Positions 1-64,000 of a DNA stretch of 64,000 bases are shown here, in pieces. Each line of letters opens with the position of its first letter. Positions within the stretch are counted from its first letter, which is position 1. The DNA lies in the NCBI GenBank assembly GCA_964555185.1, contig CAZKRD010000001.1, positions 303,272-367,271 on the forward strand. The letters run 5' to 3'. Made by a program: the position numbers and the translations under genes. The stretch comes from an uncultured Candidatus Saccharibacteria bacterium (GTDB lineage: Bacteria; Patescibacteriota; JAQUNI01). The notes beneath the pieces are model-generated. The model saw only the letters and a list, made by a program, of their open reading frames with translations. It ran no database searches and had not been told where the DNA came from.

Positions 1-2
1 TC

Positions 3-371
3 GCAAAGACTCTGCTCGTCCAGGCGGATCGCGATTTTGTTTTCGCGGTTGTCCCCGGACACAAGTATTTAGATGTTTCTAAGTTAAAAAAACTGATTAA
101 CTTAGAGAGGAAGAAAGCGGGAGAGGCGCCGGTTAAGAAATTAAATATCGCAACCGAAACTCAAATCAAAAGAAGCATTACCAAGAAAGTGGGAGCACTG
201 GTGCCCTTTGGTTCGCTTTATCGCAAGCAGACTTATGTTGATCGCCTGCTTCTTAAAAATAAAAAAGTCATTTTGAACGCGGGCAGTTTTGAGGAGTCAA
301 TAAGGATCACTACTTCAGTTTACAGGAAAGTAGAACAGCCTATCGAAGGATCATTTTCTAAAATAAAATAA
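3..371 (+). CDS. YbaK/ProX-like aminoacyl-tRNA deacylase domain protein (5' partial; the frame is open from base 3)
   Basis: The frame translates from base 3 as ...GALVPFGSLYRKQTYVDRLLLKNKKVILNAGSFEE... The GALVPFG and VxLNAGS motifs are typical of YbaK-type deacylases. The start lies upstream of the window. Confidence 0.5.
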   Translation, partial: AKTLLVQADRDFVFAVVPGHKYLDVSKLKKLINLERKKAGEAPVKKLNIATETQIKRSITKKVGALVPFGSLYRKQTYVDRLLLKNKKVILNAGSFEESIRITTSVYRKVEQPIEGSFSKIK

Positions 372-418
372 AAAAGCTTCGTGAGCGGGTTAAAGAACAT
401 ACTCTTAAGCGAAGCTGG

Positions 419-1132
419 ATGAATATGTCCGAATATCATTGCGCGCTGCCGGAATTCCAAGGGTCTTTGGATTTGTTGCTGCGGTTAATCCAGGAAGAGA
501 AGTTGAATATCACAGACATTTCCCTGGCCCAAGTTTCTTGCCAGTATTTGGATTACATCGAAAAAAACAAAGTTGATCCGGAAAGTATTTCGGATTTTTT
601 AGTAGTGGCCGCGAAACTTTTGTTACTCAAATCTCGAGAGATTCTACCTGATTTGGAATTGAACCCAGAGGAAGAGGAGGGGATCGAAGATTTAAAACAG
701 AGACTTTTGGAATATCAGAAGTACAAATCATTGAGTTTGGAATTGAGGAAGCTCGAGAAGAGGGGGGAGTATAGTTTATTGCGAGAGGTCTGGTTTTGCG
801 AGAGGAAGGGGTTTTTGCCGCCGGCTAAAATATCCAAAGAGGACCTCCAGAAGATTTATGGAAGTATTTTAGCCCAGTTCCCGGATCAGCGGGAGTTGGA
901 AAGGAAGGCGATAGCTTCCAGATTAGCGCTTCGAGAAAAAATTACTTTGATCCGTGATGTATTAAAAAGGAGGGTAGAGGCAGGATTTTTGCAGTTAAAC
1001 CAAAGAGGGGATAAGGAGGGAGCGGTGGTTACTTTTTTAGCGCTTCTGGAGCTTTTAAGGAAGGGTGAGATTTTTGTCGAGCAGAGAGGCCGTTTTCAAG
1101 ATATTATGATTAGCAGAGAGGGGAGTCGTTAG
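419..1132 (+). CDS. scpA: Segregation and condensation protein A (kleisin ScpA)
   Basis: 237 aa. The N-terminus FQGSLDLLLRLIQEEKLNITDISLAQVSCQYLDYI matches the ScpA signature. An ATG is followed by a second ATG two codons later. Confidence 0.7.
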   Translation: MNMSEYHCALPEFQGSLDLLLRLIQEEKLNITDISLAQVSCQYLDYIEKNKVDPESISDFLVVAAKLLLLKSREILPDLELNPEEEEGIEDLKQRLLEYQKYKSLSLELRKLEKRGEYSLLREVWFCERKGFLPPAKISKEDLQKIYGSILAQFPDQRELERKAIASRLALREKITLIRDVLKRRVEAGFLQLNQRGDKEGAVVTFLALLELLRKGEIFVEQRGRFQDIMISREGSR

Positions 1133-1346
1133 TCCCCTGCCCCAAGCTTAAAATTTTTTTGCTTTGTTTTAATTAAATTTAAATTGCAATTTTGACCCCT
1201 AAATTGCAAATTTTTTGTATTTGTTGTAGATTAATCTCTGGTTCAAGTTATAATTTTATTCGTTTAAATTCGTTAAATCCGCGAAATTTTGTTTATATTT
1301 TGATTGATTTGAGGGACGGATTTACAAAAAGATAAGGATAAAGTTT

Positions 1347-2492
1347 ATGCGAAAAACACTGTTTATTACCACCATTTATCCGCCAAGCATAGGGGGGATT
1401 GAGCTCTGTCTTTATAATATTATTAAGAGGCTGCCGGAGGGTAAGGCAGTGGTTTTGACCAAGAAGGCAAAGAGGAGCTTCACTTTTGATCAAAGAGAGG
1501 ATTATCCGATTTACAGAAGGAGACTGGAGCTTCCGTATTTGAAACCGCGCTGGTTATTCTCCCCTATCTTGGCACTGCCAATAGCTTTAAAAGAAAAAGT
1601 GAAATCCGTGCAGGCGGCGCACGGCTTTGCCTCTTATTTTGCCGCTTTTTGGCTTTGGAAACTCCTAGGTCTTCCTTATTTTGTCTGGGCTTATGGCTTG
1701 GATATTTTATCAATGCGGAAATCCTGTCTTGTCTCTTGGTGGGTTAAGAGGATTTACAAAGGGGCAGAGGGCGGTGTTGCTAACAGTAATTTCACGAAGG
1801 GATTGATGATTGAGATGGGTTTAGAAGCTTCCAAGATTCGCGTGGTTTATCCAGGGGTTCAAAGTGATGATTTCAAGCCTGGTCTTCCAAAGAGAGGCGT
1901 ATTTCAGAAATATAATATTCCGGAAGGGAAAAACATCTTGCTTTCCGTTTCACGCTTGGTTTCACGCAAGGGTTTTGATTTGGTAATTCGGGCTTTGCCA
2001 GAGATTTTAAAAAAGTTCCCTAACACGGTTTATCTAATTGGCGGTCGGGGACCAGACAGTGAAAGGCTGCGCGTTTTGGCCGCCAAGAATTCTCTGGTTA
2101 AAAAGGCGGTTCGTTTCTTAGGGTTTGTTCCTGATTATGATTTAGCTTCCCTTTATAATCTAGCTTCGATTTTTTTAATGCCTTCGCGATTTATAAAAAA
2201 GCATGGTGACGTAGAGGGGTTTGGTATGGTTTTTTTAGAAGCAGGCGCCTGCGGGCGCCCGGTTATAGGCGGCAGGTCTGGCGGCATTCCGGAAGCAATT
2301 GTAGACGGGGAGACAGGATTTTTGGTTGACCCAAGGGATCCTCGTGATCTAGCAGATAAAGTGATAATGCTTTTAGGAGATTCTAATTTGCGCAAGAGAA
2401 TTGGTCAGGCAGGACGGGAAAGAGCAGTTTTAGAATTTAACTGGGATAAGATTGTTCGAAATTTCCAATTTCCAATTTCCAATTTCCATTGA
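1347..2492 (+). CDS. Glycosyltransferase, GT1/GT4 family (GT-B fold)
   Basis: 381 aa with the C-terminal motif EGFGMVFLEAGACGRPVIGGRSGGIPEAIVDGETGFLVDP typical of GT4 retaining transferases. The last 12 codons run into a heptamer tandem repeat (aatttcc). Confidence 0.8.
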   Translation: MRKTLFITTIYPPSIGGIELCLYNIIKRLPEGKAVVLTKKAKRSFTFDQREDYPIYRRRLELPYLKPRWLFSPILALPIALKEKVKSVQAAHGFASYFAAFWLWKLLGLPYFVWAYGLDILSMRKSCLVSWWVKRIYKGAEGGVANSNFTKGLMIEMGLEASKIRVVYPGVQSDDFKPGLPKRGVFQKYNIPEGKNILLSVSRLVSRKGFDLVIRALPEILKKFPNTVYLIGGRGPDSERLRVLAAKNSLVKKAVRFLGFVPDYDLASLYNLASIFLMPSRFIKKHGDVEGFGMVFLEAGACGRPVIGGRSGGIPEAIVDGETGFLVDPRDPRDLADKVIMLLGDSNLRKRIGQAGRERAVLEFNWDKIVRNFQFPISNFH

Positions 2493-2573
2493 ATTTCCAA
2501 TTTCCAAACATTTACCTTTTCAGCAGTCTAGAAAATTGGAAATTTACGATTGATCGAGTAATTATTTTTAATT
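2455..2573 (+). repeat. Heptamer tandem repeat (aatttcc, 6 or more copies) spanning the GT1 stop, with inverted words downstream
   Basis: aatttccaatttccaatttccaatttccattgaatttccaatttccaaac ... gaaaattggaaattt. It encodes the protein C-terminus ...RNFQFPISNFH. Confidence 0.6.
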
Positions 2574-3899
2574 ATGAAGTCTATTTTATTCCTCGCCTAC
2601 TATTATCCTCCGGTTAACAATGCCGGCACCCAGCGGATTGAAAAGTTTGCAAAATATCTGCCTGGTTTTGGTTTTAAGCCGATTATTTTAACCACGTTTC
2701 ATTTTTTAAACCCCTATCGGTCTTTGAAGACCTTTCGCTTGAGTCTGAAAGCTCCAAAGTTAGAGCCGGGTGAAGGATTCGTTTATCGCGCTGGTGAGCT
2801 GCGCAATATTATAAGGAGCGGGGGAGAACAGTCTAAAGATATTTCCGGTTATTCGGAAGACAGAGGAGGGTTTTGGAAAAAAAGGGTCAAAAGCTTTTTC
2901 AAGACTTGGCTTTTGATTCCTGACTCAAAAATAACTTGGCTGCCTTTTGCTTTTTTAAAGGCCCTGTGGATAACTCGAAAGCAGAGAGTAGAGTACATTG
3001 TTTCCTCTTTCCCGCCAGCCAGCTCTCACCTTTTGGCTTTGATTTTGAAGAAATGTACTTACTTAAAATGGATTGCTGATTTTCGGGACGGCTGGTGTCT
3101 TGATCCTTTGGATCCTGCTCTCGCCCACTCCCCCACTCGCCTATTCCTAGATAAAATTTTAGAGAGACTGGTTGTTAAAAACTGTGATAAGATTTTGGTT
3201 ACTTCGCCCGCAGTGGGGGAATATTTTAGGGCAAGCGGCAAAGTAGAACTTCTGACTAATGGTTTTGATCGAGATGATTTTATCACTGCCAGAAAAAATT
3301 TAGCCAGATTTAAAAATTTAGAAAAATACTTTGTGATTTCTCATACCGGCGCTTTTCATCTTTCCCATCCCGGCAATACGCCTGAATATTTTTTGAGCGC
3401 TCTAAAACAGGCTTTTGCAGAACATCCAGAGATGAGGCGAAGAGTTAAGGTGTTTTTCTTAGGGAATTTGACCGAGCAAGAAATTAAGCTTGCCAGCCGC
3501 ATGGGTCCAGGGGCCGCGGTTAAGGTTTTGGGCCCGCGCTCGCATCAAGAGACGATTCAATATCGTCTGATATCAGATTTATTGCTGCTTATCGATAGGC
3601 CAACCAAGAAAAAGTCCACTTACATTCACGGCAAACTTTTTGAACATTTAGCTTCCCACAAACCGATTCTGGCCCTATTGCCGCCAAAAAGCGCTTGCCG
3701 TGACTTCTTAGAAAAGCTCGGGGTCGGAGAGATCGTGGAACCCCAAGATATTGCCGGGATTGCAGAAAAAATTTACCGCCTATTTTTAGAATGGCAAAGG
3801 GGAGGGATCTTGAGATATGAGTTGACGGATGATGAACTCAAGGCCTTTGAGAGAAAGAAGCTGACCGAGAAACTAGCGAAAATTTTGAATAATTTTTAA
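2574..3899 (+). CDS. Glycosyltransferase (GT4-like N-terminal domain)
   Basis: 441 aa. The N-terminus LFLAYYYPPVNNAGTQRIEKFAKYLPGFGFKPIILT resembles the GT4-like N-domain. Confidence 0.55.
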   Translation: MKSILFLAYYYPPVNNAGTQRIEKFAKYLPGFGFKPIILTTFHFLNPYRSLKTFRLSLKAPKLEPGEGFVYRAGELRNIIRSGGEQSKDISGYSEDRGGFWKKRVKSFFKTWLLIPDSKITWLPFAFLKALWITRKQRVEYIVSSFPPASSHLLALILKKCTYLKWIADFRDGWCLDPLDPALAHSPTRLFLDKILERLVVKNCDKILVTSPAVGEYFRASGKVELLTNGFDRDDFITARKNLARFKNLEKYFVISHTGAFHLSHPGNTPEYFLSALKQAFAEHPEMRRRVKVFFLGNLTEQEIKLASRMGPGAAVKVLGPRSHQETIQYRLISDLLLLIDRPTKKKSTYIHGKLFEHLASHKPILALLPPKSACRDFLEKLGVGEIVEPQDIAGIAEKIYRLFLEWQRGGILRYELTDDELKAFERKKLTEKLAKILNNF

Positions 3900-3906
3900 T
3901 TGTTCT

Positions 3907-5349
3907 ATGTTTCGTATTTTACCTAAAACACTGTTGATTACTCTTGGCCTTGGTTTTATCTTGGCGATTCTAGCCAACATTTTCACTTGGCAGTTTTTGC
4001 TTTTGCCGCTTATGCTTATTTTAGTTTTGTGTTTTTTGGTTTTAAGTTGGTTGCGCTTGGATTATGCTCTTTATTTTTTTATTTTTGAGCTTGTCTTGGG
4101 CGGCGCTGGCGGGAGATGGCTTTCTTTAGGAAATTTTTTGTCAATCCGGATTGTTTTTTTCGCAATTTTGATTTTAGTCTGGGTTTATAAGATTTGCCGC
4201 AAGCAATTGAGCCTAAAACCGATCTTTGAAAGCAAGTTCAGCAAGTTCTTGATCATCCTCGCTTTATTCTTCCCTATCCTCTGGGGGACCCTGGGCTGGA
4301 TTTACGGGTGGCCGGCAAGGTATATTATCGGAGACGGGAATGGGTTTCTGTTCTATATTTTGTTTTTTCTTTTGATTACGGTTTTGCCGAAAGCAGAAAA
4401 GAGCAGAAAACTTGTTAAGGTCTATCTGGTTTCTATTGTTCTGATGAGTGTAATTTCAACCGCTCTTTATTTTTTGGCCGCGACAGAGATCATCAATATT
4501 TGGTTTTTAAAGCAACTGTTTCTAGGGCGGATGTTTTACGGCGGCAAGATTGGGATTATGCCGGACGGCGCTTATCGCCTATTTTTGGGCAACGGCATAT
4601 TTATTCAAAGCGGCCTTTTGATTTTAACCGCTTTACTTTTAAGCGGCTATCGATTAAGAAAGCGCGGACGGAACATTATTTTGGCCTCTATCCTTTTTGT
4701 TCATTTGGCGATTATTGCCAGCTATACTCGCGGCTTTTGGGTCGCGGTGCTTGGCGCGCTTTTATTTCTTACTCTTTGGCTTTCCTGGAAACAGAGATTA
4801 AAACTCTTAGCTGGAATTGTTGTTTTGTTTATCATCTCGGAAATTGTCTTCCAGGGTTTGTTCGGCCTTTCCTTTTTTAACTTTTTCTTTGGCCGGCTGG
4901 CCACAACCGTGAGCGTGGAGAAGGATCCAGTTTCTCTGGGTCAGCGCGTGTCCCAGATCCGGATTTTAGGCGGCGCGATTCTTCGCCGCCCTTTTTGGGG
5001 CACGGGTTTTGGCACTTATTTTCCGCTCTATCGCACCGAAGGGCTAGTAGCCGATCCTTATTCTTTTGAATTGGGTTATCTGGATATGCTGGTTAAATTT
5101 GGGATTGTTGGCTTTGTTTTCTGGGGCTTGGTGATGATCAGAATATTTTTTAAGGGAATAAAAATACTTTTGTTCAAATTTGATTTAGACAGACGAGATA
5201 GAGCAATAATGTTTGGCTTCCTATCTGGCTTAGTCGCGCTTTTGATTGTCGGCGGCACCTCGCCTTTCTTGATGTCATCCTTTGGCATTGCCCATATCGT
5301 ATTAACAATTTATTTAGTTGAACAATATGCTTCCAAGAGTGACGATTAA
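3907..5349 (+). CDS. O-antigen ligase/polymerase-like polytopic membrane protein (Wzy_C-like)
   Basis: 480 aa with more than 10 predicted TM helices. The YTRGFWVAVLGALLF segment and long periplasmic loop fit the O-antigen ligase family. Confidence 0.55.
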   Translation: MFRILPKTLLITLGLGFILAILANIFTWQFLLLPLMLILVLCFLVLSWLRLDYALYFFIFELVLGGAGGRWLSLGNFLSIRIVFFAILILVWVYKICRKQLSLKPIFESKFSKFLIILALFFPILWGTLGWIYGWPARYIIGDGNGFLFYILFFLLITVLPKAEKSRKLVKVYLVSIVLMSVISTALYFLAATEIINIWFLKQLFLGRMFYGGKIGIMPDGAYRLFLGNGIFIQSGLLILTALLLSGYRLRKRGRNIILASILFVHLAIIASYTRGFWVAVLGALLFLTLWLSWKQRLKLLAGIVVLFIISEIVFQGLFGLSFFNFFFGRLATTVSVEKDPVSLGQRVSQIRILGGAILRRPFWGTGFGTYFPLYRTEGLVADPYSFELGYLDMLVKFGIVGFVFWGLVMIRIFFKGIKILLFKFDLDRRDRAIMFGFLSGLVALLIVGGTSPFLMSSFGIAHIVLTIYLVEQYASKSDD

Positions 5350-6325
5350 TCTCCTTGGCTGGAACAGTAAAAACTATTTGAAACAAGCGATAGAATCTAT
5401 TTTAAATCAAACCTATCCTAAGATAGAGACGGTTTTTATTGATAATGGATCAAAAGATGGTTCGATTGATTTTGTGAAAAAGAATTTTCCAGAAGTGAAG
5501 ATTATTGATAACAGGGAAAATTTGGGTTATGCGCAAGGTCACAATATTGGTATTTCTAAAGCCAAGGGCAAATATGTGATTTGCGCGAATCCAGACATTA
5601 TTTTAGAAGATGATTTTGTTTCCCGGGCAGTTGAGGTTTTGGAGCAAGGTCCGCGGATTGGCGCGCTTTCGGGCAAGCTTTTGCAGATGAGAGAATATGG
5701 TATCAAGACCAATATTATTGATTCTACTGGTTTTAAGATTGTCAGGTCACGCCGCGTGATTGATCGAGGGTCAGGCGAAGAGGATCTTGGTCAATATCAA
5801 AGAAAGGAGCGGGTTTTTGGCGTTTCCGGCGCTTTGTCTGTATTCTCTAAAAAAGCCCTAGAGGATGTTAAGATCTTCAATGAATATTTTGATCCGGATT
5901 TTGAAAATTACAAAGAAGATATTGATTTATCTTGGCGCTTAAATCTCTATGGCTGGAAATGTGTTTACTCACCCAAAGCGATTGCTTACCACGAGCGGGG
6001 AACGGCTTTGGGCGCGAAAGCAAAAGGCAGTGACTTCTTGCGTGAAAAAAAGAAGCATTCTTTCCGGGCTAAATATTTTTCTTTTAAAAATCAGAGTTTA
6101 ATGCTTGCCAAGAATGATTTTTTAAGATATTATTTATTAGATTTGCCTTTTATTTTATTCTATGAGTTAAAGCGCTGGGCTTACGTGCTTTTGCGCGAGC
6201 CCAGGCTTGTTGGTTCTTTTCTAAAACTATTGAGTCAAATCCCGCGCGCTCTCAAAAAAAGGAGAGTGATTATGCGCGGGAAGAGGATCAAGCCAAGCAT
6301 GATCAGAGAATTTTTTAGGCAATAG
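5327..6325 (+). CDS. Glycosyltransferase family 2
   Basis: N-terminal GT2 fold: VTINLLGWNSKNYLKQAIESILNQTYPKIETVFIDNGSKDGS, with a DxD-like region. The ORF-track start at 5318 is TTG, so the first ATG at 5327 is used. It overlaps the upstream gene by 23 nt. Confidence 0.75.
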   Translation: MLPRVTINLLGWNSKNYLKQAIESILNQTYPKIETVFIDNGSKDGSIDFVKKNFPEVKIIDNRENLGYAQGHNIGISKAKGKYVICANPDIILEDDFVSRAVEVLEQGPRIGALSGKLLQMREYGIKTNIIDSTGFKIVRSRRVIDRGSGEEDLGQYQRKERVFGVSGALSVFSKKALEDVKIFNEYFDPDFENYKEDIDLSWRLNLYGWKCVYSPKAIAYHERGTALGAKAKGSDFLREKKKHSFRAKYFSFKNQSLMLAKNDFLRYYLLDLPFILFYELKRWAYVLLREPRLVGSFLKLLSQIPRALKKRRVIMRGKRIKPSMIREFFRQ

Positions 6326-6477
6326 AGGGAGGGTGTATGTTATGGTAGCAAAGATACTGATAGGAATTTTTCTATTGGTTTGTCTTGTTGTTTTCGTTTG
6401 GCTCTGCAGATGTTTTCCAGGGTTTATGCAGAGCTTGATGCGCATCTTGATTAGGTGAAGGAAGGAGGAAGTATCTG

Positions 6478-6687
6478 ATGAAAGTAAAGATAAAGCAGGT
6501 AGGAAAAGCGCTTTTATTTAGTTTTATTGCTTGTGTTATAGCATTTGCCTTTGCTTTAATAGTTTTGAACAGTACATGGAAAGGGGGTTTGGAAGGGGCG
6601 CTTGATTACTGTTTTGGTGAATATGGCGAGGTGATAACCTGGTGTTTAATGATAGCCACGCCTTTGTTCTTCCTGATCTCTTTATGA
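6478..6687 (+). CDS. Small hydrophobic protein (hypothetical)
   Basis: 69 aa with 2 predicted TM helices. A strong GGAGG RBS lies 8 nt upstream. Confidence 0.3.
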   Translation: MKVKIKQVGKALLFSFIACVIAFAFALIVLNSTWKGGLEGALDYCFGEYGEVITWCLMIATPLFFLISL

Positions 6688-6965
6688 CTATAGTGTTTGA
6701 TAAGCGGCTTGAGGAGAGAGCAAGGACTGCTTTGGAAGAAGATGAAGGTATTGATAAACCCATTGAGCATCCCTGACAAGAATTCCCTTTTTAGATCTAT
6801 TGTTGTATAGGTCTATTTTTTTATCCCAAATTCCCCTTTTTGACTTTTTCTCGTTTTCTTGTTATGATTTTGGTGTTAAACAAAAACCAATTTAAGAAGT
6901 GAAAATTCTTCATTTTCGCTTATATTTGAGTTCATTAAATCAAATTTTAACTAAAACACAAAAAA

Positions 6966-8345
6966 ATGCTGACCAAAACAAAGATTTGCGTCATTTTTAG
7001 CCTCTTTTCCATTTTAACCGTTCCTAAAATCAGTTTTGCTTTTGACAAGAACAACCTGCTTTCTGATTCTGAACTTTATTCCTGCAACTTAAGGAACGCG
7101 GGTTCGGTTCAACGTTTTTTAGAGTCAGAAAACAGCTGTCTTGCTTCTTATCGTGATGATGGGGAAAAGGCCTCGGAGATTATCGCTAATACTTACAATG
7201 AATACAACATCAGTACTTGCTGGATTCTGGCCACTCTTCAGAAAGAACAGTCTTTAGTTACGAGCAGGGAGGCAAGGAGTGAGCGGGCCTTGAATTTCGC
7301 GATGGGCTTTGCCTGCCCTTCCGGCGGGAACTGCGATGAGCGCTACAGCGGGTTTAAAAAGCAGGTGGAGTCAGCGGCATGGCAGATCCGCAATCGCTAT
7401 CTTGTCCACCCCGAATGGTATTCTTTCCGAAAAGGCAAGGAGACTGAGACCGAGGACGGGCATACGGTTCGTCCTGCGAATAAAGCAACAGCCGTGAATT
7501 ATAACTATACCCCGGTGGTGGGAGACGGAATAACCTCTGGCGCGAATTACAATTTTGTTCTCTCCTGGAAGAAGTGGCTCTCTTGGTTTGTGACCGTGCA
7601 TCCGGCCGGCAACCTCCTCCAGGCTTCGGGTTCCAAAGCAATTTATCTGACTGTCTATGATGATGACGAAGTAAAGAAGATGCTGATTACTAACTGGCCG
7701 GTGTTTACAGCGCGCGGCTACAGTTACCGGAAAGTAATCAAGATTGATCAGAGCGAGATTGACAGCTATAGGAATTCGAATTTAAGGATGACTTATCCCA
7801 ACGGCACCCTGATTCAGGGTTCGGGGCCGGCAATCTATGCGGTTGAGAATAACCGCCGGCGCCACATCTCAAGCTTGAATGTGATGAAACAATTAGGTTA
7901 TTCCTCGCGGGATATTAGAAAGCTTTCTGATCAGGAATTAGCGGCAATTCCTGGAGGCCCGGGGATCCTTTCTGGAAGCAAGAAGCTTGACGGCACCCTG
8001 ATTCGGACAAAAGATAATCCCGCGATCTATATTTTAGAGGACGGCAGACGGCGGCACATTGCCGAATGGAATGTGTTTAAAGCTAATGGTTATTCCTGGA
8101 GTGATGTCAGGATCATTACAGACGCGGAAATGGCGAGCTACCCGCCAGGGAAGAGCATGGATCTAGACGACGGTCTGCTGGTTAAATCTTCCGACCGGCC
8201 AGGGGTCTGGGTGGCAGAGAACGGTTTACTGCGTGCGGTTAACAACATTAATTCCTTTAATAACCTAGGTTATAGCTGGGGTTGGATCAAAACCGTGTCT
8301 AGTCAGTTTATCGACAGCGTGCCGAAGGGAGCGCCGTTGGAGTAA
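6966..8345 (+). CDS. Secreted protein with signal peptide and three tandem ~55-aa C-terminal repeats (hypothetical)
   Basis: N-terminal signal peptide MLTKTKICVIFSLFSILTVPKISFA. Repeats GTLIQGSGPAIYAVENNRRRHISSLNVMKQLGYSS / GTLIRTKDNPAIYILEDGRRRHIAEWNVFKANGYSW / GLLVKSSDRPGVWVAENGLLRAVNNINSFNNLGYSW. Confidence 0.5.
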   Translation: MLTKTKICVIFSLFSILTVPKISFAFDKNNLLSDSELYSCNLRNAGSVQRFLESENSCLASYRDDGEKASEIIANTYNEYNISTCWILATLQKEQSLVTSREARSERALNFAMGFACPSGGNCDERYSGFKKQVESAAWQIRNRYLVHPEWYSFRKGKETETEDGHTVRPANKATAVNYNYTPVVGDGITSGANYNFVLSWKKWLSWFVTVHPAGNLLQASGSKAIYLTVYDDDEVKKMLITNWPVFTARGYSYRKVIKIDQSEIDSYRNSNLRMTYPNGTLIQGSGPAIYAVENNRRRHISSLNVMKQLGYSSRDIRKLSDQELAAIPGGPGILSGSKKLDGTLIRTKDNPAIYILEDGRRRHIAEWNVFKANGYSWSDVRIITDAEMASYPPGKSMDLDDGLLVKSSDRPGVWVAENGLLRAVNNINSFNNLGYSWGWIKTVSSQFIDSVPKGAPLE

Positions 8346-8462
8346 TTACCAATTTACAAGGACCAATGTTCAATCAAATCCCAATTTTCAAATAGATTTA
8401 ATTTTCAAACAGTTTGAACATTTAGTCATTGGTTATTGAAAATTGATTGAAAATTGGAAATT
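8346..8462 (+). repeat. Heptamer-periodic palindromic upstream element (word aattttc / gaaaatt)
   Basis: ccaattttcaaatagatttaattttcaaac ... cattggttattgaaaattgattgaaaattggaaatt ends at the GT2 start. An 80-bp stretch is almost identical to part of 9333-9486. Confidence 0.6.
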
Positions 8463-9332
8463 ATGAATAATCTTTTTATTGTCATTATCAATTACAAAAC
8501 ACTGGATTTGCTCAAGCAGTGTTTAAATTCCATCTTAAAAGCTCATCCGGAACTTCTCCGCCAGATTTTGGTTATTGATAATTTTTCTCAAGACAAGACT
8601 CTTGAGATGATGGAAAAAGATTTCCCCGAGATTAAGGTTTTGGCTTCCCAGTACAACAGCGGTTTTGGCGCGGCGATTAATTGGGGAGTGAATAATGCCC
8701 CGGAAGGAGTTCGTTATTTTCTTTTCTTAAACCCGGATATTATTTTAAGGGGCCAGGCGATTAAGAAGATGGTTGAATTTATGGATGCTCATCCTAACGT
8801 CGCCTTGATTGGTCCTGGACTTTTCAATCCTGATTTGACGATTCAGAGTTCCTGCCGTCGCTTTATCAGTCCAAAATTGACTTTGTATCGTCGTACTTTC
8901 TTAGGCAGGTTTGGTTTTGCTAAAAAAGCGCTTAAGAAATTTTTAATGAAAGATATTGACCACAGCAAAGTCCAGGAGGTGGATTGGATTTTTGGCGCTT
9001 GTATGATGGTGAGAGCAGAGGCTGTTTCCGAAGTCGGCTTGATGGATGAACGTTACTTTCTGTATTTTGAAGATATGGACTGGTGCCGCCGCTTTTGGGA
9101 AAAAGGCTGGAAGGTCTGTTATTACCCAGAAGCGCAGATGATTCATTACCATCGCCGCGACAGCGCCCAGGAGTCTGGTTTTTCCGCTCTTTTCAATCGC
9201 GCGGCAAGGATCCATATCAAGAGCGCGTTTAAGTATTTTGTTAAGTACTTCGGGATTCCAAAGCCTCGGCGGGAGAAGATGAAAAAGGAAATTTTAAGAG
9301 CAAGGGTTCTCGATAAGACAGCAGAGGTATAA
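8463..9332 (+). CDS. Glycosyltransferase family 2
   Basis: NLFIVIINYKTLDLLKQCLNSI...VIDNFSQD is a GT2 N-terminus. The ORF-track start at 8454 is TTG, so the ATG at 8463 is used. Confidence 0.75.
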   Translation: MNNLFIVIINYKTLDLLKQCLNSILKAHPELLRQILVIDNFSQDKTLEMMEKDFPEIKVLASQYNSGFGAAINWGVNNAPEGVRYFLFLNPDIILRGQAIKKMVEFMDAHPNVALIGPGLFNPDLTIQSSCRRFISPKLTLYRRTFLGRFGFAKKALKKFLMKDIDHSKVQEVDWIFGACMMVRAEAVSEVGLMDERYFLYFEDMDWCRRFWEKGWKVCYYPEAQMIHYHRRDSAQESGFSALFNRAARIHIKSAFKYFVKYFGIPKPRREKMKKEILRARVLDKTAEV

Positions 9333-9486
9333 TTTTCAATTTTCAAATCTCAATTTTCAATCAAGTCCCAATTTTCAAATAGATTTAATTTTCAAACCTG
9401 CGAAAATGGTTTTGTTTGAAAATTTATTCATTGGTTATTGAAAATTGATTAGTAAATTGGTACTTGAAAATTGAAAATTAACTAAC
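9333..9486 (+). repeat. Heptamer-periodic palindromic upstream element (aattttc repeated at least 6 times, then gaaaatt 4 times)
   Basis: aattttcaattttcaaatctcaattttcaatcaagtcccaattttcaaatagatttaattttcaaac ... ttgaaaattgattagtaaattggtacttgaaaattgaaaatt. Confidence 0.6.
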
Positions 9487-11268
9487 ATGTTTTCTCCTCT
9501 AGAACAAGAAGAAAAGAAATCACGGAACCTAAAATTCATTTTGATAATTTTAGGGATTGTTTTGGTTGTATTTTTTATTATCGGCAGGCCGGTTTGGGCA
9601 GTTTACCGTCATGCTTCAAATGCCAAAAAATTTGTGGTCAAAGCGGAAGAGGAGTTGCGGGAAGGCGATTTTAAGGAAATGGCTTTGTATTTGTCTTTTG
9701 CCCACCAGGATTTTTTAAAGGCCCAAAAAAATATGAAGGGACTCCGCTTTTATAAGGGGATTCCTGTTTTGGGCAGGCAGGTGGAAGCCCTGGATTCACT
9801 TTTGCTTTCCGCTTGTGAGTTGACTGAAAGCTTGGATAATCTATCGCAAATTTTCGCGAGTATGTTGCTGCCTCTTGCTGACAATGAACAGAAAGGGGAA
9901 GCATTGAAGATTTTCGGTGAGTCCACTGCTCTTTTGCGCGAGATGAGAGGAAAGCTAGACAGCGCCGCTAGCCGCTTGGAAGGATTCTCCCTGTCCGGAC
10001 TCTTACCTCAACTGCGGGATACCTTTACCCTCTTGCGGGACAAGATGCCTTTTTTAAAAAAGACAGTTGATCAGTTAATCATCGCTTCGGAAATTTTACC
10101 CGAGATCCTGGGCTATCCTGACCAGAAGACCTACCTTTTTCTTTTTCAGAACAATATGGAGCTTAGGCCCTCTGGCGGTTTTATCGGGACTTATGGCATT
10201 TTGAAATTTAAAAACGGCGAGATTACGAGCTTTTTTACTGATGATACCTATAATCTGGATAAGAATTTTGAGGGCAAGATTCCGACTCCCGAGCCTTTTC
10301 AGATTTACAACAAAAGAGAGAATTGGTATTTTCGCGATTCCAACTGGTCTCCTGATTTTCCCGTGGCTGCCGAAAAAGCGGAATGGTTTTATCATTTAGA
10401 GGGCGGTGAAGAGGAACTAGACGGAGTGATCGCGATCACACCGAGTTTTATTGAGGATATTTTAGTGCTTACCGGTCCTGTTGAGGTAGCTGGTTATCCG
10501 TATCAGTTCACGAGCGAGAATTTTTCTGATCAGCTGGAGTTTCATGTGGAGCAGAATTTCTATAAATTTGAAGAAAAACAATACCGTAAGAGCATCATTG
10601 GCGATTTGGGAGAGATCGTGATGGATAGGGTTTTTAATCTCCCTCGCGGCCAGATTTTGGATTTATTTAATATTGTGTCTCGCGGCTTCTCGGAAAAACA
10701 GGCCTTTATTTATCTTAATGACGGTAATTTGCAGAATATTGTCGGAAAGCTAAACTGGGACGGAGGAGTGCGGGAAACCGCGGGAGATTATTTTCTGTAT
10801 GTTGACTGCAATCTGGCCAGTTTGAAGAGCGATCCTTTCGTTCTGCGCACTATTGACTATGAAGTTAATTGGGACGGCACGGGGCGTCCTCTGTCTCGTT
10901 TAACAATGAATTATAATCATACCGGTGATTTTGACTGGCGCACCACGCGCTACCGTACCTATGTCAGGATTTATCTGCCCCGAGGGTCAGAGCTGGTTGA
11001 GATCAGGGGTAATGAAAGCGAGGTTGAAGTTTACGAGGAATTGGGCAAGACAGTTTTCGCCTTTTTCAAAGTTACTGAACCTGGCACCGAAGAAGCAGTA
11101 ACTATAGAGTACCAATTACCAGAGAGATTAACCGAGGCGGCCTATTCTCTTTATGCCCAAAAACAGGGCGGGACCTTTGATCATGCATTGAACGTGAAGA
11201 TTGATTGGAATGGAGTGAGTAAAGAAATTGAAACAGATCTGAAGAAAGATCGGGAGTTTCAATTATAG
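9487..11268 (+). CDS. DUF4012 domain protein (cell-envelope associated)
   Basis: 593 aa with an N-terminal TM helix. The hallmark NNMELRPSGGFIGTYG motif of DUF4012 is present. Confidence 0.7.
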   Translation: MFSPLEQEEKKSRNLKFILIILGIVLVVFFIIGRPVWAVYRHASNAKKFVVKAEEELREGDFKEMALYLSFAHQDFLKAQKNMKGLRFYKGIPVLGRQVEALDSLLLSACELTESLDNLSQIFASMLLPLADNEQKGEALKIFGESTALLREMRGKLDSAASRLEGFSLSGLLPQLRDTFTLLRDKMPFLKKTVDQLIIASEILPEILGYPDQKTYLFLFQNNMELRPSGGFIGTYGILKFKNGEITSFFTDDTYNLDKNFEGKIPTPEPFQIYNKRENWYFRDSNWSPDFPVAAEKAEWFYHLEGGEEELDGVIAITPSFIEDILVLTGPVEVAGYPYQFTSENFSDQLEFHVEQNFYKFEEKQYRKSIIGDLGEIVMDRVFNLPRGQILDLFNIVSRGFSEKQAFIYLNDGNLQNIVGKLNWDGGVRETAGDYFLYVDCNLASLKSDPFVLRTIDYEVNWDGTGRPLSRLTMNYNHTGDFDWRTTRYRTYVRIYLPRGSELVEIRGNESEVEVYEELGKTVFAFFKVTEPGTEEAVTIEYQLPERLTEAAYSLYAQKQGGTFDHALNVKIDWNGVSKEIETDLKKDREFQL

Positions 11269-11332
11269 GGTTAACGAGTTAAGGGATTTGGAAATAATTC
11301 GTTAATTCGTTAATTCGTTAATCTAAGAACTT

Positions 11333-12631
11333 ATGTCAACAAAAATAAAAACAATAAAGGCGCGGGAGATTCTAGATTCCCGCGGTGATCCGACAATCGA
11401 GGCAAAAGTCATTGTAGAGACGGGCATAAAAACCCGGGCAGAAGTGCCTTCTGGCGCTTCAACCGGGAAGTTTGAGGCGTATGAATTGCGGGACAATGAT
11501 CCAAAGAGATACAGGGGTAAAGGGGTTTTGAAGGCTTGTCGCAATGTCAATACTGTGATAGCTAAGGCTTTGAAGGGCAAGGATGCGCGTAAACAAAAGG
11601 AGATTGACGGGATTATGTTAGGCTTGGACGGGACAAAAAGGAAGTCCAAGTTGGGCGCTAACGCGATCCTCTCTGTCTCTTTGGCTTGTGCGCGGGCAGG
11701 AGCTGTGGCCCAAGGCTTGGAGCTCTGGCAGTGGATCAGGAAAATTGCGGATTGTGAATCGAAGGTTCAAAATGTTAAGTCCATTATCAAACCGATTTCT
11801 TCTGATTTGCCCCGGCCTTGTTTTAATTTGATCAATGGCGGCAAGCACGCGGATAACAAGCTGGAGTTTCAGGAATTTTGGGTTATTCCGGTCAGCGCCT
11901 CTTCTTTCCGGGAGGCCGTACGGATGGGATCGGAAGTTTTTTACAGTCTGAAGGCCTTGTGCAAGGAAAAAGGGTATGATACGGACGTGGGAAACGAAGG
12001 GGGCTTTGGTCCGGAGTTAGACTCCAATGATCAAGCAGTAGAAATGCTGATTGAAGCGGTGGAGAGAGCGGGGTTTAGGCTCCCTCGCGATTTTGTTTTG
12101 GGTCTTGATGTCGCCGCGAATTCTTTTTATCAAGACGGCCAGTATATCTTTAAGTCCGAAGGGCTCTCGTTGTCTTCGGAACGTTTGATTAATTTGTATC
12201 ATGAATGGGTTAATAAATATCCACTTTTTGTGATTGAAGATGGCTTAGCAGAAGAGGATTGGGAGGCCTGGGTTTCTCTTCGTAAAAAACTGGGAGACAA
12301 AGTGCAGATCATTGGCGACGATTTGCTGGTAACAAATGTTAATAGACTAGAAAGGGCGATAAAGCTAAATGCGGCTAACGCGATCTTGATTAAACCTAAT
12401 CAGATCGGCACTCTGACCGAAACATTGGATTGTATTAAAAAGGCTCACAAGAATAATTTTGACACGGTGGTTTCTCATCGTTCAGGAGACACCTGCGATA
12501 CCTTTATCGCTGATTTGGCGGTCGGTGTCAGAGCAGGCCAGATCAAGACCGGTTCCCTTGTCCGGAGCGAGAGGACCTGCAAATATAATCGGTTGATGGA
12601 GATAGAATATGAGTTACTTAAGCTTAAGTAA
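11333..12631 (+). CDS. eno: Enolase
   Basis: 432 aa. The N-terminus KAREILDSRGDPTIEAKV...SGASTG and full length match enolase. Confidence 0.95.
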   Translation: MSTKIKTIKAREILDSRGDPTIEAKVIVETGIKTRAEVPSGASTGKFEAYELRDNDPKRYRGKGVLKACRNVNTVIAKALKGKDARKQKEIDGIMLGLDGTKRKSKLGANAILSVSLACARAGAVAQGLELWQWIRKIADCESKVQNVKSIIKPISSDLPRPCFNLINGGKHADNKLEFQEFWVIPVSASSFREAVRMGSEVFYSLKALCKEKGYDTDVGNEGGFGPELDSNDQAVEMLIEAVERAGFRLPRDFVLGLDVAANSFYQDGQYIFKSEGLSLSSERLINLYHEWVNKYPLFVIEDGLAEEDWEAWVSLRKKLGDKVQIIGDDLLVTNVNRLERAIKLNAANAILIKPNQIGTLTETLDCIKKAHKNNFDTVVSHRSGDTCDTFIADLAVGVRAGQIKTGSLVRSERTCKYNRLMEIEYELLKLK

Positions 12632-12680
12632 CTCATATTTTTTAGTCATAGGTCAAAAATCACAAACCCAAAGACTTAAA

Positions 12681-14270
12681 ATGAAAAAATACAATTTAGT
12701 CATTCTGGTTATTTTAGACGGCTGGGGGATTGGTCCTCCTACTCGCGCTAATGCGATTGCCCAAGCCAAAACGCCGGTAATGAATAATTTAATTGAGAAT
12801 TTTCCAGCCGCCACCCTGCGGGCATCAGGAGAGGGTGTCGGTCTGCCTTGGCAGGAGATGGGCAATTCCGAGGTGGGCCATATGAATTTGGGCGCCGGCC
12901 GGATTATTTTTCAGTATCTGCCGCGGATTAATAATGCGATTGAAAGCGGTCAGTTTTTCCAAAACAGAGCTTTTTTGAAGGCGATTGCTCACGTCAAGAA
13001 GAATAATTCAAGTTTGCACCTTATCGGCTTATTGAGTCCGGGCGGGGTGCACAGCCACAGCGATCATCTTTATGCTCTTTTGAATTTTGCTAAAGGGCAG
13101 GGGATCACCAAAGTTTTTATCCATGCTTTTTTAGACGGCCGGGACACGGATCCCCAGTCGGGTTTGGGTTACTTGGAAGCCCTCGAGCAGCAGATCAGGA
13201 AAATAGGAACAGGCAGGGTTGCGACTATTGCCGGCCGTTTTTTCGGGATGGACCGGGATCAGCATTGGGAGCGCGTCAAGAGGAGCTATGATGCCATAGT
13301 CAGAGGGGAGGGTAAGAGAGTTGTTGATTTTCATAAGGAGATTGAGGAGAGTTACCGCCAGAATATTTTTGATCAAAACATTGAACCGATGGTAGTTATG
13401 GAGCGGGACAATAATCCTGTTGCTTCTGTTTGCGACAATGACGGTTTCATCTTTTTTAACTATCGGCAGGATCGAGCGCGTCAGATTACAAAGGCTTTTG
13501 TTTTGTCCAAGTTCGACAGGTTTCCGCGAGGAGACCAGATTAAAAATTTGTCTTTTGTCGCGATGACGGCTTATGAGGAAGGTTTGCCTTTAGAGGTTGC
13601 TTTTCCTAAGCAGGAGATCAAGATGACTTTAGCAGAAGTTTTAAGTAAAGCGGGATTGCGTCAGCTGCACATCGCGGAAACGGAAAAATACGCCCACGTA
13701 ACTTGTTTTTTTGACGGCAATCGGGAAAACCCTTTCCCAGGAGAAGATTATGTTCTAATTCGCTCGCCGCGGATTGAAGACTACGCGCAAATACCCGAGA
13801 TGAGCGCTTTTGAGGTTACCGATCGAGTGATCCGAGAGATCAAAGGCAAAAAGTACAATTTTATTGTTGTTAATTTTGCCAATCCTGATATGGTGGGCCA
13901 CACCGGGAATCTCAAAGCAGCCGTGCGCGCGGTGGAAGTGACCGATCAGTGCCTGGGCCAGGTAGTGAAAACAGCATTGGCGGAGGATGCGGTTGTCTTA
14001 GCAACAGCAGATCACGGGAATGTTGAGGAGATGCTGGATTTGCACAGAGGCACTGTTTTAACCGAACATACAAAAAATCCCGTGCCCTTTGTGATCGCAG
14101 CTTCCGAATTGAAGGGCAAGGCCAGCGGAAAAAAGACACTCTACGAGAAAGGAGATGGTTACCCAACGGGTTTGCTTTCGGATGTTGCTTCCACTGTTTT
14201 AGCGCTTTTGGGTCTTCCTAAGCCCGCCGAGATGACGGGGATAAATCTTGCAAAGGTTTTGCTTCAATAG
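12681..14270 (+). CDS. gpmI: 2,3-bisphosphoglycerate-independent phosphoglycerate mutase
   Basis: The NLVILVILDGWGIG N-terminus, plus GNSEVGHMNLGAGR and ADHGN motifs, identify gpmI. The ATG at 12681 is used because the ORF-track start at 12609 overlaps eno. Confidence 0.9.
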   Translation: MKKYNLVILVILDGWGIGPPTRANAIAQAKTPVMNNLIENFPAATLRASGEGVGLPWQEMGNSEVGHMNLGAGRIIFQYLPRINNAIESGQFFQNRAFLKAIAHVKKNNSSLHLIGLLSPGGVHSHSDHLYALLNFAKGQGITKVFIHAFLDGRDTDPQSGLGYLEALEQQIRKIGTGRVATIAGRFFGMDRDQHWERVKRSYDAIVRGEGKRVVDFHKEIEESYRQNIFDQNIEPMVVMERDNNPVASVCDNDGFIFFNYRQDRARQITKAFVLSKFDRFPRGDQIKNLSFVAMTAYEEGLPLEVAFPKQEIKMTLAEVLSKAGLRQLHIAETEKYAHVTCFFDGNRENPFPGEDYVLIRSPRIEDYAQIPEMSAFEVTDRVIREIKGKKYNFIVVNFANPDMVGHTGNLKAAVRAVEVTDQCLGQVVKTALAEDAVVLATADHGNVEEMLDLHRGTVLTEHTKNPVPFVIAASELKGKASGKKTLYEKGDGYPTGLLSDVASTVLALLGLPKPAEMTGINLAKVLLQ

Positions 14271-14313
14271 AATTTGTTTTTTAAAAGTTTTCTACGTCTT
14301 AAAATTCAAAATT

Positions 14314-15279
14314 ATGTATGATTTAGTAACCATTGGCAGTGCCACCCGCGATATCGTAATCAGGACGCGGGCAGGCAAATTAGTCGCAACGCCCGATGAC
14401 CCTTTGGCCCAAAAAGTTTTAGCCTTTGAGTATGGAGCAAAGATTCCTGTTTTGCAGACCTATGATAATTTTGGCGGCGGCGGCTGTAACGTGGCGATCG
14501 GTCTTGCCCGCTTGGGCTTAAATGTTGCGGCGAGAGTGAATTTGGGTAAGGACCTAGAGGGGTTTCGGATCAAAAAGAGGCTGAATAAAGAGAAGGTCGC
14601 CACTCGACTGCTTACTTGGGATCGGAAAGAGAAAACGGATATTTCAGTCGTGGTTGTTGATGAGAAAGTGGCGGGAGACCATATAATTTTTGTGGATAAA
14701 AATGCCAGCAATAATTTGGTTTTAGGTAAAAGAAAACTAGCGGCAAGATGGGTTTATGTTTCTTCCTTGGGCGGACAGTGGGAGAAACTGCTTTCTGATT
14801 TGTTGAAAGCGGCTTCTGCGGATAAAACAAAGATTGTTTTTAATCCTGGTTCTTTGCAGTTAGCCGCGGGATACGAGGGCTTGAGGAATATTTTTGCCAG
14901 GTTGGAGATTCTGATTGTTAGTTTAGATGAGGCGGTTGAGCTGGTTTTGGGCAAAAACAAGGGAGCTTCTTTGTCTCCTGAAGGATTAGCGAAAGAGCTT
15001 TTTTCTTGGGGCCCGAAGGTGGTAGTGATTACTCAAGGCGCTCGCGGCGCCCTAGCTTATGATGGCAAAAATTTAAAGCAGAGGCCGGCAGTGAAGGTGA
15101 AAAAGGTCGTTGATACCACCGGTGCTGGCGATGCTTTTTCCGCCGGCTTTGTCGGAGCAATGGTTTTAGGCGGGGATTTAGATCGCGCTTTAGAGTGGGG
15201 AGCGAAAAATAGCGCCAGTGTAATTCAAAAATACGGAGCCCAGGTAAGGTTGTTGAAAAGGGCGGAGCTTGAATTTTAA
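14314..15279 (+). CDS. PfkB-family carbohydrate kinase (ribokinase-like)
   Basis: The DTTGAGDAFSAGFVGAMVLG PfkB signature is near the C-terminus. The track start at 14248 is TTG, so the ATG at 14314 is used. Confidence 0.75.
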   Translation: MYDLVTIGSATRDIVIRTRAGKLVATPDDPLAQKVLAFEYGAKIPVLQTYDNFGGGGCNVAIGLARLGLNVAARVNLGKDLEGFRIKKRLNKEKVATRLLTWDRKEKTDISVVVVDEKVAGDHIIFVDKNASNNLVLGKRKLAARWVYVSSLGGQWEKLLSDLLKAASADKTKIVFNPGSLQLAAGYEGLRNIFARLEILIVSLDEAVELVLGKNKGASLSPEGLAKELFSWGPKVVVITQGARGALAYDGKNLKQRPAVKVKKVVDTTGAGDAFSAGFVGAMVLGGDLDRALEWGAKNSASVIQKYGAQVRLLKRAELEF

Positions 15280-15289
15280 AAAACAGGTT

Positions 15290-15434
15290 TTCTACTGGAT
15301 CAGACGCGCTGAAAATTAAAAAGAGTTCAAAGTTCAAAGTGCCTGCCTGCCGGCAGGCAGGCAAAGTTATAATTTAGTTTAAAATTTCTAATTCTAAATT
15401 CAATTTTTAATTTTGAACTTTTAACTGATATGAG
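15290..15434 (+). repeat. Heptamer-periodic palindromic upstream element (agttcaa) with GC-rich hairpin core
   Basis: agttcaaagttcaaagtgcctgcctgccggcaggcaggcaaagtt. The core gtgcctgcctgccggcaggcaggca is a perfect palindrome. Confidence 0.6.
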
Positions 15435-16523
15435 ATGCATAAACCCAACTATGTTCTGATCATTACGGTTTTTATCTTGGTGGTTTTTGGACTGATTATG
15501 ATCGCCTCCTCAAGTTCGGTGATTTCTTACGAGCGGTTTGGAAATAACAGTTATTATCTGCGGCATCAATTTTTTTTTGGTGCGCTTTTGGGATTAATTG
15601 CCTGGCTCCTTTTTTCGAAAGTTGATTACCATAAATGGCAGAAATGGTCCTTTTTGTTATTATTGGTTACTTTGATTCTTTTGATTTTGGTTTTTGTTCC
15701 TGGAATTGGTTTGGGTTATAAAGGCGCGCGGCGCTGGATTGGATTTGGCTCTTTTTCTTTTCAGCCGACAGAGCTTTTAAAACTTACTTTTGTTTTGTAT
15801 CTTGCTACTTGGCTTTCTAAGAGAAAAGAAAAGGTTTCTGATTTTTTTCATGGCTTTTTTTCTTTTGTTGTGGTTTTGGGCGTGATCAGTTTTTTAATTA
15901 TTTTACAGCCTGACCTGGGGACATTGTCGATTGTGCTTTTAACGGCGGTGATTATTTATTATTTAGCCGGCGCGAGAATTCCGCACCTTGTCACGATCGG
16001 GGTTTTTTTGGGCCTTGTTTTTGTCCTTTTGGTTTTGGTCGCGCCTTATCGGATGGAGCGGTTTACGGTTTTTTTGGGATCAGAGACCGATCCTCAAGGC
16101 GTGAGTTATCACATTAATCAAGCCTTGATTGCAGAAGGGTCGGGTGGATTGTGGGGTTTGGGTTTTGGTCAGTCGCGGCAAAAATATAATTATTTGCCTG
16201 AAGTCTCCGGGGATTCAATCTTTGCCGTGATTTGCGAAGAGCTGGGTTTTTTCAGGGTTTTAAGCTTGGTTGCTCTTTTTCTGGTTTTAATGTATCAAGG
16301 ATTTAAAATAGCGCGCAAAAGCCCAGACCTTTTTGGCAAGCTTTTGGCCGGAGGGATCACTTCCTGGCTTTCTTTTCAGGCCTTTGTCAACATTTTGGCT
16401 ATGATCGGTTTGATTCCATTGACCGGCATTCCCCTGCCCTTAGTGAGTTACGGCGGATCTGCTATGGTGATTTCTTTGATTGGGGTAGGGATCGTGACTA
16501 ATGTCTCAAAGCATACGGTTTAG
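15435..16523 (+). CDS. ftsW: SEDS-family peptidoglycan glycosyltransferase FtsW/RodA
   Basis: 362 aa polytopic membrane protein. The C-terminal PLPLVSYGGSAMVISLIGVGIV matches FtsW/RodA. It lies immediately upstream of murG. Confidence 0.85.
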   Translation: MHKPNYVLIITVFILVVFGLIMIASSSSVISYERFGNNSYYLRHQFFFGALLGLIAWLLFSKVDYHKWQKWSFLLLLVTLILLILVFVPGIGLGYKGARRWIGFGSFSFQPTELLKLTFVLYLATWLSKRKEKVSDFFHGFFSFVVVLGVISFLIILQPDLGTLSIVLLTAVIIYYLAGARIPHLVTIGVFLGLVFVLLVLVAPYRMERFTVFLGSETDPQGVSYHINQALIAEGSGGLWGLGFGQSRQKYNYLPEVSGDSIFAVICEELGFFRVLSLVALFLVLMYQGFKIARKSPDLFGKLLAGGITSWLSFQAFVNILAMIGLIPLTGIPLPLVSYGGSAMVISLIGVGIVTNVSKHTV

Positions 16524-16535
16524 AATTAGAAAATT

Positions 16536-17615
16536 ATGAATATTCTATTAACCGGCGGCGGCACGGGCGGACATACGATTCCGCTTGTTGTTGTTGCCGC
16601 TGAATTAAAAAAAAGAAGAAAGGACTTGGTTCTTTTTTGGATTGGTGGAGAAGGGATTGAAGAGCAGGCAGCGCGGGAAAATAATATCGCTTTTGGAAAG
16701 ATAGTTGTCGGGAAATTTCGCCGCTACTTTTCTTTTTCTAATCTGCTTGATTTTTTTAAAATTCCGATTGGATTTTTCCAAAGTTTCTTTTTGATTTTGG
16801 GCTTTAAGCCCGATCTTGTGTTTAGTAAAGGAGGTTATGTCAGCTTGCCTGTGGTTTTCGCGGCCTTCCTCTTGCGCAAAAAGATTATCATCCACGAATC
16901 TGATTTGAAACCGGGTCTAGCGAATAGAATCGGAGCGAGGTTAGCTTCCAAGGTTTTGTTAGGATTTAAAAAAGGGGCAGACGAAAAGCAGCATATCTTT
17001 GTTGGCAATCCAATAAGAGAAGAGATTTTACAGAGAGATAAAGCAGAAGGTTGTCGTTTTTTTAATCTTGATCCAGAGAGGAAAACAATTTTGATTCTGG
17101 GCGGCAGTCAGGGCGCGCGTTTTCTCAATCAGTTAATTACAAAAGCAAAAACGAACTTGGGAGAATATCAGCTTATTCACCTTGTTGGACCAAAATATCC
17201 TCTGCCCAAAACAGGAGAAAATTACAAGCCCTATAACTGGCTTGCGGCAAAAAGAATCGGCCAGGCTTATGCTGCGGCTGACTTTGTGATTTCCCGGGCC
17301 GGGGCTAATACTTTGGCTGAAATTGCGGCCTGCGGCAAGCCATCAATCCTAATCCCAATGCCGCGATCAGCAGCCGGCCACCAGCTTGCCAATGCCAAGG
17401 TGTTTGAGAGAGAAGGAGCGAGTATTGTTTTAGAACAAGAAAGTCTATCGCGAGATAAGTTGATTAAGATTGTGAAAAGTTTATTAGCTAATCAAGAGAG
17501 GTTAAAAGAGATGGGTTTGGCTGCTCAAAACCTGGCTTGTCCTGATGCGTCATCTCGGATTGTTTCCTCTATTTTGAATAATGTTACAAATTTGAACGAT
17601 CGTGAAGATTTGTAA
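16536..17615 (+). CDS. murG: UDP-GlcNAc--lipid I N-acetylglucosaminyltransferase MurG
   Basis: The NILLTGGGTGGHTIPLVVVAAEL N-terminus is the G-loop of MurG. 359 aa. Confidence 0.9.
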   Translation: MNILLTGGGTGGHTIPLVVVAAELKKRRKDLVLFWIGGEGIEEQAARENNIAFGKIVVGKFRRYFSFSNLLDFFKIPIGFFQSFFLILGFKPDLVFSKGGYVSLPVVFAAFLLRKKIIIHESDLKPGLANRIGARLASKVLLGFKKGADEKQHIFVGNPIREEILQRDKAEGCRFFNLDPERKTILILGGSQGARFLNQLITKAKTNLGEYQLIHLVGPKYPLPKTGENYKPYNWLAAKRIGQAYAAADFVISRAGANTLAEIAACGKPSILIPMPRSAAGHQLANAKVFEREGASIVLEQESLSRDKLIKIVKSLLANQERLKEMGLAAQNLACPDASSRIVSSILNNVTNLNDREDL

Positions 17616-17628
17616 CGCCCAAATTACA

Positions 17629-18993
17629 ATGTCAGGCAATCAACAACAAAAGGATATTCACTTGATCGGGATTGGCGGGATTGGGATCTCCGGTTTAGCG
17701 CGGATTTATTTAGAGAAAGGATATAGGGTTTCTGGTTCAGATTTAGTAGGATCAAAGATAACACGCGGCTTAGAGAAATTAGGCGCCAAGATTTTTATTG
17801 GCAAGCACAAGAAGGAGAATTTGTCATCTTCTGCTAATCTAGTTGTTTATAATCTGGCGATTCCAGAAGATAACCCAGAGCTTGCGGGCGCGCGGAAGAA
17901 AAAAATCAAGTGTCTTACTTATCCGGAAGCTTTAGGTGAATTGAGCAAAGATTATTTTACGATCTGCGTTTCTGGAACCCATGGCAAAACCACGACCACC
18001 TCGATGCTTGCTTCAATTCTATTGAAAGCCGGCTTGGATCCAACCGTGATTGTGGGAAGCAAGCTCAAAGAATTGGATGGCAGTAATGCTCGTTTAGGCA
18101 AAAGCAAGTATCTAGTGATTGAAGCGGATGAATACAAGCGGGCTTTTTTGAATTATCATCCGAAAGTGATTGTGGTTACGAATATTGAAGCAGATCATTT
18201 GGATTATTATAAAGATATTGATGATTTGAATTCGGCTTTTGAGAGCTTTGTTGAGAACTTGTTTCCGAAGGGCATATTAGTGGCTAATGACGAGGTTTTT
18301 TCTTCTTTGTCATTACAAAGAGCAAGCGAGGCAGAGCCGAGCGCAGCGACGAAGCAATCTCCTTTTGGAGAATTTATCTTTTACAATCAGGGGCCGCGGG
18401 AGAAAATTAAAAAGGTTTTGCAAGTCCCTGGTGACCATAATATTCAAAATGCTTTGGCTGCTTTTGCTGTGGCGAAGAATTTAGGTATTCCCGATCAGAC
18501 TATTTTTAAAGCTTTGTCAAAATTCCAAGGCGCTTGGCGCCGTTTTGAAGTAAAGTATAATAGAGAAGTGACGATTATTGACGATTATGGCCACCATCCC
18601 ACAGAGATAAAAGCTACGCTGGCCGGAGCGCAGGAGAAATATCCGGATCGTAAGCTCTGGTGCGTTTTCCAGCCCCACCAGATTGAGCGGACCAGGAAAC
18701 TATTCCAAGATTTTATAAGTTCTTTTGATTCTGCTGATAAAATAATTATTGCCAAAATTTTTGGCGTTGCCGGCCGTGAAAAAGGAGATATGCAGGAGGA
18801 AGTATTGTCTAAAAAATTAGCCATTATGCTAAAGGATCGAGGATTAGACGCGATTTATTTAGATAATTTCGAAAAAATAGTCAATTATCTCAGTAAGAAT
18901 ATTAAAAAAGGAGATGTAATCATTGTGATGGGCGCGGGCACGATCAACCAGCTAACCCCTAAATTAATTAAAAAAATCAAGCCTGAGATTTAG
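17629..18993 (+). CDS. murC: UDP-N-acetylmuramate--L-alanine ligase MurC
   Basis: IHLIGIGGIGISGLARIYLEKGYRVSGSD and GTHGKTTTTSM P-loop. The track start at 17602 is GTG, so the ATG at 17629 is used. Confidence 0.9.
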   Translation: MSGNQQQKDIHLIGIGGIGISGLARIYLEKGYRVSGSDLVGSKITRGLEKLGAKIFIGKHKKENLSSSANLVVYNLAIPEDNPELAGARKKKIKCLTYPEALGELSKDYFTICVSGTHGKTTTTSMLASILLKAGLDPTVIVGSKLKELDGSNARLGKSKYLVIEADEYKRAFLNYHPKVIVVTNIEADHLDYYKDIDDLNSAFESFVENLFPKGILVANDEVFSSLSLQRASEAEPSAATKQSPFGEFIFYNQGPREKIKKVLQVPGDHNIQNALAAFAVAKNLGIPDQTIFKALSKFQGAWRRFEVKYNREVTIIDDYGHHPTEIKATLAGAQEKYPDRKLWCVFQPHQIERTRKLFQDFISSFDSADKIIIAKIFGVAGREKGDMQEEVLSKKLAIMLKDRGLDAIYLDNFEKIVNYLSKNIKKGDVIIVMGAGTINQLTPKLIKKIKPEI

Positions 18994-19018
18994 ACTTGAG
19001 TTAATGAACCAGTATTCT

Positions 19019-19255
19019 TCATGTTCTTCGCTTTCGCTCGTTTTTGCGGTAGACAATCCTGCCCTGGGTCAGGTCATAAGGTGAGAGATGAACGATTACC
19101 TTGTCATCAGGCAAAATTCTGATATTGTTTATTTTTATTTTGCCTGAGAGGTAAACCAAGGCCTGATGGCCGTTTTTAAGCTCGACCCGGAATGTAGTGT
19201 TGGGAAGCGATTCGATAACTTTCGCTTCCATTTCGATCGCATCCTGTTTTGGCAT
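19019..19255 (-). CDS. infA: Translation initiation factor IF-1 (first of two copies)
   Basis: 78 aa. [64 protein letters not shown] aligns along the full length of canonical IF-1. This is one of only two minus-strand genes in the window. Confidence 0.75.
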
Positions 19256-19394
19256 TTATTTCACACCTTCTTTCTTCTGCTCTGCCGGTCATTGTAACAC
19301 TATCTTGTTCAGATATCCCATACCCTAATTTGAGTTTTTCGTAATTACGTTTTTAGCTTTTATGTATTTATAAATCATTTTTCAAAAAAAGTCA

Positions 19395-20348
19395 ATGTCT
19401 ACTAAGATTTATCAAAAATTAAAGAAAGAACTGAATTCCGTTAAAAAAGATGAAAGTTTGCGCGAGCACACTAATTTTGAAATCGGCGGGCCGGCAAGAT
19501 ATCTTTTTGAAGCTCGAAAGAGTGAGGATATTGTCCGCGCGTTTGGGGTCGCTCATGATTTGAAAATACCCTATTATATTTTGGGCGGCGGCAGTAATCT
19601 TTTGGCTAGTGACCGAGGATTTCCCGGTCTTGTGATTAAGCTTAATAATAATAATCTAGATTTAAAGAACAATCAGATTGTTTGTGGCGCGGGAGCGGCT
19701 TTTTCGGATTTAATTAAATTTTCTCTGGATAATGATCTGGAAGGCTTAGAGAATTTTATCGGCATCCCCGGCACTGTCGGTGGAGCAGTTTACGGCAATG
19801 CTGGCGCCTTTTTTAGATCAATCGGTGATTTTGTGTCTTTCGTTAAGGCATTAAATTCTAAAGACGCGAAGACTAAAGAATATAGCAGGGAGGAATGCCA
19901 ATTTGTTTATCGCGGCAGTGTTTTTAAAGAGAACAGAATGATTGTTCTGGAAGCGGGTTTGAATTTAAAGAAGATTACAGACAAAAAAAATCTTCTTGTA
20001 AAAATAGAGAAGATTAAGAAAATTCGTGAGAAACATCCTAAAGAAAAGTGCGCTGGATCTATTTTTAAGAATATTGAATTTAAAGATAACAAAGAGATTA
20101 CAAAAAGAGTGCCTGATGACTGTGTTCGCTTCTCTGAAATTAAGGTTGCCTGTTTAATTGACAAATTAGGCTTAAAAGGCAAAAATATTGGCGGAGCTCG
20201 AATTTCGCAAAAAAACGCTAATTTTATTGTCAATACAGGCAAAGCAAAGGCAAAGGATGTCTTGGGGCTGATTAAATTGATTAAAAAGAGAGTGAAGAAA
20301 GAGTATGGGTTGAATTTAGAAACAGAGATTCAGTTTGTCGGATTTTGA
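19395..20348 (+). CDS. murB: UDP-N-acetylenolpyruvoylglucosamine reductase MurB
   Basis: FAD-binding domain: NFEIGGPARYLFEA...YYILGGGSNLLASD. 317 aa. Confidence 0.85.
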   Translation: MSTKIYQKLKKELNSVKKDESLREHTNFEIGGPARYLFEARKSEDIVRAFGVAHDLKIPYYILGGGSNLLASDRGFPGLVIKLNNNNLDLKNNQIVCGAGAAFSDLIKFSLDNDLEGLENFIGIPGTVGGAVYGNAGAFFRSIGDFVSFVKALNSKDAKTKEYSREECQFVYRGSVFKENRMIVLEAGLNLKKITDKKNLLVKIEKIKKIREKHPKEKCAGSIFKNIEFKDNKEITKRVPDDCVRFSEIKVACLIDKLGLKGKNIGGARISQKNANFIVNTGKAKAKDVLGLIKLIKKRVKKEYGLNLETEIQFVGF

Positions 20349-20371
20349 TTAAAACTTTTAATTTTTTTCAA

Positions 20372-20417
20372 CCTGAGGACTTCGGCTGAGCTCAGTCGAA
20401 CGCCCTCGGGACGAAGG
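20372..20417 (+). repeat. 46-bp palindromic element, copy 1
   Basis: cctgaggacttcggctgagctcagtcgaacgccctcgggacgaagg. Its reverse complement matches 57257-57302 at 45 of 46 positions. It lies between murB and secA. Confidence 0.8.
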
Positions 20418-20451
20418 TTTAGTTTGTATTTTTGAGATTTGACTTTTATTT

Positions 20452-23148
20452 ATGTCTTTTCTAAGCAAATTTTTCGGTGATCCCAATGAGAAGGTTTTAA
20501 AAAATTTACAGCCTCTCGTGGATAGGATCAATAAGCTTGAATCAAAATTTGAGGGTTTTTCTGATTCTGATTTTCCGCGCTTCACGAAAAAGTTAAAAAA
20601 GAAAATCAAAGCGGGAGAAAAATTAGATCAGCTTCTGCCTCAAGCTTTTGCCGCCTGCCGCGAGGCCGCGAAAAGGACCCTGGGCGAACGGGCCTATGAT
20701 GTTCAGGTTTTAGCGGGAATTGTTTTGCACCAGGGCAGGATCGCGGAACAGAAAACAGGCGAGGGCAAGACTTTGTCTGCGACGATGCCGGTTTATTTGA
20801 ATGCCCTAACCGGCCGCGGCACGCATGTGGTAACAGTCAATGATTATTTGGCGCGCCGGGATACAGAATGGATGGGCGCGGTTTACGACTTTTTAGGATT
20901 ATCCGTGAGCTGTATTCAGCATGATCAAGCTTCTCGTTATCAGACTCGACGGCAAGAAAAAAAAGAAACCCATGATCAAATTGAGATGGGAGATGAGATA
21001 GATTCCGGTTTAGTTGAGATTACTCGCCGCGAGGCTTACGAGTGTGATATTACTTATGGTACAAACAATGAGTTTGGTTTCGATTATCTGCGGGACAATA
21101 TGGTCTGGGATAAGGCCCAAATCGTGCAGGGCAAGCTTAATTTCGTGGTGATTGATGAGATTGATTCGATCTTGATTGATGAAGCGCGGACTCCGCTGAT
21201 TATTTCCGCGCCGGACACGGAATCCACGGATCAGTATCAGGAATTCGCGCGGATTGTGCCGCGTTTGCGCGAGAACACTGACTATAATGTTGATGAAAAG
21301 ATGCGCGCGGTTACCTTGACCGATAAGGGGATTGGGAAACTGGAAGAGATTTTAGGGGTAGAAAATATCTATCAAGAAAAAGACGTAGCCACGGTCCATC
21401 ATATCGAGGAGGCTTTGCGCGCTCATGCCCTGTTTCGCCGGGACCGTGATTATGTGGTTAAAGAGGGCGAGGTTATGATTGTGGACCAGTTTACCGGCCG
21501 CTTGATGCCTGGCCGACGTTATTCAGGGGGTCTGCATCAGGCGATCGAGGCAAAAGAGAGAGTAGAAGTGAAGCGTGAAAGCAAGACTTTAGGCACAATC
21601 ACTTTCCAAAATTATTTCCGGCTTTATAAGAAATTATCCGGGATGACCGGCACCGCCGCCACGTCAGCAGAGGAATTCAGCAAGGTTTATGATCTGGAAG
21701 TGGTGGTGATTCCGACTAATGAGCCGATGGTTCGTCGTGATTTAGCGGATTTGGTTTATAAGAATGAGGAAGGCAAATTTAAGGCTGTAGTCTCGGAGAT
21801 CAAAAAGCGGCATCAAAAAGGCCAGCCTGTGCTCGTCGGTACGATTTCAATTGACAAAAACGAATTGCTTTCAGGGATGCTGGAGCGTCGGGGCGTGCCC
21901 CACGAAATTTTAAATGCCAAAAACCACGGTCGAGAGGCAAAGATTATCGCCAAAGCCGGTCAGCGCGGATCGGTGACCATTGCCACCAATATGGCTGGCC
22001 GCGGTACAGACATTAAACTGGGGGTAGGTGTTACAGGCTTGGGCGGCCTCCATGTTTTGGGCACGGAACGTCATGAGGCGAGGCGGATTGACAACCAGCT
22101 GCGCGGACGTTCTGGCCGCCAGGGCGATCCTGGTTCTTCCCAGTTCTATGTTTCTTTAGAGGATGATTTGATGCGGATCTTCGGCGGCGAGAGGATAAAA
22201 GGGCTGATGGACCGTCTCCGTCTGCCCGAGAATCAGCCGATTCAAAATAAGATATTAAACCGCTCGATTGAAGGGGCCCAGAGTAAGGTAGAAGGCAATA
22301 ATTTTGATATCAGAAAACATTTGGTTGAATATGATGATGTTTTAAACAAACAGCGAGGAGTATTTTACAAAAAACGGGAAGAGATTCTGGATGATGGTGA
22401 AATCCTACGTAAGTCAATCTTGACAATGATTGAAGAAGAGATTGAAAAGATAGTAGTTAACCACACGATGGGTGATAAGGAAGATAATTGGGACTTTAAA
22501 GAAATTTGTGAGAATATGTATTCAATCCTGCCTTTGGATAAAAAAGACGGCATGGAGCAAAGAACCTTGCGCGCGAAACTCGAGGGTATGGCTTCGCCTT
22601 CAAAAGCAGGCAGTAAGGCCCGAACCATGATCATTGAATATTTAGTTGCTTTAGCTTTTAAGATTTATAAAAAGCGGGATCAGGAATTGACCAAAAAAGG
22701 TATGCGCCAAGTAGAGCGGGCAGTTGCCTTGCGGATTATGGATACGCTCTGGACCGAGCATCTTGATTTGATGGAGTATTTGCGCCAGAGTGTTCGTCTG
22801 CGCGTTTACGGCCAGAAGGATCCTCTGGTTGAGTATAAACGGGAAGGGTATCAATTGTTTCAGAAACTTCTTTTAAAAATCAAAGCGGATATTGTGAATA
22901 TGATCTTCAAGGTCAGTATGATTATGCCGACTGCTTCCAGTTTAGCCCAAAACAATTTTGTTACGAGGGGAGCGGATAAGCAGTATGGCGGAGTGACCGC
23001 TTCCGGATCCGGGGACAGAGGCGTTGCGGCCGAGCCCGCTTTGGTTCGTAAGCGCGATAAGGTTGGCCGCAATGATCCTTGTCCCTGCGGCAAGATTAAT
23101 CCGGAAACAGGAAAGCCAATGAAGTACAAAAAATGCTGCGGAAGATGA
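20452..23148 (+). CDS. secA: Preprotein translocase ATPase SecA
   Basis: 898 aa. DEAD motor motifs QLLPQAFAACREAAKRTLGERAYDVQ, GEGKTL and TGRGTD. The C-terminal zinc-binding tail is CPCGKINPETGKPMKYKKCCG. Confidence 0.95.
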   Translation: MSFLSKFFGDPNEKVLKNLQPLVDRINKLESKFEGFSDSDFPRFTKKLKKKIKAGEKLDQLLPQAFAACREAAKRTLGERAYDVQVLAGIVLHQGRIAEQKTGEGKTLSATMPVYLNALTGRGTHVVTVNDYLARRDTEWMGAVYDFLGLSVSCIQHDQASRYQTRRQEKKETHDQIEMGDEIDSGLVEITRREAYECDITYGTNNEFGFDYLRDNMVWDKAQIVQGKLNFVVIDEIDSILIDEARTPLIISAPDTESTDQYQEFARIVPRLRENTDYNVDEKMRAVTLTDKGIGKLEEILGVENIYQEKDVATVHHIEEALRAHALFRRDRDYVVKEGEVMIVDQFTGRLMPGRRYSGGLHQAIEAKERVEVKRESKTLGTITFQNYFRLYKKLSGMTGTAATSAEEFSKVYDLEVVVIPTNEPMVRRDLADLVYKNEEGKFKAVVSEIKKRHQKGQPVLVGTISIDKNELLSGMLERRGVPHEILNAKNHGREAKIIAKAGQRGSVTIATNMAGRGTDIKLGVGVTGLGGLHVLGTERHEARRIDNQLRGRSGRQGDPGSSQFYVSLEDDLMRIFGGERIKGLMDRLRLPENQPIQNKILNRSIEGAQSKVEGNNFDIRKHLVEYDDVLNKQRGVFYKKREEILDDGEILRKSILTMIEEEIEKIVVNHTMGDKEDNWDFKEICENMYSILPLDKKDGMEQRTLRAKLEGMASPSKAGSKARTMIIEYLVALAFKIYKKRDQELTKKGMRQVERAVALRIMDTLWTEHLDLMEYLRQSVRLRVYGQKDPLVEYKREGYQLFQKLLLKIKADIVNMIFKVSMIMPTASSLAQNNFVTRGADKQYGGVTASGSGDRGVAAEPALVRKRDKVGRNDPCPCGKINPETGKPMKYKKCCGR

Positions 23149-23211
23149 AATTAGTTGGAGATTTATTATTTTCTTGGTAGAATAAAAATAGGATAAGTTT
23201 ATCTATCGTAG

Positions 23212-24672
23212 ATGTCTCTGGAAAATCAAAACGAACAAAAAACAGATATTGAGGCCTTGAAAAGCTTAGGCAGAAAGCTTTCAGGAGGAACAAGCGCCCT
23301 CTGGCGTATTTTATTCCAATCCTCGCCGCGCAGACGGGTTTGGCTTGTTTTTGTTTTGATTGTTCTGCTCACTGCTTTTGTCGGGTTGATTGACTGGCCG
23401 AAAGGCCCGGATTTTGCGGCTGGCGATTATTTTAAAGAGATCAAGCTGCACTTGGGCTTAGATCTCCAAGGCGGCACCCATCTGGTTTACAAAATGGATC
23501 TATCCCATGTCGCGGACGAGAGGCGTCAGGACGCGATCTCGGGCGCTCGCGACGTAATTGAGAGACGGGTCAATGCTTACGGGGTAGCGGAATCGATTGT
23601 CCAGTACACGCGCGCCGGGGAGGAATGGCGCCTGATTGTTGAACTCCCGGGCATCCAAGATATTGACGAAGCGGTTGCTATGATCGGAGCAACTCCTTAT
23701 CTGGAGTTCCGAGAAGCGCAGGTTTATAAAGCTTCTGATTTGCCCGAGGAGGCTTTAGCCGAAATTATGCCGGGCCAGGAAATCACGCCCGAGACTGAAC
23801 TCACTGCCTTTGTGCCCACCAACTTAACCGGTAAAGAATTCGAGCACGCTACGGTTAAGTTTGATCCGAATACCGGAGATCCGGTGATCGGATTGGAGTT
23901 TAACAGTGAGGGGAGGGAGCTTTTTGCCGAGATTACCAAGCGCAATGTCGGCAAGCAGGTAGCGATTTATTTAGACGGCCAAGTCTTATCCGCCCCCAGA
24001 GTTAATGAGCCGATTACTGGCGGCGAAGCGATTATTACCGGTCAATTCACCGTAGAAGAAGCAAAAGACTTGGCAACTCGCTTAAATTCCGGCGCTCTCC
24101 CTGTGCCGATTAGTTTAATCGCCCAGCAGAACATCGGCGCTTCTTTAGGAGAGAAGGCTTTGGAGGCAAGTATTATCGCCGGTTTGATCGGGATTATTCT
24201 GGTTGCTCTGTTTATGATTATTTATTACCGTCTGCCCGGACTGATTGCGGTCTTGGCTTTAACGATCTATGCGATGATTACTCTGGCTGTTTTTAAGCTT
24301 GTTCCCGTAACTTTAACTTTGGCGGGCATAGCCGGATTTCTTCTTTCCGTGGGTATGGCCGTGGATGCCAATGTTTTGATTTTTGAACGGGTTAAAGAGG
24401 AGTTAAAAAAGAAGGAAGGGCTGTCCGCTTCAGTCGCCTCTGGTTTTAAGCGGGCCTGGAGCTCAATCCGCGATTCCAATATCTCCACTTTAATTATCTG
24501 TATTGTTTTAGCCTATTTTGGCACGAGCATTATTCGCGGTTTCGCGATTACTTTAGGGATTGGTGTCCTAGTCAGTATGTTTACGGCAGTGGTTATTACG
24601 CGCAATTTTTTGAGGATACTGGTCGTAAATAATTTGGTCAAGAAGAAACTGTTTGGAATTGGAATAAAATAA
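23212..24672 (+). CDS. secD: Protein-export membrane protein SecD
   Basis: 486 aa with a periplasmic domain followed by six C-terminal TM helices. Directly followed by secF. Confidence 0.9.
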   Translation: MSLENQNEQKTDIEALKSLGRKLSGGTSALWRILFQSSPRRRVWLVFVLIVLLTAFVGLIDWPKGPDFAAGDYFKEIKLHLGLDLQGGTHLVYKMDLSHVADERRQDAISGARDVIERRVNAYGVAESIVQYTRAGEEWRLIVELPGIQDIDEAVAMIGATPYLEFREAQVYKASDLPEEALAEIMPGQEITPETELTAFVPTNLTGKEFEHATVKFDPNTGDPVIGLEFNSEGRELFAEITKRNVGKQVAIYLDGQVLSAPRVNEPITGGEAIITGQFTVEEAKDLATRLNSGALPVPISLIAQQNIGASLGEKALEASIIAGLIGIILVALFMIIYYRLPGLIAVLALTIYAMITLAVFKLVPVTLTLAGIAGFLLSVGMAVDANVLIFERVKEELKKKEGLSASVASGFKRAWSSIRDSNISTLIICIVLAYFGTSIIRGFAITLGIGVLVSMFTAVVITRNFLRILVVNNLVKKKLFGIGIK

Positions 24673-24724
24673 CGCAAAATATCCTTAGCCTTTAGCTCTT
24701 CACTCCTCATTTTTAGCTTTAATA

Positions 24725-25615
24725 ATGTATCAAATTATTCCTAAAAAGAAAATATTTTTTTCAATCTCCGGCGTCGTTATTTTGGTTGGCCTAGTTTCTT
24801 TATTAGTTTTTGGCTTGAATTTTGGCATTGATTTTCGCGGCGGCACGCTTTGGGAATTAAAATTTTCCAAAGATGTTTCCAATGATCAAATTAGAGAAAG
24901 CTTAGGAGATTTTGATTTAGGCGAAATCAGGATCCGGGAATCGGATAAGGGGAAGATGATTAAGTTTAGGAGCTTAAAGCACGGAGAACGGGATCTAATT
25001 TTCGAAGGCTTGAAGCAGGGATTTGGCGAGATAGAGGAATTAAGTTTTGAAACAATTGGTCCGGTCATTGGACGGGAGATCAAGGAAAAGGCGATCATTG
25101 CCTTGATTGTGGCTTCGGCCGCTATTGTTCTCTATGTCGCTTGGGCTTTCCGCAAGGTGAGTAAGCCGGTTTCATCTTGGCAGTTTGGCGCCACCGCGAT
25201 CATTACTCTTTTACATGATTTGGCGATTATGTTCACGGTCTTTGTGCTCTTGGGCAGATTTTTAGATGTGGAGATTAACACTTTTTTTATTACTGCCCTG
25301 CTCGCGGTTTTAGGTTATTCTGTTAATGACACGATTGTGGTTTTTGACCGGATTCGGGAGCGCCTCCAGTTGAAAGCAGATGAGCCGTTTGAGGACTTGG
25401 TTAACAAAAGCATTAATGGAACCCTGATTCGCTCGCTTAACACCAGTATCACCACCCTTTTGGTTCTGCTTGCTATTTTCCTTTTTGGCGGCGAATCAAT
25501 CCGTTTCTTTGTCTTGGCAATGATTGTCGGTGTTTTGGCCGGCACTTACTCTTCCATTTTTATTGCCTCGCCTCTTTTAACGGTTTGGTATAACTTGAGC
25601 AGAGGCAGGAGTTAA
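24725..25615 (+). CDS. secF: Protein-export membrane protein SecF
   Basis: 296 aa. The LGYSVNDTIVVFDRIRE motif is typical of SecF. Confidence 0.9.
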   Translation: MYQIIPKKKIFFSISGVVILVGLVSLLVFGLNFGIDFRGGTLWELKFSKDVSNDQIRESLGDFDLGEIRIRESDKGKMIKFRSLKHGERDLIFEGLKQGFGEIEELSFETIGPVIGREIKEKAIIALIVASAAIVLYVAWAFRKVSKPVSSWQFGATAIITLLHDLAIMFTVFVLLGRFLDVEINTFFITALLAVLGYSVNDTIVVFDRIRERLQLKADEPFEDLVNKSINGTLIRSLNTSITTLLVLLAIFLFGGESIRFFVLAMIVGVLAGTYSSIFIASPLLTVWYNLSRGRS

Positions 25616-25636
25616 AATTGAATAGATAATTTTTAA

Positions 25637-25672
25637 TAAAAACCCTTTTTGCTGCGACCCGGGTTTTTTTAT
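25637..25672 (+). terminator. Putative intrinsic terminator after secF
   Basis: aaaaaccc ... gggttttttt; the AT-rich stem with a T-run makes this only a weak call. Confidence 0.35.
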
Positions 25673-25695
25673 TTGAACAAAACAAAAACGAAAGA

Positions 25696-25729
25696 GTTAC
25701 AAATTTAGCCGATCGGTCAGTTTTGTAAC
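25696..25729 (+). promoter_or_regulatory. Operator-like palindrome GTTACAAA-N-GATCGG-N-TTTGTAAC, copy 1 (upstream of the sigma-r4 HTH gene)
   Basis: gttacaaatttagccgatcggtcagttttgtaac. A promoter candidate TTGACT-(15-17)-TAGTAAT follows at 25737-25765. Confidence 0.45.
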
Positions 25730-25852
25730 ATATTTCTTGACTTATTCCCAAAATTGTAGTAATCTAATTCTTTTAATCGTGATTTTTGGCTTATTTTCCA
25801 GTTTTCTTGACAGATCTATCTATCTATGATATTATTTTAAATAGACAAATTT

Positions 25853-26926
25853 ATGGCTAAAAACCGGGGAATAAAAAAGAAGCAAGGAGCAATCAAAGGA
25901 GTGGATTTACAGTCCTTAATTTTTGAGATGTTTGCTCCTTTTCCAGAGAAAAATCAAGAGATTATCAAAAGACGGTTTGGTTTGCTTGCCGAATCCGGCG
26001 AAACCCTGGAAGCGATTGGTAAGGATTATGGAGTTACCCGGGAGCGGGTGCGCCAGATCGAAGCTTTAACCTTAAAGACCTTAAAACAGGAGAAGGGGAC
26101 TCAAGAGTTAAAGATTGTTGAGGAAATGATTATTTCTGTTTTGGTTGATATGGGGGGCGTTATTGGAGAAAGAGAATTGCTAGCAAAGCTTTTGGGAGAC
26201 GATTTTAGAAATCCTGTCTATTGCAATCTAGTTTTGTTTGTTTTGAAAATTTCAGATAAATTTTTCTTATTGCCTGAAAATGATCACTATCGCCAGGCTT
26301 GGACCACGGAGCGCGGTTTTTTCAAGAAGACAGAAGGAGTGATCGAGCTCGCTAAAGAAGTTTTAGAAAAGGTTGGCGAGCCGCTCACGATTGACGAGTT
26401 GCAGAAGGCAATTGATGTTTCCAAGATCCCGAGCAGTTTGAATGATAAGATGGTTCGCAATTACCTGGCGCTTTCAAAGGAAGTGATCCCCAACCCCTAT
26501 GGCGATTGGGGTTTGTCTGATTGGAATGAGATCAATCCGCGCGGCGTAAAAGACAGGGCCTATATTGTTTTAAAGAAAAGCGGGAAGCCTTTGCATTTTA
26601 CCCAGATTACAGAAGCGATCAATAGAAGCGGGTTAGGAACCAAACCAGCGCACGCGCCGACCGTGCACAATGAATTGATTAAAGATTCTCGTTTTATTTT
26701 AGTTGGTCGCGGTATTTACGCGCTTCGCAATTGGGGATATCAAGAAGGGACCGTGAAGGAGGTCTTGGTTGGTGTTTTAAAGAAACAAGATCAGCCGGTA
26801 AAGAGAGAGGAACTGATCAATCTTGTTTTGAAACAGCGGATCGTGCGGCGCTCTACGGTTTTACTCAATCTTCAAGATGATTCTCTTTTTGTCCAGAGCT
26901 GGAGAAATGAGATTAGTTTGAAATAG
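25853..26926 (+). CDS. DNA-binding protein with N-terminal sigma-70 region-4-like HTH (C-terminal ~250 aa unknown)
   Basis: ETLEAIGKDYGVTRERVRQIEALTLKTLKQ matches the sigma-70 r4 / LuxR-type HTH consensus. The rest of the protein has no recognisable domain. Confidence 0.5.
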   Translation: MAKNRGIKKKQGAIKGVDLQSLIFEMFAPFPEKNQEIIKRRFGLLAESGETLEAIGKDYGVTRERVRQIEALTLKTLKQEKGTQELKIVEEMIISVLVDMGGVIGERELLAKLLGDDFRNPVYCNLVLFVLKISDKFFLLPENDHYRQAWTTERGFFKKTEGVIELAKEVLEKVGEPLTIDELQKAIDVSKIPSSLNDKMVRNYLALSKEVIPNPYGDWGLSDWNEINPRGVKDRAYIVLKKSGKPLHFTQITEAINRSGLGTKPAHAPTVHNELIKDSRFILVGRGIYALRNWGYQEGTVKEVLVGVLKKQDQPVKREELINLVLKQRIVRRSTVLLNLQDDSLFVQSWRNEISLK

Positions 26927-27230
26927 AAATAGAAAGTTTAAATCCTAAATCCTAAATCCTAAATCCTAAACAATTTCCCGCCTTCGCTCACGAGCTTCGG
27001 CGGACAGGCCCGCCTTGCCCCGCTTCGCGAGGTGAGCCGCAAAGCGAGGCAGGCAAAGTTCAAATGTTCAAAACCCGGCCGTACGCCTTGGCGTAGGCAA
27101 GGATTTGTTTAGAGTTTAGGCGTTGGGATTTAGGATTTTTTGAACCTTTAAGAATCCTATTTGTTTTAGATTGGGCGGTTGTGGTATAATGTCTATAAAG
27201 ATATTGTTCAATAAATCAAAATAAAACAAA
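26927..27230 (+). repeat. Heptamer-periodic palindromic element (aatccta x4 ... tttaggatttaggatt) enclosing a GC-rich structured core
   Basis: aatcctaaatcctaaatcctaaatcctaaa ... ccgccttcgctcacgagcttcggcgg ... ggcaggcaaagttcaaatgttcaaaac ... tttagagtttaggcgttgggatttaggatt. Confidence 0.6.
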
Positions 27231-28541
27231 ATGGACTTGTCGATTTTCGCGCCCTTTGTCCAAATTTTTGGTATCCTAAAAATTGTTTTTGGCAATCTAT
27301 GGCACTTTATTGTTCCGCCTTTTTTGTTTCTGATTGCTTTTATCTCTTGGGTTTATTACCGCCAGGGTCAGTACTTAAAGGGCATTGAGTATGCTCTTTT
27401 GGCGGTCAATGTTCCGGCTGAAAATCTGCGCACTCCTTTTGCCGCAGAGCAGATTATGGCTGGCTTGCATGGTATCTTAACACCACGCGATTTGATTGAA
27501 AGGTATTGGCTGGGTGAAATCCAGGAATGGTTTTCTTTTGAGATTATTGGTATTGAGGGTCATGTTCATTTTATTATCAGGACGCCGGCTAAGTTCATAG
27601 ATTTGGTGGAAGCTCATGTTTATGCCCAATACCCGGAAGCAGAAATAATAGAAGTGGAGGATTATACCAAAAATGTGCCAGACGATATTACCAGTCCAGA
27701 ATCCAAGTGGGACATTTGGGGCACGGAGATGGCTCTTGCCAAGGAAGACGCCTATCCGATTAGAACCTATGTGGATTTTGAGTTCGCAACCCAGGCCGCG
27801 CCCGATGAAGCAAAGATAGATTCTTTGGCTGGTGTTATTGAGCTAATGAGCCATTTAGGGAGAGGTGAGCAGATGTGGATTCAGATACCATCCCAGCCTG
27901 CTTTCGACACCTGGAAGGAGGATGGTGAAAAACTGGTTAAAAAATTGATCGGCGTCAAAGAGCCCAAAAAGAAAAGTATTTTAGGGGATGTGGCGCGGGA
28001 ATGGGGCGAGATTGCGGTCAAGACAGTAACTCAAGCCCCTTTTGAACCTCCGACTTTTCAAGAACCGGGGGAGAAAGAGGAAGATCGTGGCTTGCCAAGT
28101 CTAATGCAGTTTCTTTCCCCTGGTCAACAGGAAACGATTAAAGCGATAGAGCGGAATATTAGCAAGGTCGCTTATCGCAATAAAGTAAGGATGATTTATT
28201 TAATCCATAAGGATGTTTACAATAAAGAGTTGATGAAATCACGGGCCGCCGCTTTTATCGGCGCTTTCACCCATTTTGCCACCACTCATCTTAATACTTT
28301 TGTGCCGAAACGGAAGACCAGCGCCCACTATTGGTTTCCTGCTACCAGGCTTAATTTTCGCAAACGTCAGATTTTGCGGGAATACAAAGAGAGGAAACTT
28401 TCTGACGGCCAGAGTTTTTTCTTGAACACGGAAGAGTTGGCCACTATTTTTCATTTCCCAACGGCCACGGTCAAGGCGCCAATGGTCGAGAAAATAGAAG
28501 TGAAGAAAGCAATGCCGCCTGCTGGCCTGCCGGTTACCTGA
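27231..28541 (+). CDS. Membrane-anchored hypothetical protein (2 N-terminal TM helices)
   Basis: 436 aa; the N-terminus IFGILKIVFGNLWHFIVPPFLFLIAFISWVYY is predicted as two TM helices. An extended -10 (TGgTATAAT, 27182-27190) lies upstream. It precedes the VirD4-like ATPase gene. Confidence 0.5.
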   Translation: MDLSIFAPFVQIFGILKIVFGNLWHFIVPPFLFLIAFISWVYYRQGQYLKGIEYALLAVNVPAENLRTPFAAEQIMAGLHGILTPRDLIERYWLGEIQEWFSFEIIGIEGHVHFIIRTPAKFIDLVEAHVYAQYPEAEIIEVEDYTKNVPDDITSPESKWDIWGTEMALAKEDAYPIRTYVDFEFATQAAPDEAKIDSLAGVIELMSHLGRGEQMWIQIPSQPAFDTWKEDGEKLVKKLIGVKEPKKKSILGDVAREWGEIAVKTVTQAPFEPPTFQEPGEKEEDRGLPSLMQFLSPGQQETIKAIERNISKVAYRNKVRMIYLIHKDVYNKELMKSRAAAFIGAFTHFATTHLNTFVPKRKTSAHYWFPATRLNFRKRQILREYKERKLSDGQSFFLNTEELATIFHFPTATVKAPMVEKIEVKKAMPPAGLPVT

Positions 28542-28689
28542 AGAGGGGGAGTAATTTTTGATTTTTAATTCTTAATTTCCCATTGAATTTTTAATAAGTT
28601 AATTTTTAATTTTTAAACATTCCATTGTCTCAAATTTATCTTGTTTGGAAACTCAATCATTAAAAATTAGAAATTGAAAATTATCATTT

Positions 28690-30396
28690 ATGTCAGAATA
28701 CATTGTTCCCTTTGCGATGACTAATTTCCGCAATTCAGAACGGAAGTTTGGGATTAAAGGAGATGATCGCCGCAGACACATTTATATTATCGGTAAGACG
28801 GGCATGGGCAAAACCACCCTGCTTGAAAATATGGCAATTACCGATATCCAGGCAGGCAAGGGTTTGGCGATTGTTGATCCGCATGGGCAGTTCGCGGATA
28901 AGATGCTGGATTTCGTGCCCCCTAATCGTATCAATGACGTGGTTTATTTTAATCCCGCGGATTATGATTACCCAATCGCTTTTAATATCTTGGAGCAGGT
29001 GGAGCCGCAGTATAAGCATTTGATTGCCGATGGTTTAGTTGGTGTTTTCAAAAAAATCTGGGCTGATTCTTGGGGGCCCCGTTTGGAGTATATTTTGCGC
29101 AATGCTATTCTAGCCCTCTTGGATTATCCTTCTTCTACTCTTTTAGGCGTGACCCGGATGCTTGTTGATAAAAATTACCGCAAAAAGGTAGTGCGTAAAA
29201 TTCAGGATCCCGTGGTGCGCTCTTTCTGGATTGATGAATATGCTCATTACAGTGAGCGTTTCAGGAATGAAGCAATCTCGCCAATCCAGAATAAAGTAGG
29301 CCAGTTTTTGTCTTCAGCTTTAATTCGTAATATCATTGGTCAGCCTAAATCAGTGATCAATATCCGCGATATTATGGATTCAGGTAAGATTTTATTAATG
29401 AATATCGCGAAAGGCAAAGTAGGTGAAGAAAACAGCGCTCTCTTAGGCGCGATGATGATTACCAAGATTCAGTTGGCGGCAATGAGCCGCGCTGATATCC
29501 CCGAAGACGAGAGGCGCGATTTTTATCTCTATATTGATGAGTTTCAGAATTTTTCCACAGAGTCGTTTGCCAATATTTTATCAGAAGCGCGTAAGTACAG
29601 ATTGGATTTGATTCTGGCTCATCAATACATCGCCCAGATGGAGGAGCCGGTGCGTGATGCCGTATTCGGTAACGTGGGGACGATTGTTTGTTTCCGCATC
29701 GGTGCGTGGGATGCTGAATTTTTAGAGCCGGAATTCCAGCCGGTGTTTACCCAGCTGGATCTCGTTAATTTGACCAAATACGAGATTTATCTCAAATTGA
29801 TGATTGACGGCGTGGCTTCGGATGCTTTTTCCGCCAAGACCTTGCCGCCGATTGAAGACGAGGCGTCCTACTATCCAGAGAGTCGGGATAAAATCATTAA
29901 GATTTCGCGGGAAAGGTACGCCAATGAGCGCTCCGAAGTGGAAGATAAGATTAACCGTTGGAGCGGAGCGGATCAGGAACCCGCGCGCGACAATGTGCCA
30001 AGACAGCAAGAAGAGCACTGGAATAGGGATAGGGATAGACGGGATTATGGTCGTCGCAATTTTAATAACCAGAGAGAACGGGATAATAGATATCAGCAAA
30101 GCAAGCAGGACCGTCGTCCTTGGGACAATTTTGGCCGGCGCTTTCCGCGTAAACAGGAAGTAGAGCCGATTGCTACCCCTGTGCCTAAAAGTATTTCTTT
30201 GAGCGACGCGATCAAGCAGGGAACCCAAACTTTTCGCAAACCAAAAAGAAGACCGGAGCCAGACAAGAGAGAGACAAGAGAGAGTCGCGATTTCACCTCG
30301 CCAAAGATACAGAGGAATCCTAAGGTTCAGGAAAACAGAGACAAAACCCGTCGTCCTGCCCAAGGCGTGCAAGAGGACCAAGTCATTAGACTTTGA
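28690..30396 (+). CDS. TraD/VirD4/TrwB-like P-loop ATPase (DUF87/AAA-like coupling-protein family) with a disordered R/D/E-rich tail
   Basis: Walker A HIYIIGKTGMGKTT and Walker B FYLYIDEFQNF. The arrangement is similar to type IV coupling proteins and HerA. The last ~170 aa are low complexity (RDRDRRDYGRRNFNNQRERDNRYQQSKQDRRPW...). Confidence 0.6.
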   Translation: MSEYIVPFAMTNFRNSERKFGIKGDDRRRHIYIIGKTGMGKTTLLENMAITDIQAGKGLAIVDPHGQFADKMLDFVPPNRINDVVYFNPADYDYPIAFNILEQVEPQYKHLIADGLVGVFKKIWADSWGPRLEYILRNAILALLDYPSSTLLGVTRMLVDKNYRKKVVRKIQDPVVRSFWIDEYAHYSERFRNEAISPIQNKVGQFLSSALIRNIIGQPKSVINIRDIMDSGKILLMNIAKGKVGEENSALLGAMMITKIQLAAMSRADIPEDERRDFYLYIDEFQNFSTESFANILSEARKYRLDLILAHQYIAQMEEPVRDAVFGNVGTIVCFRIGAWDAEFLEPEFQPVFTQLDLVNLTKYEIYLKLMIDGVASDAFSAKTLPPIEDEASYYPESRDKIIKISRERYANERSEVEDKINRWSGADQEPARDNVPRQQEEHWNRDRDRRDYGRRNFNNQRERDNRYQQSKQDRRPWDNFGRRFPRKQEVEPIATPVPKSISLSDAIKQGTQTFRKPKRRPEPDKRETRESRDFTSPKIQRNPKVQENRDKTRRPAQGVQEDQVIRL

Positions 30397-30437
30397 ACTT
30401 ATTTTTTTGAATAATATAGTTAACAGGAGGGAAAGTT

Positions 30438-31004
30438 ATGAAAAAAGATCGTGAAACCTATAAAAATCTGGTCAGGGCTTTTGCCGGCGAGTCAATGGCG
30501 CGCAACAGGTATGAATTTTTTGCTGTTTTAGCGGAGAACGAAGGTTTGCGTTCAGTAGCAAGAATCTTTCGTGAGACAGCGGACAATGAAAAAGCGCATG
30601 CCGAGCGCCATCTCAAGTTTTTGAAAGGTAAAGTGGGCGCCATGGGTGAACTCGGCTTGGACAAATTGGGTGATACAAAGTTTAATCTGGTCCAAGCGAT
30701 TGCCGGCGAGCATTATGAGGCAGCGGCTATGTATCCTGGATTTGCCAAGACAGCGCGAAGAGAGGGTTTTTCCGAGATCGCCAAGGGTTTTAAAGAGATC
30801 GGCGAGGTGGAGGAAAAACACGAGGAGCGCTATAAGTCGCTTTTGAAAAGACTAGAGGATGGGAATATGTTTAAAAGCGTGAAAGTCGTAAAGTGGAAGT
30901 GCTTAAACTGCGGCTATGTCCATACTGGCAAAACCGCACCCAAAACCTGCCCGGCCTGCGCCTTCCCGGAAGGATGGTATGAGCTATCCTGTCGGAACTA
31001 TTAG
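30438..31004 (+). CDS. Rubrerythrin (ferritin-like diiron domain plus C-terminal rubredoxin-like CxxC..CxxC)
   Basis: N-terminus [20 protein letters not shown], ExxH motifs, and C-terminal [10 protein letters not shown]...CPACAFP. The RBS is AGGAGG. Confidence 0.85.
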
Positions 31005-31171
31005 CTCCAATCACCAAGATACAATAACCAAGTTACAAACAATAACCAATTATCCAATCACCAATCTGCCTTGCCCCGTCTCGCCGAGGCAGACGACAGA
31101 CAGGTAACCAAACCGTTTGATTATTGGTTATTGAAATTTGTTTGTTTCTTGTTTCTTGGTTATTGGTTATT
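31005..31171 (+). repeat. ~140-bp heptamer-periodic palindromic element (word caccaataacca / tggttattggtg), copy 1, with a 40-bp GC-rich insertion
   Basis: About 85% identical to 34191-34322. The internal hairpin is caatcaccaat...aaccaaaccgtttgattattggttattg. Confidence 0.7.
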
Positions 31172-31564
31172 ATGAACACTTTATCTCAATCTAATTTCGT
31201 AAAAATTTCACTTGATCTTGTTAAGGAAATTTTATACTTCCCCCTCTGGTGGTACTCGCGCGGAGCGGGGAAATATTGGCAATGGGCATGGAAGCGGATC
31301 AAGCAGACAGAGAAGGTTCTCGCTTTCCAGATTATGTTGAAGAATATCTACCGGCCCTTATACGGCGATTACAGTTTTATTGGTATTTTGATTGGACCGG
31401 TGATCAGAAGTTCCTGGCTGATTTTGATTAGTATCGGGATGCTTTTGACCTTGTTGTTTTTCGCGGGTCTTTTTTTGGTTTATCTTCTCCTGCCTCCTTT
31501 TTGTCTTTATATAATTATTTTCCAATATGGCTTTTTCCAAAACGCGAATCCTACACTGCCCTAA
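31172..31564 (+). CDS. Small membrane protein (hypothetical)
   Basis: About 130 aa with 3 predicted TM helices. The track start at 31124 is TTG, so the ATG at 31172 is used. It overlaps the start of the ClpB/C-like gene, which suggests translational coupling. Confidence 0.4.
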   Translation: MNTLSQSNFVKISLDLVKEILYFPLWWYSRGAGKYWQWAWKRIKQTEKVLAFQIMLKNIYRPLYGDYSFIGILIGPVIRSSWLILISIGMLLTLLFFAGLFLVYLLLPPFCLYIIIFQYGFFQNANPTLP

Positions 31565-34190
31565 CTGCAAAGGCGCGGGTTGTTCTCAATGCGGGAACAG
31601 AGGTGTTTTTTTGCAGACAGAAAAAGGGATTTTTTATTGGGGGCCATCCCGGGAGGATCGTTATCTTCGCTGCCAGAGATTCAGTTTGATTCTAAACAAT
31701 TTTTTGGATTATTTGGTTTTGTTTTTCGGCATTGCCGCTTTGATTTACCAGGCCGTAATTTTTATTTGGGAGCGAGGGTTTTTTGCCTCTCCGCTTTTGT
31801 GGGCGGGAATTTTAGCCTTGGCTTTTGCCGGCTTTCGCTTTTCCCGCAGGAAGGAAAAGCAAAAAAGACTGAAATTTTCCAAAGAGCCTTCTCCAGAAAT
31901 TAAAGCTAAGAGTTTGAGCGGTTTGCTCCAATCCAAAGACCTTCTGGATGTCCAGCCTTTTTTAAGCCGGCCGGTCAAATTAACCCTGATCAAAGCCTGG
32001 GCCCAGGCGGGCGGCACCTTGGAGCCCTTTTTTATTTTTAAAAATCTTCTCTCCTGCCGAAAAATAGAAGAACTTATTTTGAGATTAGGTTTGGACTTTG
32101 GAGACTTAAATAAAAAATGGCGCAAGCAGACTCGCCATTTTAAAAGAGAGGCTGGAGTTGGATTTAATCTTGTTTTTAAAAAGCTTGTTTTGGAGAGCTT
32201 GGCCTTTGCCCTATTTCTAGAAAGGGAAACAATTTCGCCTTTGGAGTTTTTTCTAGGCGCGGTCAAAGCAGAGCCGAAACTGCTGGCTCTGTTTCAGGAT
32301 CAAGGTTTAGACCTAAAAGCCCTGTATTATACGGCTCAATGGATTTACAACAAAAAGGAGTTTGTCGGGAGATGGAAGAAATTCTCCGCTCGCGCCAGGT
32401 TCAAGCCAAAAGGAGTAATGAATCGGGCCTATACTTCGCGGGCAACACCGATTTTGGATAGAGTCAGTGATGACTTGACTGTCCAGGCCAGAGCGGGAGC
32501 TTTGCCTTTGCTTGTTAATCGTAAAAAAGAGATTGACGAGATTTTAGTGAATTTAAAGCAGGCAGACGGCAACGCAATTTTAGTGGGCAAACCGGGAGTG
32601 GGCAAATCCGCGATCGTTTATGGCCTTGCTAATCTGATGGCGGCAGAAGAAGTCCCCGAGATTTTGCAGGATAAACGCTTGGTCAGTTTAGATGCAGCTT
32701 CTCTGTTTTCTGTGTCAGGAGAGGGTGAGAGGCCGATTGTTATTTTAAAAAAGATTATTTCTGAAATAATCAAATCCGGCAATATTATTCTTTTTATTGA
32801 TAACATTTCTAACTTGATTGGACTGGGCCGGGGCGGCAGCGGCTTGGACGCGGCAGAGATTGTGATGCGCGTTTTGCCCAAACCCACGGTTCATGCGATT
32901 GGGATATCAACGGAAGAAGATTACCATCAGGTTTTGGAAGCAAGAGGGGATTTTACAAGAAGGTTCCAGATCATCGAAGTAGCAGAACCGGACTCTAATT
33001 TAACATTGGAAATTTTGGAAAGCAGTTCCAGTTTAATTGAATACCAGGAGAACATTTTCTTTACTTATCCTGCCCTAGATCAGGCAATTGTTTTATCCCA
33101 ACAATATATTTATGACAGTTACTTGCCAGCTAAAGCGCTGAACCTCTTGGCTGATGCCGCTTCTTTTGCTCATCGCAAAGGGAAATTAAGGGTTGTCCGC
33201 GGTGAAGATGTAGTTCGCTTAGTAGAGGAAAGGGTTAAGGTGCCGATCTCTAAAGCTACAAAAGAAGAAGGAAAAAAATTACTGCACCTAGAAGAGGAGA
33301 TGCACAAAAGAATTGTTGACCAAGAGGAAGGAGTTGGAATGGTAGCGGAAGGATTGCGCAGGGCAAGGGCGGGAATGCGGGAAAAGAAAAGGCCGATTGT
33401 TTCCCTGCTTTTTGCCGGGTCCACCGGGGTGGGTAAGACCGAGACAGCGAAAACTTTAGCCGAGATCTATTTTGGTTCGGAAGAGCGGATGATCCGCTTG
33501 GATATGAGCGAATATCAAGCCCCAGATTCGATTAATAAGCTGATTGGCGTCTCGGCAGGCCATGCCAGCGAGGGACGAGGTTATCTTACCGCGGCGGTGC
33601 GGAAGAACCCTTTTTCTTTAATTCTTTTGGATGAGCTCGAAAAAGCCCATCCTGATATTTTGAATGCTTTTCTACAGGTGGTTGAAGACGGCAGACTAAC
33701 TGATGGCCGCGGCCGGACTATTGATTTTACGAACACGATAATTATTGCTACTACTAACGCGGGAACGGATGAGATTACGCAAGCGATTAAAGGCGGCGTG
33801 AAATTAGCGCAAATCAAAAGACAGTTTATTGAGAATGTCTTGACCAAGCATTACCGTTTGGAATTTCTCAATCGTTTTGACGGTATTGTTCTCTTTAGAC
33901 CTTTAGCTCCAGAACACGTAGTTGCGATCGCTGGTCTTATGCTTGAGAAAGTGCGCAAACGACTGCTTGCCAAAAATATGCATTTTTCCTATACAAAAGA
34001 GGCGGCAGAAGACTTGGCAAAAAAGGGCTTTGATCCTGTTTTTGGCGCCAGACCCTTGCGCCGTTTGATTCAGAATACCGTGGACAATGCGCTAGCCAAA
34101 CACATTCTTTCCGGAGAACTCGGCCCTCGCGATGTCGCGGTTTTAGAAGCAGGAGGCAGAATCACAATCAAACAGGCAGAAGAAATATAG
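31527..34190 (+). CDS. ClpB/ClpC-family AAA+ chaperone with unusual N-terminal zinc ribbon and 2 TM helices
   Basis: 887 aa. N-terminal CPNCKGAGCSQCGNRG, then two hydrophobic helices. D1 P-loop LVGKPGVGKSAIVYGLA; D2 P-loop AGSTGVGKTETAKTLA with Walker B LILLDELEKAHPD and sensor GARPLRRLIQ. The D1 Walker B reads ILFIDNISNLIG, i.e. DN where DE is expected. Confidence 0.8.
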   Translation: MAFSKTRILHCPNCKGAGCSQCGNRGVFLQTEKGIFYWGPSREDRYLRCQRFSLILNNFLDYLVLFFGIAALIYQAVIFIWERGFFASPLLWAGILALAFAGFRFSRRKEKQKRLKFSKEPSPEIKAKSLSGLLQSKDLLDVQPFLSRPVKLTLIKAWAQAGGTLEPFFIFKNLLSCRKIEELILRLGLDFGDLNKKWRKQTRHFKREAGVGFNLVFKKLVLESLAFALFLERETISPLEFFLGAVKAEPKLLALFQDQGLDLKALYYTAQWIYNKKEFVGRWKKFSARARFKPKGVMNRAYTSRATPILDRVSDDLTVQARAGALPLLVNRKKEIDEILVNLKQADGNAILVGKPGVGKSAIVYGLANLMAAEEVPEILQDKRLVSLDAASLFSVSGEGERPIVILKKIISEIIKSGNIILFIDNISNLIGLGRGGSGLDAAEIVMRVLPKPTVHAIGISTEEDYHQVLEARGDFTRRFQIIEVAEPDSNLTLEILESSSSLIEYQENIFFTYPALDQAIVLSQQYIYDSYLPAKALNLLADAASFAHRKGKLRVVRGEDVVRLVEERVKVPISKATKEEGKKLLHLEEEMHKRIVDQEEGVGMVAEGLRRARAGMREKKRPIVSLLFAGSTGVGKTETAKTLAEIYFGSEERMIRLDMSEYQAPDSINKLIGVSAGHASEGRGYLTAAVRKNPFSLILLDELEKAHPDILNAFLQVVEDGRLTDGRGRTIDFTNTIIIATTNAGTDEITQAIKGGVKLAQIKRQFIENVLTKHYRLEFLNRFDGIVLFRPLAPEHVVAIAGLMLEKVRKRLLAKNMHFSYTKEAAEDLAKKGFDPVFGARPLRRLIQNTVDNALAKHILSGELGPRDVAVLEAGGRITIKQAEEI

Positions 34191-34322
34191 TTACAATCAC
34201 CAAGAAACAATAACCAAGTTACAAACAATCATCAATCATTCAATCACCAATAACCAAACCGTTTGGTTATTGGTGATTGGTTATTGAAATTTGTTTGTAC
34301 CTTGTTTCTTGGTTATTGGTTC
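34191..34322 (+). repeat. ~140-bp heptamer-periodic palindromic element, copy 2 (direct repeat of 31005-31171)
   Basis: caatcaccaataaccaaaccgtttggttattggtgattg is a perfect 17-bp inverted repeat. The two copies flank the small-membrane-protein plus ClpB/C-like module. Confidence 0.7.
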
Positions 34323-34463
34323 TTCTTTGCTATTTGACCTGATTTTTTTTACTTTAAACTTTGACATAAATGAAGATTTAGAGTTATAATATTCTCTTGC
34401 TCTTTTTTTAAAAAACAAAGATCACAACCACAACAACCCTTAGTTAGATAGAGGAGGTCTTAA

Positions 34464-34934
34464 ATGGCACGCAGTAAAAGTGGACAGAAGAGACGCCGGA
34501 CCCAGATCCGGCAGAGGCAGAGACGGAGAGAGAAGAGGAGAAAGGCAAGGTTAAAGGAGCAGATTGGCAAGTCTCCGGAACCTCAAGAAAAAGTCTATTT
34601 CTCTGATCTTTCGGCATCAACCCATCCAGACAATAGATGTCCTCATTGCGACCAAAGAACGGGGCATAGAAGCGAAACAGTGCATACTCAGGATGCGGGA
34701 GATCAAAGACTGTTCCGTTGTCAGAATTGTCAGAAATTGTTTAAACCATACATAGAGGAGGTTTATTACAAAAATCTCCTAGAAGCAGGTTTTACAGATT
34801 GTTGCCCGCACTGCTATAGCAGATCTGGCAATCAAACAGTGTCTATCGATACCAAGGATCAAGGCAGACAGAGACTGTTCCGTTGCGGCAATAGTGAATG
34901 TGGCAGACTGTTCAAACCTCGTCCAAGCTATTAA
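34464..34934 (+). CDS. Small basic protein with two tandem IS1-InsA-like zinc-ribbon motifs
   Basis: 156 aa. The N-terminal arginine-rich segment is RRRTQIRQRQRRREKRRKAR. Two repeats of CPHC...QRLFRC.NC.KLFKP, similar to the C-P-x-C...Q-R-Y-x-C-x-x-C-x-K zinc finger of IS1 InsA. The RBS is GAGGAGG. Confidence 0.5.
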   Translation: MARSKSGQKRRRTQIRQRQRRREKRRKARLKEQIGKSPEPQEKVYFSDLSASTHPDNRCPHCDQRTGHRSETVHTQDAGDQRLFRCQNCQKLFKPYIEEVYYKNLLEAGFTDCCPHCYSRSGNQTVSIDTKDQGRQRLFRCGNSECGRLFKPRPSY

Positions 34935-34942
34935 GTTTTATT

Positions 34943-34968
34943 CCATACAATTATTGTATGGTTTTTTT
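34943..34968 (+). terminator. Intrinsic terminator after the zinc-ribbon gene
   Basis: Hairpin CCATACAA-tta-TTGTATGG followed by TTTTTTT. Confidence 0.65.
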
Positions 34969-35020
34969 ATTCTAAGTTTATTTATTGCTTAAAATTCGCG
35001 ATTATGGCACATTTAAAGAA

Positions 35021-36112
35021 ATGATCAAAGATCACAAAAAAGCAATTGTTTTAATGTCTGGCGGAATTGATTCTTCGGTGGCAGCGGTCTTACTTCAAAA
35101 ACAAGGTTTTGACCTAACTGGTATTTTTATTATCTTCGGCAATCAAAATGATAGAATCAGCAAAGAAAACAAATGCTGCAGCATTGAGGCCCAGGATTCA
35201 GCGCGGCGCGTGGCCGGAAAATTGAACATTCCTTTTTATACAATCAATTTGGCCAAAGAATTTAAAGCGCGAGTGATTGATTATTTCATCTCCGAATACA
35301 AAAAAGGACGCACGCCTAACCCGTGCGTTATGTGCAACAAGTTTATGAAATTTGGTTTAATGCTGGATAAAGCTCTGAGTTTAGGGTTTGATTATGTGTC
35401 CACCGGCCACTACTTGATAAGTGCAAAGTGCAAAGTGCAAAGTGCAAAGTTATTTAAATTATTCCAAGCTAAAGACAGAGTAAAAGACCAATCATACTTT
35501 TTATATACCCTCACCCAAAAAAAGTTGAAGCATTTGTTGTTTCCAGTTGGTGATTATGTTAAAGACGAGATTAGGGACTTGGCAAAAAAGTTCGATCTGC
35601 CAGTCTTGGAACGCAAAGAGAGCCAAGGGGTTTGTTTTGTCGGCGATGAGAGCGTTGTTGATTTTTTAAAAAAGAAGATCAAGGTTGAACCCGGCGAGAT
35701 TGTTGATATTAATACAAAAAAAGCGGTAGGCGAGCATAGTGGTTTGTCCTTTTATACGATCGGCCAGCGCCAGGGGATCGGCGTGGGCGGAATTGGACCC
35801 TATTATGTCGTAAGCCTTGATTTTAAAAGGAATAAGCTGTGGGTTACAAATAAAGCAGGGGATCCGCTTTTGTTTGGAAAAGGGTTTATTGTCAGAGATT
35901 TAAGCTGGGTCGCGGGCAAAAAACCAAAACTGCCTTTTCCCTGCCGGGTTAGAATCAGATACGGTCATCCGAGTCAAAAAGCAGAACTTAAAGCTTCAAA
36001 CAAAGCAAGGATCAGAGTTGAATTCTGTAAAGCCCAGAGAGCGATCACGCCTGGCCAAGCCGCTGTTTTTTATAATAAGAAAGAACTCCTGGGAGGCGGG
36101 ATCATTGTTTAG
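35021..36112 (+). CDS. mnmA: tRNA-specific 2-thiouridylase MnmA
   Basis: PP-loop AIVLMSGGIDSSVAAVLL, plus CNKFMKF and KDQSYFLY motifs. The track start at 34985 is TTG, so the ATG at 35021 is used. A 4x heptamer repeat lies inside the variable loop. Confidence 0.85.
   Translation: MIKDHKKAIVLMSGGIDSSVAAVLLQKQGFDLTGIFIIFGNQNDRISKENKCCSIEAQDSARRVAGKLNIPFYTINLAKEFKARVIDYFISEYKKGRTPNPCVMCNKFMKFGLMLDKALSLGFDYVSTGHYLISAKCKVQSAKLFKLFQAKDRVKDQSYFLYTLTQKKLKHLLFPVGDYVKDEIRDLAKKFDLPVLERKESQGVCFVGDESVVDFLKKKIKVEPGEIVDINTKKAVGEHSGLSFYTIGQRQGIGVGGIGPYYVVSLDFKRNKLWVTNKAGDPLLFGKGFIVRDLSWVAGKKPKLPFPCRVRIRYGHPSQKAELKASNKARIRVEFCKAQRAITPGQAAVFYNKKELLGGGIIV
35421..35450 (+). repeat. In-frame heptamer tandem repeat (agtgcaa x4) inside mnmA
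   Basis: agtgcaaagtgcaaagtgcaaagtgcaaag encodes SAKCKVQSAK in the variable loop before the conserved KDQSYFLY. Confidence 0.7.
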
Positions 36113-36167
36113 TGTCTTTGTTTATAGTACAATAAAACCGTGTTTTCATTATTAATTCCAAAAATTT

Positions 36168-36473
36168 ATGGCAAATGTGACAGCTCAGCTTGATAAAGAA
36201 ATTTTAAATTTAGGACAGGAAAGACAGAACAAACATCGATTGAAATTAGAGTTCGAGCGGGACATCGCTGATTTAGGGAGGAAAATTGAAGAAAACAGGA
36301 AGAAATATGAGGAGGAAATGAAAAAAGCGGAATCAAAACTGCGAAGAGAGAGAAAGGACTTGGAGCGGGATTTAGACAAAATAGTGAGAGAGATTAGAGG
36401 GATGGATCGTGAAATTGAAAACTTAGCTCAAAAATTAAGGGATTTTCCCAAGGGACACAATGGAATCTTCTGA
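36168..36473 (+). CDS. Small coiled-coil protein (hypothetical)
   Basis: 101 aa, highly charged K/E/R heptads. The stop overlaps the alaS start. Confidence 0.35.
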   Translation: MANVTAQLDKEILNLGQERQNKHRLKLEFERDIADLGRKIEENRKKYEEEMKKAESKLRRERKDLERDLDKIVREIRGMDREIENLAQKLRDFPKGHNGIF

Positions 36474-38373
36474 GCTGAAAAAAAAGTTTTTGCGTTTTTT
36501 TAGAAATAAGGGTCATGTGATCATCCCCTCGGCTTCTTTGATTCCAGAGCATGATCCGAGTGTTTTGTTCACAAGCGCGGGAATGCATCCTTTAGTTCCC
36601 TATCTTTTGGGCGAACCGCATCCGGAAGGCCGGAAATTAACTGACGTTCAAAAATGCGTTCGGACGGGCGACATTGACGTTGTGGGTGATGCCTGGCATT
36701 TGACTTTTTTTGAGATGCTCGGGAATTGGAGCCTTGGTGACTATTTTAAAGAAGAGGCAATTGTAATGGCTTGGGAGTTTTTAACCTCTCAAAAGTGGCT
36801 GGGCCTTGATCCGGAAAGGCTTTCTGTTTCTGTTTTTGCAGGTGACAACGATGCTCCGCGCGATAATGAAGCGGCCAAGATTTGGCAAAAGGTCGGCATG
36901 CCAAAAAAGAGAATCTATTATTACCCCAAATCTGAAAATTGGTGGGGTCCAGCCGGCAAGATTGGGCCTTGCGGTCCGGATACGGAAATATTTTTCGACA
37001 GTGGGAAAGAGCCTTGCGGAGAAAAGTGCGAACCCAAATGTATTTGTGACAAATACACCGAGATCTGGAATTTGGTTTTTATGCAATACGATAAAAAGAT
37101 CAAAGATCAACCTTCGAGTCCTGAGCCTCAGGTCGAGGGAAAATCAAAGATCAAAAATGCAAATCAAAGATCAAAAATGCAAGAAATTAAGACTATTTAT
37201 GAATATGTTCCGCTTAACCAGAAGAACATTGATACAGGAATGGGGCTTGAGCGGACAATCGCGATTTTAAACGGAAAAGATAATATTTATCAGACCGATT
37301 TATTTAAACCCTTGATTGATAAGCTCACAGAGCTTTTAGAGGGCCGGATAATAAAAAAAGACAGCGAGGATTTAAGGTCGATGCGGATTATTGCCGACCA
37401 TATCCGCGCCGCGGTTTTTATTTTAGCCGAAGGGATCACCCCTTCCAACCTTGATCAGGGCTATGTTTTGCGCCGTTTAATCCGAAGAGCAATCAGAAAA
37501 ACAAGCTCGCTTAAACTGGAGAAAGGATCTCTTTTAAAACTTGCCAAGATTGTGATTGATCAATACAAACAGGATTATTCAAGGCTCTTTGAGAACAAAG
37601 ATTTTATTCGCAAGGAGCTTTCCCGCGAGGAGGAGAAGTTTAAGAAGCCGCTAAAATGGGTGGAGCAGTATCGGAGCGATCTTCGCGAAGCGATAGAGCA
37701 TGATCTGATTAAGAAAATCAAAGATGCGCCGATCCTCTCGGCTTCCGGCGAGGCTTCCGGCCAGTATGTTTATGAAAATTATCAGACCTACGGCGTGCCT
37801 CCTGATTTGAGCGAGGAGATAATTCGCGAGCTTGGTTTGAAATACAACAAGCGGGAATTTGAGCGAGCTTTTAAAAAACACCAGGCCCTTTCACGGAAAG
37901 GGAGCGCGGAGAAATTTCAAGGCGGGCTTGCTGACGCCAAAGAAGCGACAATCAAATACCACACCGCGACCCATCTTTTGCATCAAGCGCTTCGTCAGGT
38001 CTTGGGAGATCATGTGGAACAGCGAGGGAGCAATATTACGGCCGAGCGCTTGCGCTTTGACTTCTCCCATCCCAAGAAAGTGGAAGCAGAAGAACTAAAA
38101 GAAGTAGAAGAGATTGTGAACAAAAAGATTAAAGAGAAACTTTCCATCAAATGCGAAGAGATGAGCCCGGAAGAAGCAAAAAAGCAGGGTGCGATAGGAC
38201 TCTTTGGCCGCAAATACGGCGATAAAATCAAGGTTTACACAATAGGAGAGTTCTCTAAAGAAATCTGCGGCGGCCCGCATATCAAAAACACCAAGGAACT
38301 TGGCAAATTCAAAATCATCAAAGAAGAATCCTCCTCCGCAGGCATCCGCAGAATCAAAGCGACTTTAGAATAA
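36460..38373 (+). CDS. alaS: Alanine--tRNA ligase (short form, no C-terminal C-Ala/DHHA1 domain)
   Basis: Class II catalytic core FTSAGMHPLVPYLLG and WHLTFFEMLGNWSLGDYFK, IDTGMGLER, and the editing-domain HTATHLLHQAL motif. 637 aa, versus about 870 for a full-length AlaS. It contains an in-frame repeat-derived insertion at 37097-37185. Confidence 0.85.
   Translation: MESSELKKKFLRFFRNKGHVIIPSASLIPEHDPSVLFTSAGMHPLVPYLLGEPHPEGRKLTDVQKCVRTGDIDVVGDAWHLTFFEMLGNWSLGDYFKEEAIVMAWEFLTSQKWLGLDPERLSVSVFAGDNDAPRDNEAAKIWQKVGMPKKRIYYYPKSENWWGPAGKIGPCGPDTEIFFDSGKEPCGEKCEPKCICDKYTEIWNLVFMQYDKKIKDQPSSPEPQVEGKSKIKNANQRSKMQEIKTIYEYVPLNQKNIDTGMGLERTIAILNGKDNIYQTDLFKPLIDKLTELLEGRIIKKDSEDLRSMRIIADHIRAAVFILAEGITPSNLDQGYVLRRLIRRAIRKTSSLKLEKGSLLKLAKIVIDQYKQDYSRLFENKDFIRKELSREEEKFKKPLKWVEQYRSDLREAIEHDLIKKIKDAPILSASGEASGQYVYENYQTYGVPPDLSEEIIRELGLKYNKREFERAFKKHQALSRKGSAEKFQGGLADAKEATIKYHTATHLLHQALRQVLGDHVEQRGSNITAERLRFDFSHPKKVEAEELKEVEEIVNKKIKEKLSIKCEEMSPEEAKKQGAIGLFGRKYGDKIKVYTIGEFSKEICGGPHIKNTKELGKFKIIKEESSSAGIRRIKATLE
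37141..37180 (+). repeat. In-frame 20-bp tandem duplication (aaatcaaagatcaaaaatgc x2) inside alaS
   Basis: Part of an insertion of about 90 bp (37097-37185) that encodes ...QPSSPEPQVEGKSKIKNANQRSKMQEIK... in the AlaS loop preceding IDTGMGLER. Confidence 0.7.
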
Positions 38374-38433
38374 TCCTCCTGTAGGGGCAGCCCCTCGTGG
38401 CTGCCCTCTCCAACACCACCCACGACAATTACC

Positions 38434-38505
38434 CGGGGATTGGCCTAATGGTAAGGCGCACGATTCGGGTTCGTGAGACTCCGGGTTCAAATCCCGGATC
38501 CCCGA
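38434..38505 (+). tRNA. tRNA-Pro (anticodon CGG); CCA not encoded
   Basis: Hand-folded. Acceptor stem CGGGGAT/ATCCCCG (7 bp). D arm gcct-aatggta-aggc. Anticodon stem cacga/tcgtg with loop ttCGGgt (U33, G37). Variable loop agact. T arm ccggg-ttcaaat-cccgg. Discriminator A. Confidence 0.8.
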
Positions 38506-38515
38506 CAAAGGTGAT

Positions 38516-38588
38516 GATCAAGTCTTGCTTTTTGGTATTTTAAGAAAAACTAAAACATCAAAATATAAGATTTGATCTCATTTATCCT
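38516..38588 (+). repeat. Island repeat family A, copy 1 (immediately 3' of tRNA-Pro)
   Basis: gatcaagtcttgctttttggtattttaagaaaaactaaaacatcaaaatataagatttgatctcatttatcc. Related copies start at 41545, 45031 and 51906, with a partial copy at 46001. Confidence 0.6.
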
Positions 38589-38637
38589 TTCCTAGACCAT
38601 TGAAAAAAACTTCAAAAAAAAGGTAAATTAAAATAAT

Positions 38638-39324
38638 ATGCCACCATCTGGAAAACACAAAGCCGAAGGCCACAGAAAGCGACTCAGAGAAAGGTTTTTA
38701 CAGGGCGGATTTGATGGTTTTCTTGATTATGAAATAGTAGAGTTGCTTTTAACTTTGGGTACTCCTAGAAAAGACTGTAAACAAATGGCAAAAGAGGCGA
38801 TAAAAAAGTTTGGAGGATTGCGGGCCGTGCTTGATGCTCAGTCTGAAGAATTGCAGCAGATTAAAGGCATCGGCCCTTTTAATGTTTTTGGTATCAAGCT
38901 TTTTCAGGCGGTATCCGAACGTTACGCCAAAGAACAGATACCGAAAAAAATTACACTTAATACGTCAGAAGCAGTAGCTAGTTTTTTACAAAAATCTATT
39001 GGCCGAGAAAAGAAAGAGCACTTTGTTATGTTATCTTTAGACGCGCATAATAATTTGATCAAGATTAGTAATATATCCACTGGTTCGTTGACCGCGAGTA
39101 TTGTCCATCCACGGGAAGTTTTTAAGGAAGCAATTAAAGCTTCTTCCGCGCAAATTATAGTTGCCCATAATCACCCATCAGGAGATACTGAACCTTCTCC
39201 GGAGGATGTCGCGCTTACTAGGCGACTTGAAGAAGCGGCCAAAATATTTGGCATCGGACTTCTTGATCATCTTATTATTACCAAAGATAAATTTTCTAGC
39301 TTAAAAGAACAAAATTTAATGTAA
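38638..39324 (+). CDS. RadC-like JAB/MPN-domain protein
   Basis: 228 aa. The HhH-like N-terminus and C-terminal JAMM-like motif IIVAHNHPSGDTEPSPEDVALTRRL are characteristic of the RadC/UPF0758 family. Confidence 0.7.
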   Translation: MPPSGKHKAEGHRKRLRERFLQGGFDGFLDYEIVELLLTLGTPRKDCKQMAKEAIKKFGGLRAVLDAQSEELQQIKGIGPFNVFGIKLFQAVSERYAKEQIPKKITLNTSEAVASFLQKSIGREKKEHFVMLSLDAHNNLIKISNISTGSLTASIVHPREVFKEAIKASSAQIIVAHNHPSGDTEPSPEDVALTRRLEEAAKIFGIGLLDHLIITKDKFSSLKEQNLM

Positions 39325-39328
39325 ATTT

Positions 39329-39676
39329 ATGTCCGATATAAAAAATCTTACAGAAAAAATTAATAAATTTCGGGATGAGCGAGATTGGAAGCAATTCCAT
39401 AATCCTAAAGATGTTGCACTCTCCCTTGCTTTAGAGGCGGCAGAGGTTATTGAACATTTTCAATGGAAGAATAATCAAGAAGTAGCCAAGTATATTAAGA
39501 GCAATAAAGATGATATAGGAGAAGAGCTAGCAGACGTATTGTATTGGGTTTTACTTATGTCTCACGATCTTGAAATAGATATAAAGGAGGCGCTCGAAAA
39601 AAAGATTGCAAAAAATGAAAAAAAGTATCCCATAGACAAATCAAAGGGCAAGCACAATAAATACAACAAACTTTAA
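39329..39676 (+). CDS. MazG-like nucleotide pyrophosphohydrolase
   Basis: 115 aa. EAAEVIEHFQWK...EELADVLYWVLLMSHDLEIDIKEALEKKIAKNEKKY fits the all-alpha MazG/NTP-PPase fold with the EExxD/E motif. The start is 4 nt after the RadC stop. Confidence 0.7.
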   Translation: MSDIKNLTEKINKFRDERDWKQFHNPKDVALSLALEAAEVIEHFQWKNNQEVAKYIKSNKDDIGEELADVLYWVLLMSHDLEIDIKEALEKKIAKNEKKYPIDKSKGKHNKYNKL

Positions 39677-39679
39677 ATT

Positions 39680-41539
39680 ATGATCCTGTATGAAAATACA
39701 ATAGAGCATTTTAACGAAGATGTAATGCAAAATTGCGTTGCGGATCGTGCGGCTGAAAAATACCGAGCATATTATAATAGGGATCCTGGTAATTCCGAGT
39801 ATCGGTCTTGGAGAAACTCACTTGCCATTCTAAATAATAGTTTTATCTATGCCGGATTAAAAAATAACCATATAATTATAGAATATGAACTTCCTTATTC
39901 ATCACGCAGAATTGATGTTTTGCTTTTTGGAAATGATCCTGATGGAGAAGAAAATATTGTCATGATGGAACTCAAGCAATGGTCGAATGAAAACGTTGAA
40001 GACTCTGCATCAGAAGGTAATGTAATTGTTGATTACGGGAAATTCAAAAAAGAACAAGTGCACCCTGCGTTGCAAGTGCAGGGATATCATTTTGGTTTAA
40101 AAGATTTTCTTGGAATTTTTGAACAAAAAAACGCTCCAGAGCTAAGTTCATGTGCATATGCACATAATTATTCAAAAGAAGATAGCACTGTTCTTTTTTT
40201 ACCTAAATTTTCTAGTACAATCAAGACATTTCCTTTATTTGCGAAGGAAGATGCTGTTGAATTGGGGCGGTATCTTAAAGATCGACTTCAAGGTGGCGGT
40301 GGGAAAATAATCTTTGAGCGTTTTGCAAGAAGCGCAATTAAGCCATCTAAAAGACTTCTTGATCATACGTCAGAGATGATAAATGAACAGCAAATTTTTA
40401 ATTTAATTGATGAGCAAATTACTGCCTATAATGCGATAATGCACAAAGCCAAACAGCTTGCGAAAACAAAGCAGAAAGCTGTAGTCATAGTAAAAGGTGG
40501 TCCAGGTACGGGAAAATCTGTGATAGCATTAGAAGTTATGGGAGAACTTTTACGACAAGGGAAAAGGGTTATGCATGCCACAGGATCATCCGCGTTTACA
40601 AATACATTAAGGAAGATAGTGGGTATGCGAGCAAGAAATCTCTTTAAATTTTTTAATAGCTTTATTGCAACGGAGCCAGATTCTTTTGATGTGCTTATTT
40701 GTGATGAAGCCCATCGTATAAGAGAATCGAGCATGAGTAGATATACTCCAAGGGCTCAAAGAACAAATTTGCCTCAGATAGATGAATTGCTAAGAGTAGC
40801 AAAATTAAATATTTTCTTTTTAGATGAGCATCAAATCGTACGGCCAAGTGAAATTGGCGGCATTGCGATGCTTAAGGAGGCCGTTAAACGTTTTGGTATT
40901 AATGATAAAAATGTAGCTGAATTTGAATTAAAAACACAATTTCGTTGTTCTGGATCAGATGCTTATTTACAATGGCTTGATCATGTTTTAAGGATTCGTG
41001 ATACGGAAATGAGAGAGTTTGATGCAAAAATGGAATTTCGTATTTTCGATAACCCTTCAGATATGATGTCTGAAATTCGAAAGAGGAACAAGGAAACATC
41101 AAACTCAGCTCGCATAGCAGCGGGGTTTTGTTGGCCTTGGAGCAAACCAAACCCGGAAGGTTCATTAGTAAAAGATGTAAAAATTGGAAATTTTGCAATG
41201 CCATGGGAGAAGAAAGATCAATTTTGGAAATGGGCAACAGATGATTCAGGCATGGAACAGGTTGGTACTATATATACGGCTCAGGGATTTGAATTTGATT
41301 ATATTGCTGTAATTTTCGGTAACGATTTAGTTTTTGATCCGGTTGAAAATAAATGGCAGGCAGTGCCGGAGAATTCTCATGATACACAAGTAAAACGCAA
41401 TAACCCAAATCTCACGAATCATTTAAAAAACGTTTATCGCGTGCTTCTTTCTCGGGCCCATAAGGGCGTGTATGTTTATTTTATGGATAAAGATACAGAA
41501 AAATATTTTAAGAGTTATTTACCGGAAATAAAATCATGA
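39680..41539 (+). CDS. DUF2075-type nuclease-helicase (N-terminal PD-(D/E)xK nuclease plus P-loop SF1-like ATPase)
   Basis: 619 aa. N-terminal PD-(D/E)xK-like motif IEYELPYSSRRIDVLLFG...IVMMELKQWS; Walker A KGGPGTGKSVIALEV; DEAH-like ICDEAHRI. The start is 3 nt after the MazG stop, so the three genes look like one operon. Confidence 0.65.
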   Translation: MILYENTIEHFNEDVMQNCVADRAAEKYRAYYNRDPGNSEYRSWRNSLAILNNSFIYAGLKNNHIIIEYELPYSSRRIDVLLFGNDPDGEENIVMMELKQWSNENVEDSASEGNVIVDYGKFKKEQVHPALQVQGYHFGLKDFLGIFEQKNAPELSSCAYAHNYSKEDSTVLFLPKFSSTIKTFPLFAKEDAVELGRYLKDRLQGGGGKIIFERFARSAIKPSKRLLDHTSEMINEQQIFNLIDEQITAYNAIMHKAKQLAKTKQKAVVIVKGGPGTGKSVIALEVMGELLRQGKRVMHATGSSAFTNTLRKIVGMRARNLFKFFNSFIATEPDSFDVLICDEAHRIRESSMSRYTPRAQRTNLPQIDELLRVAKLNIFFLDEHQIVRPSEIGGIAMLKEAVKRFGINDKNVAEFELKTQFRCSGSDAYLQWLDHVLRIRDTEMREFDAKMEFRIFDNPSDMMSEIRKRNKETSNSARIAAGFCWPWSKPNPEGSLVKDVKIGNFAMPWEKKDQFWKWATDDSGMEQVGTIYTAQGFEFDYIAVIFGNDLVFDPVENKWQAVPENSHDTQVKRNNPNLTNHLKNVYRVLLSRAHKGVYVYFMDKDTEKYFKSYLPEIKS

Positions 41540-41544
41540 AAGAG

Positions 41545-41632
41545 AATTGATGGTCAAATTTTACTTTCTGACATTTTAAGAAAGATTAAAACATCAAAAT
41601 ACAAAATTTAAGCCTATTTATCTGGCCCCATT
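41545..41632 (+). repeat. Island repeat family A, copy 2
   Basis: aattgatggtcaaatttt...cattttaagaaagattaaaacatcaaaatacaaaatttaagcctatttatc. It shares the gattgatggtcaa prefix with copy 4 and starts 6 nt after the DUF2075 stop. Confidence 0.55.
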
Positions 41633-41781
41633 CTCTCCCTTTGTCATCTCCGACTTGATCGGAGATCCAGGGTTTTAGAGCAAGAATCCTGGATTCCCGC
41701 TTTCGCGGGAATGACAAGCGTGTCGTGGCTTCACAGGATTCCTTCCAAGTTTCTCCGACTATGGAGTATTTGTACACATAT

Positions 41782-41810
41782 AAAAAAACAGAGTCGACCC
41801 CATTTTGCAC
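41782..41810 (+). repeat. Repeat family C motif AAAAAACAGAGTCGACCCCATTTTGCAC, copy 1
   Basis: Related copies start at 44390, 45004, 47440 and 54951; a degenerate second copy lies at 41820-41845. Confidence 0.55.
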
Positions 41811-41927
41811 TAGCTAGGGAAAAACAGAGCCGGTCCCATTTCATCAATTTGGTGCGGGGGGAGGTGAGATCTAGGGTTGGAATCTCCAAAAATGTTATAA
41901 TAAAGATAAGTTTTTCAATAAATAAGC

Positions 41928-41987
41928 AAAAATGGGGTTAGGTCTTGAATAGTGAATTGTTAAAATCAGAAATGTCTCCATTTTTTT
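41928..41987 (+). repeat. MITE-like element family B, copy 1 (forward, 3' truncated)
   Basis: aaaaatggggttaggtcttgaatagtgaattgttaaaatcagaaatgtctccattttttt. Inverted termini: AAAAATGGGG / CTCCATTTTT. Confidence 0.6.
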
Positions 41988-41999
41988 AAAAATTTCGTT

Positions 42000-42377
42000 A
42001 TGATACAAATTGATACAATTTATAATCGTTATGGAGAACCGAGATTGCGATTACGCAGCAATGGTCGTTTGGTTGATTTTTCTGGACGAAATATCGGATT
42101 TTTAAGTGGAGATAATCTTTATAATGATGAAGGTCGCCATGTTGGTTGGTATGAAGGAGGTATAATGAGAGATCATGGGGGTTTTTGTACGGGCTTCGGG
42201 GAAAATGTGACTGACCAACTTCATCCCCTGCTTCCTGTGCGACAATTGAAGCCTGTTCCAGCTTTACCCCGATTCGAGCCGTTAAGACCCCCAAAGCGTT
42301 TATCCCCATTAAAGCCTTACAAATCTTTTAGATGGTCAAACTTCGACCCGATAGATTTGTTTTTAATGTATGAATAA
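42000..42377 (+). CDS. Hypothetical protein (internal GR.IGFLSGDNLYNDEGRHVGWYEGG repeat-like segment)
   Basis: 125 aa, no recognisable family. It overlaps the next ORF by 8 nt. Confidence 0.35.
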   Translation: MIQIDTIYNRYGEPRLRLRSNGRLVDFSGRNIGFLSGDNLYNDEGRHVGWYEGGIMRDHGGFCTGFGENVTDQLHPLLPVRQLKPVPALPRFEPLRPPKRLSPLKPYKSFRWSNFDPIDLFLMYE

Positions 42378-42801
42378 TATAAGCAAAAAAGGTGAGGGTA
42401 ATAGAAACCAAATCAGCTCAAAGAGTGCCAAGCCCGAACTATCTTTAGGTTATACACAAAGAGATTTAAAAAACCCTGGTGTTGCAAAGGGAATATTGGC
42501 AGAAAATCAAAGGCTCCAAGGAGAGGCAAATCAACTGAAGAAGTCATTAAGGTTAACACAGGACAGTTTTGAGAAGTTAAGGCAAAAATATCATACCAGA
42601 GATAAAGAAAATGCAGTAATGAAAGAGAAGTACTCACTTCTTTCGAGGTTTGAAATTATAAAGTCACTTTCTTTAATCGGCGTTGGTTCGGCGATTTCAT
42701 TTTTAATAGATAAAAAATATTTAACAGCGGCGGCGACTGGTATTATATCATTCATTCTATTGCTAGTTGTAACACGTAAAGATACTAAGGTAAAAAGATA
42801 A
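42370..42801 (+). CDS. Hypothetical coiled-coil protein with C-terminal TM helix
   Basis: 143 aa; coiled-coil segment then a hydrophobic tail LIGVGSAISFLI...IISFILLLVV. Confidence 0.35.
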   Translation: MNNISKKGEGNRNQISSKSAKPELSLGYTQRDLKNPGVAKGILAENQRLQGEANQLKKSLRLTQDSFEKLRQKYHTRDKENAVMKEKYSLLSRFEIIKSLSLIGVGSAISFLIDKKYLTAAATGIISFILLLVVTRKDTKVKR

Positions 42802-42821
42802 TCTTCTATTGCATTTGAGGG

Positions 42822-42878
42822 GAAATGGGATCAGGTCTTGAATAGTGAATTGTTAAAATCAGAAACGTCCCCGTTTTT
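42822..42878 (+). repeat. MITE-like element family B, copy 2 (forward)
   Basis: ggaaatgggatcaggtcttgaatagtgaattgttaaaatcagaaacgtccccgttttt. Confidence 0.6.
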
Positions 42879-42916
42879 CTTAGCCCTAAAGTTTTAATTG
42901 CGAAATATATTCTCGT

Positions 42917-43390
42917 ATGAAAAAATCAACTATTGATTTATGTGTTTGCATGATACTTTTTAACAAAAAATTTGAATTTTTGCTTGTTAAAAAGTTTCAT
43001 GAAACTGAAAAGATAGGAGGTCTTTGGGTTCTTCCGGGCGGAGGCGGCGGTTTTGCCGATGCCAGAAGTTTTTCAGCTTTGGCAAAGCAAGAGGTGGAGT
43101 ATGATTTGAATGAAAATTATAATAAAAATAAAAAGAAAGGTCAATGGATTAACTTTGAGGTTGAGGAGGGCGCTATTAAAATTTTCAAGACTCAACCTAG
43201 CGAAAAAAAAATTATAATTTATACTTACTGCAACAATTACGAAGGGACTCCCACTCCGAATAATAAGGATATAATAGACTTTCGTTGGTTTCCTATTAAG
43301 AAGATTCGGGAGTTTGGCATGGTTGGGAAAATCGCTTACGGAAATCATTTAGTGATTTATGATTTTTATAGAAAATTTATAGAAATTTAA
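42917..43390 (+). CDS. NUDIX-fold-like protein with degenerate Nudix box (possibly inactive)
   Basis: 157 aa. GGLWVLPGGGGGFADARSFSALAKQEVEYDL resembles the Nudix box GX5EX7REUXEEXGU, but the catalytic E and R are replaced. Confidence 0.35.
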   Translation: MKKSTIDLCVCMILFNKKFEFLLVKKFHETEKIGGLWVLPGGGGGFADARSFSALAKQEVEYDLNENYNKNKKKGQWINFEVEEGAIKIFKTQPSEKKIIIYTYCNNYEGTPTPNNKDIIDFRWFPIKKIREFGMVGKIAYGNHLVIYDFYRKFIEI

Positions 43391-43401
43391 GATGAGAAAT
43401 C

Positions 43402-43436
43402 AAATGGGGACGTTTCTGATTTATTTGGTACAGGTC
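43402..43436 (-). repeat. MITE-like element family B, copy 3 (reverse orientation, partial)
   Basis: aaatggggacgtttctgatttatttggtacaggtc. Confidence 0.4.
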
Positions 43437-43482
43437 GGAAGATCAGAATCAACTAAGATGAAATGAATCAAAAAATTAATCT

Positions 43483-44247
43483 ATGACCAAGCAACCGGCA
43501 CTGGTGGGGATTGTGCCGAGAAAAAATCTCTGGGATGTGATTTGCGAGAAAAGATGGTATCACATCCCGGTGAAGTCGGCTCCCGACAATGTTTCTCTCG
43601 CGGAATTTATCGCCTTTTATTTTCCTAAAATATTCGGCGAAGAGGAAAGATACAAGGTGAATCATTATGCCCAGGTGCGGGCAGTGGATATTGTTAAGAG
43701 AGTCAAGCTTTTCCCAGGGGAGCCAAAACACAAAGGGGCGCATGAAGATTACTTTCAATTTCATCTTGGGGAGATTAAGAGATTGCCGCATCCCATCCCC
43801 AGTAAGAGATGGAGAAGAATTGTTCATATTCCCACCAGTCGTCAAAAATTATTCAGCGCGGAAGAGATTAATGATCTTTACGACACCAGCCCCTTGGAAG
43901 AAAAAGTGTACCGGGAAATGAAGAGACGGCGCATAGACGCCGAAAGACAGGTGTTTGTCCAAGTCGCAGGCCGGGTGTACTGCCTAGACTTTGGAATCTT
44001 TTGTCGCAATGGCGACATAGATGTTGAATGTGATGGTGAGAAATACCATATTTTACCTGATGCCTTAACCAGGGACAGAGAGCGCAACAATCAATTAACC
44101 AGCTTTGGCTGGCATGTTTTGAGGTTTTCGGGAAAAGAAATCAACTGGACTCTGGCAAATTGCTTCAAAGTTATTGAGAAAACGATTAGTAATCTGGGTG
44201 GACTGAGGCAAAAGCTTGATAAGTCGGTTAGTATGTTGTTAAGTTAA
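43483..44247 (+). CDS. Protein with C-terminal DUF559 (Vsr/PD-(D/E)xK-like endonuclease) domain
   Basis: The C-terminus YCLDFGIFCRNGDIDVECDGEKYHILPDALTRDRERNNQLTSFGWHVLRFSGKEI matches the DUF559 pattern D...E.DG..H...D..R...L...GW.VLRF. The N-terminal ~150 aa are unknown. Confidence 0.55.
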   Translation: MTKQPALVGIVPRKNLWDVICEKRWYHIPVKSAPDNVSLAEFIAFYFPKIFGEEERYKVNHYAQVRAVDIVKRVKLFPGEPKHKGAHEDYFQFHLGEIKRLPHPIPSKRWRRIVHIPTSRQKLFSAEEINDLYDTSPLEEKVYREMKRRRIDAERQVFVQVAGRVYCLDFGIFCRNGDIDVECDGEKYHILPDALTRDRERNNQLTSFGWHVLRFSGKEINWTLANCFKVIEKTISNLGGLRQKLDKSVSMLLS

Positions 44248-44283
44248 AACAATGGGTATATTATAAAAAATTAAGGGAATACG

Positions 44284-44364
44284 GGGGCAGGTTTTGTATT
44301 TTGGAAAAAATGGAGACGTTTCTGATTTATTTTTGCTAAATTCACTATTGTATGACCTGACCCC
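44284..44364 (-). repeat. MITE-like element family B, copy 4 (reverse orientation, full length ~81 bp, TIR GGGGYCAGGT/GACCTGACCCC)
   Basis: gggggcaggttttgtattttggaaaaaatggagacgtttctgatttatttttgctaaattcactattgtatgacctgacccc. Confidence 0.65.
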
Positions 44365-44389
44365 GTTTGTTGACCCCATTTGTATCCAT

Positions 44390-44417
44390 AAAAAAACAGA
44401 CTCGACCTCATTTTCCC
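44390..44417 (+). repeat. Repeat family C, copy 2
   Basis: aaaaaaacagactcgacctcattttccc, 40 nt upstream of the GNAT start. Confidence 0.5.
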
Positions 44418-44456
44418 TATAATTAAAGCAGGTTATTCTTTATCAAAATTGTTTGT

Positions 44457-44969
44457 ATGCAAGAAAAATATAGTTTCAAAAAGGCAACCTTGAAAGATTT
44501 AGATAAGTTCTTTATTTTCTTTTCTCAGAGCCTTAAAAAACAGTTCCCTCGATATACTCTAAAAACAAGAGATTATTTTATTCGGAAAGAGTATTGCTTA
44601 CAATCTTTAAAGGCTCGATTGAAGAGTAAAGACATTATCATCTATTTAGCAATGCAGGATAAGGAGGTAGTAGGCTATTTTGTGACTGGTGTAATTGTTG
44701 GCGGTGTATGTTTGGCTTTATGGCTGGCAGTATCTAAGAAGCACCAGGGGCAGGGAATTGGCTCACAGCTTTTGCAGATGTGGGAAAAAGATGCCAAGGC
44801 CTTGGGTATACACAAACTTCATCTTTGGACTGACAGAAGAAATTTGAGCTTTTACAAAAAAAGAGGATTCAAATTGCTCGGCAAGGTATCTAAAAACTAC
44901 TACGGCGTTGATGATTATTTATTCTATAAAAGTATTCAGAAGCCCATTGAAAAGAATTTTTTGAAATAA
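44457..44969 (+). CDS. GNAT-family N-acetyltransferase
   Basis: 170 aa. Motif A is HQGQGIGSQLLQMWEKDAKALGIHKLHLWTD, followed by FYKKRGF. Confidence 0.7.
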   Translation: MQEKYSFKKATLKDLDKFFIFFSQSLKKQFPRYTLKTRDYFIRKEYCLQSLKARLKSKDIIIYLAMQDKEVVGYFVTGVIVGGVCLALWLAVSKKHQGQGIGSQLLQMWEKDAKALGIHKLHLWTDRRNLSFYKKRGFKLLGKVSKNYYGVDDYLFYKSIQKPIEKNFLK

Positions 44970-45003
44970 ATATAGTGAGTTGCGGGATGGGATAATTAGA
45001 GTG

Positions 45004-45031
45004 AAAAAACAGAGTCGACCCCATTTTGCAC
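45004..45031 (+). repeat. Repeat family C, copy 3
   Basis: aaaaaacagagtcgaccccattttgcac, 35 nt after the GNAT stop. Confidence 0.55.
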
Positions 45032-45094
45032 TTGTTTTGCGGCATTTTAAGAAAACTGAAAACATCAAAATACAAAATTTGATCCCATTTACAT
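45031..45094 (+). repeat. Island repeat family A, copy 3 (fused to a family C motif)
   Basis: cttgttttgcggcattttaagaaaactgaaaacatcaaaatacaaaatttgatcccatttaca. Confidence 0.55.
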
Positions 45095-45098
45095 CAGA

Positions 45099-45767
45099 AT
45101 GGAACAAAAAAATAAAGTAAAATTTTGGCAGGTTAGCAAGGTGTTGATTGTTATAATACTGCTCTCATTGTTTTTGAAGTGGCTTTTGTCTGTGATGGGC
45201 TCGGATGAGTTTAGGTTGGTTATCGAAAGAGTGGGTATTTTGGGGCCGTTGATTGTTATTATGTATATAGTGGTTTCGCACATTGTAGCCCCACTGGCGG
45301 GCTTGCCTGGTGTTTTGTTAGGAGTTTCTATTTATGGCATTGTGAAAGCAGTCTTTTTTATATACATCGCGGGATTGGTAAGTTGTGCCATTAATTTTTG
45401 GATAAGCAGAAAATTTGGCAGAGAGTGGGTTGCCAAGCTCGCTGGCAAAAAAACAATGAAGCAGGTTGATGATTTTGTGGAGGTAGCGGGTGTTAAGGTG
45501 TTGATTGCGGGCAGGTTATTTGGGTTTGCTTTGTTTGAGATTATCTCTTATGCGGTTGGATTGACTAATATGAGCTTTAGAAAGTATTTTGTTATTACTG
45601 CGGTCTTTTCGGCAATACCGGTTGCTGTTTTCGGCTATGCTTTTAAAAATGTAGATTTTCTTTCCGGGGCTGGGCAGATTTTGTGGATTGGGGCTATCCT
45701 TATTGTTGGCGCTGTGTTCGTTTTTATGATAAAAAGATATATAGAAAGGCAAAAGTCAAAAACTTAA
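45099..45767 (+). CDS. DedA/TVP38/TMEM64-family membrane protein
   Basis: 222 aa polytopic. FWISRKFGREWVAKLAGKK...VLIAGRLFGFALFEIISYAVGLTNM is typical of the DedA/SNARE-associated family. Confidence 0.6.
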   Translation: MEQKNKVKFWQVSKVLIVIILLSLFLKWLLSVMGSDEFRLVIERVGILGPLIVIMYIVVSHIVAPLAGLPGVLLGVSIYGIVKAVFFIYIAGLVSCAINFWISRKFGREWVAKLAGKKTMKQVDDFVEVAGVKVLIAGRLFGFALFEIISYAVGLTNMSFRKYFVITAVFSAIPVAVFGYAFKNVDFLSGAGQILWIGAILIVGAVFVFMIKRYIERQKSKT

Positions 45768-45779
45768 TTGAGAGAAATA

Positions 45780-45861
45780 GGGGTCAGGTTTTGGGAAAAA
45801 CGGAAAAATGGAGACGTTTCTGATTTATTTTTGCTAAATTCACTATTCAAGACCTGACCCC
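45780..45861 (-). repeat. MITE-like element family B, copy 5 (reverse orientation, full length ~82 bp)
   Basis: ggggtcaggttttgggaaaaacggaaaaatggagacgtttctgatttatttttgctaaattcactattcaagacctgacccc. Roughly 90% identical to copy 4. Confidence 0.65.
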
Positions 45862-45895
45862 ACTGACCCCCCACTGACCTGACCCCACTGACCCT
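45853..45895 (+). repeat. Short GC-rich microsatellite (cccactgac-like units) abutting MITE-like copy 5
   Basis: gaccccactgaccccccactgacctgaccccactgaccc. Confidence 0.5.
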
Positions 45896-46000
45896 AAGTT
45901 ATTGTTTTGGTTTTGTTTTAGAACAAGACATTTTTAGCTTTTATGTTATTATTCTTTTTTCGTTAAAAAGGTTTATTATAAATTATAATAAGAGGATTTA

Positions 46001-46030
46001 GGATCAAGTCTTGCTTTTTCGAATTTTTAG
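46001..46030 (+). repeat. Island repeat family A, partial copy
   Basis: ggatcaagtcttgctttttcgaatttttag, upstream of purD. Confidence 0.45.
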
Positions 46031-46129
46031 ATCGGATTGACAAAGCCACTGCATGGGATGATAATATAGATGAAATGTACATACACAAACAATTGGCCTA
46101 AATAACCGAAATGTTAGAGAGGAGGCAAA

Positions 46130-47401
46130 ATGAGGATTCTAGTGATTGGAGGGGGCGGAAGGGAACACACCTTGGTTTGGAAAATGGCCCAGAGTCCATT
46201 AGTTGATAAGATTTATTGCATTTCGGGCAATGCGGGAATCGCCGCATTGGCAGAGTGTGAGAAAATAGATGTAGATGGTGCGCTGGAGCCCATAGCAGAT
46301 TTTGCGCTGGATAACAGGATAGACCTGACGGTTGTTGGCCCCGAAGATCCGCTTGCAAACGGGATTGTTGACCTCTTTGCCGCTAGTAGGCTGAGAGCTT
46401 TCGGCCCGGACCAGCTAGCAACACAGATCGAGGCAAGTAAAATATTCTCAAAGGAGTTGATGTGGAAGTATGGCATTCCAACCGCCAACGCCGAGATATT
46501 TGACAACCACGAGGAGGCCACCGCATACATTCGTGATGCAGGTGTACCTATAGTGGTGAAGGCAGATGGTTCAGCTAAGGGGAAAGGCGTTATCGTTTGC
46601 CGTGATGAATTGCAGCAGGCTCTGGATGCTGTTAACACGATTATGGTGGAGAAGGCGTTTGGGAATGCTGGCAACAGGATTCTTGTAGAAGAATGTCTGG
46701 AAGGCGAGGAAGCGTCATTCATCGTTTTTACCGACGGTGAGAATATCTTACCCATGTCCTCTTCGCAGGATCACAAGCCCATATATGACGGCGATCGCGG
46801 GCTGAATACCGGAGGAATGGGAGCTTATTCGCCAGCGCCGGTAGTTACGCCAGAAGTATACGACCTTATCATGGAAACCATAATGCTGCCGACCGTAAAA
46901 GGCATGGCTGCTGAAGGGTATCCATACAAAGGTGTGTTGTATGCCGGCTTGATGATAGCCGATGGCAAACCAAAGGTTATAGAATTCAACGCACGGTTTG
47001 GCGATCCTGAAAGCCAGGCAGTACTACCAAGATTGCAAAGTGATATTGTGCCGGTAATGGAGGCCTGTATCGACGGTACACTGGACCAGGCGCAACTGGA
47101 ATGGTCGGACGAGGCGGCCGCATGTGTTGTAATGGCCTCTGGTGGGTACCCTGTAAAATACAAGAAAGGCAAAGTGATAACTGGCCTGGACGTGGCTGGT
47201 GCTATGGAAAACGTAATGGTTTTTCATGCTGGTACCGCGCGACAGGGGGGCAAGATCGTCACTAACGGCGGCAGGGTCCTTGGTGTGACAGCATTGGGTA
47301 AGGATATCGAAGAGGCGGTTATCACTGCTTACGATGCCGTAGGCAGGATATCCTTTGAGGGCGCATACTTCCGAAACGATATTGCCTATCGTGCCCTCTA
47401 A
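46130..47401 (+). CDS. purD: Phosphoribosylamine--glycine ligase (GAR synthetase)
   Basis: 423 aa. N-terminus MRILVIGGGGREHTLVWKMAQS and a central ATP-grasp fold, collinear with PurD over the full length. Strong GGAGG RBS. GC content is visibly higher than the flanking DNA, and long spurious antisense ORFs appear. Confidence 0.85.
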   Translation: MRILVIGGGGREHTLVWKMAQSPLVDKIYCISGNAGIAALAECEKIDVDGALEPIADFALDNRIDLTVVGPEDPLANGIVDLFAASRLRAFGPDQLATQIEASKIFSKELMWKYGIPTANAEIFDNHEEATAYIRDAGVPIVVKADGSAKGKGVIVCRDELQQALDAVNTIMVEKAFGNAGNRILVEECLEGEEASFIVFTDGENILPMSSSQDHKPIYDGDRGLNTGGMGAYSPAPVVTPEVYDLIMETIMLPTVKGMAAEGYPYKGVLYAGLMIADGKPKVIEFNARFGDPESQAVLPRLQSDIVPVMEACIDGTLDQAQLEWSDEAAACVVMASGGYPVKYKKGKVITGLDVAGAMENVMVFHAGTARQGGKIVTNGGRVLGVTALGKDIEEAVITAYDAVGRISFEGAYFRNDIAYRAL

Positions 47402-47439
47402 TTTTTTCATGGGGTCAACTCTCATTTTTCGATTTACTT

Positions 47440-47468
47440 AAAAAATAGAGTCGACCCATTTTTTTTCT
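47440..47468 (+). repeat. Repeat family C, copy 4
   Basis: aaaaaatagagtcgacccatttttttt, 39 nt after the purD stop. Confidence 0.5.
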
Positions 47469-47520
47469 TTCATTTTTTAAGAAGGTGAAGGGCGGATGGA
47501 TCGCTCTTTGGGTGATTTTT

Positions 47521-47529
47521 TGCTATAAT
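47521..47529 (+). promoter_or_regulatory. Extended -10 element TGcTATAAT upstream of recQ
   Basis: A perfect TATAAT with an upstream TG, 31 nt before the ATG at 47560. Confidence 0.35.
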
Positions 47530-47559
47530 CAAAGAATCTCAATCTTTCTTAAAATAAAA

Positions 47560-49737
47560 ATGAAAAAATTACTTAAAGTTCACTTTGGCTATGATCAATT
47601 CCGGCCCCTGCAGGAAGAAATCATTAGTAATGTTCTGGCCCTGAAAGACACTTTTGTCCTGATGCCCACTGGAGGCGGAAAATCTCTCTGCTACCAGCTT
47701 CCTGCAATGAAATTTTCCGGTTTGACTCTGGTGGTTTCCCCGCTTATCTCCCTGATGAAAGATCAGGTGGATTCTTTGAAAGCCAACGGCATTGAGGCGG
47801 AATTTTTGAACTCTTCGCTTCTTCCCCGGGACGCTATGGATATCCGGCAAAAAGTCCAAGCCGGCAAAACTAAGATACTGTATGTCGCGCCGGAGCGATT
47901 GGCTCTTGATTTTTTCCGTAGATTTTTGCATTCCCTCAAGTTAAGCCTTATTGCCATTGATGAAGCCCATTGTATCTCGGAATGGGGACATGATTTCCGC
48001 CCTGAATACCGTAACCTTAAATTTTTCAAAAGAGAGTTTCTCAAGGTTCCTGTTATCGCCCTGACCGCTACGGCTACGCCGAAGGTCCGGGCAGATATTA
48101 TTAAACAACTTTCCTTAAGAAAAGCGAAGCAGTTTGTTTCCAGTTTTGACCGGGAAAATTTGACCTTCTCGGTTCTGCGGAAGAAGAATGCTTTTGAAAA
48201 AGTTATGGCTCTTTTAAAGAGGCACAAAGGCGGATCGGCCATTATCTATTGTTTTTCCCGGCGCGAGACCGAAGAAATTGCCGCCAACCTGAAGATCGAA
48301 GGCATTAAAGCCCTGCCTTATCACGCCGGATTGCCCCGGGAGATCCGCAAGCGCAACCAGGAACAATTCATCAAAGACGAGGCGCGGGTCATTGCCGCGA
48401 CTATTGCCTTTGGCATGGGCATTGACAAGCCTGATGTCCGTCTGATCGTCCATTACACTTTTCCGAAAACTTTGGAAGGATATTACCAGGAAATAGGGCG
48501 CGCAGGCCGCGACGGCCTGCCGGCTGAATGCGCCCTTCTTTATTCGTACGGAGATATCCGCAAGCATGAATTCTTTTTGGGGCAGATGGAAAATACGCAG
48601 GAACAGGAGAATAGCCGCCAAAAACTTAACCAGGTTGTGGAATACTGCCAGGGAAGAGGATGCCGCCGGAAATATCTGCTCCAATATTTCGGAGAGGAGT
48701 ATCCAAGGAAAAACTGCAAGGGTTGCGACAGCTGTCTTCGGCCTAAAATAGAATATGAGGCCACCGAGATTGCCCGGAAGATCCTTTCTTGCATTCTGCG
48801 CACTGAATCCCGGTTCGGTAAAAAATATGTCATTGATCTGCTTCGAGGCAAGGCCACCGCGCGGATAACCGGCAACGGCCACCAGACTCTTTCAGTCTTT
48901 GGGATTGTCCGGGATTTGACCATTGAAGAAATGAGGGAGGTGATCAATGACCTGATTTCTCTCGGCTATCTATCTTCTTCTGAAGGAATGTATCCCACTC
49001 TTTCGGTCACAGCTCACGGCATTCAATTTCTTAAGGAAAAACAGAGCCTTACCCTTTCCCGGATAACGCAGGATCTCCTGGATTATGAAGAGGAAGAATC
49101 AGCCGGAGTGGAAGCGCAGTATGATATTCGGCTCTTTGAGAACTTGCGCGTCCTGCGAAAGCAGATCGCGGATGAGCGGGGAGTGCCGCCTTTTGTTATT
49201 TTCGGCGATGCTGCTCTATATGCAATGGCTCGGTATTTTCCGGTCGATCCAGATAATTTTTTAAGAATTCAGGGAGTGGGAGAAAGAAAGCTGGAAAGTT
49301 TTGGCAATTCTTTTATGGATGTTATTTTAAAATATGTTAAGGAGAACAAGCTTAAGCCGGAAATGGTTCCTGACCGGAGCAGAATTAAACGCAACCGGGC
49401 GCGCAGAAAAGTTAAGGCAGGTTCAACCTATCGGGAAACAAAGGAGCTGATTGATCAAAAGACCTCCCTGCGGGAGGTCGCCAGGGCGAGGGGATTAAAG
49501 CCGGGAACGATCATCAGCCATCTGGAAAAACTGGTTATAGCCCAGGCAAAGATTGATCTTGATTATCTCAAACCGTCCGGTAAAGAATGTCGGGAAATCC
49601 AATCCGCTTTTCAAAAATGCGGATACAAATGGCTTAAGCCTGCTTATGATTTTTTGGATGAGAAATATACCTACGACCAGATCCGCCTGGTCAGAGTGAT
49701 AAGTAGCATCCGGCAATCCCGGAGAGAGGCAGGGTAG
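47560..49737 (+). CDS. recQ: ATP-dependent DNA helicase RecQ (helicase, RQC zinc-binding, winged helix and HRDC-like C-terminus)
   Basis: FGYDQFRPLQEEII, P-loop MPTGGGKSLCYQLPA, DEAH (IDEAHCISEWGHDFRPEY), and a four-cysteine RQC (CRRKYLLQYF...CKGCDSC). The track start at 47485 is GTG, so the ATG at 47560 is used. An extended -10 TGcTATAAT sits at 47521-47529. Confidence 0.85.
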   Translation: MKKLLKVHFGYDQFRPLQEEIISNVLALKDTFVLMPTGGGKSLCYQLPAMKFSGLTLVVSPLISLMKDQVDSLKANGIEAEFLNSSLLPRDAMDIRQKVQAGKTKILYVAPERLALDFFRRFLHSLKLSLIAIDEAHCISEWGHDFRPEYRNLKFFKREFLKVPVIALTATATPKVRADIIKQLSLRKAKQFVSSFDRENLTFSVLRKKNAFEKVMALLKRHKGGSAIIYCFSRRETEEIAANLKIEGIKALPYHAGLPREIRKRNQEQFIKDEARVIAATIAFGMGIDKPDVRLIVHYTFPKTLEGYYQEIGRAGRDGLPAECALLYSYGDIRKHEFFLGQMENTQEQENSRQKLNQVVEYCQGRGCRRKYLLQYFGEEYPRKNCKGCDSCLRPKIEYEATEIARKILSCILRTESRFGKKYVIDLLRGKATARITGNGHQTLSVFGIVRDLTIEEMREVINDLISLGYLSSSEGMYPTLSVTAHGIQFLKEKQSLTLSRITQDLLDYEEEESAGVEAQYDIRLFENLRVLRKQIADERGVPPFVIFGDAALYAMARYFPVDPDNFLRIQGVGERKLESFGNSFMDVILKYVKENKLKPEMVPDRSRIKRNRARRKVKAGSTYRETKELIDQKTSLREVARARGLKPGTIISHLEKLVIAQAKIDLDYLKPSGKECREIQSAFQKCGYKWLKPAYDFLDEKYTYDQIRLVRVISSIRQSRREAG

Positions 49738-50035
49738 GGGGAATAGCAGATTAAAATATTCATAGGATTTTTGGGTTCAGGCCTTGCTGCGCCAAGTAAG
49801 GCGATGATCTAACAGGTGTAAGCCCCCCCCTTTTTTGGACTAGCGGTTTTGGTCCTCCTTTGGAGAATTGAACCAACAAAAAAATCGCTGTCTTGGCGGT
49901 TTTCTGATATAATGAAAATGTAAAAAGTGAGAAATCACTATAATCAGGCCCGAAAGGGCTTAAACTATTAGAAATTAAAAATGTCAAAGGGCAAAACTCG
50001 ACCGTATTGACTTTGGCCCTGTTGATCTTCCAATT

Positions 50036-51331
50036 ATGGAAATTCTATTTTGCGTATTATTATTAATTTCACTGATTTGTCTGGTGATAGGGCTTATAAG
50101 GCCCCGTTATGTTTTGATTTTTTTAGAAGGGACTAAAACGAGAAAAAAGGCGCTTTTGATTTTTGGCATACTTAGCATTATATTTCTTGTTTCATTCAGC
50201 TTGACCATCACTGTGTTCAGTCCATTTAGACAACAGCCTGGAAAGGGAATCTTTCCTGTTGTTGAAAAAGAAGCAGAAGAAGAATCCCCAGAGACTCCTC
50301 AAAAAGAAGGTTTAGAAGAAAAGAAAGTATCAGAAGAGCCAGAAGAGAGTCAGCCGGAACCAAAAGTTTACGCTGTATCCATAGGTGACATTGCCAAGAC
50401 AGAATTATTGCGGCTAACTACGTGGACCGACGGGGCGGTTTCCATGGATGTGCCCGTGAACTGGAATATTTATACCGGGGGTCAATGCGCTACAAAGTCA
50501 ATCTTAGCCAGAGATCCTTCTACTGAATTAAAGCAGGTTTTTTATTTTTCAGAAGCCGGACCGGTTTATACCAGCCAAGAATCAAAACAAAGGGATCAAA
50601 ATTATGTCGCTATGGGCGGTAATAAGCTTTCCTACTTCGAAAGTCCGGTAGTAAATCCGTTGACCGCTGAAAATTATTTAAAGAATTTTGGAGCTTTTGC
50701 TATTACTTCTTTGTTTCAACAAGCATTCCCGGAGGTTCCCGTTATGACTGATATAAAAATAATAAGCAAAAAAGAAATTACTGATAAACCGCATTATGTG
50801 ACTGATGGAAAGTTAATAAGGGCAGAATTCAAGCAAGGCGGTAAGTCAGGGGAAGGATATTTTCATATCATAACCGCGGATCTTGGGATGGGCTTCGGAT
50901 ATGGAATGATGTTTGTTGGAATGACAGCCCCGAAGGGCTTGCTTGATTTGATAACACCTTCATTAAAGAAAAGCTTAGAATCTTACGTAATAAGTCAGGA
51001 ATATGTAAGTGCTTGTTTACAGGCGCAGAATAAGGCAGCAGCCGGGATATTAAAAGCAGGCAGGATATTAAGCCAGAGTTCTGATACTATAATGGAAGTC
51101 TGGGAGAATAAGCTTGAATCAGAGCAAAGGATGTCAGAAAAATATAGTGACGCTATTTTGGGAAGCAGCAGGTTGTATAATCCTCAGACTGATGAGGTTT
51201 ATGTAGTTACCCCCGAATTCTATGATTTTTATCAAATTCATAATACAGAATTTGAGAAGAATTATTTACAAGAAATGCCCAATGATAAATGGGGTCATGC
51301 TCCTCTAAATGGGGCCGAATATATATATTAA
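50036..51331 (+). CDS. Hypothetical membrane-anchored protein (2 N-terminal TM helices, acidic linker, large extracytoplasmic domain)
   Basis: 431 aa with no recognisable family. The N-terminal hydrophobic helices are followed by an E/P-rich linker. Confidence 0.45.
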   Translation: MEILFCVLLLISLICLVIGLIRPRYVLIFLEGTKTRKKALLIFGILSIIFLVSFSLTITVFSPFRQQPGKGIFPVVEKEAEEESPETPQKEGLEEKKVSEEPEESQPEPKVYAVSIGDIAKTELLRLTTWTDGAVSMDVPVNWNIYTGGQCATKSILARDPSTELKQVFYFSEAGPVYTSQESKQRDQNYVAMGGNKLSYFESPVVNPLTAENYLKNFGAFAITSLFQQAFPEVPVMTDIKIISKKEITDKPHYVTDGKLIRAEFKQGGKSGEGYFHIITADLGMGFGYGMMFVGMTAPKGLLDLITPSLKKSLESYVISQEYVSACLQAQNKAAAGILKAGRILSQSSDTIMEVWENKLESEQRMSEKYSDAILGSSRLYNPQTDEVYVVTPEFYDFYQIHNTEFEKNYLQEMPNDKWGHAPLNGAEYIY

Positions 51332-51431
51332 ATGTGAATTATGCTAATTATTTCGCTTGTTGATTTCATAGCCTTTAGTTGCCATCTATGGAAAGGGAAA
51401 TGGGGTCAGGTTTACATTTCTATAAACAATT

Positions 51432-51854
51432 ATGTTTAAACGCAGAAAAAACGCAGAAGCGGCCTCTCGAACGGAATCGGAAGCCGCTAAAACAGCTGAA
51501 GAAAAAGAAAAGCCCAAGAGAAATTATCAGATCACTCTGCATTTTCTGGGTGGAGGTGCGCCCATATCGCCGAGTGGGGCGAGAACAGACCTTAGTGAAC
51601 AAAGCAGAATAGACCTTGCGGTGGCAATGGTGGCAAAGGCAGAAGCAGATGATTATGAGCTGACTGATACGGGGATCAACATTATCTTTCGGGGAATAGA
51701 AAAAGCAACATGGAAGGAAGCCGTTATTTTTGGCAAAGCAAGGGGCGCCAAGATTGAAGACACTTTTTCGCATTCTGTGCGGCTTGACCCTAAGAAAGAA
51801 GAGCAGGGCGTTAAGGCAATACCCTATATTGAAGATGAGCAGGAAGCGGCTTAG
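51432..51854 (+). CDS. Hypothetical protein
   Basis: 140 aa, charged N-terminus. The overlapping ORFs 51379-51612 (+) and 51420-51917 (-) were judged less likely. Confidence 0.35.
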   Translation: MFKRRKNAEAASRTESEAAKTAEEKEKPKRNYQITLHFLGGGAPISPSGARTDLSEQSRIDLAVAMVAKAEADDYELTDTGINIIFRGIEKATWKEAVIFGKARGAKIEDTFSHSVRLDPKKEEQGVKAIPYIEDEQEAA

Positions 51855-51905
51855 GCAAAGCCAGATTTTAGTCGATAAAGGAGGTTGGGGTCGAGTTTTG
51901 GGAGG

Positions 51906-51968
51906 ATTGATGGTCAAGCCTTGCTTTTTGGCATTTCGAAAAAAACTAAAACATCAAAATCAAAGCGC
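51906..51968 (+). repeat. Island repeat family A, copy 4 (candidate distal boundary of the island)
   Basis: gattgatggtcaagccttgctttttggcatttcgaaaaaaactaaaacatcaaaatcaaagcgc. About 44 of 50 positions match copy 1. Confidence 0.55.
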
Positions 51969-52065
51969 TTTTTTTATTTGACGAAAGTCTTTTTTATTTA
52001 TATTATTCAGATAGATGGTTTTCCAAAAATTTAAATAAATACAAAAACAATTTAATCAAAAATTC

Positions 52066-53691
52066 ATGAAAAAAGTATCCCTTTGCGCAAGCTTTGTTTT
52101 TATTGTTGCGCTGATTTTATTACTTCCAAGCAAAACCCCGGCTTTGGCTGACGGCATGGTGATTATTAATGATGATCCTGGTTCGGGCGGCTGGGGTTAT
52201 GAAGCAGAAGAAAGTCAGGAGGCATTTATTCATTATGAGGATGGCACCCAGAAGATGATTTTGAGTGTTAATTTAGGTTTTGGGCAAGACAGTAATAAGA
52301 TTTGGCTCTTTCCCGTGCCCGGCGCGCCGGAACAGGTCGCGATTGATATTATGACTGCCGTGCCTTATCTCTCGGGAGAAGAGCTTTCAGGCAGAGCAAA
52401 GTCTAACTTAACTACTGCTAAGCAGTTTGCTTTTGCCAGCCAGATTTATTCCCTGCCTTTTGTTTTTTATTTTGATGCTTCCTCCCCTCCTTATGACACG
52501 GGAGAATCTTTGGAAATAATGGCTCCCGGCGAATCTTTGGAAAAGTCGCAGGATGTAACCGTCCACGCGCGCCTTGAGAAAGAAGGGATGGTCTCCGAGA
52601 TTATTACGGCGAGAACGGGAAACGGCATTTACGATTATTTGGAGAATAAGGGCTTGGAGATTGAGATCGGCGCGATTCCGGTTTTACAGGAGTATTTTGG
52701 CGAGGATTATTCTTTTGTTGTTTCCTGGATCAGTCAGGAAACAAGCGGGCGATATGACTTTTCATTTGAGCAGAGAGGCGTTTTTGTCAGCTTTCCAACA
52801 GACGAGCTTTATTACCCCCTCTTGCCGACCAGCGTTTATGGCGACGAAGTCGTGCCGGCCACAATCAGGGTGCTCGGCTATGTTTCGCCCCGGATATTCT
52901 CCGATCTTGAGCCTCATGTTTCGGTGGATTATTTTATTGATGATTATTATTTTGATTTTGAGGGCTTAGAGTCTTTTTATGATCAGGATGTTTCGGAAAT
53001 AAAGTACACCAAAATTGAAATTGACGCTCCTTCTAAATTTTTAACCGATGATCTGTGGATGGAAAGAGAAGTACCCGGAAAGGTAGCTTACAGTTCCTTT
53101 ATCGCGGAATATGGTTTGGTGACGACCTTTATCCTCTTTACCCTGTTTTCTGTGATTATCGGAATCATCATTGGCTTGATTGTTTTTAGAAGAAGCAGGT
53201 CATGGCTTCGTTATGGATTAATTGGTCTTTCTAATTGTTTGTCTCTTTTGGGTCTTGCTTTGGTTGTGATTTTTACCCGGACTAAAGAGAGAAATGAAAA
53301 CATTGAAAATTTGCTGTCCCAGGTCAGGCAAAAAGGTTATATTTGGAAAAGAAAGCTGGCTTTTGTTGTTTTGATTTTAGATTTGCCATTTTTATTTTTA
53401 TGTCTTTTCGCTTGGTATAATTTGATCATTAGTTCACTTAATTTCCAGTATTTCGATTTTAGCAGTTTCCTACTTGCTGTCGTGCCTGTCTTAGCTTTAG
53501 TTTTCGTGATTTTGATTCGGAAGATCAGGGCAGAAGACAGAAATTTGTTTTCGGAGTTACGCGCGAATAATTATTCATCCTGGACTTTTCAACCCAAAGA
53601 TAAGAGAAAAGTTATCTTCATCCCCGTTTTCTCGGTTGGGTTTTTGATTGTTTCTTGGATTATTATTACAGTATTAGAGATGACTGTGTGA
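52066..53691 (+). CDS. Hypothetical membrane protein (signal peptide, large extracytoplasmic domain, about 6 C-terminal TM helices)
   Basis: 541 aa. Signal peptide MKKVSLCASFVFIVALILLLPSKTPALA; hydrophobic C-terminal third. Confidence 0.5.
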   Translation: MKKVSLCASFVFIVALILLLPSKTPALADGMVIINDDPGSGGWGYEAEESQEAFIHYEDGTQKMILSVNLGFGQDSNKIWLFPVPGAPEQVAIDIMTAVPYLSGEELSGRAKSNLTTAKQFAFASQIYSLPFVFYFDASSPPYDTGESLEIMAPGESLEKSQDVTVHARLEKEGMVSEIITARTGNGIYDYLENKGLEIEIGAIPVLQEYFGEDYSFVVSWISQETSGRYDFSFEQRGVFVSFPTDELYYPLLPTSVYGDEVVPATIRVLGYVSPRIFSDLEPHVSVDYFIDDYYFDFEGLESFYDQDVSEIKYTKIEIDAPSKFLTDDLWMEREVPGKVAYSSFIAEYGLVTTFILFTLFSVIIGIIIGLIVFRRSRSWLRYGLIGLSNCLSLLGLALVVIFTRTKERNENIENLLSQVRQKGYIWKRKLAFVVLILDLPFLFLCLFAWYNLIISSLNFQYFDFSSFLLAVVPVLALVFVILIRKIRAEDRNLFSELRANNYSSWTFQPKDKRKVIFIPVFSVGFLIVSWIIITVLEMTV

Positions 53692-53738
53692 AAGTTTAGA
53701 CAAATGGGCGGACTTTAATCAATATAAAAACAAAACCT

Positions 53739-54296
53739 ATGTTTAAGAGATTCATGATTTTAGGGGCGGTGATTGTTTTAGTTTTTGTTGCTGCGGGATG
53801 TTATCCTCCGGAGCCGCCTGTACCACCACAGACTTCAGGCTTGACTGAGGAAGCATTAAAGAATGCGGAATACGAGTCTGGCTGTATTGAAGGAGCGGCG
53901 CCAATGATTAATGGCGAACATTATTATTCTCCGCCTGGAGACCCGATGCCGGGAGAGGAAGATATAGAGTATTTTACAGTGATTGAAGAGGGTTTAATCG
54001 CGTTTGGAGACTTAGATGGCGACGGCGTGGATGACGCGGCAGTTATCTTGGGCTCATGGACTGGCGGCTCTGGTTATTATATCGGTATCTCAGCGGTTTC
54101 TTTACAAGGGGGTGTTCCAGTGAATATTGCTTCTGAATGTTTGGGAGACAGGGTGCTTGTCAATTCAATTGCGATTGAAAATAATGAGATTGTACTTTCG
54201 GTTGTAACCCATGGCCCGGATGATGCCCTGTGCTGTCCGACCATGGAAGGCGAAAAAAGATTCAAGCTGGATGTGGATATGTTAATTGAGCAATAA
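53739..54296 (+). CDS. Putative lipoprotein (hypothetical)
   Basis: 185 aa. The signal plus lipobox LVFVAAGC and a GDLDGDGVDD calcium-binding-like segment are present. Confidence 0.5.
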   Translation: MFKRFMILGAVIVLVFVAAGCYPPEPPVPPQTSGLTEEALKNAEYESGCIEGAAPMINGEHYYSPPGDPMPGEEDIEYFTVIEEGLIAFGDLDGDGVDDAAVILGSWTGGSGYYIGISAVSLQGGVPVNIASECLGDRVLVNSIAIENNEIVLSVVTHGPDDALCCPTMEGEKRFKLDVDMLIEQ

Positions 54297-54416
54297 TTTA
54301 AAGCCAAGGCGTGCTTTTGGCCGCGGGCGAGGAGCGGCCAGTACTTTTAATGCCGGAAAAAGAAATTGAGCCGGGTACAAAGATACATTAGTCACGTGTT
54401 TGATATATTCGAAAAT

Positions 54417-54450
54417 GTTACAAAACTGGCTGATCGGCCAGTTTTGTAAC
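54417..54450 (+). promoter_or_regulatory. Operator-like palindrome, copy 2 (perfect 14-bp arms, 6-bp spacer; upstream of the NUDIX gene promoter)
   Basis: gttacaaaactggctgatcggccagttttgtaac. A promoter TTGATT-17-TAGAAT follows at 54490-54518. Confidence 0.5.
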
Positions 54451-54489
54451 GGTCTTGTTTTGTGTTTGCCGTTTAGTGCTTTGCTGGGG

Positions 54490-54518
54490 TTGATTTTTTA
54501 TCTTAAATAGAATAGAAT
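54490..54518 (+). promoter_or_regulatory. Sigma70-like promoter candidate (TTGATT-17 bp-TAGAAT) for the NUDIX gene
   Basis: -35/-10 hexamers with 17-bp spacing, 24 nt upstream of the ATG at 54542. Confidence 0.4.
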
Positions 54519-54541
54519 TAGATAAAGGAAAAACAAAAACT

Positions 54542-54952
54542 ATGAAGAGGGTAACCAAAGTTTTAATGTTTGTTTGGCGCAAAAAAGGCGGCAAAAAGGA
54601 GTTTTTGGTCCTAAAAAGACAAGAGCAGAAAGATTGTGTCGCCTTGACTGGCCATTTGGAGGCCGGGGAAAGCCGCGAGCGGGCCGTAAAAAGAGAGGTT
54701 TTAGAAGAGCTGGACGTCTTGGCAAAGGCGATTGTTGATCTTAATTTCCAAATTACGGTTTTCTTAAAGCATCTCAATGTTGATTCCGAAGAACACGGTT
54801 TTCTAGTGGAGATTCCTGCTCAAAAACAGATTACTTTCTTAGAGTATGAAGCGCGAGTAAGCTGGTATTCTTATCAGGATTTGATTAAGAAATTAACTTA
54901 TCCCAACCAAAGAAAAGCAGCAGAGAAGATCAAAGAATTTTTGAAAGTATAA
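54542..54952 (+). CDS. NUDIX hydrolase
   Basis: 136 aa. An intact Nudix box GHLEAGESRERAVKREVLEELDV. A sigma70-like promoter (TTGATT-17-TAGAAT) lies at 54490-54518. Confidence 0.75.
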   Translation: MKRVTKVLMFVWRKKGGKKEFLVLKRQEQKDCVALTGHLEAGESRERAVKREVLEELDVLAKAIVDLNFQITVFLKHLNVDSEEHGFLVEIPAQKQITFLEYEARVSWYSYQDLIKKLTYPNQRKAAEKIKEFLKV

Positions 54953-54979
54953 AAAAACAGACTCATTGATTTTTCGGGG
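54951..54979 (+). repeat. Repeat family C-like copy outside the island (part of a hairpin between convergent genes)
   Basis: aaaaaaacagactcattgatttttcgggg. CAGACTCAT (54957-54965) pairs with ATGAGTCTG (54990-54998), a 9-bp stem between the NUDIX gene (+) and the RlpA-like gene (-). Confidence 0.4.
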
Positions 54980-54986
54980 TGTCTAT

Positions 54987-55556
54987 TTATGAGTCTGCAG
55001 GAACCAGAAATTCTATGATGACATTTCCCACTCCCTCTTTTTTAAATCCGAGGTATTGAGCGAGACCCTCGGAAAGGTCAAACTTCCTTTCATGATGGGG
55101 AGTGAGATGTCCCCTTTCATTATATAGAGCTTTTACAATCCCGTTTTCAACTTTCAAGGCCCAAGGCCCTCGGTCAGTTACCCTTGTTAAGACTGATCGT
55201 TTATTCGCGGGATTTATAATTCGCACTTTTGTATTAAGAGCTAAAAGCTCTTTTGGCAAATTAGTAGCCATAGTGAAAGCGTTTTTGTTGAAGATTTCAC
55301 CGTTAGCCATTGTTCTGCCATGAAATTTGAGACCATACCAGCTCGCTCGACCTTCGATTTTTATAATTCTGTGTTTAATCCGGGTCTCTTTTTCTTGGGC
55401 GAGTTTAACGACTGGATGATACCATCCTTGAGCAAGGCTTTTGACGGGTTTTTCTACTGGCAGGAGAAAGTCGAGAATGAGAACGAGCATAAGCCCTAAG
55501 ATTAAGAATCTTACCTCTAGACCATTTTTTTCTTCTTCTTTCTTTTCTTCTTCCAT
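54987..55556 (-). CDS. RlpA-like double-psi beta-barrel (DPBB) lipoprotein
   Basis: 189 aa. ASWYGLKFHGRTMANGEIFN...ATNLP...KVRIINPANKRSVLTRVTDRGP matches the RlpA DPBB domain. A GGAGG RBS precedes the start on the minus strand. Confidence 0.65.
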   Translation of the reverse strand: MEEEKKEEEKNGLEVRFLILGLMLVLILDFLLPVEKPVKSLAQGWYHPVVKLAQEKETRIKHRIIKIEGRASWYGLKFHGRTMANGEIFNKNAFTMATNLPKELLALNTKVRIINPANKRSVLTRVTDRGPWALKVENGIVKALYNERGHLTPHHERKFDLSEGLAQYLGFKKEGVGNVIIEFLVPADS

Positions 55557-55624
55557 TTTTTCCCTCCTTGTGCTTTAATAAAGTGTTCCCCCAAAGCTTT
55601 GTTTTATAACATAGATTATAGAAT

Positions 55625-56596
55625 ATGTCAACGTTTGCTAATTTCTTAAAATCTTTTTGGCCAATTATTATTGTTTTAGTTATTATTATATTTCAATTTT
55701 TAAAAAAGAAAAAAATTATGAATGGAGAAAATGTGATCAATGTCAAAGCAAAGAATATCCTAAAGGATAAAAAGAACGCCCGTTATGTGCTTTGGGGGGT
55801 AATCGGGGTTATTGTTATCATTTTAATCGCGCTTTCAATCGTGGTTATTCCGGCGGGGACGACCGGGGTTTATCATCTCTTTGGCAAGGTGCGTGATCGC
55901 GAGGTTTCTTCCGGCATTCACCTTATTAACCCTCTAGCCCGGGTGACCAAGATGAGTATCCGGACCGAGGAATACACAATGACTTCTGTCCAGGGCGAAG
56001 GCCAAAAAAAAGACGATGATTCGATTGCTGCCTTGACGCGTGAGGGATTAAGTGTTAATCTAGAGATTACGGTTCTTTATCACTTGATGGAGGAGAGCGC
56101 TTCGGATATTTATCGGGAAGTGGGCCTAAATTACGAAGAAAAGATTATCAGACCCAGAATCAGAAGCGCGATCCGGGCGGCAGTGGCGCAATACGAAGCC
56201 AAAGATATCTATTCAGAGAAAAGAGAGGAGCTAACCACTAAAATCCTTTCTGATTTAGAGGATGAGATTGGATCGCGCGGGATTGGGGTTGAAGAGGTTT
56301 TATTGCGCAATGTGGTTTTACCTGAAAAGCTAGCAGTAAGCATTCAAGAGAAACTGTCAGCTGAACAGGAAGCGCAGAAATTTGACTTTATCTTGGAGCG
56401 CGAGATCAAGGAAGCAGAAAGAAAGAGGATTGAAGCGCGAGGCCAGCGCGATGCCCAGACAATCATCAATGAGAGCTTGACTACGGATTTCTTGAAGTAT
56501 TTGTACATCAAAGAATTAAAAGACCGGGAGGGAACGATCTATGTGCCGATCAGTCCTAATACTGGCTTGCCTTTGTTTCGGGACGTGGCAGAATAA
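55625..56596 (+). CDS. SPFH/band-7 (prohibitin/HflK/C-like) membrane protein
   Basis: 323 aa. An N-terminal TM helix, then an SPFH domain (GTTGVYHLFGKVRDREVSSGIHLINPLARVTKMSIRTEEY), then a coiled-coil tail. Confidence 0.7.
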   Translation: MSTFANFLKSFWPIIIVLVIIIFQFLKKKKIMNGENVINVKAKNILKDKKNARYVLWGVIGVIVIILIALSIVVIPAGTTGVYHLFGKVRDREVSSGIHLINPLARVTKMSIRTEEYTMTSVQGEGQKKDDDSIAALTREGLSVNLEITVLYHLMEESASDIYREVGLNYEEKIIRPRIRSAIRAAVAQYEAKDIYSEKREELTTKILSDLEDEIGSRGIGVEEVLLRNVVLPEKLAVSIQEKLSAEQEAQKFDFILEREIKEAERKRIEARGQRDAQTIINESLTTDFLKYLYIKELKDREGTIYVPISPNTGLPLFRDVAE

Positions 56597-56637
56597 GGAT
56601 TCTATTTACAGTCAAACAAAACCCATAGAGGAGGTAA

Positions 56638-57162
56638 ATGAAAATGGCGAAGCTTAGGTTGATTGTTGAAAGTGAAGAATATGCAGAGAATGTGGGGACG
56701 GATGATGCGCCAGAGCTTAAGACCATGGGAACAAGAATAAAGGTTAAAGAGGCCCTGGAATTCGTCGGTAATAAGAAGCCTGTGTTATCTATATCTTTAC
56801 CGAGAGTAGGCGATGAAGTTGCCAATAGAAACAATGTGGATCGCACCTTCTGGCTTGGGACTCGCCTCTCAGGCGGATGGTCGGAGATGTCGAAATCCGA
56901 GGGAGCAATCAAAGTCCGGGGTGAGATTAGAGACGGAAAGATTATAGGGATTCAGGAAATGGCTCTTGGAAAGAAACCTATCCCCGTTCCTGGCGACATT
57001 ATAAAAGGATGCATAGCCGAGGGTAAAGAAGGTGTTCTCCCTGAAAGAGAATGTGTACTGCATCTTAGGTTGATAGCTCCTGGCATATGGATCATCGCCC
57101 GCGAAGTAAAAGGAAGATCAGGAGGAGTGAGTAAAAGGAAGCTTCCTTTTCGCCGCAAGTAG
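56638..57162 (+). CDS. Hypothetical protein
   Basis: 174 aa; strong RBS AGGAGGTAAATG; no recognisable domain. Confidence 0.4.
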   Translation: MKMAKLRLIVESEEYAENVGTDDAPELKTMGTRIKVKEALEFVGNKKPVLSISLPRVGDEVANRNNVDRTFWLGTRLSGGWSEMSKSEGAIKVRGEIRDGKIIGIQEMALGKKPIPVPGDIIKGCIAEGKEGVLPERECVLHLRLIAPGIWIIAREVKGRSGGVSKRKLPFRRK

Positions 57163-57256
57163 GGTTAAACTTTACAAACCTATAGAGCTCATATTGTTTT
57201 TAACTTTCAGAGAATAATTGAGCTTTTTTTATACTTTTGAAAAATTAAAAAATAAA

Positions 57257-57302
57257 CCTTCGTCCCGAGGGCGTTCGACTGAGCTCAGCCGAAGTCTTCA
57301 GG
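57257..57302 (-). repeat. 46-bp palindromic element, copy 2 (inverted orientation)
   Basis: On the + strand it reads ccttcgtcccgagggcgttcgactgagctcagccgaagtcttcagg, with the internal near-palindrome CTTCGGCTGAGCTCAGCCGAAG. It lies upstream of ftsA. Confidence 0.8.
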
Positions 57303-57457
57303 TCGAGGAAAATTCAATAAAAATTAAAAAATAAGAAATAAACAAAAAATAAGAAATAAAAAACAAAAAACACTCCCTATTATTTGCCAAACTGAAACAA
57401 AAGTTGTAAAATGATCATAGAAGCGCTGTTTTTACAGTATTGTTTTTGGTTATCAAT

Positions 57458-58720
57458 ATGGGATTATTTTCAAAATTAAAAAACAAAAAAAATAAAGGTA
57501 ATTCTGCGTTTGCTTTGGATATTGGTACGGCCGTGGTCAAAGCTTTAATTTTCCGGATTGATGAAAAAGAGGGCAAGGGTTATATTTTAGGCGTGGGTCG
57601 GGCCAATCAGGCGTTAGGAGATATGCAGTCGGGTGCGGTTACGGACATTGCCGGCGTGGTTGCGACTTGCGAGAAAGCAATTAAGGCGGCAACAGATGAG
57701 GCTCATTTCCGGCCGACCCAGGTTATTTTAGGTATTGCTGGCGAGTTGGTCAAAGGTTCAACCACCATGGTTCATTATGAACGTTTAAAACCCAAGACCA
57801 AGATTGATCTGCCCGAACTTAAGAACATTCTCCATAAGGTGCAATGGAAGGCTTTTGACAAAGTCAGAAAACAGTTGGCCTGGGAGACCGGTCATTCCGA
57901 GATTGATGTCAAGTTGATTAACGCGGCAATCGTGGATGTCCGGATTGACGGCTACCGGGTGACTAATCCTTTGGGCTTTCAGGGTAAGGATGTTTCGATC
58001 GGGATTTTTAATGCCTACGCCCCTCTTGTGCATTTGGGCGCTTTGCAAACAATCGCTTCGGAATTGGATTTGGATCTCCTTTCGATTGCAGCCGAACCTT
58101 ATGCTGTGGCGCGGGCCACGGGTCTAGAAGACGCTCCGGAGTTTTCGGCTATTTTTATTGATGTTGGCGGAGGCACCACCGATATCGCGGTCGTGCGCAA
58201 CGGCGGGGTGGAGGGGACAAAGATGTTCGCTTTGGGCGGGCGCGCTTTCACAAAGAGAATCGCTTCTGATTTGGGTGTTAGTCTGGCAGAGGCCGAGGAA
58301 ATGAAGATCAAATATTCTCGCAGCCAACTGCCAGAAGCAAAACTTGCCAAGATTAAAGAGTCCTTAACCGGTGATGTGCGGGTTTGGATTTCAGGATTAG
58401 AGCTTGCTCTCTCTGAATTTACGGAATCTGATTTGCTGCCTTCGCGGATTCTGCTTTGCGGCGGCGGTTCTTTATTGCCTGGAATTCAAGCCGCGCTTCT
58501 CAATCCGATTTGGGTTGAAAATTTGCCTTTTGCTAAGAACCCGCAAGTGAGTTTTATTAAACCAGAGGAGGTGGTTGATATCATTGATCAAACAAAGAAG
58601 TTAACCCAACCCCAGGATATTACACCAATGGCCTTGGCCAATCTCGCTATTGATTTGGCTGGACAAGAGAGGGTGGTGGGTAAAATTTTGAGAAGAGTGG
58701 TTCGGATGATGCAGACTTAG
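57458..58720 (+). CDS. ftsA: Actin-like ATPase, FtsA-like cell-division protein
   Basis: FALDIGTAVVKALIF (phosphate 1) and FIDVGGGTTDIAVV (phosphate 2), about 420 aa. The track start at 57440 is TTG, so the ATG at 57458 is used. A PilM-like identity cannot be excluded. Confidence 0.6.
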   Translation: MGLFSKLKNKKNKGNSAFALDIGTAVVKALIFRIDEKEGKGYILGVGRANQALGDMQSGAVTDIAGVVATCEKAIKAATDEAHFRPTQVILGIAGELVKGSTTMVHYERLKPKTKIDLPELKNILHKVQWKAFDKVRKQLAWETGHSEIDVKLINAAIVDVRIDGYRVTNPLGFQGKDVSIGIFNAYAPLVHLGALQTIASELDLDLLSIAAEPYAVARATGLEDAPEFSAIFIDVGGGTTDIAVVRNGGVEGTKMFALGGRAFTKRIASDLGVSLAEAEEMKIKYSRSQLPEAKLAKIKESLTGDVRVWISGLELALSEFTESDLLPSRILLCGGGSLLPGIQAALLNPIWVENLPFAKNPQVSFIKPEEVVDIIDQTKKLTQPQDITPMALANLAIDLAGQERVVGKILRRVVRMMQT

Positions 58721-58850
58721 ATTAATGCAAAATGTAAATCTCAAAATGCAAAATGATAAATCAAAATGCAAAGAGAATCCTTCCTTTTTGCATTTAGGTA
58801 ATTTTACATTTTCATTTTGATTTTTGCACTTTGAATTTTGATTTTAAATA
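58721..58850 (+). repeat. Heptamer-periodic palindromic upstream element (word aaatgca / tgcattt)
   Basis: gcaaaatgtaaatctcaaaatgcaaaatgataaatcaaaatgcaaagag ... ttttgcatttaggtaattttacattttcattttgatttttgcactttgaattttgatttt. The 7-nt periodicity is clear on both arms. Confidence 0.6.
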
Positions 58851-60590
58851 ATGAAAACGATTTATATTGACATCGATGAAGAAATTACGAGTGTGATTGA
58901 CCGGATCAGGAAAATTACAGATCGGGAGATTGTTTTAGTTATTCCCCAGCGGGCTTTGCTTTTGCAGAGTATTGTCAACTTAAAGCTTTTAAAGGGACAG
59001 GGCGATATTTTGGGCAGGAAAGTGATTATTGTGACTGCCGACCAATTAGGGAAACATTTGGCGGTAAGGGCTGGTTTAGAAGTTAGAGAAAAGGTGGGGA
59101 ATAGAGCTGTTTTAACTACTGAAATCGAAGTGTCTCGAGAGGAAAAGGAAAGAGAGACAAAAACGAGGTCAAGGAAGCAGACGCAGCCTTTTTCTTCTCT
59201 AGAGCGGCATTCGGCGGTTTCGGTTTTTGATATTGTCCGGCGGGCCAAGAGTCAGAAGTTTTATCCCCTAAGGCAAGAAAAGGATAAAGAAAAAAAGAAG
59301 TTTTTTTCAAAGTTTAAAGTCCGCCGTCCCAAAGGCGGACGGCCGGACAGGCCCGCCTACGCCAAGGCTTCGGCGGGCAGGCCTAAATATCCAGGACTCA
59401 AAAGGAAACGTTCCCGCAGGCTGGGGGCGCGGCTCTCTTCGTTTTCCGCCAAGGTCGGTTTGGGTTTTATCGGCTTAAGTTTGGTTTTGGTTGTTTTAAT
59501 TATTTTATTGGTCCTTCCTCATGCCACGGTTACGATTATCCCCAAGAGCGAACCTTTAAGTCAAAATGTTGAGTTGGTGGTGCGAACAGATATTGAGGAA
59601 ATAGATGATTTAACCAAAGCGATTCCCGGCGAGTTTATGATTTTAGAAAAGCAGGAGTCGCGTATTTTCTCAAGCACCGGCAAGCAAGAAATCTTGGAGA
59701 AAGCTTCTGGCACAGTAACTATTTATAACGAGAAAGGCGTCAGCCAGACACTGGTTGCCACAACCAGATTGATGGCAGAGGGAGAGATTCTTTTCCGAAC
59801 CAAAGAGCGGGTGGTGATCCCGCCGGCCTCGGTTTCTCCAGAGGGTTCTTTGGCGCCAGGTGCCGTTGCTGTTTCCGTGATTGCTGACCAGGCCGGCCCA
59901 GAAGGCAATATCGCGCCTTGCGAGTTCTATGTTGTCGCTTTTTCTGAAAGTCAGCGCCAAAAGGTTTATGCTCGGAACACAGAAGCTTTTGTTGGCGGCG
60001 CTTCTTACGAGGCGAAAGTGGTTGCGGAGAAGGATTTAGAAGGAGCCAAAAGGATAATCTCCGAAGATTTGATTGCGATCGGCCGTGAAGAGATCAAGGC
60101 GGAATTAAACTTGGATTTTGAATTGCCTGAAGGCGCGATTGAGAGTGAAATTATAGAGGAAGAAGCAAGCAGAGGGGTAGGCGAGCAGGCAGAGAGTTTT
60201 GAACAAAAAGTTAAGATCCATCTTAAGGCTCTGGTTTTTAGAAGCGAAGAGGCGGCAGAACTAGCGTTGAATTCAACGATGGATGTTTTGCCGGATGATA
60301 AGTATATCATTAACCCTTCGCTAGAAGAAGGAATTGATTTTAGTATTGAAAGCATTGATTTAATCCAGGAAAGGGCTTTGTTGAACGTTCGGGTAGAGAA
60401 ACAGGTTGTCTGGAAGATTGATACCCTAAAGCTTAAAGCGGAGATCACTGGCTTGAGTCAGGAAGAGGCCTTGGAGCACCTTAATGAAATAGATGAGATT
60501 CTGGAGGCAGAACTGAAACTCTGGCCTTTTTGGGTCAGAAAAGTCCCTAGTTTAGAAAAAAAAGTGGAAATAGAGATTAAGGCAGAATAG
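58851..60590 (+). CDS. Hypothetical protein (single central TM helix, basic linker, acidic C-terminal half)
   Basis: 579 aa. TM helix LGFIGLSLVLVVLIILLVL; no recognisable family. It sits between ftsA and infA where ftsZ would conventionally be, but it has no tubulin/FtsZ motifs. Confidence 0.45.
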   Translation: MKTIYIDIDEEITSVIDRIRKITDREIVLVIPQRALLLQSIVNLKLLKGQGDILGRKVIIVTADQLGKHLAVRAGLEVREKVGNRAVLTTEIEVSREEKERETKTRSRKQTQPFSSLERHSAVSVFDIVRRAKSQKFYPLRQEKDKEKKKFFSKFKVRRPKGGRPDRPAYAKASAGRPKYPGLKRKRSRRLGARLSSFSAKVGLGFIGLSLVLVVLIILLVLPHATVTIIPKSEPLSQNVELVVRTDIEEIDDLTKAIPGEFMILEKQESRIFSSTGKQEILEKASGTVTIYNEKGVSQTLVATTRLMAEGEILFRTKERVVIPPASVSPEGSLAPGAVAVSVIADQAGPEGNIAPCEFYVVAFSESQRQKVYARNTEAFVGGASYEAKVVAEKDLEGAKRIISEDLIAIGREEIKAELNLDFELPEGAIESEIIEEEASRGVGEQAESFEQKVKIHLKALVFRSEEAAELALNSTMDVLPDDKYIINPSLEEGIDFSIESIDLIQERALLNVRVEKQVVWKIDTLKLKAEITGLSQEEALEHLNEIDEILEAELKLWPFWVRKVPSLEKKVEIEIKAE

Positions 60591-60711
60591 TGAGATATGA
60601 TCCCATTATAAGAAGACCAGGGGCCTTGCCCCATGTTTTTGACTTTATTTTAAGATATGTTATACTAAATCAGGTCTTTGTGATCACTATTTTTGGTGAT
60701 GTTTTTATATT

Positions 60712-60984
60712 ATGCTAAAAAAAAGTAAGATTTCTAGATCTGCTAAGGAATCTAGACCGACTTCGCCTTTGTCCAAGAAAGATGTCATTGAATTGCAGGG
60801 AGAGGTGAGCGAGGTTTTGCCTTCCACTACTTTTAAGGTAAAACTAGAGAACAATCATGAAATCCTCGCTCATATTTCAGGCAGAATCAGAGTGCATAGG
60901 ATTCGGATTATGCCGGGTGATAAGGTGCGCGTGGAATTGAGCCCTTATGATTTGAGTAAAGGGCGAATTGTTTATCGTTATTGA
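60712..60984 (+). CDS. infA: Translation initiation factor IF-1 (second copy, canonical alpha-operon position, with ~20-aa N-terminal extension)
   Basis: [66 protein letters not shown], directly upstream of rpmJ. Confidence 0.75.
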
Positions 60985-61066
60985 GATTTTGGGTGATTTT
61001 TTTGTTTTCGATTTGCTCGAACCTTTGTTTTGGTTTAGGGAAAATAAATTTAGTTAAAATTTAAGA

Positions 61067-61180
61067 TGAAAGTAAGGTCTTCGGTCAAGAAAATTTGCAA
61101 GAAATGCAAGGTCCTGCGGCGCAAGGGCAAGGTTTTTATAGTCTGTGAAAATCCCAAACACAAACAGAGGCAGGGATGAT
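61067..61180 (+). CDS. rpmJ: 50S ribosomal protein L36
   Basis: A 37-aa ORF, absent from the track because it is shorter than the cutoff. [37 protein letters not shown], with the C-x2-C...C...H zinc ribbon. Confidence 0.85.
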
Positions 61181-61254
61181 GATTAGTTCAAAGTTCAAAA
61201 TTAAAAGTTTTGAATTCAATTTTGAATTTTGGACTTTTAACTTTTAACTAAGAT

Positions 61255-61644
61255 ATGGCTCGGATTGCGGGAGTGGTATTGCCCCAAGACAAGAGAATAG
61301 AGATTGGTTTAACTTCCATCTATGGCGTGGGACGGTCTTTAGCTAATAAGATTTTAGAGAAAGCTCGGATTGATCCAGACAAGCCGGTCTCTGCCCTGAC
61401 AAGCGAAGAAGAAGGAAAATTGAGAGAGATCATTGAAGCCGAGCATAAAGTTGAAGGTGATTTAAGAAGAATGATTTCTTTACATATTAAACGTTTAAAA
61501 GACATTGCTTCTTACCGGGGCTTGCGACACAGCAAGGGTCTTCCTGTGCGGGGTCAGAGAACGCGGACGAATTCGCGGACCGTGAGAGGAAATATACGTA
61601 AGACAGCTGGTAGCGGCCGCCGGTCGTCGACAGAGAAAACGTAA
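61255..61644 (+). CDS. rpsM: 30S ribosomal protein S13
   Basis: [34 protein letters not shown]... and the basic C-terminal tail. Confidence 0.9.
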
Positions 61645-61717
61645 GGATATGAATCATGAATAATGAATTTTGCCTGCCGAAGCTCATGGGCGTAGGCAGG
61701 AATTAGGAGTTTTGAAT

Positions 61718-62173
61718 ATGGGGAAGAAGAAAATCAAGACAATTGAATCTGATGCGACAACCGAAGCCAGGCAGGTAGAGAAGCTCACAGCCCAACTTGC
61801 GCATAAGCGGAAGAAGGTGCGCAAGTATGTGCCGCATGGGTGTGCTTATATTTACGCTACTTATAATAACACAATAGTGAGTCTAACAGATCAGGGGGGC
61901 AATGTGGTCGCTCAAAGTTCAGCTGGCCGTTTAGGATTCAAGGGAGCAAAGAAGTCCACGCCCTATGCCGCAGGAAGAGTGGTTAAAGTAGCGGCTGAAA
62001 AAGCCCAGTTGTATGGCCTAGAAAAGGTTGATGTTTTCTTGAAGGGGATTGGCGCCGGCAGAGAAGCGGCAGTACGTGCTTTGGCTGCAAACGGCTTGAC
62101 GGTTTTATCAATTAAAGACACAACTCCAATCCCCCACAATGGCTGCAGGCCCAAAAAAGCGAGGAGAGTGTAG
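61718..62173 (+). CDS. rpsK: 30S ribosomal protein S11
   Basis: GCAYIYATYNNTIVSLTDQGGNVVAQSSAG...PHNGCRPKKARRV. The ATG at 61718 with an AGGAG RBS is used in place of the track start at 61670. Confidence 0.9.
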   Translation: MGKKKIKTIESDATTEARQVEKLTAQLAHKRKKVRKYVPHGCAYIYATYNNTIVSLTDQGGNVVAQSSAGRLGFKGAKKSTPYAAGRVVKVAAEKAQLYGLEKVDVFLKGIGAGREAAVRALAANGLTVLSIKDTTPIPHNGCRPKKARRV

Positions 62174-62318
62174 AGTGCAAATTTTTAATTTTTAGTTTTT
62201 AATTTTTATTTAATTTTTAAACATTGATCTTAAATTTTACTGTTTAAGAACTAAACCATTAGAAATTAAACATTCAATAAAAATTAAGAATTAATAATTA
62301 AGAATTGATAATTAGGAA

Positions 62319-62945
62319 ATGGCTAAACAAACAGGTCCTAAATGTCGTCTTTGCCGCCGGGAAGGAGTAAAACTTTTTCTGAAAGGTTCTAGGTGCCTTG
62401 GCCAGAAGTGCGCAATGGTGCGCAAAAATTACATCCCGGGCAATCAAGGAACAAAGGCAGGATACAAGAGATTATCTGAATATGGTTTGCACTTGCGTGA
62501 AAAGCAGAAATTACGTCGTGTTTATGGTGTTTTAGAAAGACAATTCAGGCGTTATTATTTTCAGGCGAGTAGAAAAAAAGGGATTACCGGCGATATTTTG
62601 TTTCAAGTTTTGGAGTCACGTTTAGATAACGTGGTTTACCGGGCCAACTTTGCCGCCTCGCGGAGTCAGGCAAGACAGCTTCTAAATCACAGCTTCTTTT
62701 TGGTTAATAGCAAAAAAGTCAACATCCCTTCTTATCAAGTGAAAGAAAAGGATAAGATCAGTTTAACCCCGCGGGCCCAGAAGACTAAATATTTTAAAGA
62801 ATTACAACTTCCCGTAAAAGGGACCTGTGTTTGGCTGGAGGTTGACCGTAAGAAAAAGGAAATCAGGGTTTTGCGCAAACCATCTATTTCCGATGTTGAT
62901 CAATCGATTGACATGGCTTTGATTGTTGAATATTACTCTCGTTAA
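62319..62945 (+). CDS. rpsD: 30S ribosomal protein S4
   Basis: MAKQTGPKCRLCRREGVKLFLKGSRCLGQKC zinc-binding N-terminus and an S4 RNA-binding domain. Confidence 0.9.
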   Translation: MAKQTGPKCRLCRREGVKLFLKGSRCLGQKCAMVRKNYIPGNQGTKAGYKRLSEYGLHLREKQKLRRVYGVLERQFRRYYFQASRKKGITGDILFQVLESRLDNVVYRANFAASRSQARQLLNHSFFLVNSKKVNIPSYQVKEKDKISLTPRAQKTKYFKELQLPVKGTCVWLEVDRKKKEIRVLRKPSISDVDQSIDMALIVEYYSR

Positions 62946-63036
62946 TATTTTTAAGATCATAATTTCAAAAAAGATGCGAAGGTTTAAGAAATAGGATTCT
63001 CTATTTCCTGAATTGGGTATCTTTTACTAGAATAAG

Positions 63037-64000
63037 ATGGAAAAGATCAAATTACCTAAGCGTATTGAAGTAACCAAAGCCAAAGCCAACAAAGCCACTT
63101 TGGTGATTGAACCCTGCTTTCCTGGCTATGGCTTGACTTTGGGCAATGCTCTAAGAAGGGTGCTTCTTTCTTCTTTGTCCGGGGGTGCGGTAACCAGCAT
63201 CAAGATTAAGGGTGTCGATCATGAATTCTCCACTCTTCCTTATGTTCGTGAGGATGTAGTGGAAATTATTTTAAATTTGAAACAGTTGAGGGTCAAGGTT
63301 CACAAAGAAGAGCCAGTGAAATTTACCCTCAAGGTCAAAGGAGAAAAAGAAGTTAAAGCCTCTGATTTCAAAACGGGGAGCGATCTAGAGATCGCAAATC
63401 CAGATCTTCACATCGCCAGTCTCACCGACAAAAAGGCCGAGCTAGAGATGGAACTTCAAGCTCTCAAAGGGCGTGGCTACCAGTCTGTGGAGCAAAGAGA
63501 AGGAGAGAAGAGAGAAATCGGCGAGATTGCGATAGACGCAATCTTTACGCCGGTTAAAAAGGTGAACTGTAATATTGAGAACATCCGGGTAGGAGAGATG
63601 ACTAATTTTGACAAACTAAAGATGGAGGTTGAGACCGATGGCACAATTTCTGCCAAAGAAGCCATGGAAGAGGCGTCTCAAATTCTGACCGATCACTTTT
63701 CTCTTTTGGGCGGAATAAAGGTGAGAAAGGCCGAATCCAAAAAGACCTCAAAAGAGAGAAGCAAGGGCGTTAAGAAAAAAGTGAAATCGCCAAAGAAAGC
63801 CCTTGTGGAAAAAGTAGAAGATTTATTTTTGGAAGAGCTGAAGTTTTCAGCCCGCACATTCAATGCTCTGAAAAAGAAAAAGATTCGACGGGTTAAGGAT
63901 TTGGCCAAGATGACGGAAAAAAGATTGAGCAGTCTCTCGGGCATTGGGGCCGCGACGGTAAAAGAGGTCAAAAGAGTCTTGGGCCGCAAAGGCATCCTTT
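63037..64000 (+). CDS. rpoA: DNA-directed RNA polymerase alpha subunit (3' partial at window end)
   Basis: MEKIKLPKRIEVTKAKANKATLVIEPCFPGYGLTLGNALRRVLLSSLSGGAVTSIKIKGV... The HhH-like alpha-CTD KFSARTFNALKKKKIRRVKDL lies near the end. No stop occurs before position 64000. Confidence 0.85.
   Translation, partial: MEKIKLPKRIEVTKAKANKATLVIEPCFPGYGLTLGNALRRVLLSSLSGGAVTSIKIKGVDHEFSTLPYVREDVVEIILNLKQLRVKVHKEEPVKFTLKVKGEKEVKASDFKTGSDLEIANPDLHIASLTDKKAELEMELQALKGRGYQSVEQREGEKREIGEIAIDAIFTPVKKVNCNIENIRVGEMTNFDKLKMEVETDGTISAKEAMEEASQILTDHFSLLGGIKVRKAESKKTSKERSKGVKKKVKSPKKALVEKVEDLFLEELKFSARTFNALKKKKIRRVKDLAKMTEKRLSSLSGIGAATVKEVKRVLGRKGIL

What the first reader, a model, noticed from the sequence alone, without database searches (positions are those of the whole stretch)
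38506..51980. A ~13.4-kb accessory island begins directly 3' of tRNA-Pro(CGG): a + strand array of single-gene cassettes separated by three short repeat families, with no integrase in view
About 12 genes lie between the tRNA (38434-38505) and ~51.97 kb, all on the + strand: RadC/JAB, MazG, DUF2075 nuclease-helicase, two small overlapping ORFs, a degenerate NUDIX, a DUF559 endonuclease, GNAT, DedA/TVP38, purD, recQ and two unknowns. They are separated by recurring short elements: family A (~65 bp: GATCAAGTCTTGCTTTTTGG-N-TTTAAGAAAAACTAAAACATCAAAATAYAARATTTGATCYCATTTA) at 38516, 41545, 45031 and 51906, plus a partial copy at 46001; family B (MITE-like, ~60-82 bp) at five sites in both orientations; and family C (AAAAAACAGAGTCGACCCCATTTTGCAC) at five sites. 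The first and last family A copies (38516 and 51906) match at about 44 of 50 positions. That is the geometry expected for attL/attR-like direct repeats of a tRNA-targeted integrative element, or for repeated insertions at one hotspot. A shared core GGATCARGTCTTG occurs in both families A and B. Unlike a classical integron there is no IntI gene, and family B elements occur in both orientations. This looks like an undescribed cassette-accretion architecture in a reduced genome.
Basis: seen in the sequence. Interest (0 to 1): 0.85.

Follow-up and report, generated by a model that had tools for sequence, protein, structure and literature searches.

The report
Integrase-less gene-accretion hotspot beside tRNA-Pro
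In a tiny-genome (CPR/Patescibacteria) bacterium, about 19 kb of repair-, defence- and accessory-type genes has accumulated in layers at one spot that is nearly empty in most relatives. Its spacers are filled with one family of short mobile-looking repeats, but it is not a tRNA-targeted integrative element or an integron.

Summary
All 15 significant repeat copies lie in 38.5-52.0 kb, and none lies in the other 68 kb of contiguous genome I could read.

In 46 diverse CPR genomes alaS is followed after a median of 287 bp by ftsA-like/infA/rpsM. Here the gap is 19,066 bp, so an accessory region is real but larger than reported (38.4-57.4 kb).

It was built in layers:
- tRNA-Pro and a DPBB gene are shared with a 60%-AlaRS relative.
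- RadC-MazG-DUF2075 and purD-to-membrane-protein are shared with an 86% relative.
- Only 41.5-46.0 kb differs between the two close genomes.

The proposed ends (38.5 and 51.97 kb) are not breakpoints against the close relative. The last A copy is missing there. No partial tRNA copy and no recombinase was found.

A, B and C are one superfamily of MITE/REP-like elements built from two related termini. All four gene-content breakpoints lie at one of these elements. RadC-MazG-DUF2075 is a module shared at about 79% nucleotide identity with otherwise unrelated CPR genomes.

Most likely this is an integrase-less insertion hotspot. A site-specific cassette system is not excluded (about 12%).

The parts
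36460..38373 (+). alaS, the conserved left flank of the hotspot
   Evidence: Pfam tRNA-synt_2c. In 46 CPR loci it is followed directly by ftsA-like/p579/infA.
38434..38506 (+). tRNA-Pro(CGG), the left edge of the accessory region
   Evidence: ARAGORN and Rfam, 67 bits. The alaS-tRNA-Pro adjacency is shared with L082, L083 and L002 only.
38509..38587 (+). A1, a family A element and the only A copy that folds as a long hairpin
   Evidence: nhmmer E 4e-21. DNA fold z -2.3. 83% conserved in the relative.
38638..41539 (+). RadC-MazG-DUF2075 (Nhi/AbiO-like helicase) three-gene module with spacers of 3-4 nt; horizontally shared among CPR genomes
   Evidence: Pfam/NCBIfam/PADLOC. 78.6% nucleotide identity to L116 over 38668-41539, and only there. 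Also found in L117, L120 and L121. GC3 0.27-0.33.
41543..41625 (+). A2, a family A element; forms a direct repeat with A1 around the module; absent from the relative, which has a B element here
41640..41782 (+). Hairpin-rich segment; only its 3' part is conserved in the relative
   Evidence: RNA fold z -4.4. Alignment with one compensatory pair.
41780..41841 (+). C1 plus the weaker C1' (Y'-type termini); left breakpoint of the 2.6-kb window-specific segment
41927..41986 (+). B1, a short family B element (X terminus, internal part, Y' terminus)
   Evidence: nhmmer E 1e-15.
42000..42801 (+). Bflower (42000-42377) and an overlapping 2TM SLATT-like ORF (42370-42801); absent from the relative
   Evidence: Pfam PF21784 at 4.5e-25, SLATT_4 weak. 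PADLOC 2TM effector weak. No tblastn match in the relative. GC3 0.30.
42820..42880 (+). B2, a family B element
   Evidence: nhmmer E 9e-18.
42917..43390 (+). NUDIX hydrolase gene; absent from the relative; flanked by inverted Y-type arms
   Evidence: Pfam. Arms at 42856-42877 and 43401-43425. GC3 0.32.
43401..43425 (-). Solo Y-type terminus (half of B)
43483..44247 (+). DUF559/MTES_1575 endonuclease-fold gene; absent from the relative
   Evidence: Pfam. tblastn.
44283..44364 (-). Long B element, 82 bp, with 14-bp terminal inverted repeats GGGGKCAGGTYTTG
44388..44420 (+). C2; right breakpoint of the 2.6-kb window-specific segment
44457..44969 (+). GNAT acetyltransferase gene; flanked by direct C copies in both genomes
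   Evidence: Pfam. Relative L082 15412-15921, 88%. C copies.
45000..45091 (+). C3 fused to the 3' part of an A element; the relative diverges right after C3
45099..45767 (+). VTT/DedA membrane protein gene; absent from the relative
   Evidence: Pfam. tblastn.
45780..45861 (-). Long B element, 82 bp, followed by CTGACCCC repeats up to about 45895
45993..46031 (+). 5' part of an A element; homology with the relative resumes at 46024
46130..49737 (+). purD and recQ; shared with the relative; normal GC3
   Evidence: Pfam. L084 90-94%. GC3 0.51-0.52.
47409..47467 (.). Complete small palindromic element (Y, loop, Y') followed by a T run; terminator-like
   Evidence: DNA fold z -3.8. 91% conserved in the relative.
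50036..51854 (+). A 431-aa membrane-anchored protein of an uncharacterised family, and a 140-aa unknown; both shared with the relative
51402..51415 (+). X-type terminus in a spacer that cannot be aligned with the relative; the relative carries the element in the opposite orientation
51887..51983 (+). X-like core plus A4, the last A copy; about 75 bp here is replaced by unrelated sequence in the relative
52066..57162 (.). Rest of the inserted region: a 541-aa membrane protein, a 185-aa unknown, NUDIX, DPBB (- strand, 54987-55556), Band_7 and a 174-aa unknown. No A/B/C elements.
   Evidence: None of these genes lies between alaS and ftsA-like/infA in the other CPR loci, except DPBB in L002.
57440..62945 (+). 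ftsA-like, p579, infA, rpsM, rpsK and rpsD; the conserved right flank of the hotspot
   Evidence: Pfam. Synteny with alaS in 46 loci.

Best explanation
The stretch from tRNA-Pro(CGG) to the ftsA-like gene (38.4-57.4 kb) is an integrase-less flexible region. It is an insertion hotspot wedged into the deeply conserved CPR junction alaS | ftsA-like-p579-infA-rpsM-rpsK-rpsD.

It grew in layers through horizontal acquisition of small gene modules:
- The oldest layer is tRNA-Pro and DPBB.
- Next came RadC-MazG-DUF2075 and the run from purD to the membrane protein.
- The youngest layer is Bflower-2TM, NUDIX, DUF559 and DedA.

The region is still turning over in a 4.5-kb core (41.5-46.0 kb).

Families A, B and C are not att sites. 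They are one superfamily of short MITE/REP-like elements built from two related termini:
- X: GGGGTCAGGTYTTG. A carries a variant, ATGATCAAGTCTTG.
- Y: AAATGGGGACGTTTCTGA. C is a solo Y'-type copy.

These elements occupy every spacer of at least 50 bp between 38.5 and 52.0 kb. They are themselves gained, lost, replaced or inverted between ~89%-identical genomes.

What is shown:
- the hotspot and its layering;
- the horizontal sharing of the RadC-MazG-DUF2075 block;
- the unity of the repeat families and their restriction to this region in 81 kb;
- the coincidence of breakpoints with elements.

What is inferred: gene turnover proceeds by host recombination. This could be deletion or replacement between the dispersed short repeats, or capture of incoming DNA through flanking homology. 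I infer that it does not use an island-encoded recombinase, and that the elements act as recombination substrates or as their scars.
For: Hotspot:
- The gap from alaS to the next conserved gene has a median of 287 bp (range 27-4801) in 46 CPR loci. It is 19,066 bp in the window.
- L002 is an intermediate state at 4.8 kb, with tRNA-Pro, DPBB and different small genes.
- L078 has an independent 4.5-kb insertion at the same junction.

Layering:
- The relative's two contigs are collinear with window 25694-41547 and 46024-64000. They differ only in between.

Horizontal origin:
- GC3 z-scores run from -2.9 to -4.3 for RadC through NUDIX.
- The RadC-MazG-DUF2075 block is 78.6% identical at nucleotide level to L116, and only over the block.
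- More than 100 DUF2075 homologues reach 73-84% amino-acid identity in diverse CPR genomes. The next-best AlaRS matches after the 86% relative are 66% and 61%.

Repeats:
- The families share termini. One Y' consensus catches both the B ends and the C copies: 9 of 11 hits are in the island, against 0.85 expected from shuffles.
- All 15 copies lie in 13.5 kb of the 81.4 kb examined.
- Breakpoints fall at A2/B (41547), C1|C2 (41806|44417), C3 (45029) and A5'/B (46024).
- Elements are replaced or inverted at otherwise collinear spacers.
- Y-type arms occur as small palindromic elements in unrelated metagenome contigs with GC from 0.31 to 0.66, mostly in intergenic positions.

No island recombinase and no att hallmark:
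-.
Against: - Only 81 kb of the 707-kb scaffold could be examined. Other clusters of the repeats, or a recombinase encoded elsewhere, cannot be excluded.
- Elements cover roughly half of the spacer sequence in 41.5-46.1 kb. Four of four breakpoints falling at elements is therefore only weakly significant (roughly p = 0.07 on my rough estimate).
- No target-site duplications and no clean empty or filled sites were seen. Differences look like replacements.
- All A and C copies share one orientation, which is unusual for ordinary MITEs.
- Direct repeats bracket three units: A1/A2 around the trio, C1/C2 around the 2.6-kb segment and C2/C3 around GNAT. That geometry also fits site-specific insertion.
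- There is only one close relative, and its assembly breaks inside the variable zone.
Confidence: 0.6

Rival explanations
1. A site-specific cassette system. On this reading the X/Y elements, especially the 22-bp imperfect palindrome C and the A element, are recombination sites for a recombinase encoded elsewhere. The analogy is with integron attC/CALIN arrays or Xer-dependent pdif modules. Units such as GNAT, the 2.6-kb segment and the RadC-MazG-DUF2075 block would enter and leave as circles.
For: - Direct repeats bracket three units: A1/A2, C1/C2 and C2/C3.
- All A and C copies share one orientation.
- The C1|C2 breakpoint falls in register.
- DedA is flanked by the 3' part of an A element on its left and the 5' part on its right. 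That is the permutation expected if a circle carrying an intact A site had been opened.
- L095 and the window's NUDIX gene are each flanked by inverted Y arms.
- One Y-motif locus lies next to a serine resolvase.
Against: - No recombinase was found in 81 kb.
- Only A1 folds into a hairpin. The other A copies and all B copies do not.
- I saw no RYYYAAC/GTTRRRY boxes when reading the A copies.
- B elements occur in both orientations.
- The junction in the relative is not a clean hybrid site. It keeps C1 plus an extra right half.
- The RadC-MazG-DUF2075 block has no A/B/C elements around it in L116, L117, L120 or L121.
- Differences at 51.4 and 51.9 kb are replacements or inversions, not excisions.
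Confidence: 0.12
2. The repeats are cis-regulatory modules: shared promoter, operator or terminator pieces of co-regulated repair and defence genes. They would coincide with breakpoints only because whole-gene indels must break in spacers.
For: - A and C copies are all co-oriented with the genes and lie shortly upstream of start codons.
- C is a 22-bp imperfect palindrome, an operator-like shape.
- The purD-recQ palindrome plus T run looks like a terminator and is 91% conserved.
- The + orientation B copies carry TGTTAAAAT, which reads as an extended -10 box.
- Many of the genes concern DNA repair or nucleotide sanitation: RadC, MazG, NUDIX, DUF559 and RecQ. One Y pair in L093 sits between uvrB and uvrA.
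- Other local spacer duplications exist in this genome, for example 31002/34188.
Against: - Elements are not kept at orthologous sites. A2 and A4 are absent from the relative, and the element at 51.4 kb is inverted.
- B occurs in both orientations.
- Genes next to the Y motif in other metagenome loci share no function.
- The promoter/terminator scan is not enriched for promoters and places the strong -35/-10 pairs outside the elements.
- No regulator gene is present in the region.
Confidence: 0.15
3. One reading: a single tRNA-targeted integrative element spanning 38.5-51.97 kb, with A1 and A4 as attL/attR.
For: - It starts right after a tRNA.
- A1 and A4 match at 43 of 50 positions.
- The genes next to the tRNA have low GC3.
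Against: - No integrase.
- The repeat does not overlap the tRNA, and no partial tRNA copy exists.
- Additional A copies lie inside the region.
- The relative lacks A4 but keeps the genes on both sides in the same order.
- Composition is heterogeneous. purD and recQ have normal GC3.
- The deep-synteny right edge is at 57.4 kb.
Confidence: 0.03
4. Passive hitch-hiking. On this reading the elements are ordinary spacer sequences of donor genomes that arrived together with the acquired cassettes and play no role here.
For: - The elements are restricted to the acquired region.
- Related elements sit beside ordinary genes in other CPR-like contigs, L090 and L095. There they are more conserved than the genes.
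Against: - Elements also flank genes with native-like GC3: purD, recQ and unk140.
- A1 and A2 did not travel with the RadC-MazG-DUF2075 block in other genomes.
- Elements are replaced or inverted between close relatives at collinear sites.
Confidence: 0.1

Closest known systems
Core-gene-flanked flexible islands or defence hotspots, such as cDHS1/cDHS2 of Pseudomonas aeruginosa (PMC10250203, abstract read), and the Neisseria 'minimal mobile elements' (from my own knowledge)
   Same: - A fixed chromosomal slot lies between conserved core genes.
- Its content differs between relatives and is rich in nuclease, helicase and defence-type genes.
- Mobility genes need not be present in the slot.
   Different: - The host is a ~0.7-Mb CPR genome.
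- The slot sits in the alaS | infA-ribosomal protein junction and starts at a tRNA.
- Its spacers carry a region-restricted repeat superfamily.
- It also holds non-defence genes such as purD, DedA and membrane proteins.
tRNA-seeded genomic islands built by successive integrations, such as the Prochlorococcus tycheposons (10.1101/2020.12.28.424599)
   Same: - A streamlined genome.
- An island next to a tRNA.
- Layered growth, with newer material near older material.
   Different: Tycheposon islands are defined by site-specific integrases and by partial tRNA copies (att remnants) scattered through the island. Both were looked for here and not found (7, 8, 31-33).
MITEs and modular intergenic repeats: REP/BIME, Neisseria Correia elements and pneumococcal BOX elements (from my own knowledge)
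   Same: - The units are short (25-82 bp) and non-coding.
- They have terminal inverted repeats or palindromic arms, a modular build with shared ends, and solo termini.
- Their presence varies between close relatives.
- They are confined to spacers.
   Different: - No target-site duplications were seen and no parent transposase is identified.
- Copies cluster in one 13.5-kb region instead of being dispersed, at least in the 81 kb seen.
- A and C copies are all in one orientation.
Integron cassette arrays and CALINs, which are attC clusters lacking an integrase (from my own knowledge)
   Same: - Co-oriented small genes are separated by recurring 60-80-bp repeats.
- No integrase lies nearby.
   Different: - The repeats lack the attC hairpin and the R/L boxes.
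- B elements occur in both orientations.
- Several units contain more than one gene.
- Strong promoter-like -35/-10 pairs lie ahead of purD and the membrane protein inside the region.
Acinetobacter pdif modules, which are genes bracketed by inverted Xer sites (from my own knowledge)
   Same: - Single genes (NUDIX here, Vut_1 in L095) are bracketed by inverted copies of a ~21-bp motif.
- The recombinase would be encoded elsewhere.
   Different: The motif has no 11-6-11 Xer-site layout. The bracketing is equally well explained by one palindromic element sitting in each spacer.

Membership tests
tRNA-targeted integrative element (genomic island, ICE/IME or tycheposon) | A site-specific integrase (tyrosine or serine recombinase) at one end | tested here: not met
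   No recombinase domain in any ORF of the window (Pfam). The precomputed Pfam lists for the two extensions show none either.
tRNA-targeted integrative element (genomic island, ICE/IME or tycheposon) | Flanking direct repeats that include the 3' part of the tRNA (attL/attR), or partial tRNA copies within the island | tested here: not met
   The longest match to the tRNA elsewhere in the window is 12 nt, inside recQ. The A repeat starts 6 nt after the tRNA end.
tRNA-targeted integrative element (genomic island, ICE/IME or tycheposon) | The whole element is present or absent between relatives, with breakpoints at the att repeats | tested here: not met
   The relative is collinear across both 38.5 and 51.97 kb and lacks the right-hand A copy.
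Integron / CALIN | An IntI integrase with attI and Pc | tested here: not met
   No tyrosine recombinase in 81 kb. A CALIN would not require one.
Integron / CALIN | attC sites: imperfect palindromes of 57-141 nt with R''/L''-L'/R' boxes (RYYYAAC ... GTTRRRY), all in one orientation | tested here: not met
   Only A1 folds (z -2.3). The other A copies have z from -1.8 to +1.2 and B copies z from -0.2 to +0.7. I saw no GTTRRRY ends when reading the copies. B occurs in both orientations. No attC covariance model was available to run.
MITE / REP-like intergenic repeat | A short non-coding unit with terminal inverted repeats or palindromic arms, present in several copies | tested here: met
   82-bp B units with 14-bp terminal inverted repeats. 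A has related ends. There is a Y-loop-Y' palindrome at 47409-47467.
MITE / REP-like intergenic repeat | Insertion polymorphism between close relatives | tested here: met
   A2 and A4 are absent from the relative. B elements sit at other sites. The element at 51.4 kb is in the opposite orientation.
MITE / REP-like intergenic repeat | Target-site duplications and a cognate transposase (or RAYT) in the genome | tested here: inconclusive
   I saw no target-site duplications at the B3 and B4 flanks. No transposase was found in 81 kb. The rest of the genome could not be searched. The relative's contig ends in an unidentified ORF right after a C copy.
MITE / REP-like intergenic repeat | Dispersal over the genome | not testable with these tools
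   Only 81.4 kb of the 707-kb scaffold could be read. Within it, all copies are clustered.
Flexible genomic island / insertion hotspot between core genes | Conserved flanking genes with variable content between relatives at several depths | tested here: met
Flexible genomic island / insertion hotspot between core genes | Signs of foreign origin in the content | tested here: met
   GC3 z from -2.9 to -4.3 for six genes. The RadC-MazG-DUF2075 block is 78.6% identical at nucleotide level in an otherwise unrelated genome.

The most novel reading that the evidence does not exclude
The X/Y-terminus elements would be the recombination sites of a previously undescribed cassette-exchange system in CPR bacteria that depends on a recombinase encoded elsewhere. 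The candidates are the A element and the 22-bp palindrome C (AAAAYAGAGTC|GACCCCATTTT). Functionally the system would resemble integrons or pdif modules, but with unrelated sites. It would assemble repair and defence gene arrays downstream of the widely shared RadC-MazG-DUF2075 anchor.
Probability: 0.12. Interest if true: 0.8.

Novelty: new member of a known kind. Interest (0 to 1): 0.42.

Why it matters
CPR/Patescibacteria have very small genomes, and little is known about how they gain and lose genes.

- This locus shows a concrete route. One deeply conserved junction (alaS | infA-ribosomal genes) has been opened repeatedly, and here it holds 19 kb of layered acquisitions without any recombinase in view.
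- It shows that a RadC-MazG-DUF2075 (Nhi-like) block is exchanged among distant CPR lineages. In several genomes that block is followed by a different set of nuclease or defence genes each time. This gives a practical anchor for finding CPR defence and repair islands.
- The region-restricted repeat superfamily that sits at every breakpoint is a testable candidate for the recombination substrate.

Tried and rejected
- Rfam at gathering and at E-value thresholds, on the window and on seven motif-bearing loci. It found only the tRNA and unrelated known RNAs.
- Promoter/terminator scan. No enrichment tied to the elements.
- Single-strand folding of every element. Only A1 and the purD-recQ palindrome are structured.
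- Metagenome scan with the B right end. The close relative's metagenome is not in that collection. The 27 hits share only the ~21-30-nt Y arm.
- Genes neighbouring the Y motif show no common function.
- Viral-contig scans for the A, Y' and C patterns found nothing relevant.
- Literature string search for the motifs, and a search for RadC+MazG+DUF2075, returned no papers.
- A degenerate half-site scan (AAAWRGRGNY) was too unspecific to be useful.
- The 15-aa ORF start at the end of the relative's contig, which might belong to an IS element, was searched for in all held loci and not found elsewhere.
- unk431 was checked as a possible hidden recombinase. It has N-terminal membrane helices, no PDB sequence match, and belongs to an uncharacterised family.
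- One attempt to extend the genome leftwards failed because the called gene start differs from my ORF.
- Resemblance of the X terminus to Tn3-family ends (GGGGTC...) was considered from memory. I dropped it because only 8 of 14 positions match.

Full report
**1. What is in the sequence**

ARAGORN and Rfam place tRNA-Pro(CGG) at 38434-38506 on the + strand.

| Coordinates | Gene |
|---|---|
| 38638-39324 | RadC. NCBIfam gives it 228 bits, above the cutoff for the canonical full-length family. |
| 39329-39676 | MazG-like |
| 39680-41539 | DUF2075/SLFN-g3 helicase. PADLOC matches PDC-S41, Nhi and AbiO. |
| 42000-42801 | Overlapping Bflower + 2TM pair |
| 42917-43390 | NUDIX |
| 43483-44247 | DUF559/MTES_1575 |
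| 44457-44969 | GNAT |
| 45099-45767 | VTT/DedA |
| 46130-47401 | purD |
| 47485-49737 | recQ |
| 50036-51331, 51432-51854 | Two unknowns |

The 431-aa unknown has N-terminal membrane helices and belongs to an uncharacterised family. It does not look like a recombinase.

Having all genes on the + strand is not a property of the island. 53 of 58 ORFs in the whole window are on that strand, and GC skew is positive throughout. No recombinase or transposase domain occurs in any window ORF.

**2. The repeats are real, non-random and local**

The core GGGGTCAGGTCTTG with up to 3 mismatches gives 18 hits against 2.98 expected from shuffles. All hits with 2 or fewer mismatches lie in 41934-49786.

I joined the window to two extensions of the same scaffold, ENA ERZ23486238, 706,972 bp. 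This gave 81.4 kb of contiguous genome. All 15 significant copies fall in 38509-51983, and none falls in the other 68 kb. Every one of the 11 spacers of at least 50 bp in that interval carries an element.

None occurs in 1.3 Mb of other CPR/DPANN alaS loci.

**3. The three families are one superfamily**

- The long form of B is an 82-bp unit with 14-bp terminal inverted repeats, GGGGKCAGGTYTTG (44283-44364 and 45780-45861). It holds an internal arm, AAATGGRGACGTTTCTGATTT.
- A begins with a variant of the same terminus (ATGATCAAGTCTTG) and ends with its inverted copy (AAGATTTGATC).
- C (AAAAAACAGAGTCGACCCCATTTT) matches the B right end (AAAAATCAGAAACGTCCCCATTTT) at 20 of 24 positions by my alignment.
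- A single consensus with up to 6 mismatches catches both the B ends and the C copies. 9 of 11 hits lie in the island, and shuffles give 0.85.
- The purD-recQ spacer holds a complete small palindrome made of two such arms plus a T run. Its fold z-score is -3.8, and it is 91% conserved in the relative.

Apart from that palindrome and A1 (z -2.3), no element folds better than shuffled sequence. Rfam finds nothing.

All A and C copies are in the + orientation. B occurs in both orientations.

**4. The closest relative**

A protein search found an AlaRS that is 86% identical, in JGI metagenome 3300033148. Two contigs from that metagenome cover the region.

- L082 is collinear with window 25694-41547 at about 89-92% nucleotide identity. 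This stretch holds alaS, tRNA-Pro, A1, RadC, MazG and DUF2075.
- L082 then has a B element where the window has A2. It matches 41674-41806 and jumps to 44417-45029, which holds GNAT.
- The 2.6-kb segment with Bflower, 2TM, NUDIX and DUF559 is therefore absent from the relative. The junction lies in C copies that flank the segment as direct repeats in the window.
- After GNAT and a C copy, L082 diverges and its contig ends.
- L084 carries a 1515-aa nucleotidyltransferase, an A copy, two small ORFs and a B copy. It is then collinear with window 46024-64000.

So 38.5 kb and 51.97 kb are not breakpoints. The variable zone is 41548-46023, and all four of its breakpoints lie in or at an element.

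The elements themselves also turn over:

- The A copy at 51.9 kb is replaced in the relative by about 76 unrelated bases, although the flanking genes are kept.
- The unk431-unk140 spacer cannot be aligned between the genomes and carries the element in opposite orientations.

Because elements fill about half of the spacer sequence in this zone, the breakpoint coincidence alone is only weakly significant (my rough estimate is p = 0.07).

**5. Deep synteny shows a larger, layered hotspot**

I compared all window proteins with 80 alaS loci from GTDB species representatives.

- In 46 loci, diverse CPR genomes with AlaRS 50-60% identical, alaS is followed on the same strand by homologues of window genes 57440 (ftsA-like), 58851 or 60712 (infA), and then by rpsM, rpsK and rpsD.
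- The median gap is 287 bp (range 27-4801). In the window the gap is 19,066 bp.
- L002 (Doudnabacteria, AlaRS 60%) is an intermediate state. It reads alaS, tRNA-Pro(CGG), an ACT-domain gene, a nitroreductase, three unknowns, a - strand DPBB gene homologous to window 54987-55556, then ftsA-like.
- L083 (AlaRS 66%) has alaS and tRNA-Pro followed by unrelated genes.
- L078 (Falkowbacteria) has an independent 4.5-kb insertion of small + strand accessory genes at the same junction.

The accessory region is therefore 38.4-57.4 kb. It was assembled in at least three layers.

**6. Foreign origin of part of the content**

GC3 values for the genes next to the tRNA are RadC 0.32, MazG 0.33, DUF2075 0.27, Bflower 0.30, 2TM 0.30 and NUDIX 0.32. 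The mean outside the island is 0.455 with sd 0.044, so these give z from -2.9 to -4.3. unk431 is 0.35. The other island genes, including purD and recQ, are normal.

The DUF2075 protein has more than 100 homologues at 73-84% identity in diverse CPR genomes. The next-best AlaRS matches after the close relative are 66% and 61%.

At nucleotide level, window 38668-41539 is 78.6% identical to L116. That similarity stops at the ends of the block.

The three genes occur together in L116, L120 and L121, and in the order MazG-RadC-DUF2075 in L117 and L119. In each case different nuclease or defence-type genes follow:

- MGMT, MTES_1575, SNase, UDG, NUDIX and PDDEXK in L116;
- SduA_C, PDDEXK/Cas4 and UDG in L121;
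- a 948-aa SMC_N/AAA_21 protein in L117.

None of these loci carries A, B or C. The repeats are therefore not the vehicle that moved the block between those genomes.

**7. The elements outside this lineage**

A metagenome scan with the B right end returned 27 loci with GC from 0.31 to 0.66, about 19 of them with the motif in an intergenic position.

- Several loci carry the inverted pair AAATGGGGACGTTTCTGA, 25-50 nt, TCAGAAACGTCCCCATTT. This has the look of a small palindromic mobile element.
- Neighbouring genes share no function.
- In the CPR-like contig L095, the two arms flank a single Vut_1 transporter gene, and C-like motifs occupy three spacers.
- Between L095 and L090, only the elements align at nucleotide level.
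- In the window, NUDIX is flanked in the same way. This is what one palindromic element per spacer would produce, so it does not by itself show cassette mobility.

**8. Tests of the named models**

- tRNA-targeted integrative element: no integrase, no partial tRNA copy (the longest match is 12 nt), and no presence/absence at the proposed ends. Rejected. These are the hallmarks listed for tycheposon islands (10.1101/2020.12.28.424599).
- Integron or CALIN: no IntI, no attC-like fold or boxes, and mixed orientation of B. Not met, although no attC model could be run.
- MITE/REP-like repeats: unit structure and insertion polymorphism are met. Target-site duplications and a transposase were not found. 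Genome-wide dispersal is untestable here.
- Core-flanked flexible island or hotspot (compare PMC10250203): met.

**9. Conclusion**

The attL/attR geometry and the claim of a new architecture are not supported. The most likely mechanism is recombination-driven gain, loss and replacement of small modules at a permissive junction, with a local superfamily of MITE/REP-like elements serving as substrates or scars (confidence 0.6).

The alternatives are a site-specific cassette system with an unseen recombinase (0.12), a regulatory role for the repeats (0.15) and passive hitch-hiking of donor spacers (0.10). Reading the remaining 626 kb of the scaffold and the raw reads would decide between them.

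Noticed in passing
window 38668-41539; L116 6990-9860; L117 6840-9863; L120 100-3093; L121 6238-9162: RadC-MazG-DUF2075 travels as a block among distant CPR genomes, at about 79% nucleotide identity and 80-82% amino-acid identity. In each genome a different set of nuclease or defence-type genes follows it. AbiEii and PIF1 lie upstream in two genomes. It may be an anchor for CPR defence and repair islands.
   Followed up: partly
L091 ~2570-2670; L098 2687-2762; L101 3791-3876 (same in L109 and L112); L103 705-754; L093 ~3775-3830: A small palindromic element, AAATGGGGACGTTTCTGA, 25-50 nt, TCAGAAACGTCCCCATTT, occurs in intergenic positions. The contigs are unrelated metagenome contigs with GC from 0.39 to 0.66. 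There is no Rfam match and no shared neighbouring gene.
   Followed up: partly
L095 4505-4536 and 5322-5353; C-like motifs at 427, 2634 and 4538: In another CPR-like contig, inverted Y-type arms flank a single Vut_1 transporter gene, and C-like motifs sit in three spacers. Between L095 and L090, only these elements align at nucleotide level.
   Followed up: partly
window 41640-41782: A hairpin-rich segment with a three-hairpin junction (RNA fold z -4.4) lies between A2 and C1. Only its 3' hairpins are kept in the relative, with one compensatory pair. There is no Rfam match.
   Followed up: partly
window 20357-20433 and 57241-57317: A different G+C-rich palindromic repeat, centred on GAGCTC, is 77 nt long and 90% complementary. 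It is present once upstream of secA and once, inverted, just upstream of ftsA-like at the right edge of the inserted region.
   Followed up: no
window 31002-31171 and 34188-34317; 34464-34934: CCAAT/ATTGG-rich direct repeats lie on both sides of the ClpB-like gene. The downstream copy and the adjacent 156-aa zinc-ribbon ORF are absent from the close relative. This is a second repeat-associated single-gene indel, outside the island.
   Followed up: partly
window 54961-55526: The only clear - strand gene (DPBB/lytic transglycosylase-like, 54987-55556) is missing from the 86% relative but present in the 60% relative L002. This implies loss in the close relative.
   Followed up: partly
window 49072-49401 (recQ): The relative has a ~330-bp deletion inside recQ. 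It splits the gene into 522-aa and 66-aa ORFs and removes the HRDC region.
   Followed up: no
window 37096-37216 (alaS): AlaRS here is 637 aa against 606 aa in the close relative. About 120 bp in the window has no counterpart in the relative's gene.
   Followed up: no
window 49738-50035: The 298-bp recQ-unk431 spacer is 88% conserved with almost no indels. It contains hairpins and a terminator-like stem, so it may be a leader or a small RNA.
   Followed up: no
window 42000-42801: A Bflower (PF21784) gene overlaps by 8 nt a two-transmembrane ORF with weak SLATT_4 / PADLOC 2TM-effector similarity. It looks like a small conflict-system pair, has low GC3, and is absent from the relative.
   Followed up: partly
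L115 1-1175 (source genome, left of the window): A 1104-aa ATP synthase alpha/beta-family subunit carries intein and LAGLIDADG domains, according to the precomputed Pfam list.
   Followed up: no
L082 16163-16206: The relative's contig ends 44 nt into an ORF (MSKTIKEERLRWVLP...) that starts shortly after a C copy. It may be a repeated or IS-like gene that broke the assembly.
   Followed up: partly

What the first reader, a model, noticed from the sequence alone, without database searches (positions are those of the whole stretch)
38638..41539. Tightly coupled RadC/JAB - MazG - DUF2075 (PD-(D/E)xK nuclease plus P-loop helicase) operon at the tRNA-proximal end of the island: candidate anti-phage defence module
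The three ORFs are separated by 4 nt and 3 nt, so they form a single operon. A JAB/MPN-domain RadC-like protein (HNHPSGDTEPSPED) is followed by a MazG-type NTP pyrophosphohydrolase (EELADVLYWVL) and a 619-aa protein with an N-terminal PD-(D/E)xK-like motif (IDVLLFG...MMELKQW), a Walker A box (GGPGTGKS) and a DEAH-like box (ICDEAHRI), i.e. the DUF2075 architecture. From established knowledge, DUF2075-type nuclease-helicases have been implicated in anti-phage immunity; to my recollection this is the Nhi-like family, and I cannot verify that here. MazG-like dNTP-depleting enzymes and JAB-domain proteins also recur in defence islands. The three-gene combination is not a described system as far as I know. 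Its position next to a tRNA and beside a DUF559 endonuclease and recQ supports a defence-island context.
Basis: partly seen in the sequence, partly recalled or inferred. Interest (0 to 1): 0.8.

Follow-up and report, generated by a model that had tools for sequence, protein, structure and literature searches.

The report
MazG-coupled nuclease-helicase module with RadC
The three genes are a real, tightly packed operon that moves between distantly related bacteria and archaea, and it looks like an undescribed multi-gene relative of the single-protein Nhi/AbiO anti-phage enzymes, though no experiment yet shows that it defends against anything.

Summary
RadC (38638-39324), a MazG-like pyrophosphohydrolase (39329-39676) and a 619-aa DUF2075 protein (39680-41539) lie on the + strand, 4 and 3 nt apart. 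All the quoted motifs are present.

- **Conserved core.** The core is a gene pair. In 67 of 76 informative genome loci (DUF2075 50-82% identical, bacteria and archaea) a MazG-like gene sits just upstream. Intergenic gaps are mostly -4 to +3 nt. The pair persists at 31-35% identity in Priestia, Paenibacillus and Halalkalicoccus.
- **RadC.** It is a clade-specific third gene. It is present in 17 of 20 closest loci, in two gene orders. Five DPANN archaeal loci carry it convergently downstream.
- **The 619-aa protein.** It has a NERD-like PD-(D/E)xK nuclease domain followed by an SF1 helicase. The best Foldseek match is SLFN11. This is the architecture of Nhi, Nhi-like and AbiO, but it fits the PADLOC Nhi, AbiO and PDC-S41 models only partially.
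- **The MazG.** It is DCTPP1-like with invariant catalytic residues. Both partners recur beside modification-dependent nucleases.
- **Literature.** No paper in the searched library links MazG with DUF2075.

Verdict: a probable anti-phage or anti-mobile-element system, and a new variant of a known kind. The defence function is inferred, not shown.

The parts
38434..38506 (+). tRNA-Pro (anticodon CGG), which marks the upstream edge of the low-GC island
   Evidence: ARAGORN; Rfam tRNA, 67.3 bits
38512..38586 (+). Copy 1 of a 75-nt direct repeat, directly upstream of the operon. Its first 30 nt (38516-38545) recur at 46002-46031, at the far end of the island.
   Evidence: the repeat finder families D1 and D5. 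Pattern searches find the repeat only inside the island within the 64-kb window.
38638..39324 (+). RadC: an N-terminal helix-hairpin-helix domain (UPF0758_N) plus a JAB/MPN domain. The JAMM motif is intact: E160, H177-x-H179-x7-S187-x2-D190 (nt 39166-39207).
   Evidence: Pfam 1.4e-43 and 1.9e-11. NCBIfam NF000642, 227.8 bits against a cut-off of 180. PDB 2qlc, 1.4e-24. The motif is conserved in 25 homologues.
39329..39676 (+). MazG-like, DCTPP1-like all-alpha NTP pyrophosphohydrolase. Metal-binding residues are E36 and E39 (nt 39434-39445) and E66 and D69 (nt 39524-39535).
   Evidence: Pfam PF12643, 3.2e-18. PDB 4qgp, 8.7e-21, and DCTPP1/RS21-C6, 1.2e-16. R18, W20, H24, K27, E36, E39, E66, D69, K111 and Y112 are invariant in 30 sequences.
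39680..41539 (+). 619-aa nuclease-helicase. It is the presumed effector.
   Evidence: ORF list. More than 5000 homologues, the top 120 of them 73-90% identical. AlphaFold2 model with pLDDT 85.4.
39680..40399 (+). N-terminal NERD-like PD-(D/E)xK nuclease domain (residues about 1-240). The motif residues are E68, R77, D79 ... E97-x-K99 (nt 39914-39976).
   Evidence: 19 of 42 homologous N-termini hit Pfam NERD, best 2e-5; the window's own copy has no hit. E68, R77, D79, E97 and K99 are invariant across sequences 19-100% identical. The model shows three successive strands (64-70, 77-85, 91-99) that carry E68, D79 and E97/K99, followed by further strands and a helix at 129-143. 1431 cluster representatives carry this domain.
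40475..41488 (+). SF1 helicase domain (DUF2075 / SLFN group-3 type). Walker A GGPGTGKS is at nt 40496-40519 and DEAH at nt 40703-40714.
41548..41622 (+). Copy 2 of the 75-nt direct repeat (80% identical to copy 1). It starts 9 nt after the DUF2075 stop codon, so the operon is bracketed by repeats.
   Evidence: This copy is absent from the related locus L093.

Best explanation
The operon is a horizontally mobile nucleic-acid-targeting module, most likely directed against phages or other mobile elements.

**Core.** The core is a translationally coupled gene pair:
- a small DCTPP1-like (MazG-like) dNTP pyrophosphohydrolase;
- immediately downstream, a nuclease-helicase made of a NERD-type PD-(D/E)xK domain and an SF1 helicase of the DUF2075/Schlafen-group-3 type.

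**Proposed mechanism.**
- Effector (inferred by analogy with Nhi and AbiO): the helicase loads on foreign or replicating DNA, translocates using ATP, and the N-terminal nuclease degrades that DNA.
- MazG-like enzyme (inferred): it hydrolyses non-canonical dNTPs, probably 5-substituted dCTPs. This could starve phages that build modified DNA. It could also stop modified nucleotides released by DNA breakdown from being re-incorporated into host DNA.
- RadC (the weakest inference): in this clade it is a third component, a DNA-bound metallo-hydrolase with an HhH domain and a JAB domain, that assists or regulates the helicase.

**Shown:** the gene anatomy, conserved catalytic residues, conserved coupling, inter-domain transfer, and variable neighbourhoods rich in nucleases and restriction genes.

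**Inferred:** the defence function, the substrates and the division of labour.
For: 1. **MazG adjacency.** Of 76 genome loci with enough upstream sequence, 67 have a MazG-like gene on the same strand within 900 nt upstream of the DUF2075 gene. In 59 it is directly adjacent, and in most of the rest RadC lies between them.
2. **Translational coupling.** 41 of 42 measured MazG-to-DUF2075 gaps are between -7 and +9 nt, and 36 are between -4 and +3.
3. **Co-inheritance.** Percent identities of the two proteins across loci correlate (Spearman 0.63, p = 5e-9).
4. **Depth of the pairing.** It persists at 31-35% identity in a Priestia aryabhattai plasmid, a Halalkalicoccus jeotgali plasmid and the Paenibacillus phoenicis chromosome.
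5. **RadC.** It is 63-81% identical in 17 of 20 loci where DUF2075 is at least 67% identical, in two gene orders. Bona fide full-length RadC also lies convergently downstream in five DPANN loci. RadC-DinG helicase fusions exist independently (PMC11981726).
6. **Horizontal transfer.** Proteins 73-82% identical occur in Patescibacteria, Gammaproteobacteria, Spirochaetia and Bathyarchaeia. Here the module sits in a low-GC stretch next to a tRNA.
7. **Architecture.** It equals experimentally validated single-gene defences: Nhi (10.1101/776245), Nhi-like (10.1101/2022.05.11.491447) and AbiO (PMC13064643).
8. **Catalytic residues.** They are conserved in all three proteins.
9. **Neighbourhoods.** Nearest neighbours vary from locus to locus. 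They include an HNH protein family of about 232 aa, four members of which also hit Pfam SAD_SRA, directly downstream in 11 loci. They also include Cas4-like nucleases, type II restriction enzymes, Mrr, BglII, AbiEii, OLD-like ATPases and several PADLOC candidate systems. GmrSD_N and DUF3578 lie nearby in Firmicutes.
10. **MazG relatives without this DUF2075.** Some are tightly coupled to proteins whose N-terminus matches the Thermococcus McrB N-terminal domain (PDB 6p0f, 3.2e-8), one of which also has a Pfam HNH domain. Others are coupled to Vsr.
11. **DCTPP1.** It controls 5-methyl-dCTP levels in human cells (PMC4491611).
Against: - No experiment exists for this family.
- None of the three proteins is a full-length member of any PADLOC v2 family. 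RadC and MazG hit nothing there.
- In the reciprocal test only 31 of 75 MazG-like relatives have this DUF2075 downstream. The MazG is therefore a shared partner of several nucleases, or sometimes a stand-alone enzyme, rather than a dedicated subunit.
- Nine of 76 loci lack MazG altogether.
- Some neighbours are plain housekeeping genes such as SecY, AlaRS, SufBD and proteasome subunits.
- In the related organism L093 the module is at the same locus and has diverged about as much as the housekeeping genes: 90-93% against 81-94%. That is equally compatible with a resident housekeeping role.
- RadC scores as an ordinary RadC equivalog.
- The modified-nucleotide idea rests on neighbourhood association and on similarity to DCTPP1. 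No modified-base reader domain was found in any of the three proteins.
Confidence: 0.6

Rival explanations
1. This is a housekeeping DNA-repair and nucleotide-pool-sanitation operon. The MazG-like enzyme cleans damaged dNTPs. The nuclease-helicase processes damaged or stalled DNA, as Dna2 or RecD2 do. RadC assists at DNA ends.
For: - RadC reaches the NCBIfam equivalog cut-off.
- DCTPP1-type enzymes are known pool sanitisers (PMC4491611).
- Dna2 and RecD2 are among the structural matches.
- The module is syntenic with housekeeping-like divergence in the related organism L093.
- Relatives are essentially absent from viral collections.
- Some neighbours are housekeeping genes.
Against: - The distribution is patchy, with 73-82% identity across bacterial phyla and archaea, which indicates horizontal transfer.
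- The module lies in a low-GC stretch.
- Flanks differ in almost every locus and often carry restriction, Abi or other defence genes.
- Two copies occur on one Omnitrophota contig (L040 and L071).
- AbiO, which has the same architecture, is reported as toxic at high copy number (PMC13064643).
Confidence: 0.15
2. This is a modification-dependent (type IV-like) restriction module. The nuclease-helicase specifically attacks DNA that carries modified bases. The MazG-like enzyme is its immunity partner and destroys modified dNTPs so that host DNA never acquires the target mark. This is a sharper version of the best explanation.
For: - An HNH protein family, four members of which also hit Pfam SAD_SRA, lies directly downstream in 11 loci.
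- GmrSD_N lies about 1 kb away in Paenibacillus.
- DUF3578 lies directly upstream of MazG in Priestia.
- DUF2075 is reported next to the modification-dependent enzyme McaZI (PMC6765204).
- MazG relatives are coupled to proteins with a McrB-N-like N-terminus, one of them also carrying HNH, and to Vsr.
- The MazG resembles DCTPP1.
Against: - No SRA, EVE/PUA, McrB-N or other reader domain was detected in the 619-aa protein, MazG or RadC.
- Most loci have no modification-dependent neighbour.
- The association could simply reflect co-residence in defence islands.
Confidence: 0.2
3. This is cargo of a mobile element that serves the element rather than the host. It could be anti-restriction or establishment machinery of an integrative or conjugative element, or a toxin-antitoxin-like addiction pair in which MazG tempers a toxic nuclease-helicase.
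For: - From my own knowledge, not checked here: RadC-like JAB genes are common in prophages and in the leading regions of conjugative elements.
- Distant homologues lie on plasmids.
- Acidobacteriota loci carry RepB/ParB-like neighbours.
- The operon is bracketed by direct repeats next to a tRNA.
- A small upstream gene overlapping a large downstream gene is a toxin-antitoxin-like layout.
- AbiO is reported as toxic at high copy number.
Against: - There is no integrase, relaxase or transposase in the island.
- The second repeat copy is missing in L093, so the repeats are not the module's own ends.
- Most plasmid hits are on non-mobilizable replicons and are below 45% identity.
- No relatives were found in 2.9 million viral contigs.
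Confidence: 0.08
4. The adjacency is fortuitous. Three unrelated genes simply happen to be packed together in a compact genome.
For: - Nearly all genes in the window are on the + strand and closely spaced.
- The promoter and terminator scans found nothing above chance.
Against: - MazG is adjacent in 67 of 76 loci across bacteria and archaea.
- RadC is present in 17 of 20 close loci, in two orders.
- Percent identities of the partners correlate.
Confidence: 0.01

Closest known systems
Nhi (Staphylococcus epidermidis SERP2475; Bari et al., bioRxiv 10.1101/776245) and 'Nhi-like' (Millman et al., 10.1101/2022.05.11.491447)
   Same: Both have an N-terminal PD-(D/E)xK nuclease followed by a helicase that overlaps DUF2075/PF09848. 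Both are found in defence contexts and are presumed to degrade foreign DNA.
   Different: - Nhi and Nhi-like act as single proteins. Here the gene is translationally coupled to a MazG-like gene in 88% of loci and to RadC in the closest clade.
- The PADLOC Nhi model matches only residues 242-469 (1.7e-14). The nuclease domain and the C-terminal part do not align.
- The nuclease domain here is NERD-like.
AbiO (Lactococcus abortive-infection protein; reviewed in PMC13064643)
   Same: It has a PD-(D/E)xK N-terminus and an SF1B helicase of the SLFN_3-like type. The PADLOC AbiO model hits at 1.5e-13.
   Different: The match covers only the helicase core (residues 240-468). AbiO is a stand-alone gene, and no MazG or RadC partner has been described for it.
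PADLOC candidate system PDC-S41
   Same: It is also a DUF2075 protein of about 650 aa with a PD-(D/E)xK-like N-terminus. It is the best PADLOC hit (1.9e-23).
   Different: The hit is partial (best stretch residues 524-600). A distinct 658-aa paralogue, which sits next to the module in 3-5 loci, matches PDC-S41 at 4.4e-291. The two are sister families, not the same one.
Eukaryotic Schlafen group III proteins (SLFN11, SLFN14, SLFN5)
   Different: There is no Schlafen/AlbA_2 tRNA-nuclease domain. A NERD-like DNA nuclease takes its place. The recently described bacterial Schlafens (PMC13056530) are defined by the RNase domain, and that paper does not mention DUF2075 or MazG.
DCTPP1 / RS21-C6 and archaeal pyrophosphatase 4qgp (MazG-like all-alpha NTP pyrophosphohydrolases)
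   Same: The fold family is the same, as are the EXXE...EXXD metal site and the ERDW-QFH-P and FQW motifs.
   Different: Those enzymes are stand-alone house-cleaning proteins. Here the gene is fused into an operon with a nuclease-helicase. The substrate is unknown.
Chromosomal RadC (YicR/YsxA family) and RadC-like DinG fusions (PMC11981726)
   Same: It has the full HhH + JAB architecture with an intact JAMM motif. A RadC domain is physically linked to a DNA helicase in RadC-DinG.
   Different: Here RadC is a separate gene and is co-transferred with MazG and DUF2075. The biochemical function of any RadC is still unknown.

Membership tests
Nhi / Nhi-like / AbiO-type nuclease-helicases | N-terminal PD-(D/E)xK nuclease domain with catalytic residues | tested here: met
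   E68, D79, E97 and K99 are invariant across sequences 19-100% identical. 19 of 42 homologous N-termini hit Pfam NERD, best 2e-5. In the model (pLDDT about 90 in this region) three successive strands carry the motif residues.
Nhi / Nhi-like / AbiO-type nuclease-helicases | C-terminal SF1 helicase overlapping DUF2075 (PF09848) | tested here: met
Nhi / Nhi-like / AbiO-type nuclease-helicases | Full-length match to the family's sequence model (PADLOC Nhi PDLC02372, AbiO PDLC02350) | tested here: not met
   Only residues about 240-469 match positions 183-373 of the 470 in the Nhi model and positions 177-368 of the 468 in the AbiO model, at E 1.7e-14 and 1.5e-13.
Nhi / Nhi-like / AbiO-type nuclease-helicases | Acts as a single-gene system | tested here: not met
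   A MazG-like gene is coupled upstream in 67 of 76 loci, and RadC is present in 17 of 20 closest loci.
Nhi / Nhi-like / AbiO-type nuclease-helicases | Protects cells against phage | not testable with these tools
   This needs heterologous expression and plaque assays.
PADLOC PDC-S41 | Full-length match to model PDLC05014 | tested here: not met
   The match is 1.9e-23 with its best stretch at residues 524-600. A neighbouring paralogue matches at 4.4e-291.
MazG-like family (PF12643) / DCTPP1-like | Pfam match above the gathering score, and an intact EXXE...EXXD metal-binding site | tested here: met
   66.2 bits against a cut-off of 27. E36, E39, E66 and D69 are invariant in 30 sequences. DCTPP1 matches at 1.2e-16.
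MazG-like family (PF12643) / DCTPP1-like | Preference for dCTP and 5-substituted dCTP | not testable with these tools
   This needs an enzyme assay with a dNTP panel.
RadC family (NCBIfam NF000642; Pfam PF04002 + PF20582) | Score above the equivalog cut-off, HhH N-domain, and JAMM motif E...HxH...S..D | tested here: met
   227.8 bits against a cut-off of 180. Both Pfam domains are found. E160, H177, H179, S187 and D190 are present and conserved.
Schlafen proteins (eukaryotic group III; bacterial Schlafens) | Schlafen/AlbA_2 ribonuclease domain | tested here: not met
   No such Pfam hit was found in the protein or in 42 homologous N-termini. Only the helicase domain is shared.
Type IV modification-dependent restriction systems | A modified-base reader domain (SRA, EVE/PUA/YTH, McrB-N, DUF3427) within the system | tested here: not met
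   None was found in the three proteins. Such domains occur only in neighbouring genes of some loci.
Integrated mobile element at a tRNA (genomic island) | Integrase or recombinase, plus direct repeats derived from the tRNA 3' end | tested here: not met
   No integrase was found between 38.5 and 46 kb. The repeats begin 6 nt after the tRNA and do not include tRNA sequence. Low G+C and the flanking repeats are present.

The most novel reading that the evidence does not exclude
The pair MazG-like + DUF2075, with RadC as a third subunit in one clade, could be a widespread immune system that moves between bacteria and archaea and combines two activities:
- policing of the nucleotide pool, through a DCTPP1-like enzyme that destroys phage-type modified dNTPs;
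- destruction of DNA, through a Schlafen-type helicase fused to a nuclease.

If so, RadC would receive its first defined biological role. It would also show that two human nucleotide and DNA guardians, DCTPP1 and the SLFN11-type helicase, already worked together in prokaryotic immunity.
Probability: 0.25. Interest if true: 0.8.

Novelty: new variant of a known kind. Interest (0 to 1): 0.6.

Why it matters
- **A new multi-gene version of a known defence.** Nuclease-helicases of the DUF2075 type (Nhi, Nhi-like, AbiO) are known as one-protein defences. This family is almost always welded to a DCTPP1-like pyrophosphohydrolase, and in one clade also to RadC. That points to a multi-component version that nobody has described or tested.
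- **A testable idea about the nucleotide pool.** The hypothesis is that DNA-degrading immunity is paired with clean-up or depletion of non-canonical dNTPs.
- **A functional context for RadC.** RadC is a ubiquitous protein whose function has been unknown for decades.
- **Unusual spread.** The module is 73-82% identical across distant bacterial phyla and Bathyarchaeia, with 50-64% identical copies in ultra-small DPANN archaea, where few defence systems are characterised.
- **Experimental access.** Homologous pairs exist in cultured Paenibacillus and Priestia, so experiments are feasible.

Tried and rejected
- **First structure model.** AlphaFold2 with a shallow alignment (20 sequences, at least 73% identical) gave pLDDT 48 and was discarded. 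A 68-sequence alignment that included a clade about 33% identical gave pLDDT 85.
- **PDB sequence searches.** The 619-aa protein and its profiles found nothing useful.
- **Viral collections.** IMG/VR viral contigs held no relatives. GenBank phages held four weak or unannotated records. A phage origin was therefore rejected.
- **The 75-nt repeats as the module's own attachment sites.** Rejected, because the related locus L093 has the module but lacks the downstream copy, and no integrase is present.
- **EVE/PUA reader domains in the MazG-coupled proteins.** Pfam did not confirm my guess. A PDB profile search then linked one cluster to the Thermococcus McrB N-terminal domain. It linked the other only weakly to the EVE protein PH1033 (E 0.043), which I treat as unconfirmed.
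- **Promoter and terminator scan.** Nothing above chance.
- **Rfam.** It found only the tRNA.
- **Intergenic hairpin repeats.** They fold no better than shuffled sequence.
- **Literature.** Searches for MazG together with DUF2075, Nhi, Schlafen or defence islands found no paper.
- **recQ as defence-island evidence.** Rejected. It has the complete RecQ architecture and lies beyond purD.

Full report
**1. The observation**

The window contains three + strand ORFs at 38638-39324 (228 aa), 39329-39676 (115 aa) and 39680-41539 (619 aa). The spacers are ATTT and ATT. The family assignments are solid:
- RadC-like JAB 1.4e-43 with the UPF0758_N helix-hairpin-helix domain, and above the NCBIfam RadC equivalog cut-off at 227.8 bits against 180.
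- MazG-like PF12643, 3.2e-18.
- PF09848 (DUF2075, now 'SLFN-g3_helicase'), 1.5e-85 over residues 266-603.

tRNA-Pro(CGG) lies at 38434-38506. G+C falls from about 0.43 to about 0.36 between 39 and 46 kb. The rest of the window is housekeeping: ScpA, SecA, SecDF, enolase, FtsW, purD and ribosomal protein S11.

**2. Is the combination conserved?**

The 619-aa protein has more than 5000 homologues. The 120 best are all about 618 aa and 73-90% identical. The few that carry organism names come from Pacebacteria, Jorgensenbacteria, Levybacteria and a Bathyarchaeia archaeon.

Three unrelated contigs carry all three genes. In one of them the order is MazG-RadC-DUF2075 rather than RadC-MazG-DUF2075.

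A scan of one genome per species returned 80 loci, 50-82% identical. They come from Gammaproteobacteria, Patescibacteria, Acidobacteriota, Omnitrophota, Nitrospirota, Planctomycetes, Spirochaetia, many DPANN archaea and Bathyarchaeia.

Results for MazG:
- 67 of 76 loci with enough upstream DNA have a MazG-like gene on the same strand within 900 nt upstream.
- In 59 of these it is directly adjacent.
- In six of the other eight, RadC lies between the two genes.

Gaps between MazG and DUF2075 are -7 to +9 nt in 41 of 42 measurable cases, and -4 to +3 nt in 36. Percent identities of the two proteins co-vary across loci (Spearman 0.63, p = 5e-9).

The pairing persists in far more distant relatives, 31-35% identical:
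- a Priestia aryabhattai plasmid;
- a Halalkalicoccus jeotgali plasmid;
- the Paenibacillus phoenicis chromosome.

It is absent from a Hymenobacter plasmid and two methanogen loci.

RadC at 63-81% identity is present in 17 of 20 loci where DUF2075 is at least 67% identical. It is present in only 1 of 37 loci at 60-67% identity. Five DPANN loci at 57-59% identity have a divergent but bona fide full-length RadC, convergent and abutting the DUF2075 stop codon.

The conserved core is therefore MazG + DUF2075. RadC is a recurrent accessory, acquired in at least two arrangements. RadC domains fused to DinG helicases provide independent evidence for a RadC-helicase link (PMC11981726).

**3. The reciprocal test**

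I started from MazG-like relatives (44-76% identical) in metagenomes. Only 31 of 75 have this DUF2075 downstream. The others have different partners, several of them tightly coupled:
- A protein cluster whose N-terminus matches the N-terminal domain of Thermococcus McrB (PDB 6p0f, 3.2e-8). The member scanned with a hit also has a C-terminal HNH domain (Pfam 1.5e-9).
- Vsr mismatch endonuclease.
- A pair of proteins with a weak EVE-like N-terminus (E 0.043).
- Genes that look like tRNA-guanine transglycosylase from their sequence (not confirmed by a family search).

The MazG-like enzyme is therefore a partner shared among several nucleases, not a dedicated subunit of one.

**4. Anatomy of the proteins**

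The MazG-like protein:
- It resembles the archaeal pyrophosphatase 4qgp (8.7e-21) and mammalian DCTPP1/RS21-C6 (1.2e-16).
- R18, W20, H24, K27, E36, E39, E66, D69, K111 and Y112 are invariant in 30 sequences down to 36% identity.

RadC:
- It keeps E160 and H177-x-H179-x7-S187-x2-D190.

The 619-aa protein:
- It keeps E68, R77, D79 and E97-x-K99, the Walker A motif GGPGTGKS, and DEAHR, across sequences down to 19% identity in the N-terminal domain.
- A first structure model was unusable (pLDDT 48).
- With a deeper alignment the model reached pLDDT 85.4.
- Foldseek places the C-terminal two-thirds with SLFN11 (2.3e-13), RecD2, Dna2, Dda, Upf1 and nsp13.
- The N-terminal 240 residues have no Pfam hit in the window's copy. 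However, 19 of 42 homologous N-termini hit NERD, a PD-(D/E)xK family, with a few hitting PDDEXK_9, PDDEXK_13 or SduA_C.
- This N-terminal domain occurs in 1431 cluster representatives at 50% identity, mostly proteins of about 620 aa.

**5. Context**

The nearest neighbours of the module differ from locus to locus. Of 267 first and second neighbours, only a few form recurrent clusters:
- An HNH protein of about 232 aa, directly downstream in 11 loci. Four members of this cluster also hit Pfam SAD_SRA.
- A Cas4-like PDDEXK_1 nuclease.
- A second, 658-aa DUF2075 paralogue that is the true PADLOC PDC-S41 (4.4e-291).

Other neighbours include GIY-YIG, type II restriction enzymes, Mrr, BglII, AbiEii, OLD-like ATPases and several PADLOC candidate systems. 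Plain housekeeping genes also appear.

As a rough baseline, the PADLOC hits listed for the 42 housekeeping proteins of the window are almost all DpdF, PsyrT and other helicase or ATPase models, each matched by a single protein. I read these as coming mainly from the RecQ helicase, although the output does not say which proteins matched.

In Firmicutes, GmrSD_N and DUF3578 sit beside the pair. An earlier paper noted DUF2075 next to the modification-dependent enzyme McaZI (PMC6765204).

**6. The local island**

- A 75-nt direct repeat brackets the operon (38512-38586 and 41548-41622), with a third copy at 45019-45093.
- Its first 30 nt recur at 46002-46031, just before purD.
- Within the window these repeats occur only here.
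- No integrase is present.
- A related organism (L093) has housekeeping proteins 81-94% identical and module proteins 90-93% identical. It carries the module at the same place after AlaRS and tRNA-Pro.
- L093 lacks the second repeat copy and the Bflower-to-DUF559 segment.

The module is therefore an old resident of this lineage. The repeats are not its own ends.

**7. What is known**

Nhi, Nhi-like and AbiO are single-protein anti-phage enzymes with the same nuclease-plus-DUF2075 architecture. The PADLOC models for Nhi and AbiO match only the helicase core of the window's protein. MazG and RadC match nothing in PADLOC v2.

No paper in the searchable library mentions MazG together with DUF2075, Nhi or Schlafen. 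Recent reviews and discovery papers do not list such a system. The bacterial Schlafen work concerns the RNase domain, which is absent here.

**8. Interpretation**

- The module is a real functional unit. I put this at about 0.95.
- It is most probably an anti-phage or anti-mobile-element system whose effector is the nuclease-helicase. I put this at about 0.6-0.65.
- The MazG-like enzyme probably acts on non-canonical dNTPs. This rests on its similarity to DCTPP1 (PMC4491611 for the 5-methyl-dCTP link) and on the repeated association of both partners with modification-dependent nucleases. I put this at about 0.35.
- The role of RadC is open.
- The main rival is a housekeeping repair and sanitation operon, favoured by the synteny with L093 and by RadC's ordinary family score. 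It is disfavoured by the patchy, inter-domain distribution and the variable, nuclease-rich flanks.

**9. Verdict**

The module is a new multi-gene variant of a known kind of defence enzyme. It is untested experimentally, but homologous pairs in cultured Paenibacillus and Priestia offer clear experimental entry points.

Noticed in passing
window 38512-38586, 41548-41622, 45019-45093; 38516-38545 and 46002-46031: A 75-nt direct-repeat family occurs only inside the low-GC island. One copy follows tRNA-Pro, one follows the DUF2075 stop codon, and one precedes the VTT-domain gene. A 30-nt sub-repeat (27 of 30 identical) marks both ends of the island. No integrase is present. The related locus L093 has only the tRNA-adjacent copy.
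   Followed up: partly
window 41930-41985, 42823-42878, 43400-43443, 44306-44349, 45804-45847: A second short repeat (AAATCAGAAAYGTCYCCRTTT within an imperfect hairpin of about 56 nt) sits in almost every intergenic gap of the island, in both orientations. It occurs nowhere else in the window. One copy is also present in L093. The hairpins fold no better than shuffled sequence. They could be MITE- or REP-like, or terminator-like.
   Followed up: partly
window 42000-42377, 42370-42801, 42917-43390: A 4-fold beta-flower protein (Pfam Bflower, 4.5e-25) overlaps by 8 nt a 143-aa protein with weak SLATT_4 / 2TM-effector similarity. A NUDIX protein follows. This segment and the DUF559 gene after it are missing from the related locus L093, so it may be a separate conflict-system cassette.
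   Followed up: no
window 43483-44247: A 254-aa protein has a C-terminal DUF559/MTES_1575 endonuclease domain and an unassigned N-terminal half of about 130 aa. It hits PADLOC PDC-S37 and Hhe only through the nuclease domain.
   Followed up: no
L032:3251-5227, L035:8400-10394, L049:2520-4496; L089:1904-3760 and 4001-5890: A second DUF2075 paralogue of 658 aa, the true PADLOC PDC-S41 (E 4.4e-291), lies next to the module in several loci. A Hymenobacter plasmid carries two DUF2075 genes in tandem. These nuclease-helicases therefore tend to cluster.
   Followed up: partly
L010:7863-8561, L012:3213-3908, L013:7857-8558, L016:5126-5824, L017:7847-8548, L088:7857-8558 and others: An HNH protein of about 232 aa, four cluster members of which also hit Pfam SAD_SRA, lies directly downstream of the DUF2075 gene in 11 loci. 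It could be a fourth, optional component that reads modified bases. It is absent from the window.
   Followed up: partly
L096:1817-2809, L098:401-1372, L119:4339-5457, L139:577-1617, L164:4345-5754: MazG-like relatives that lack the DUF2075 partner overlap the start of proteins whose N-terminus matches the Thermococcus McrB N-terminal domain (PDB 6p0f, 3.2e-8). L096 also has a Pfam HNH domain. The pair MazG + modification-dependent nuclease may be a broader, undescribed theme.
   Followed up: partly
L040 and L071 (contig CAVYLG010000005.1); L033 and L085 (one Acidobacteriota MAG): One Omnitrophota contig carries two copies of the DUF2075 gene about 17 kb apart. One has an adjacent MazG, and the other has MazG 2.7 kb upstream. 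One Acidobacteriota genome has two MazG-less copies next to RepB/ParB-like genes.
   Followed up: no
window 47485-49737: I infer that the RecQ gene accounts for the very strong PADLOC DpdF hits (down to 4.8e-229). It has the complete RecQ domain set (DEAD, Helicase_C, RecQ_Zn_bind, RQC, HRDC) and sits among housekeeping genes. If so, the hit reflects the RecQ-like nature of that model rather than a Dpd system.
   Followed up: partly
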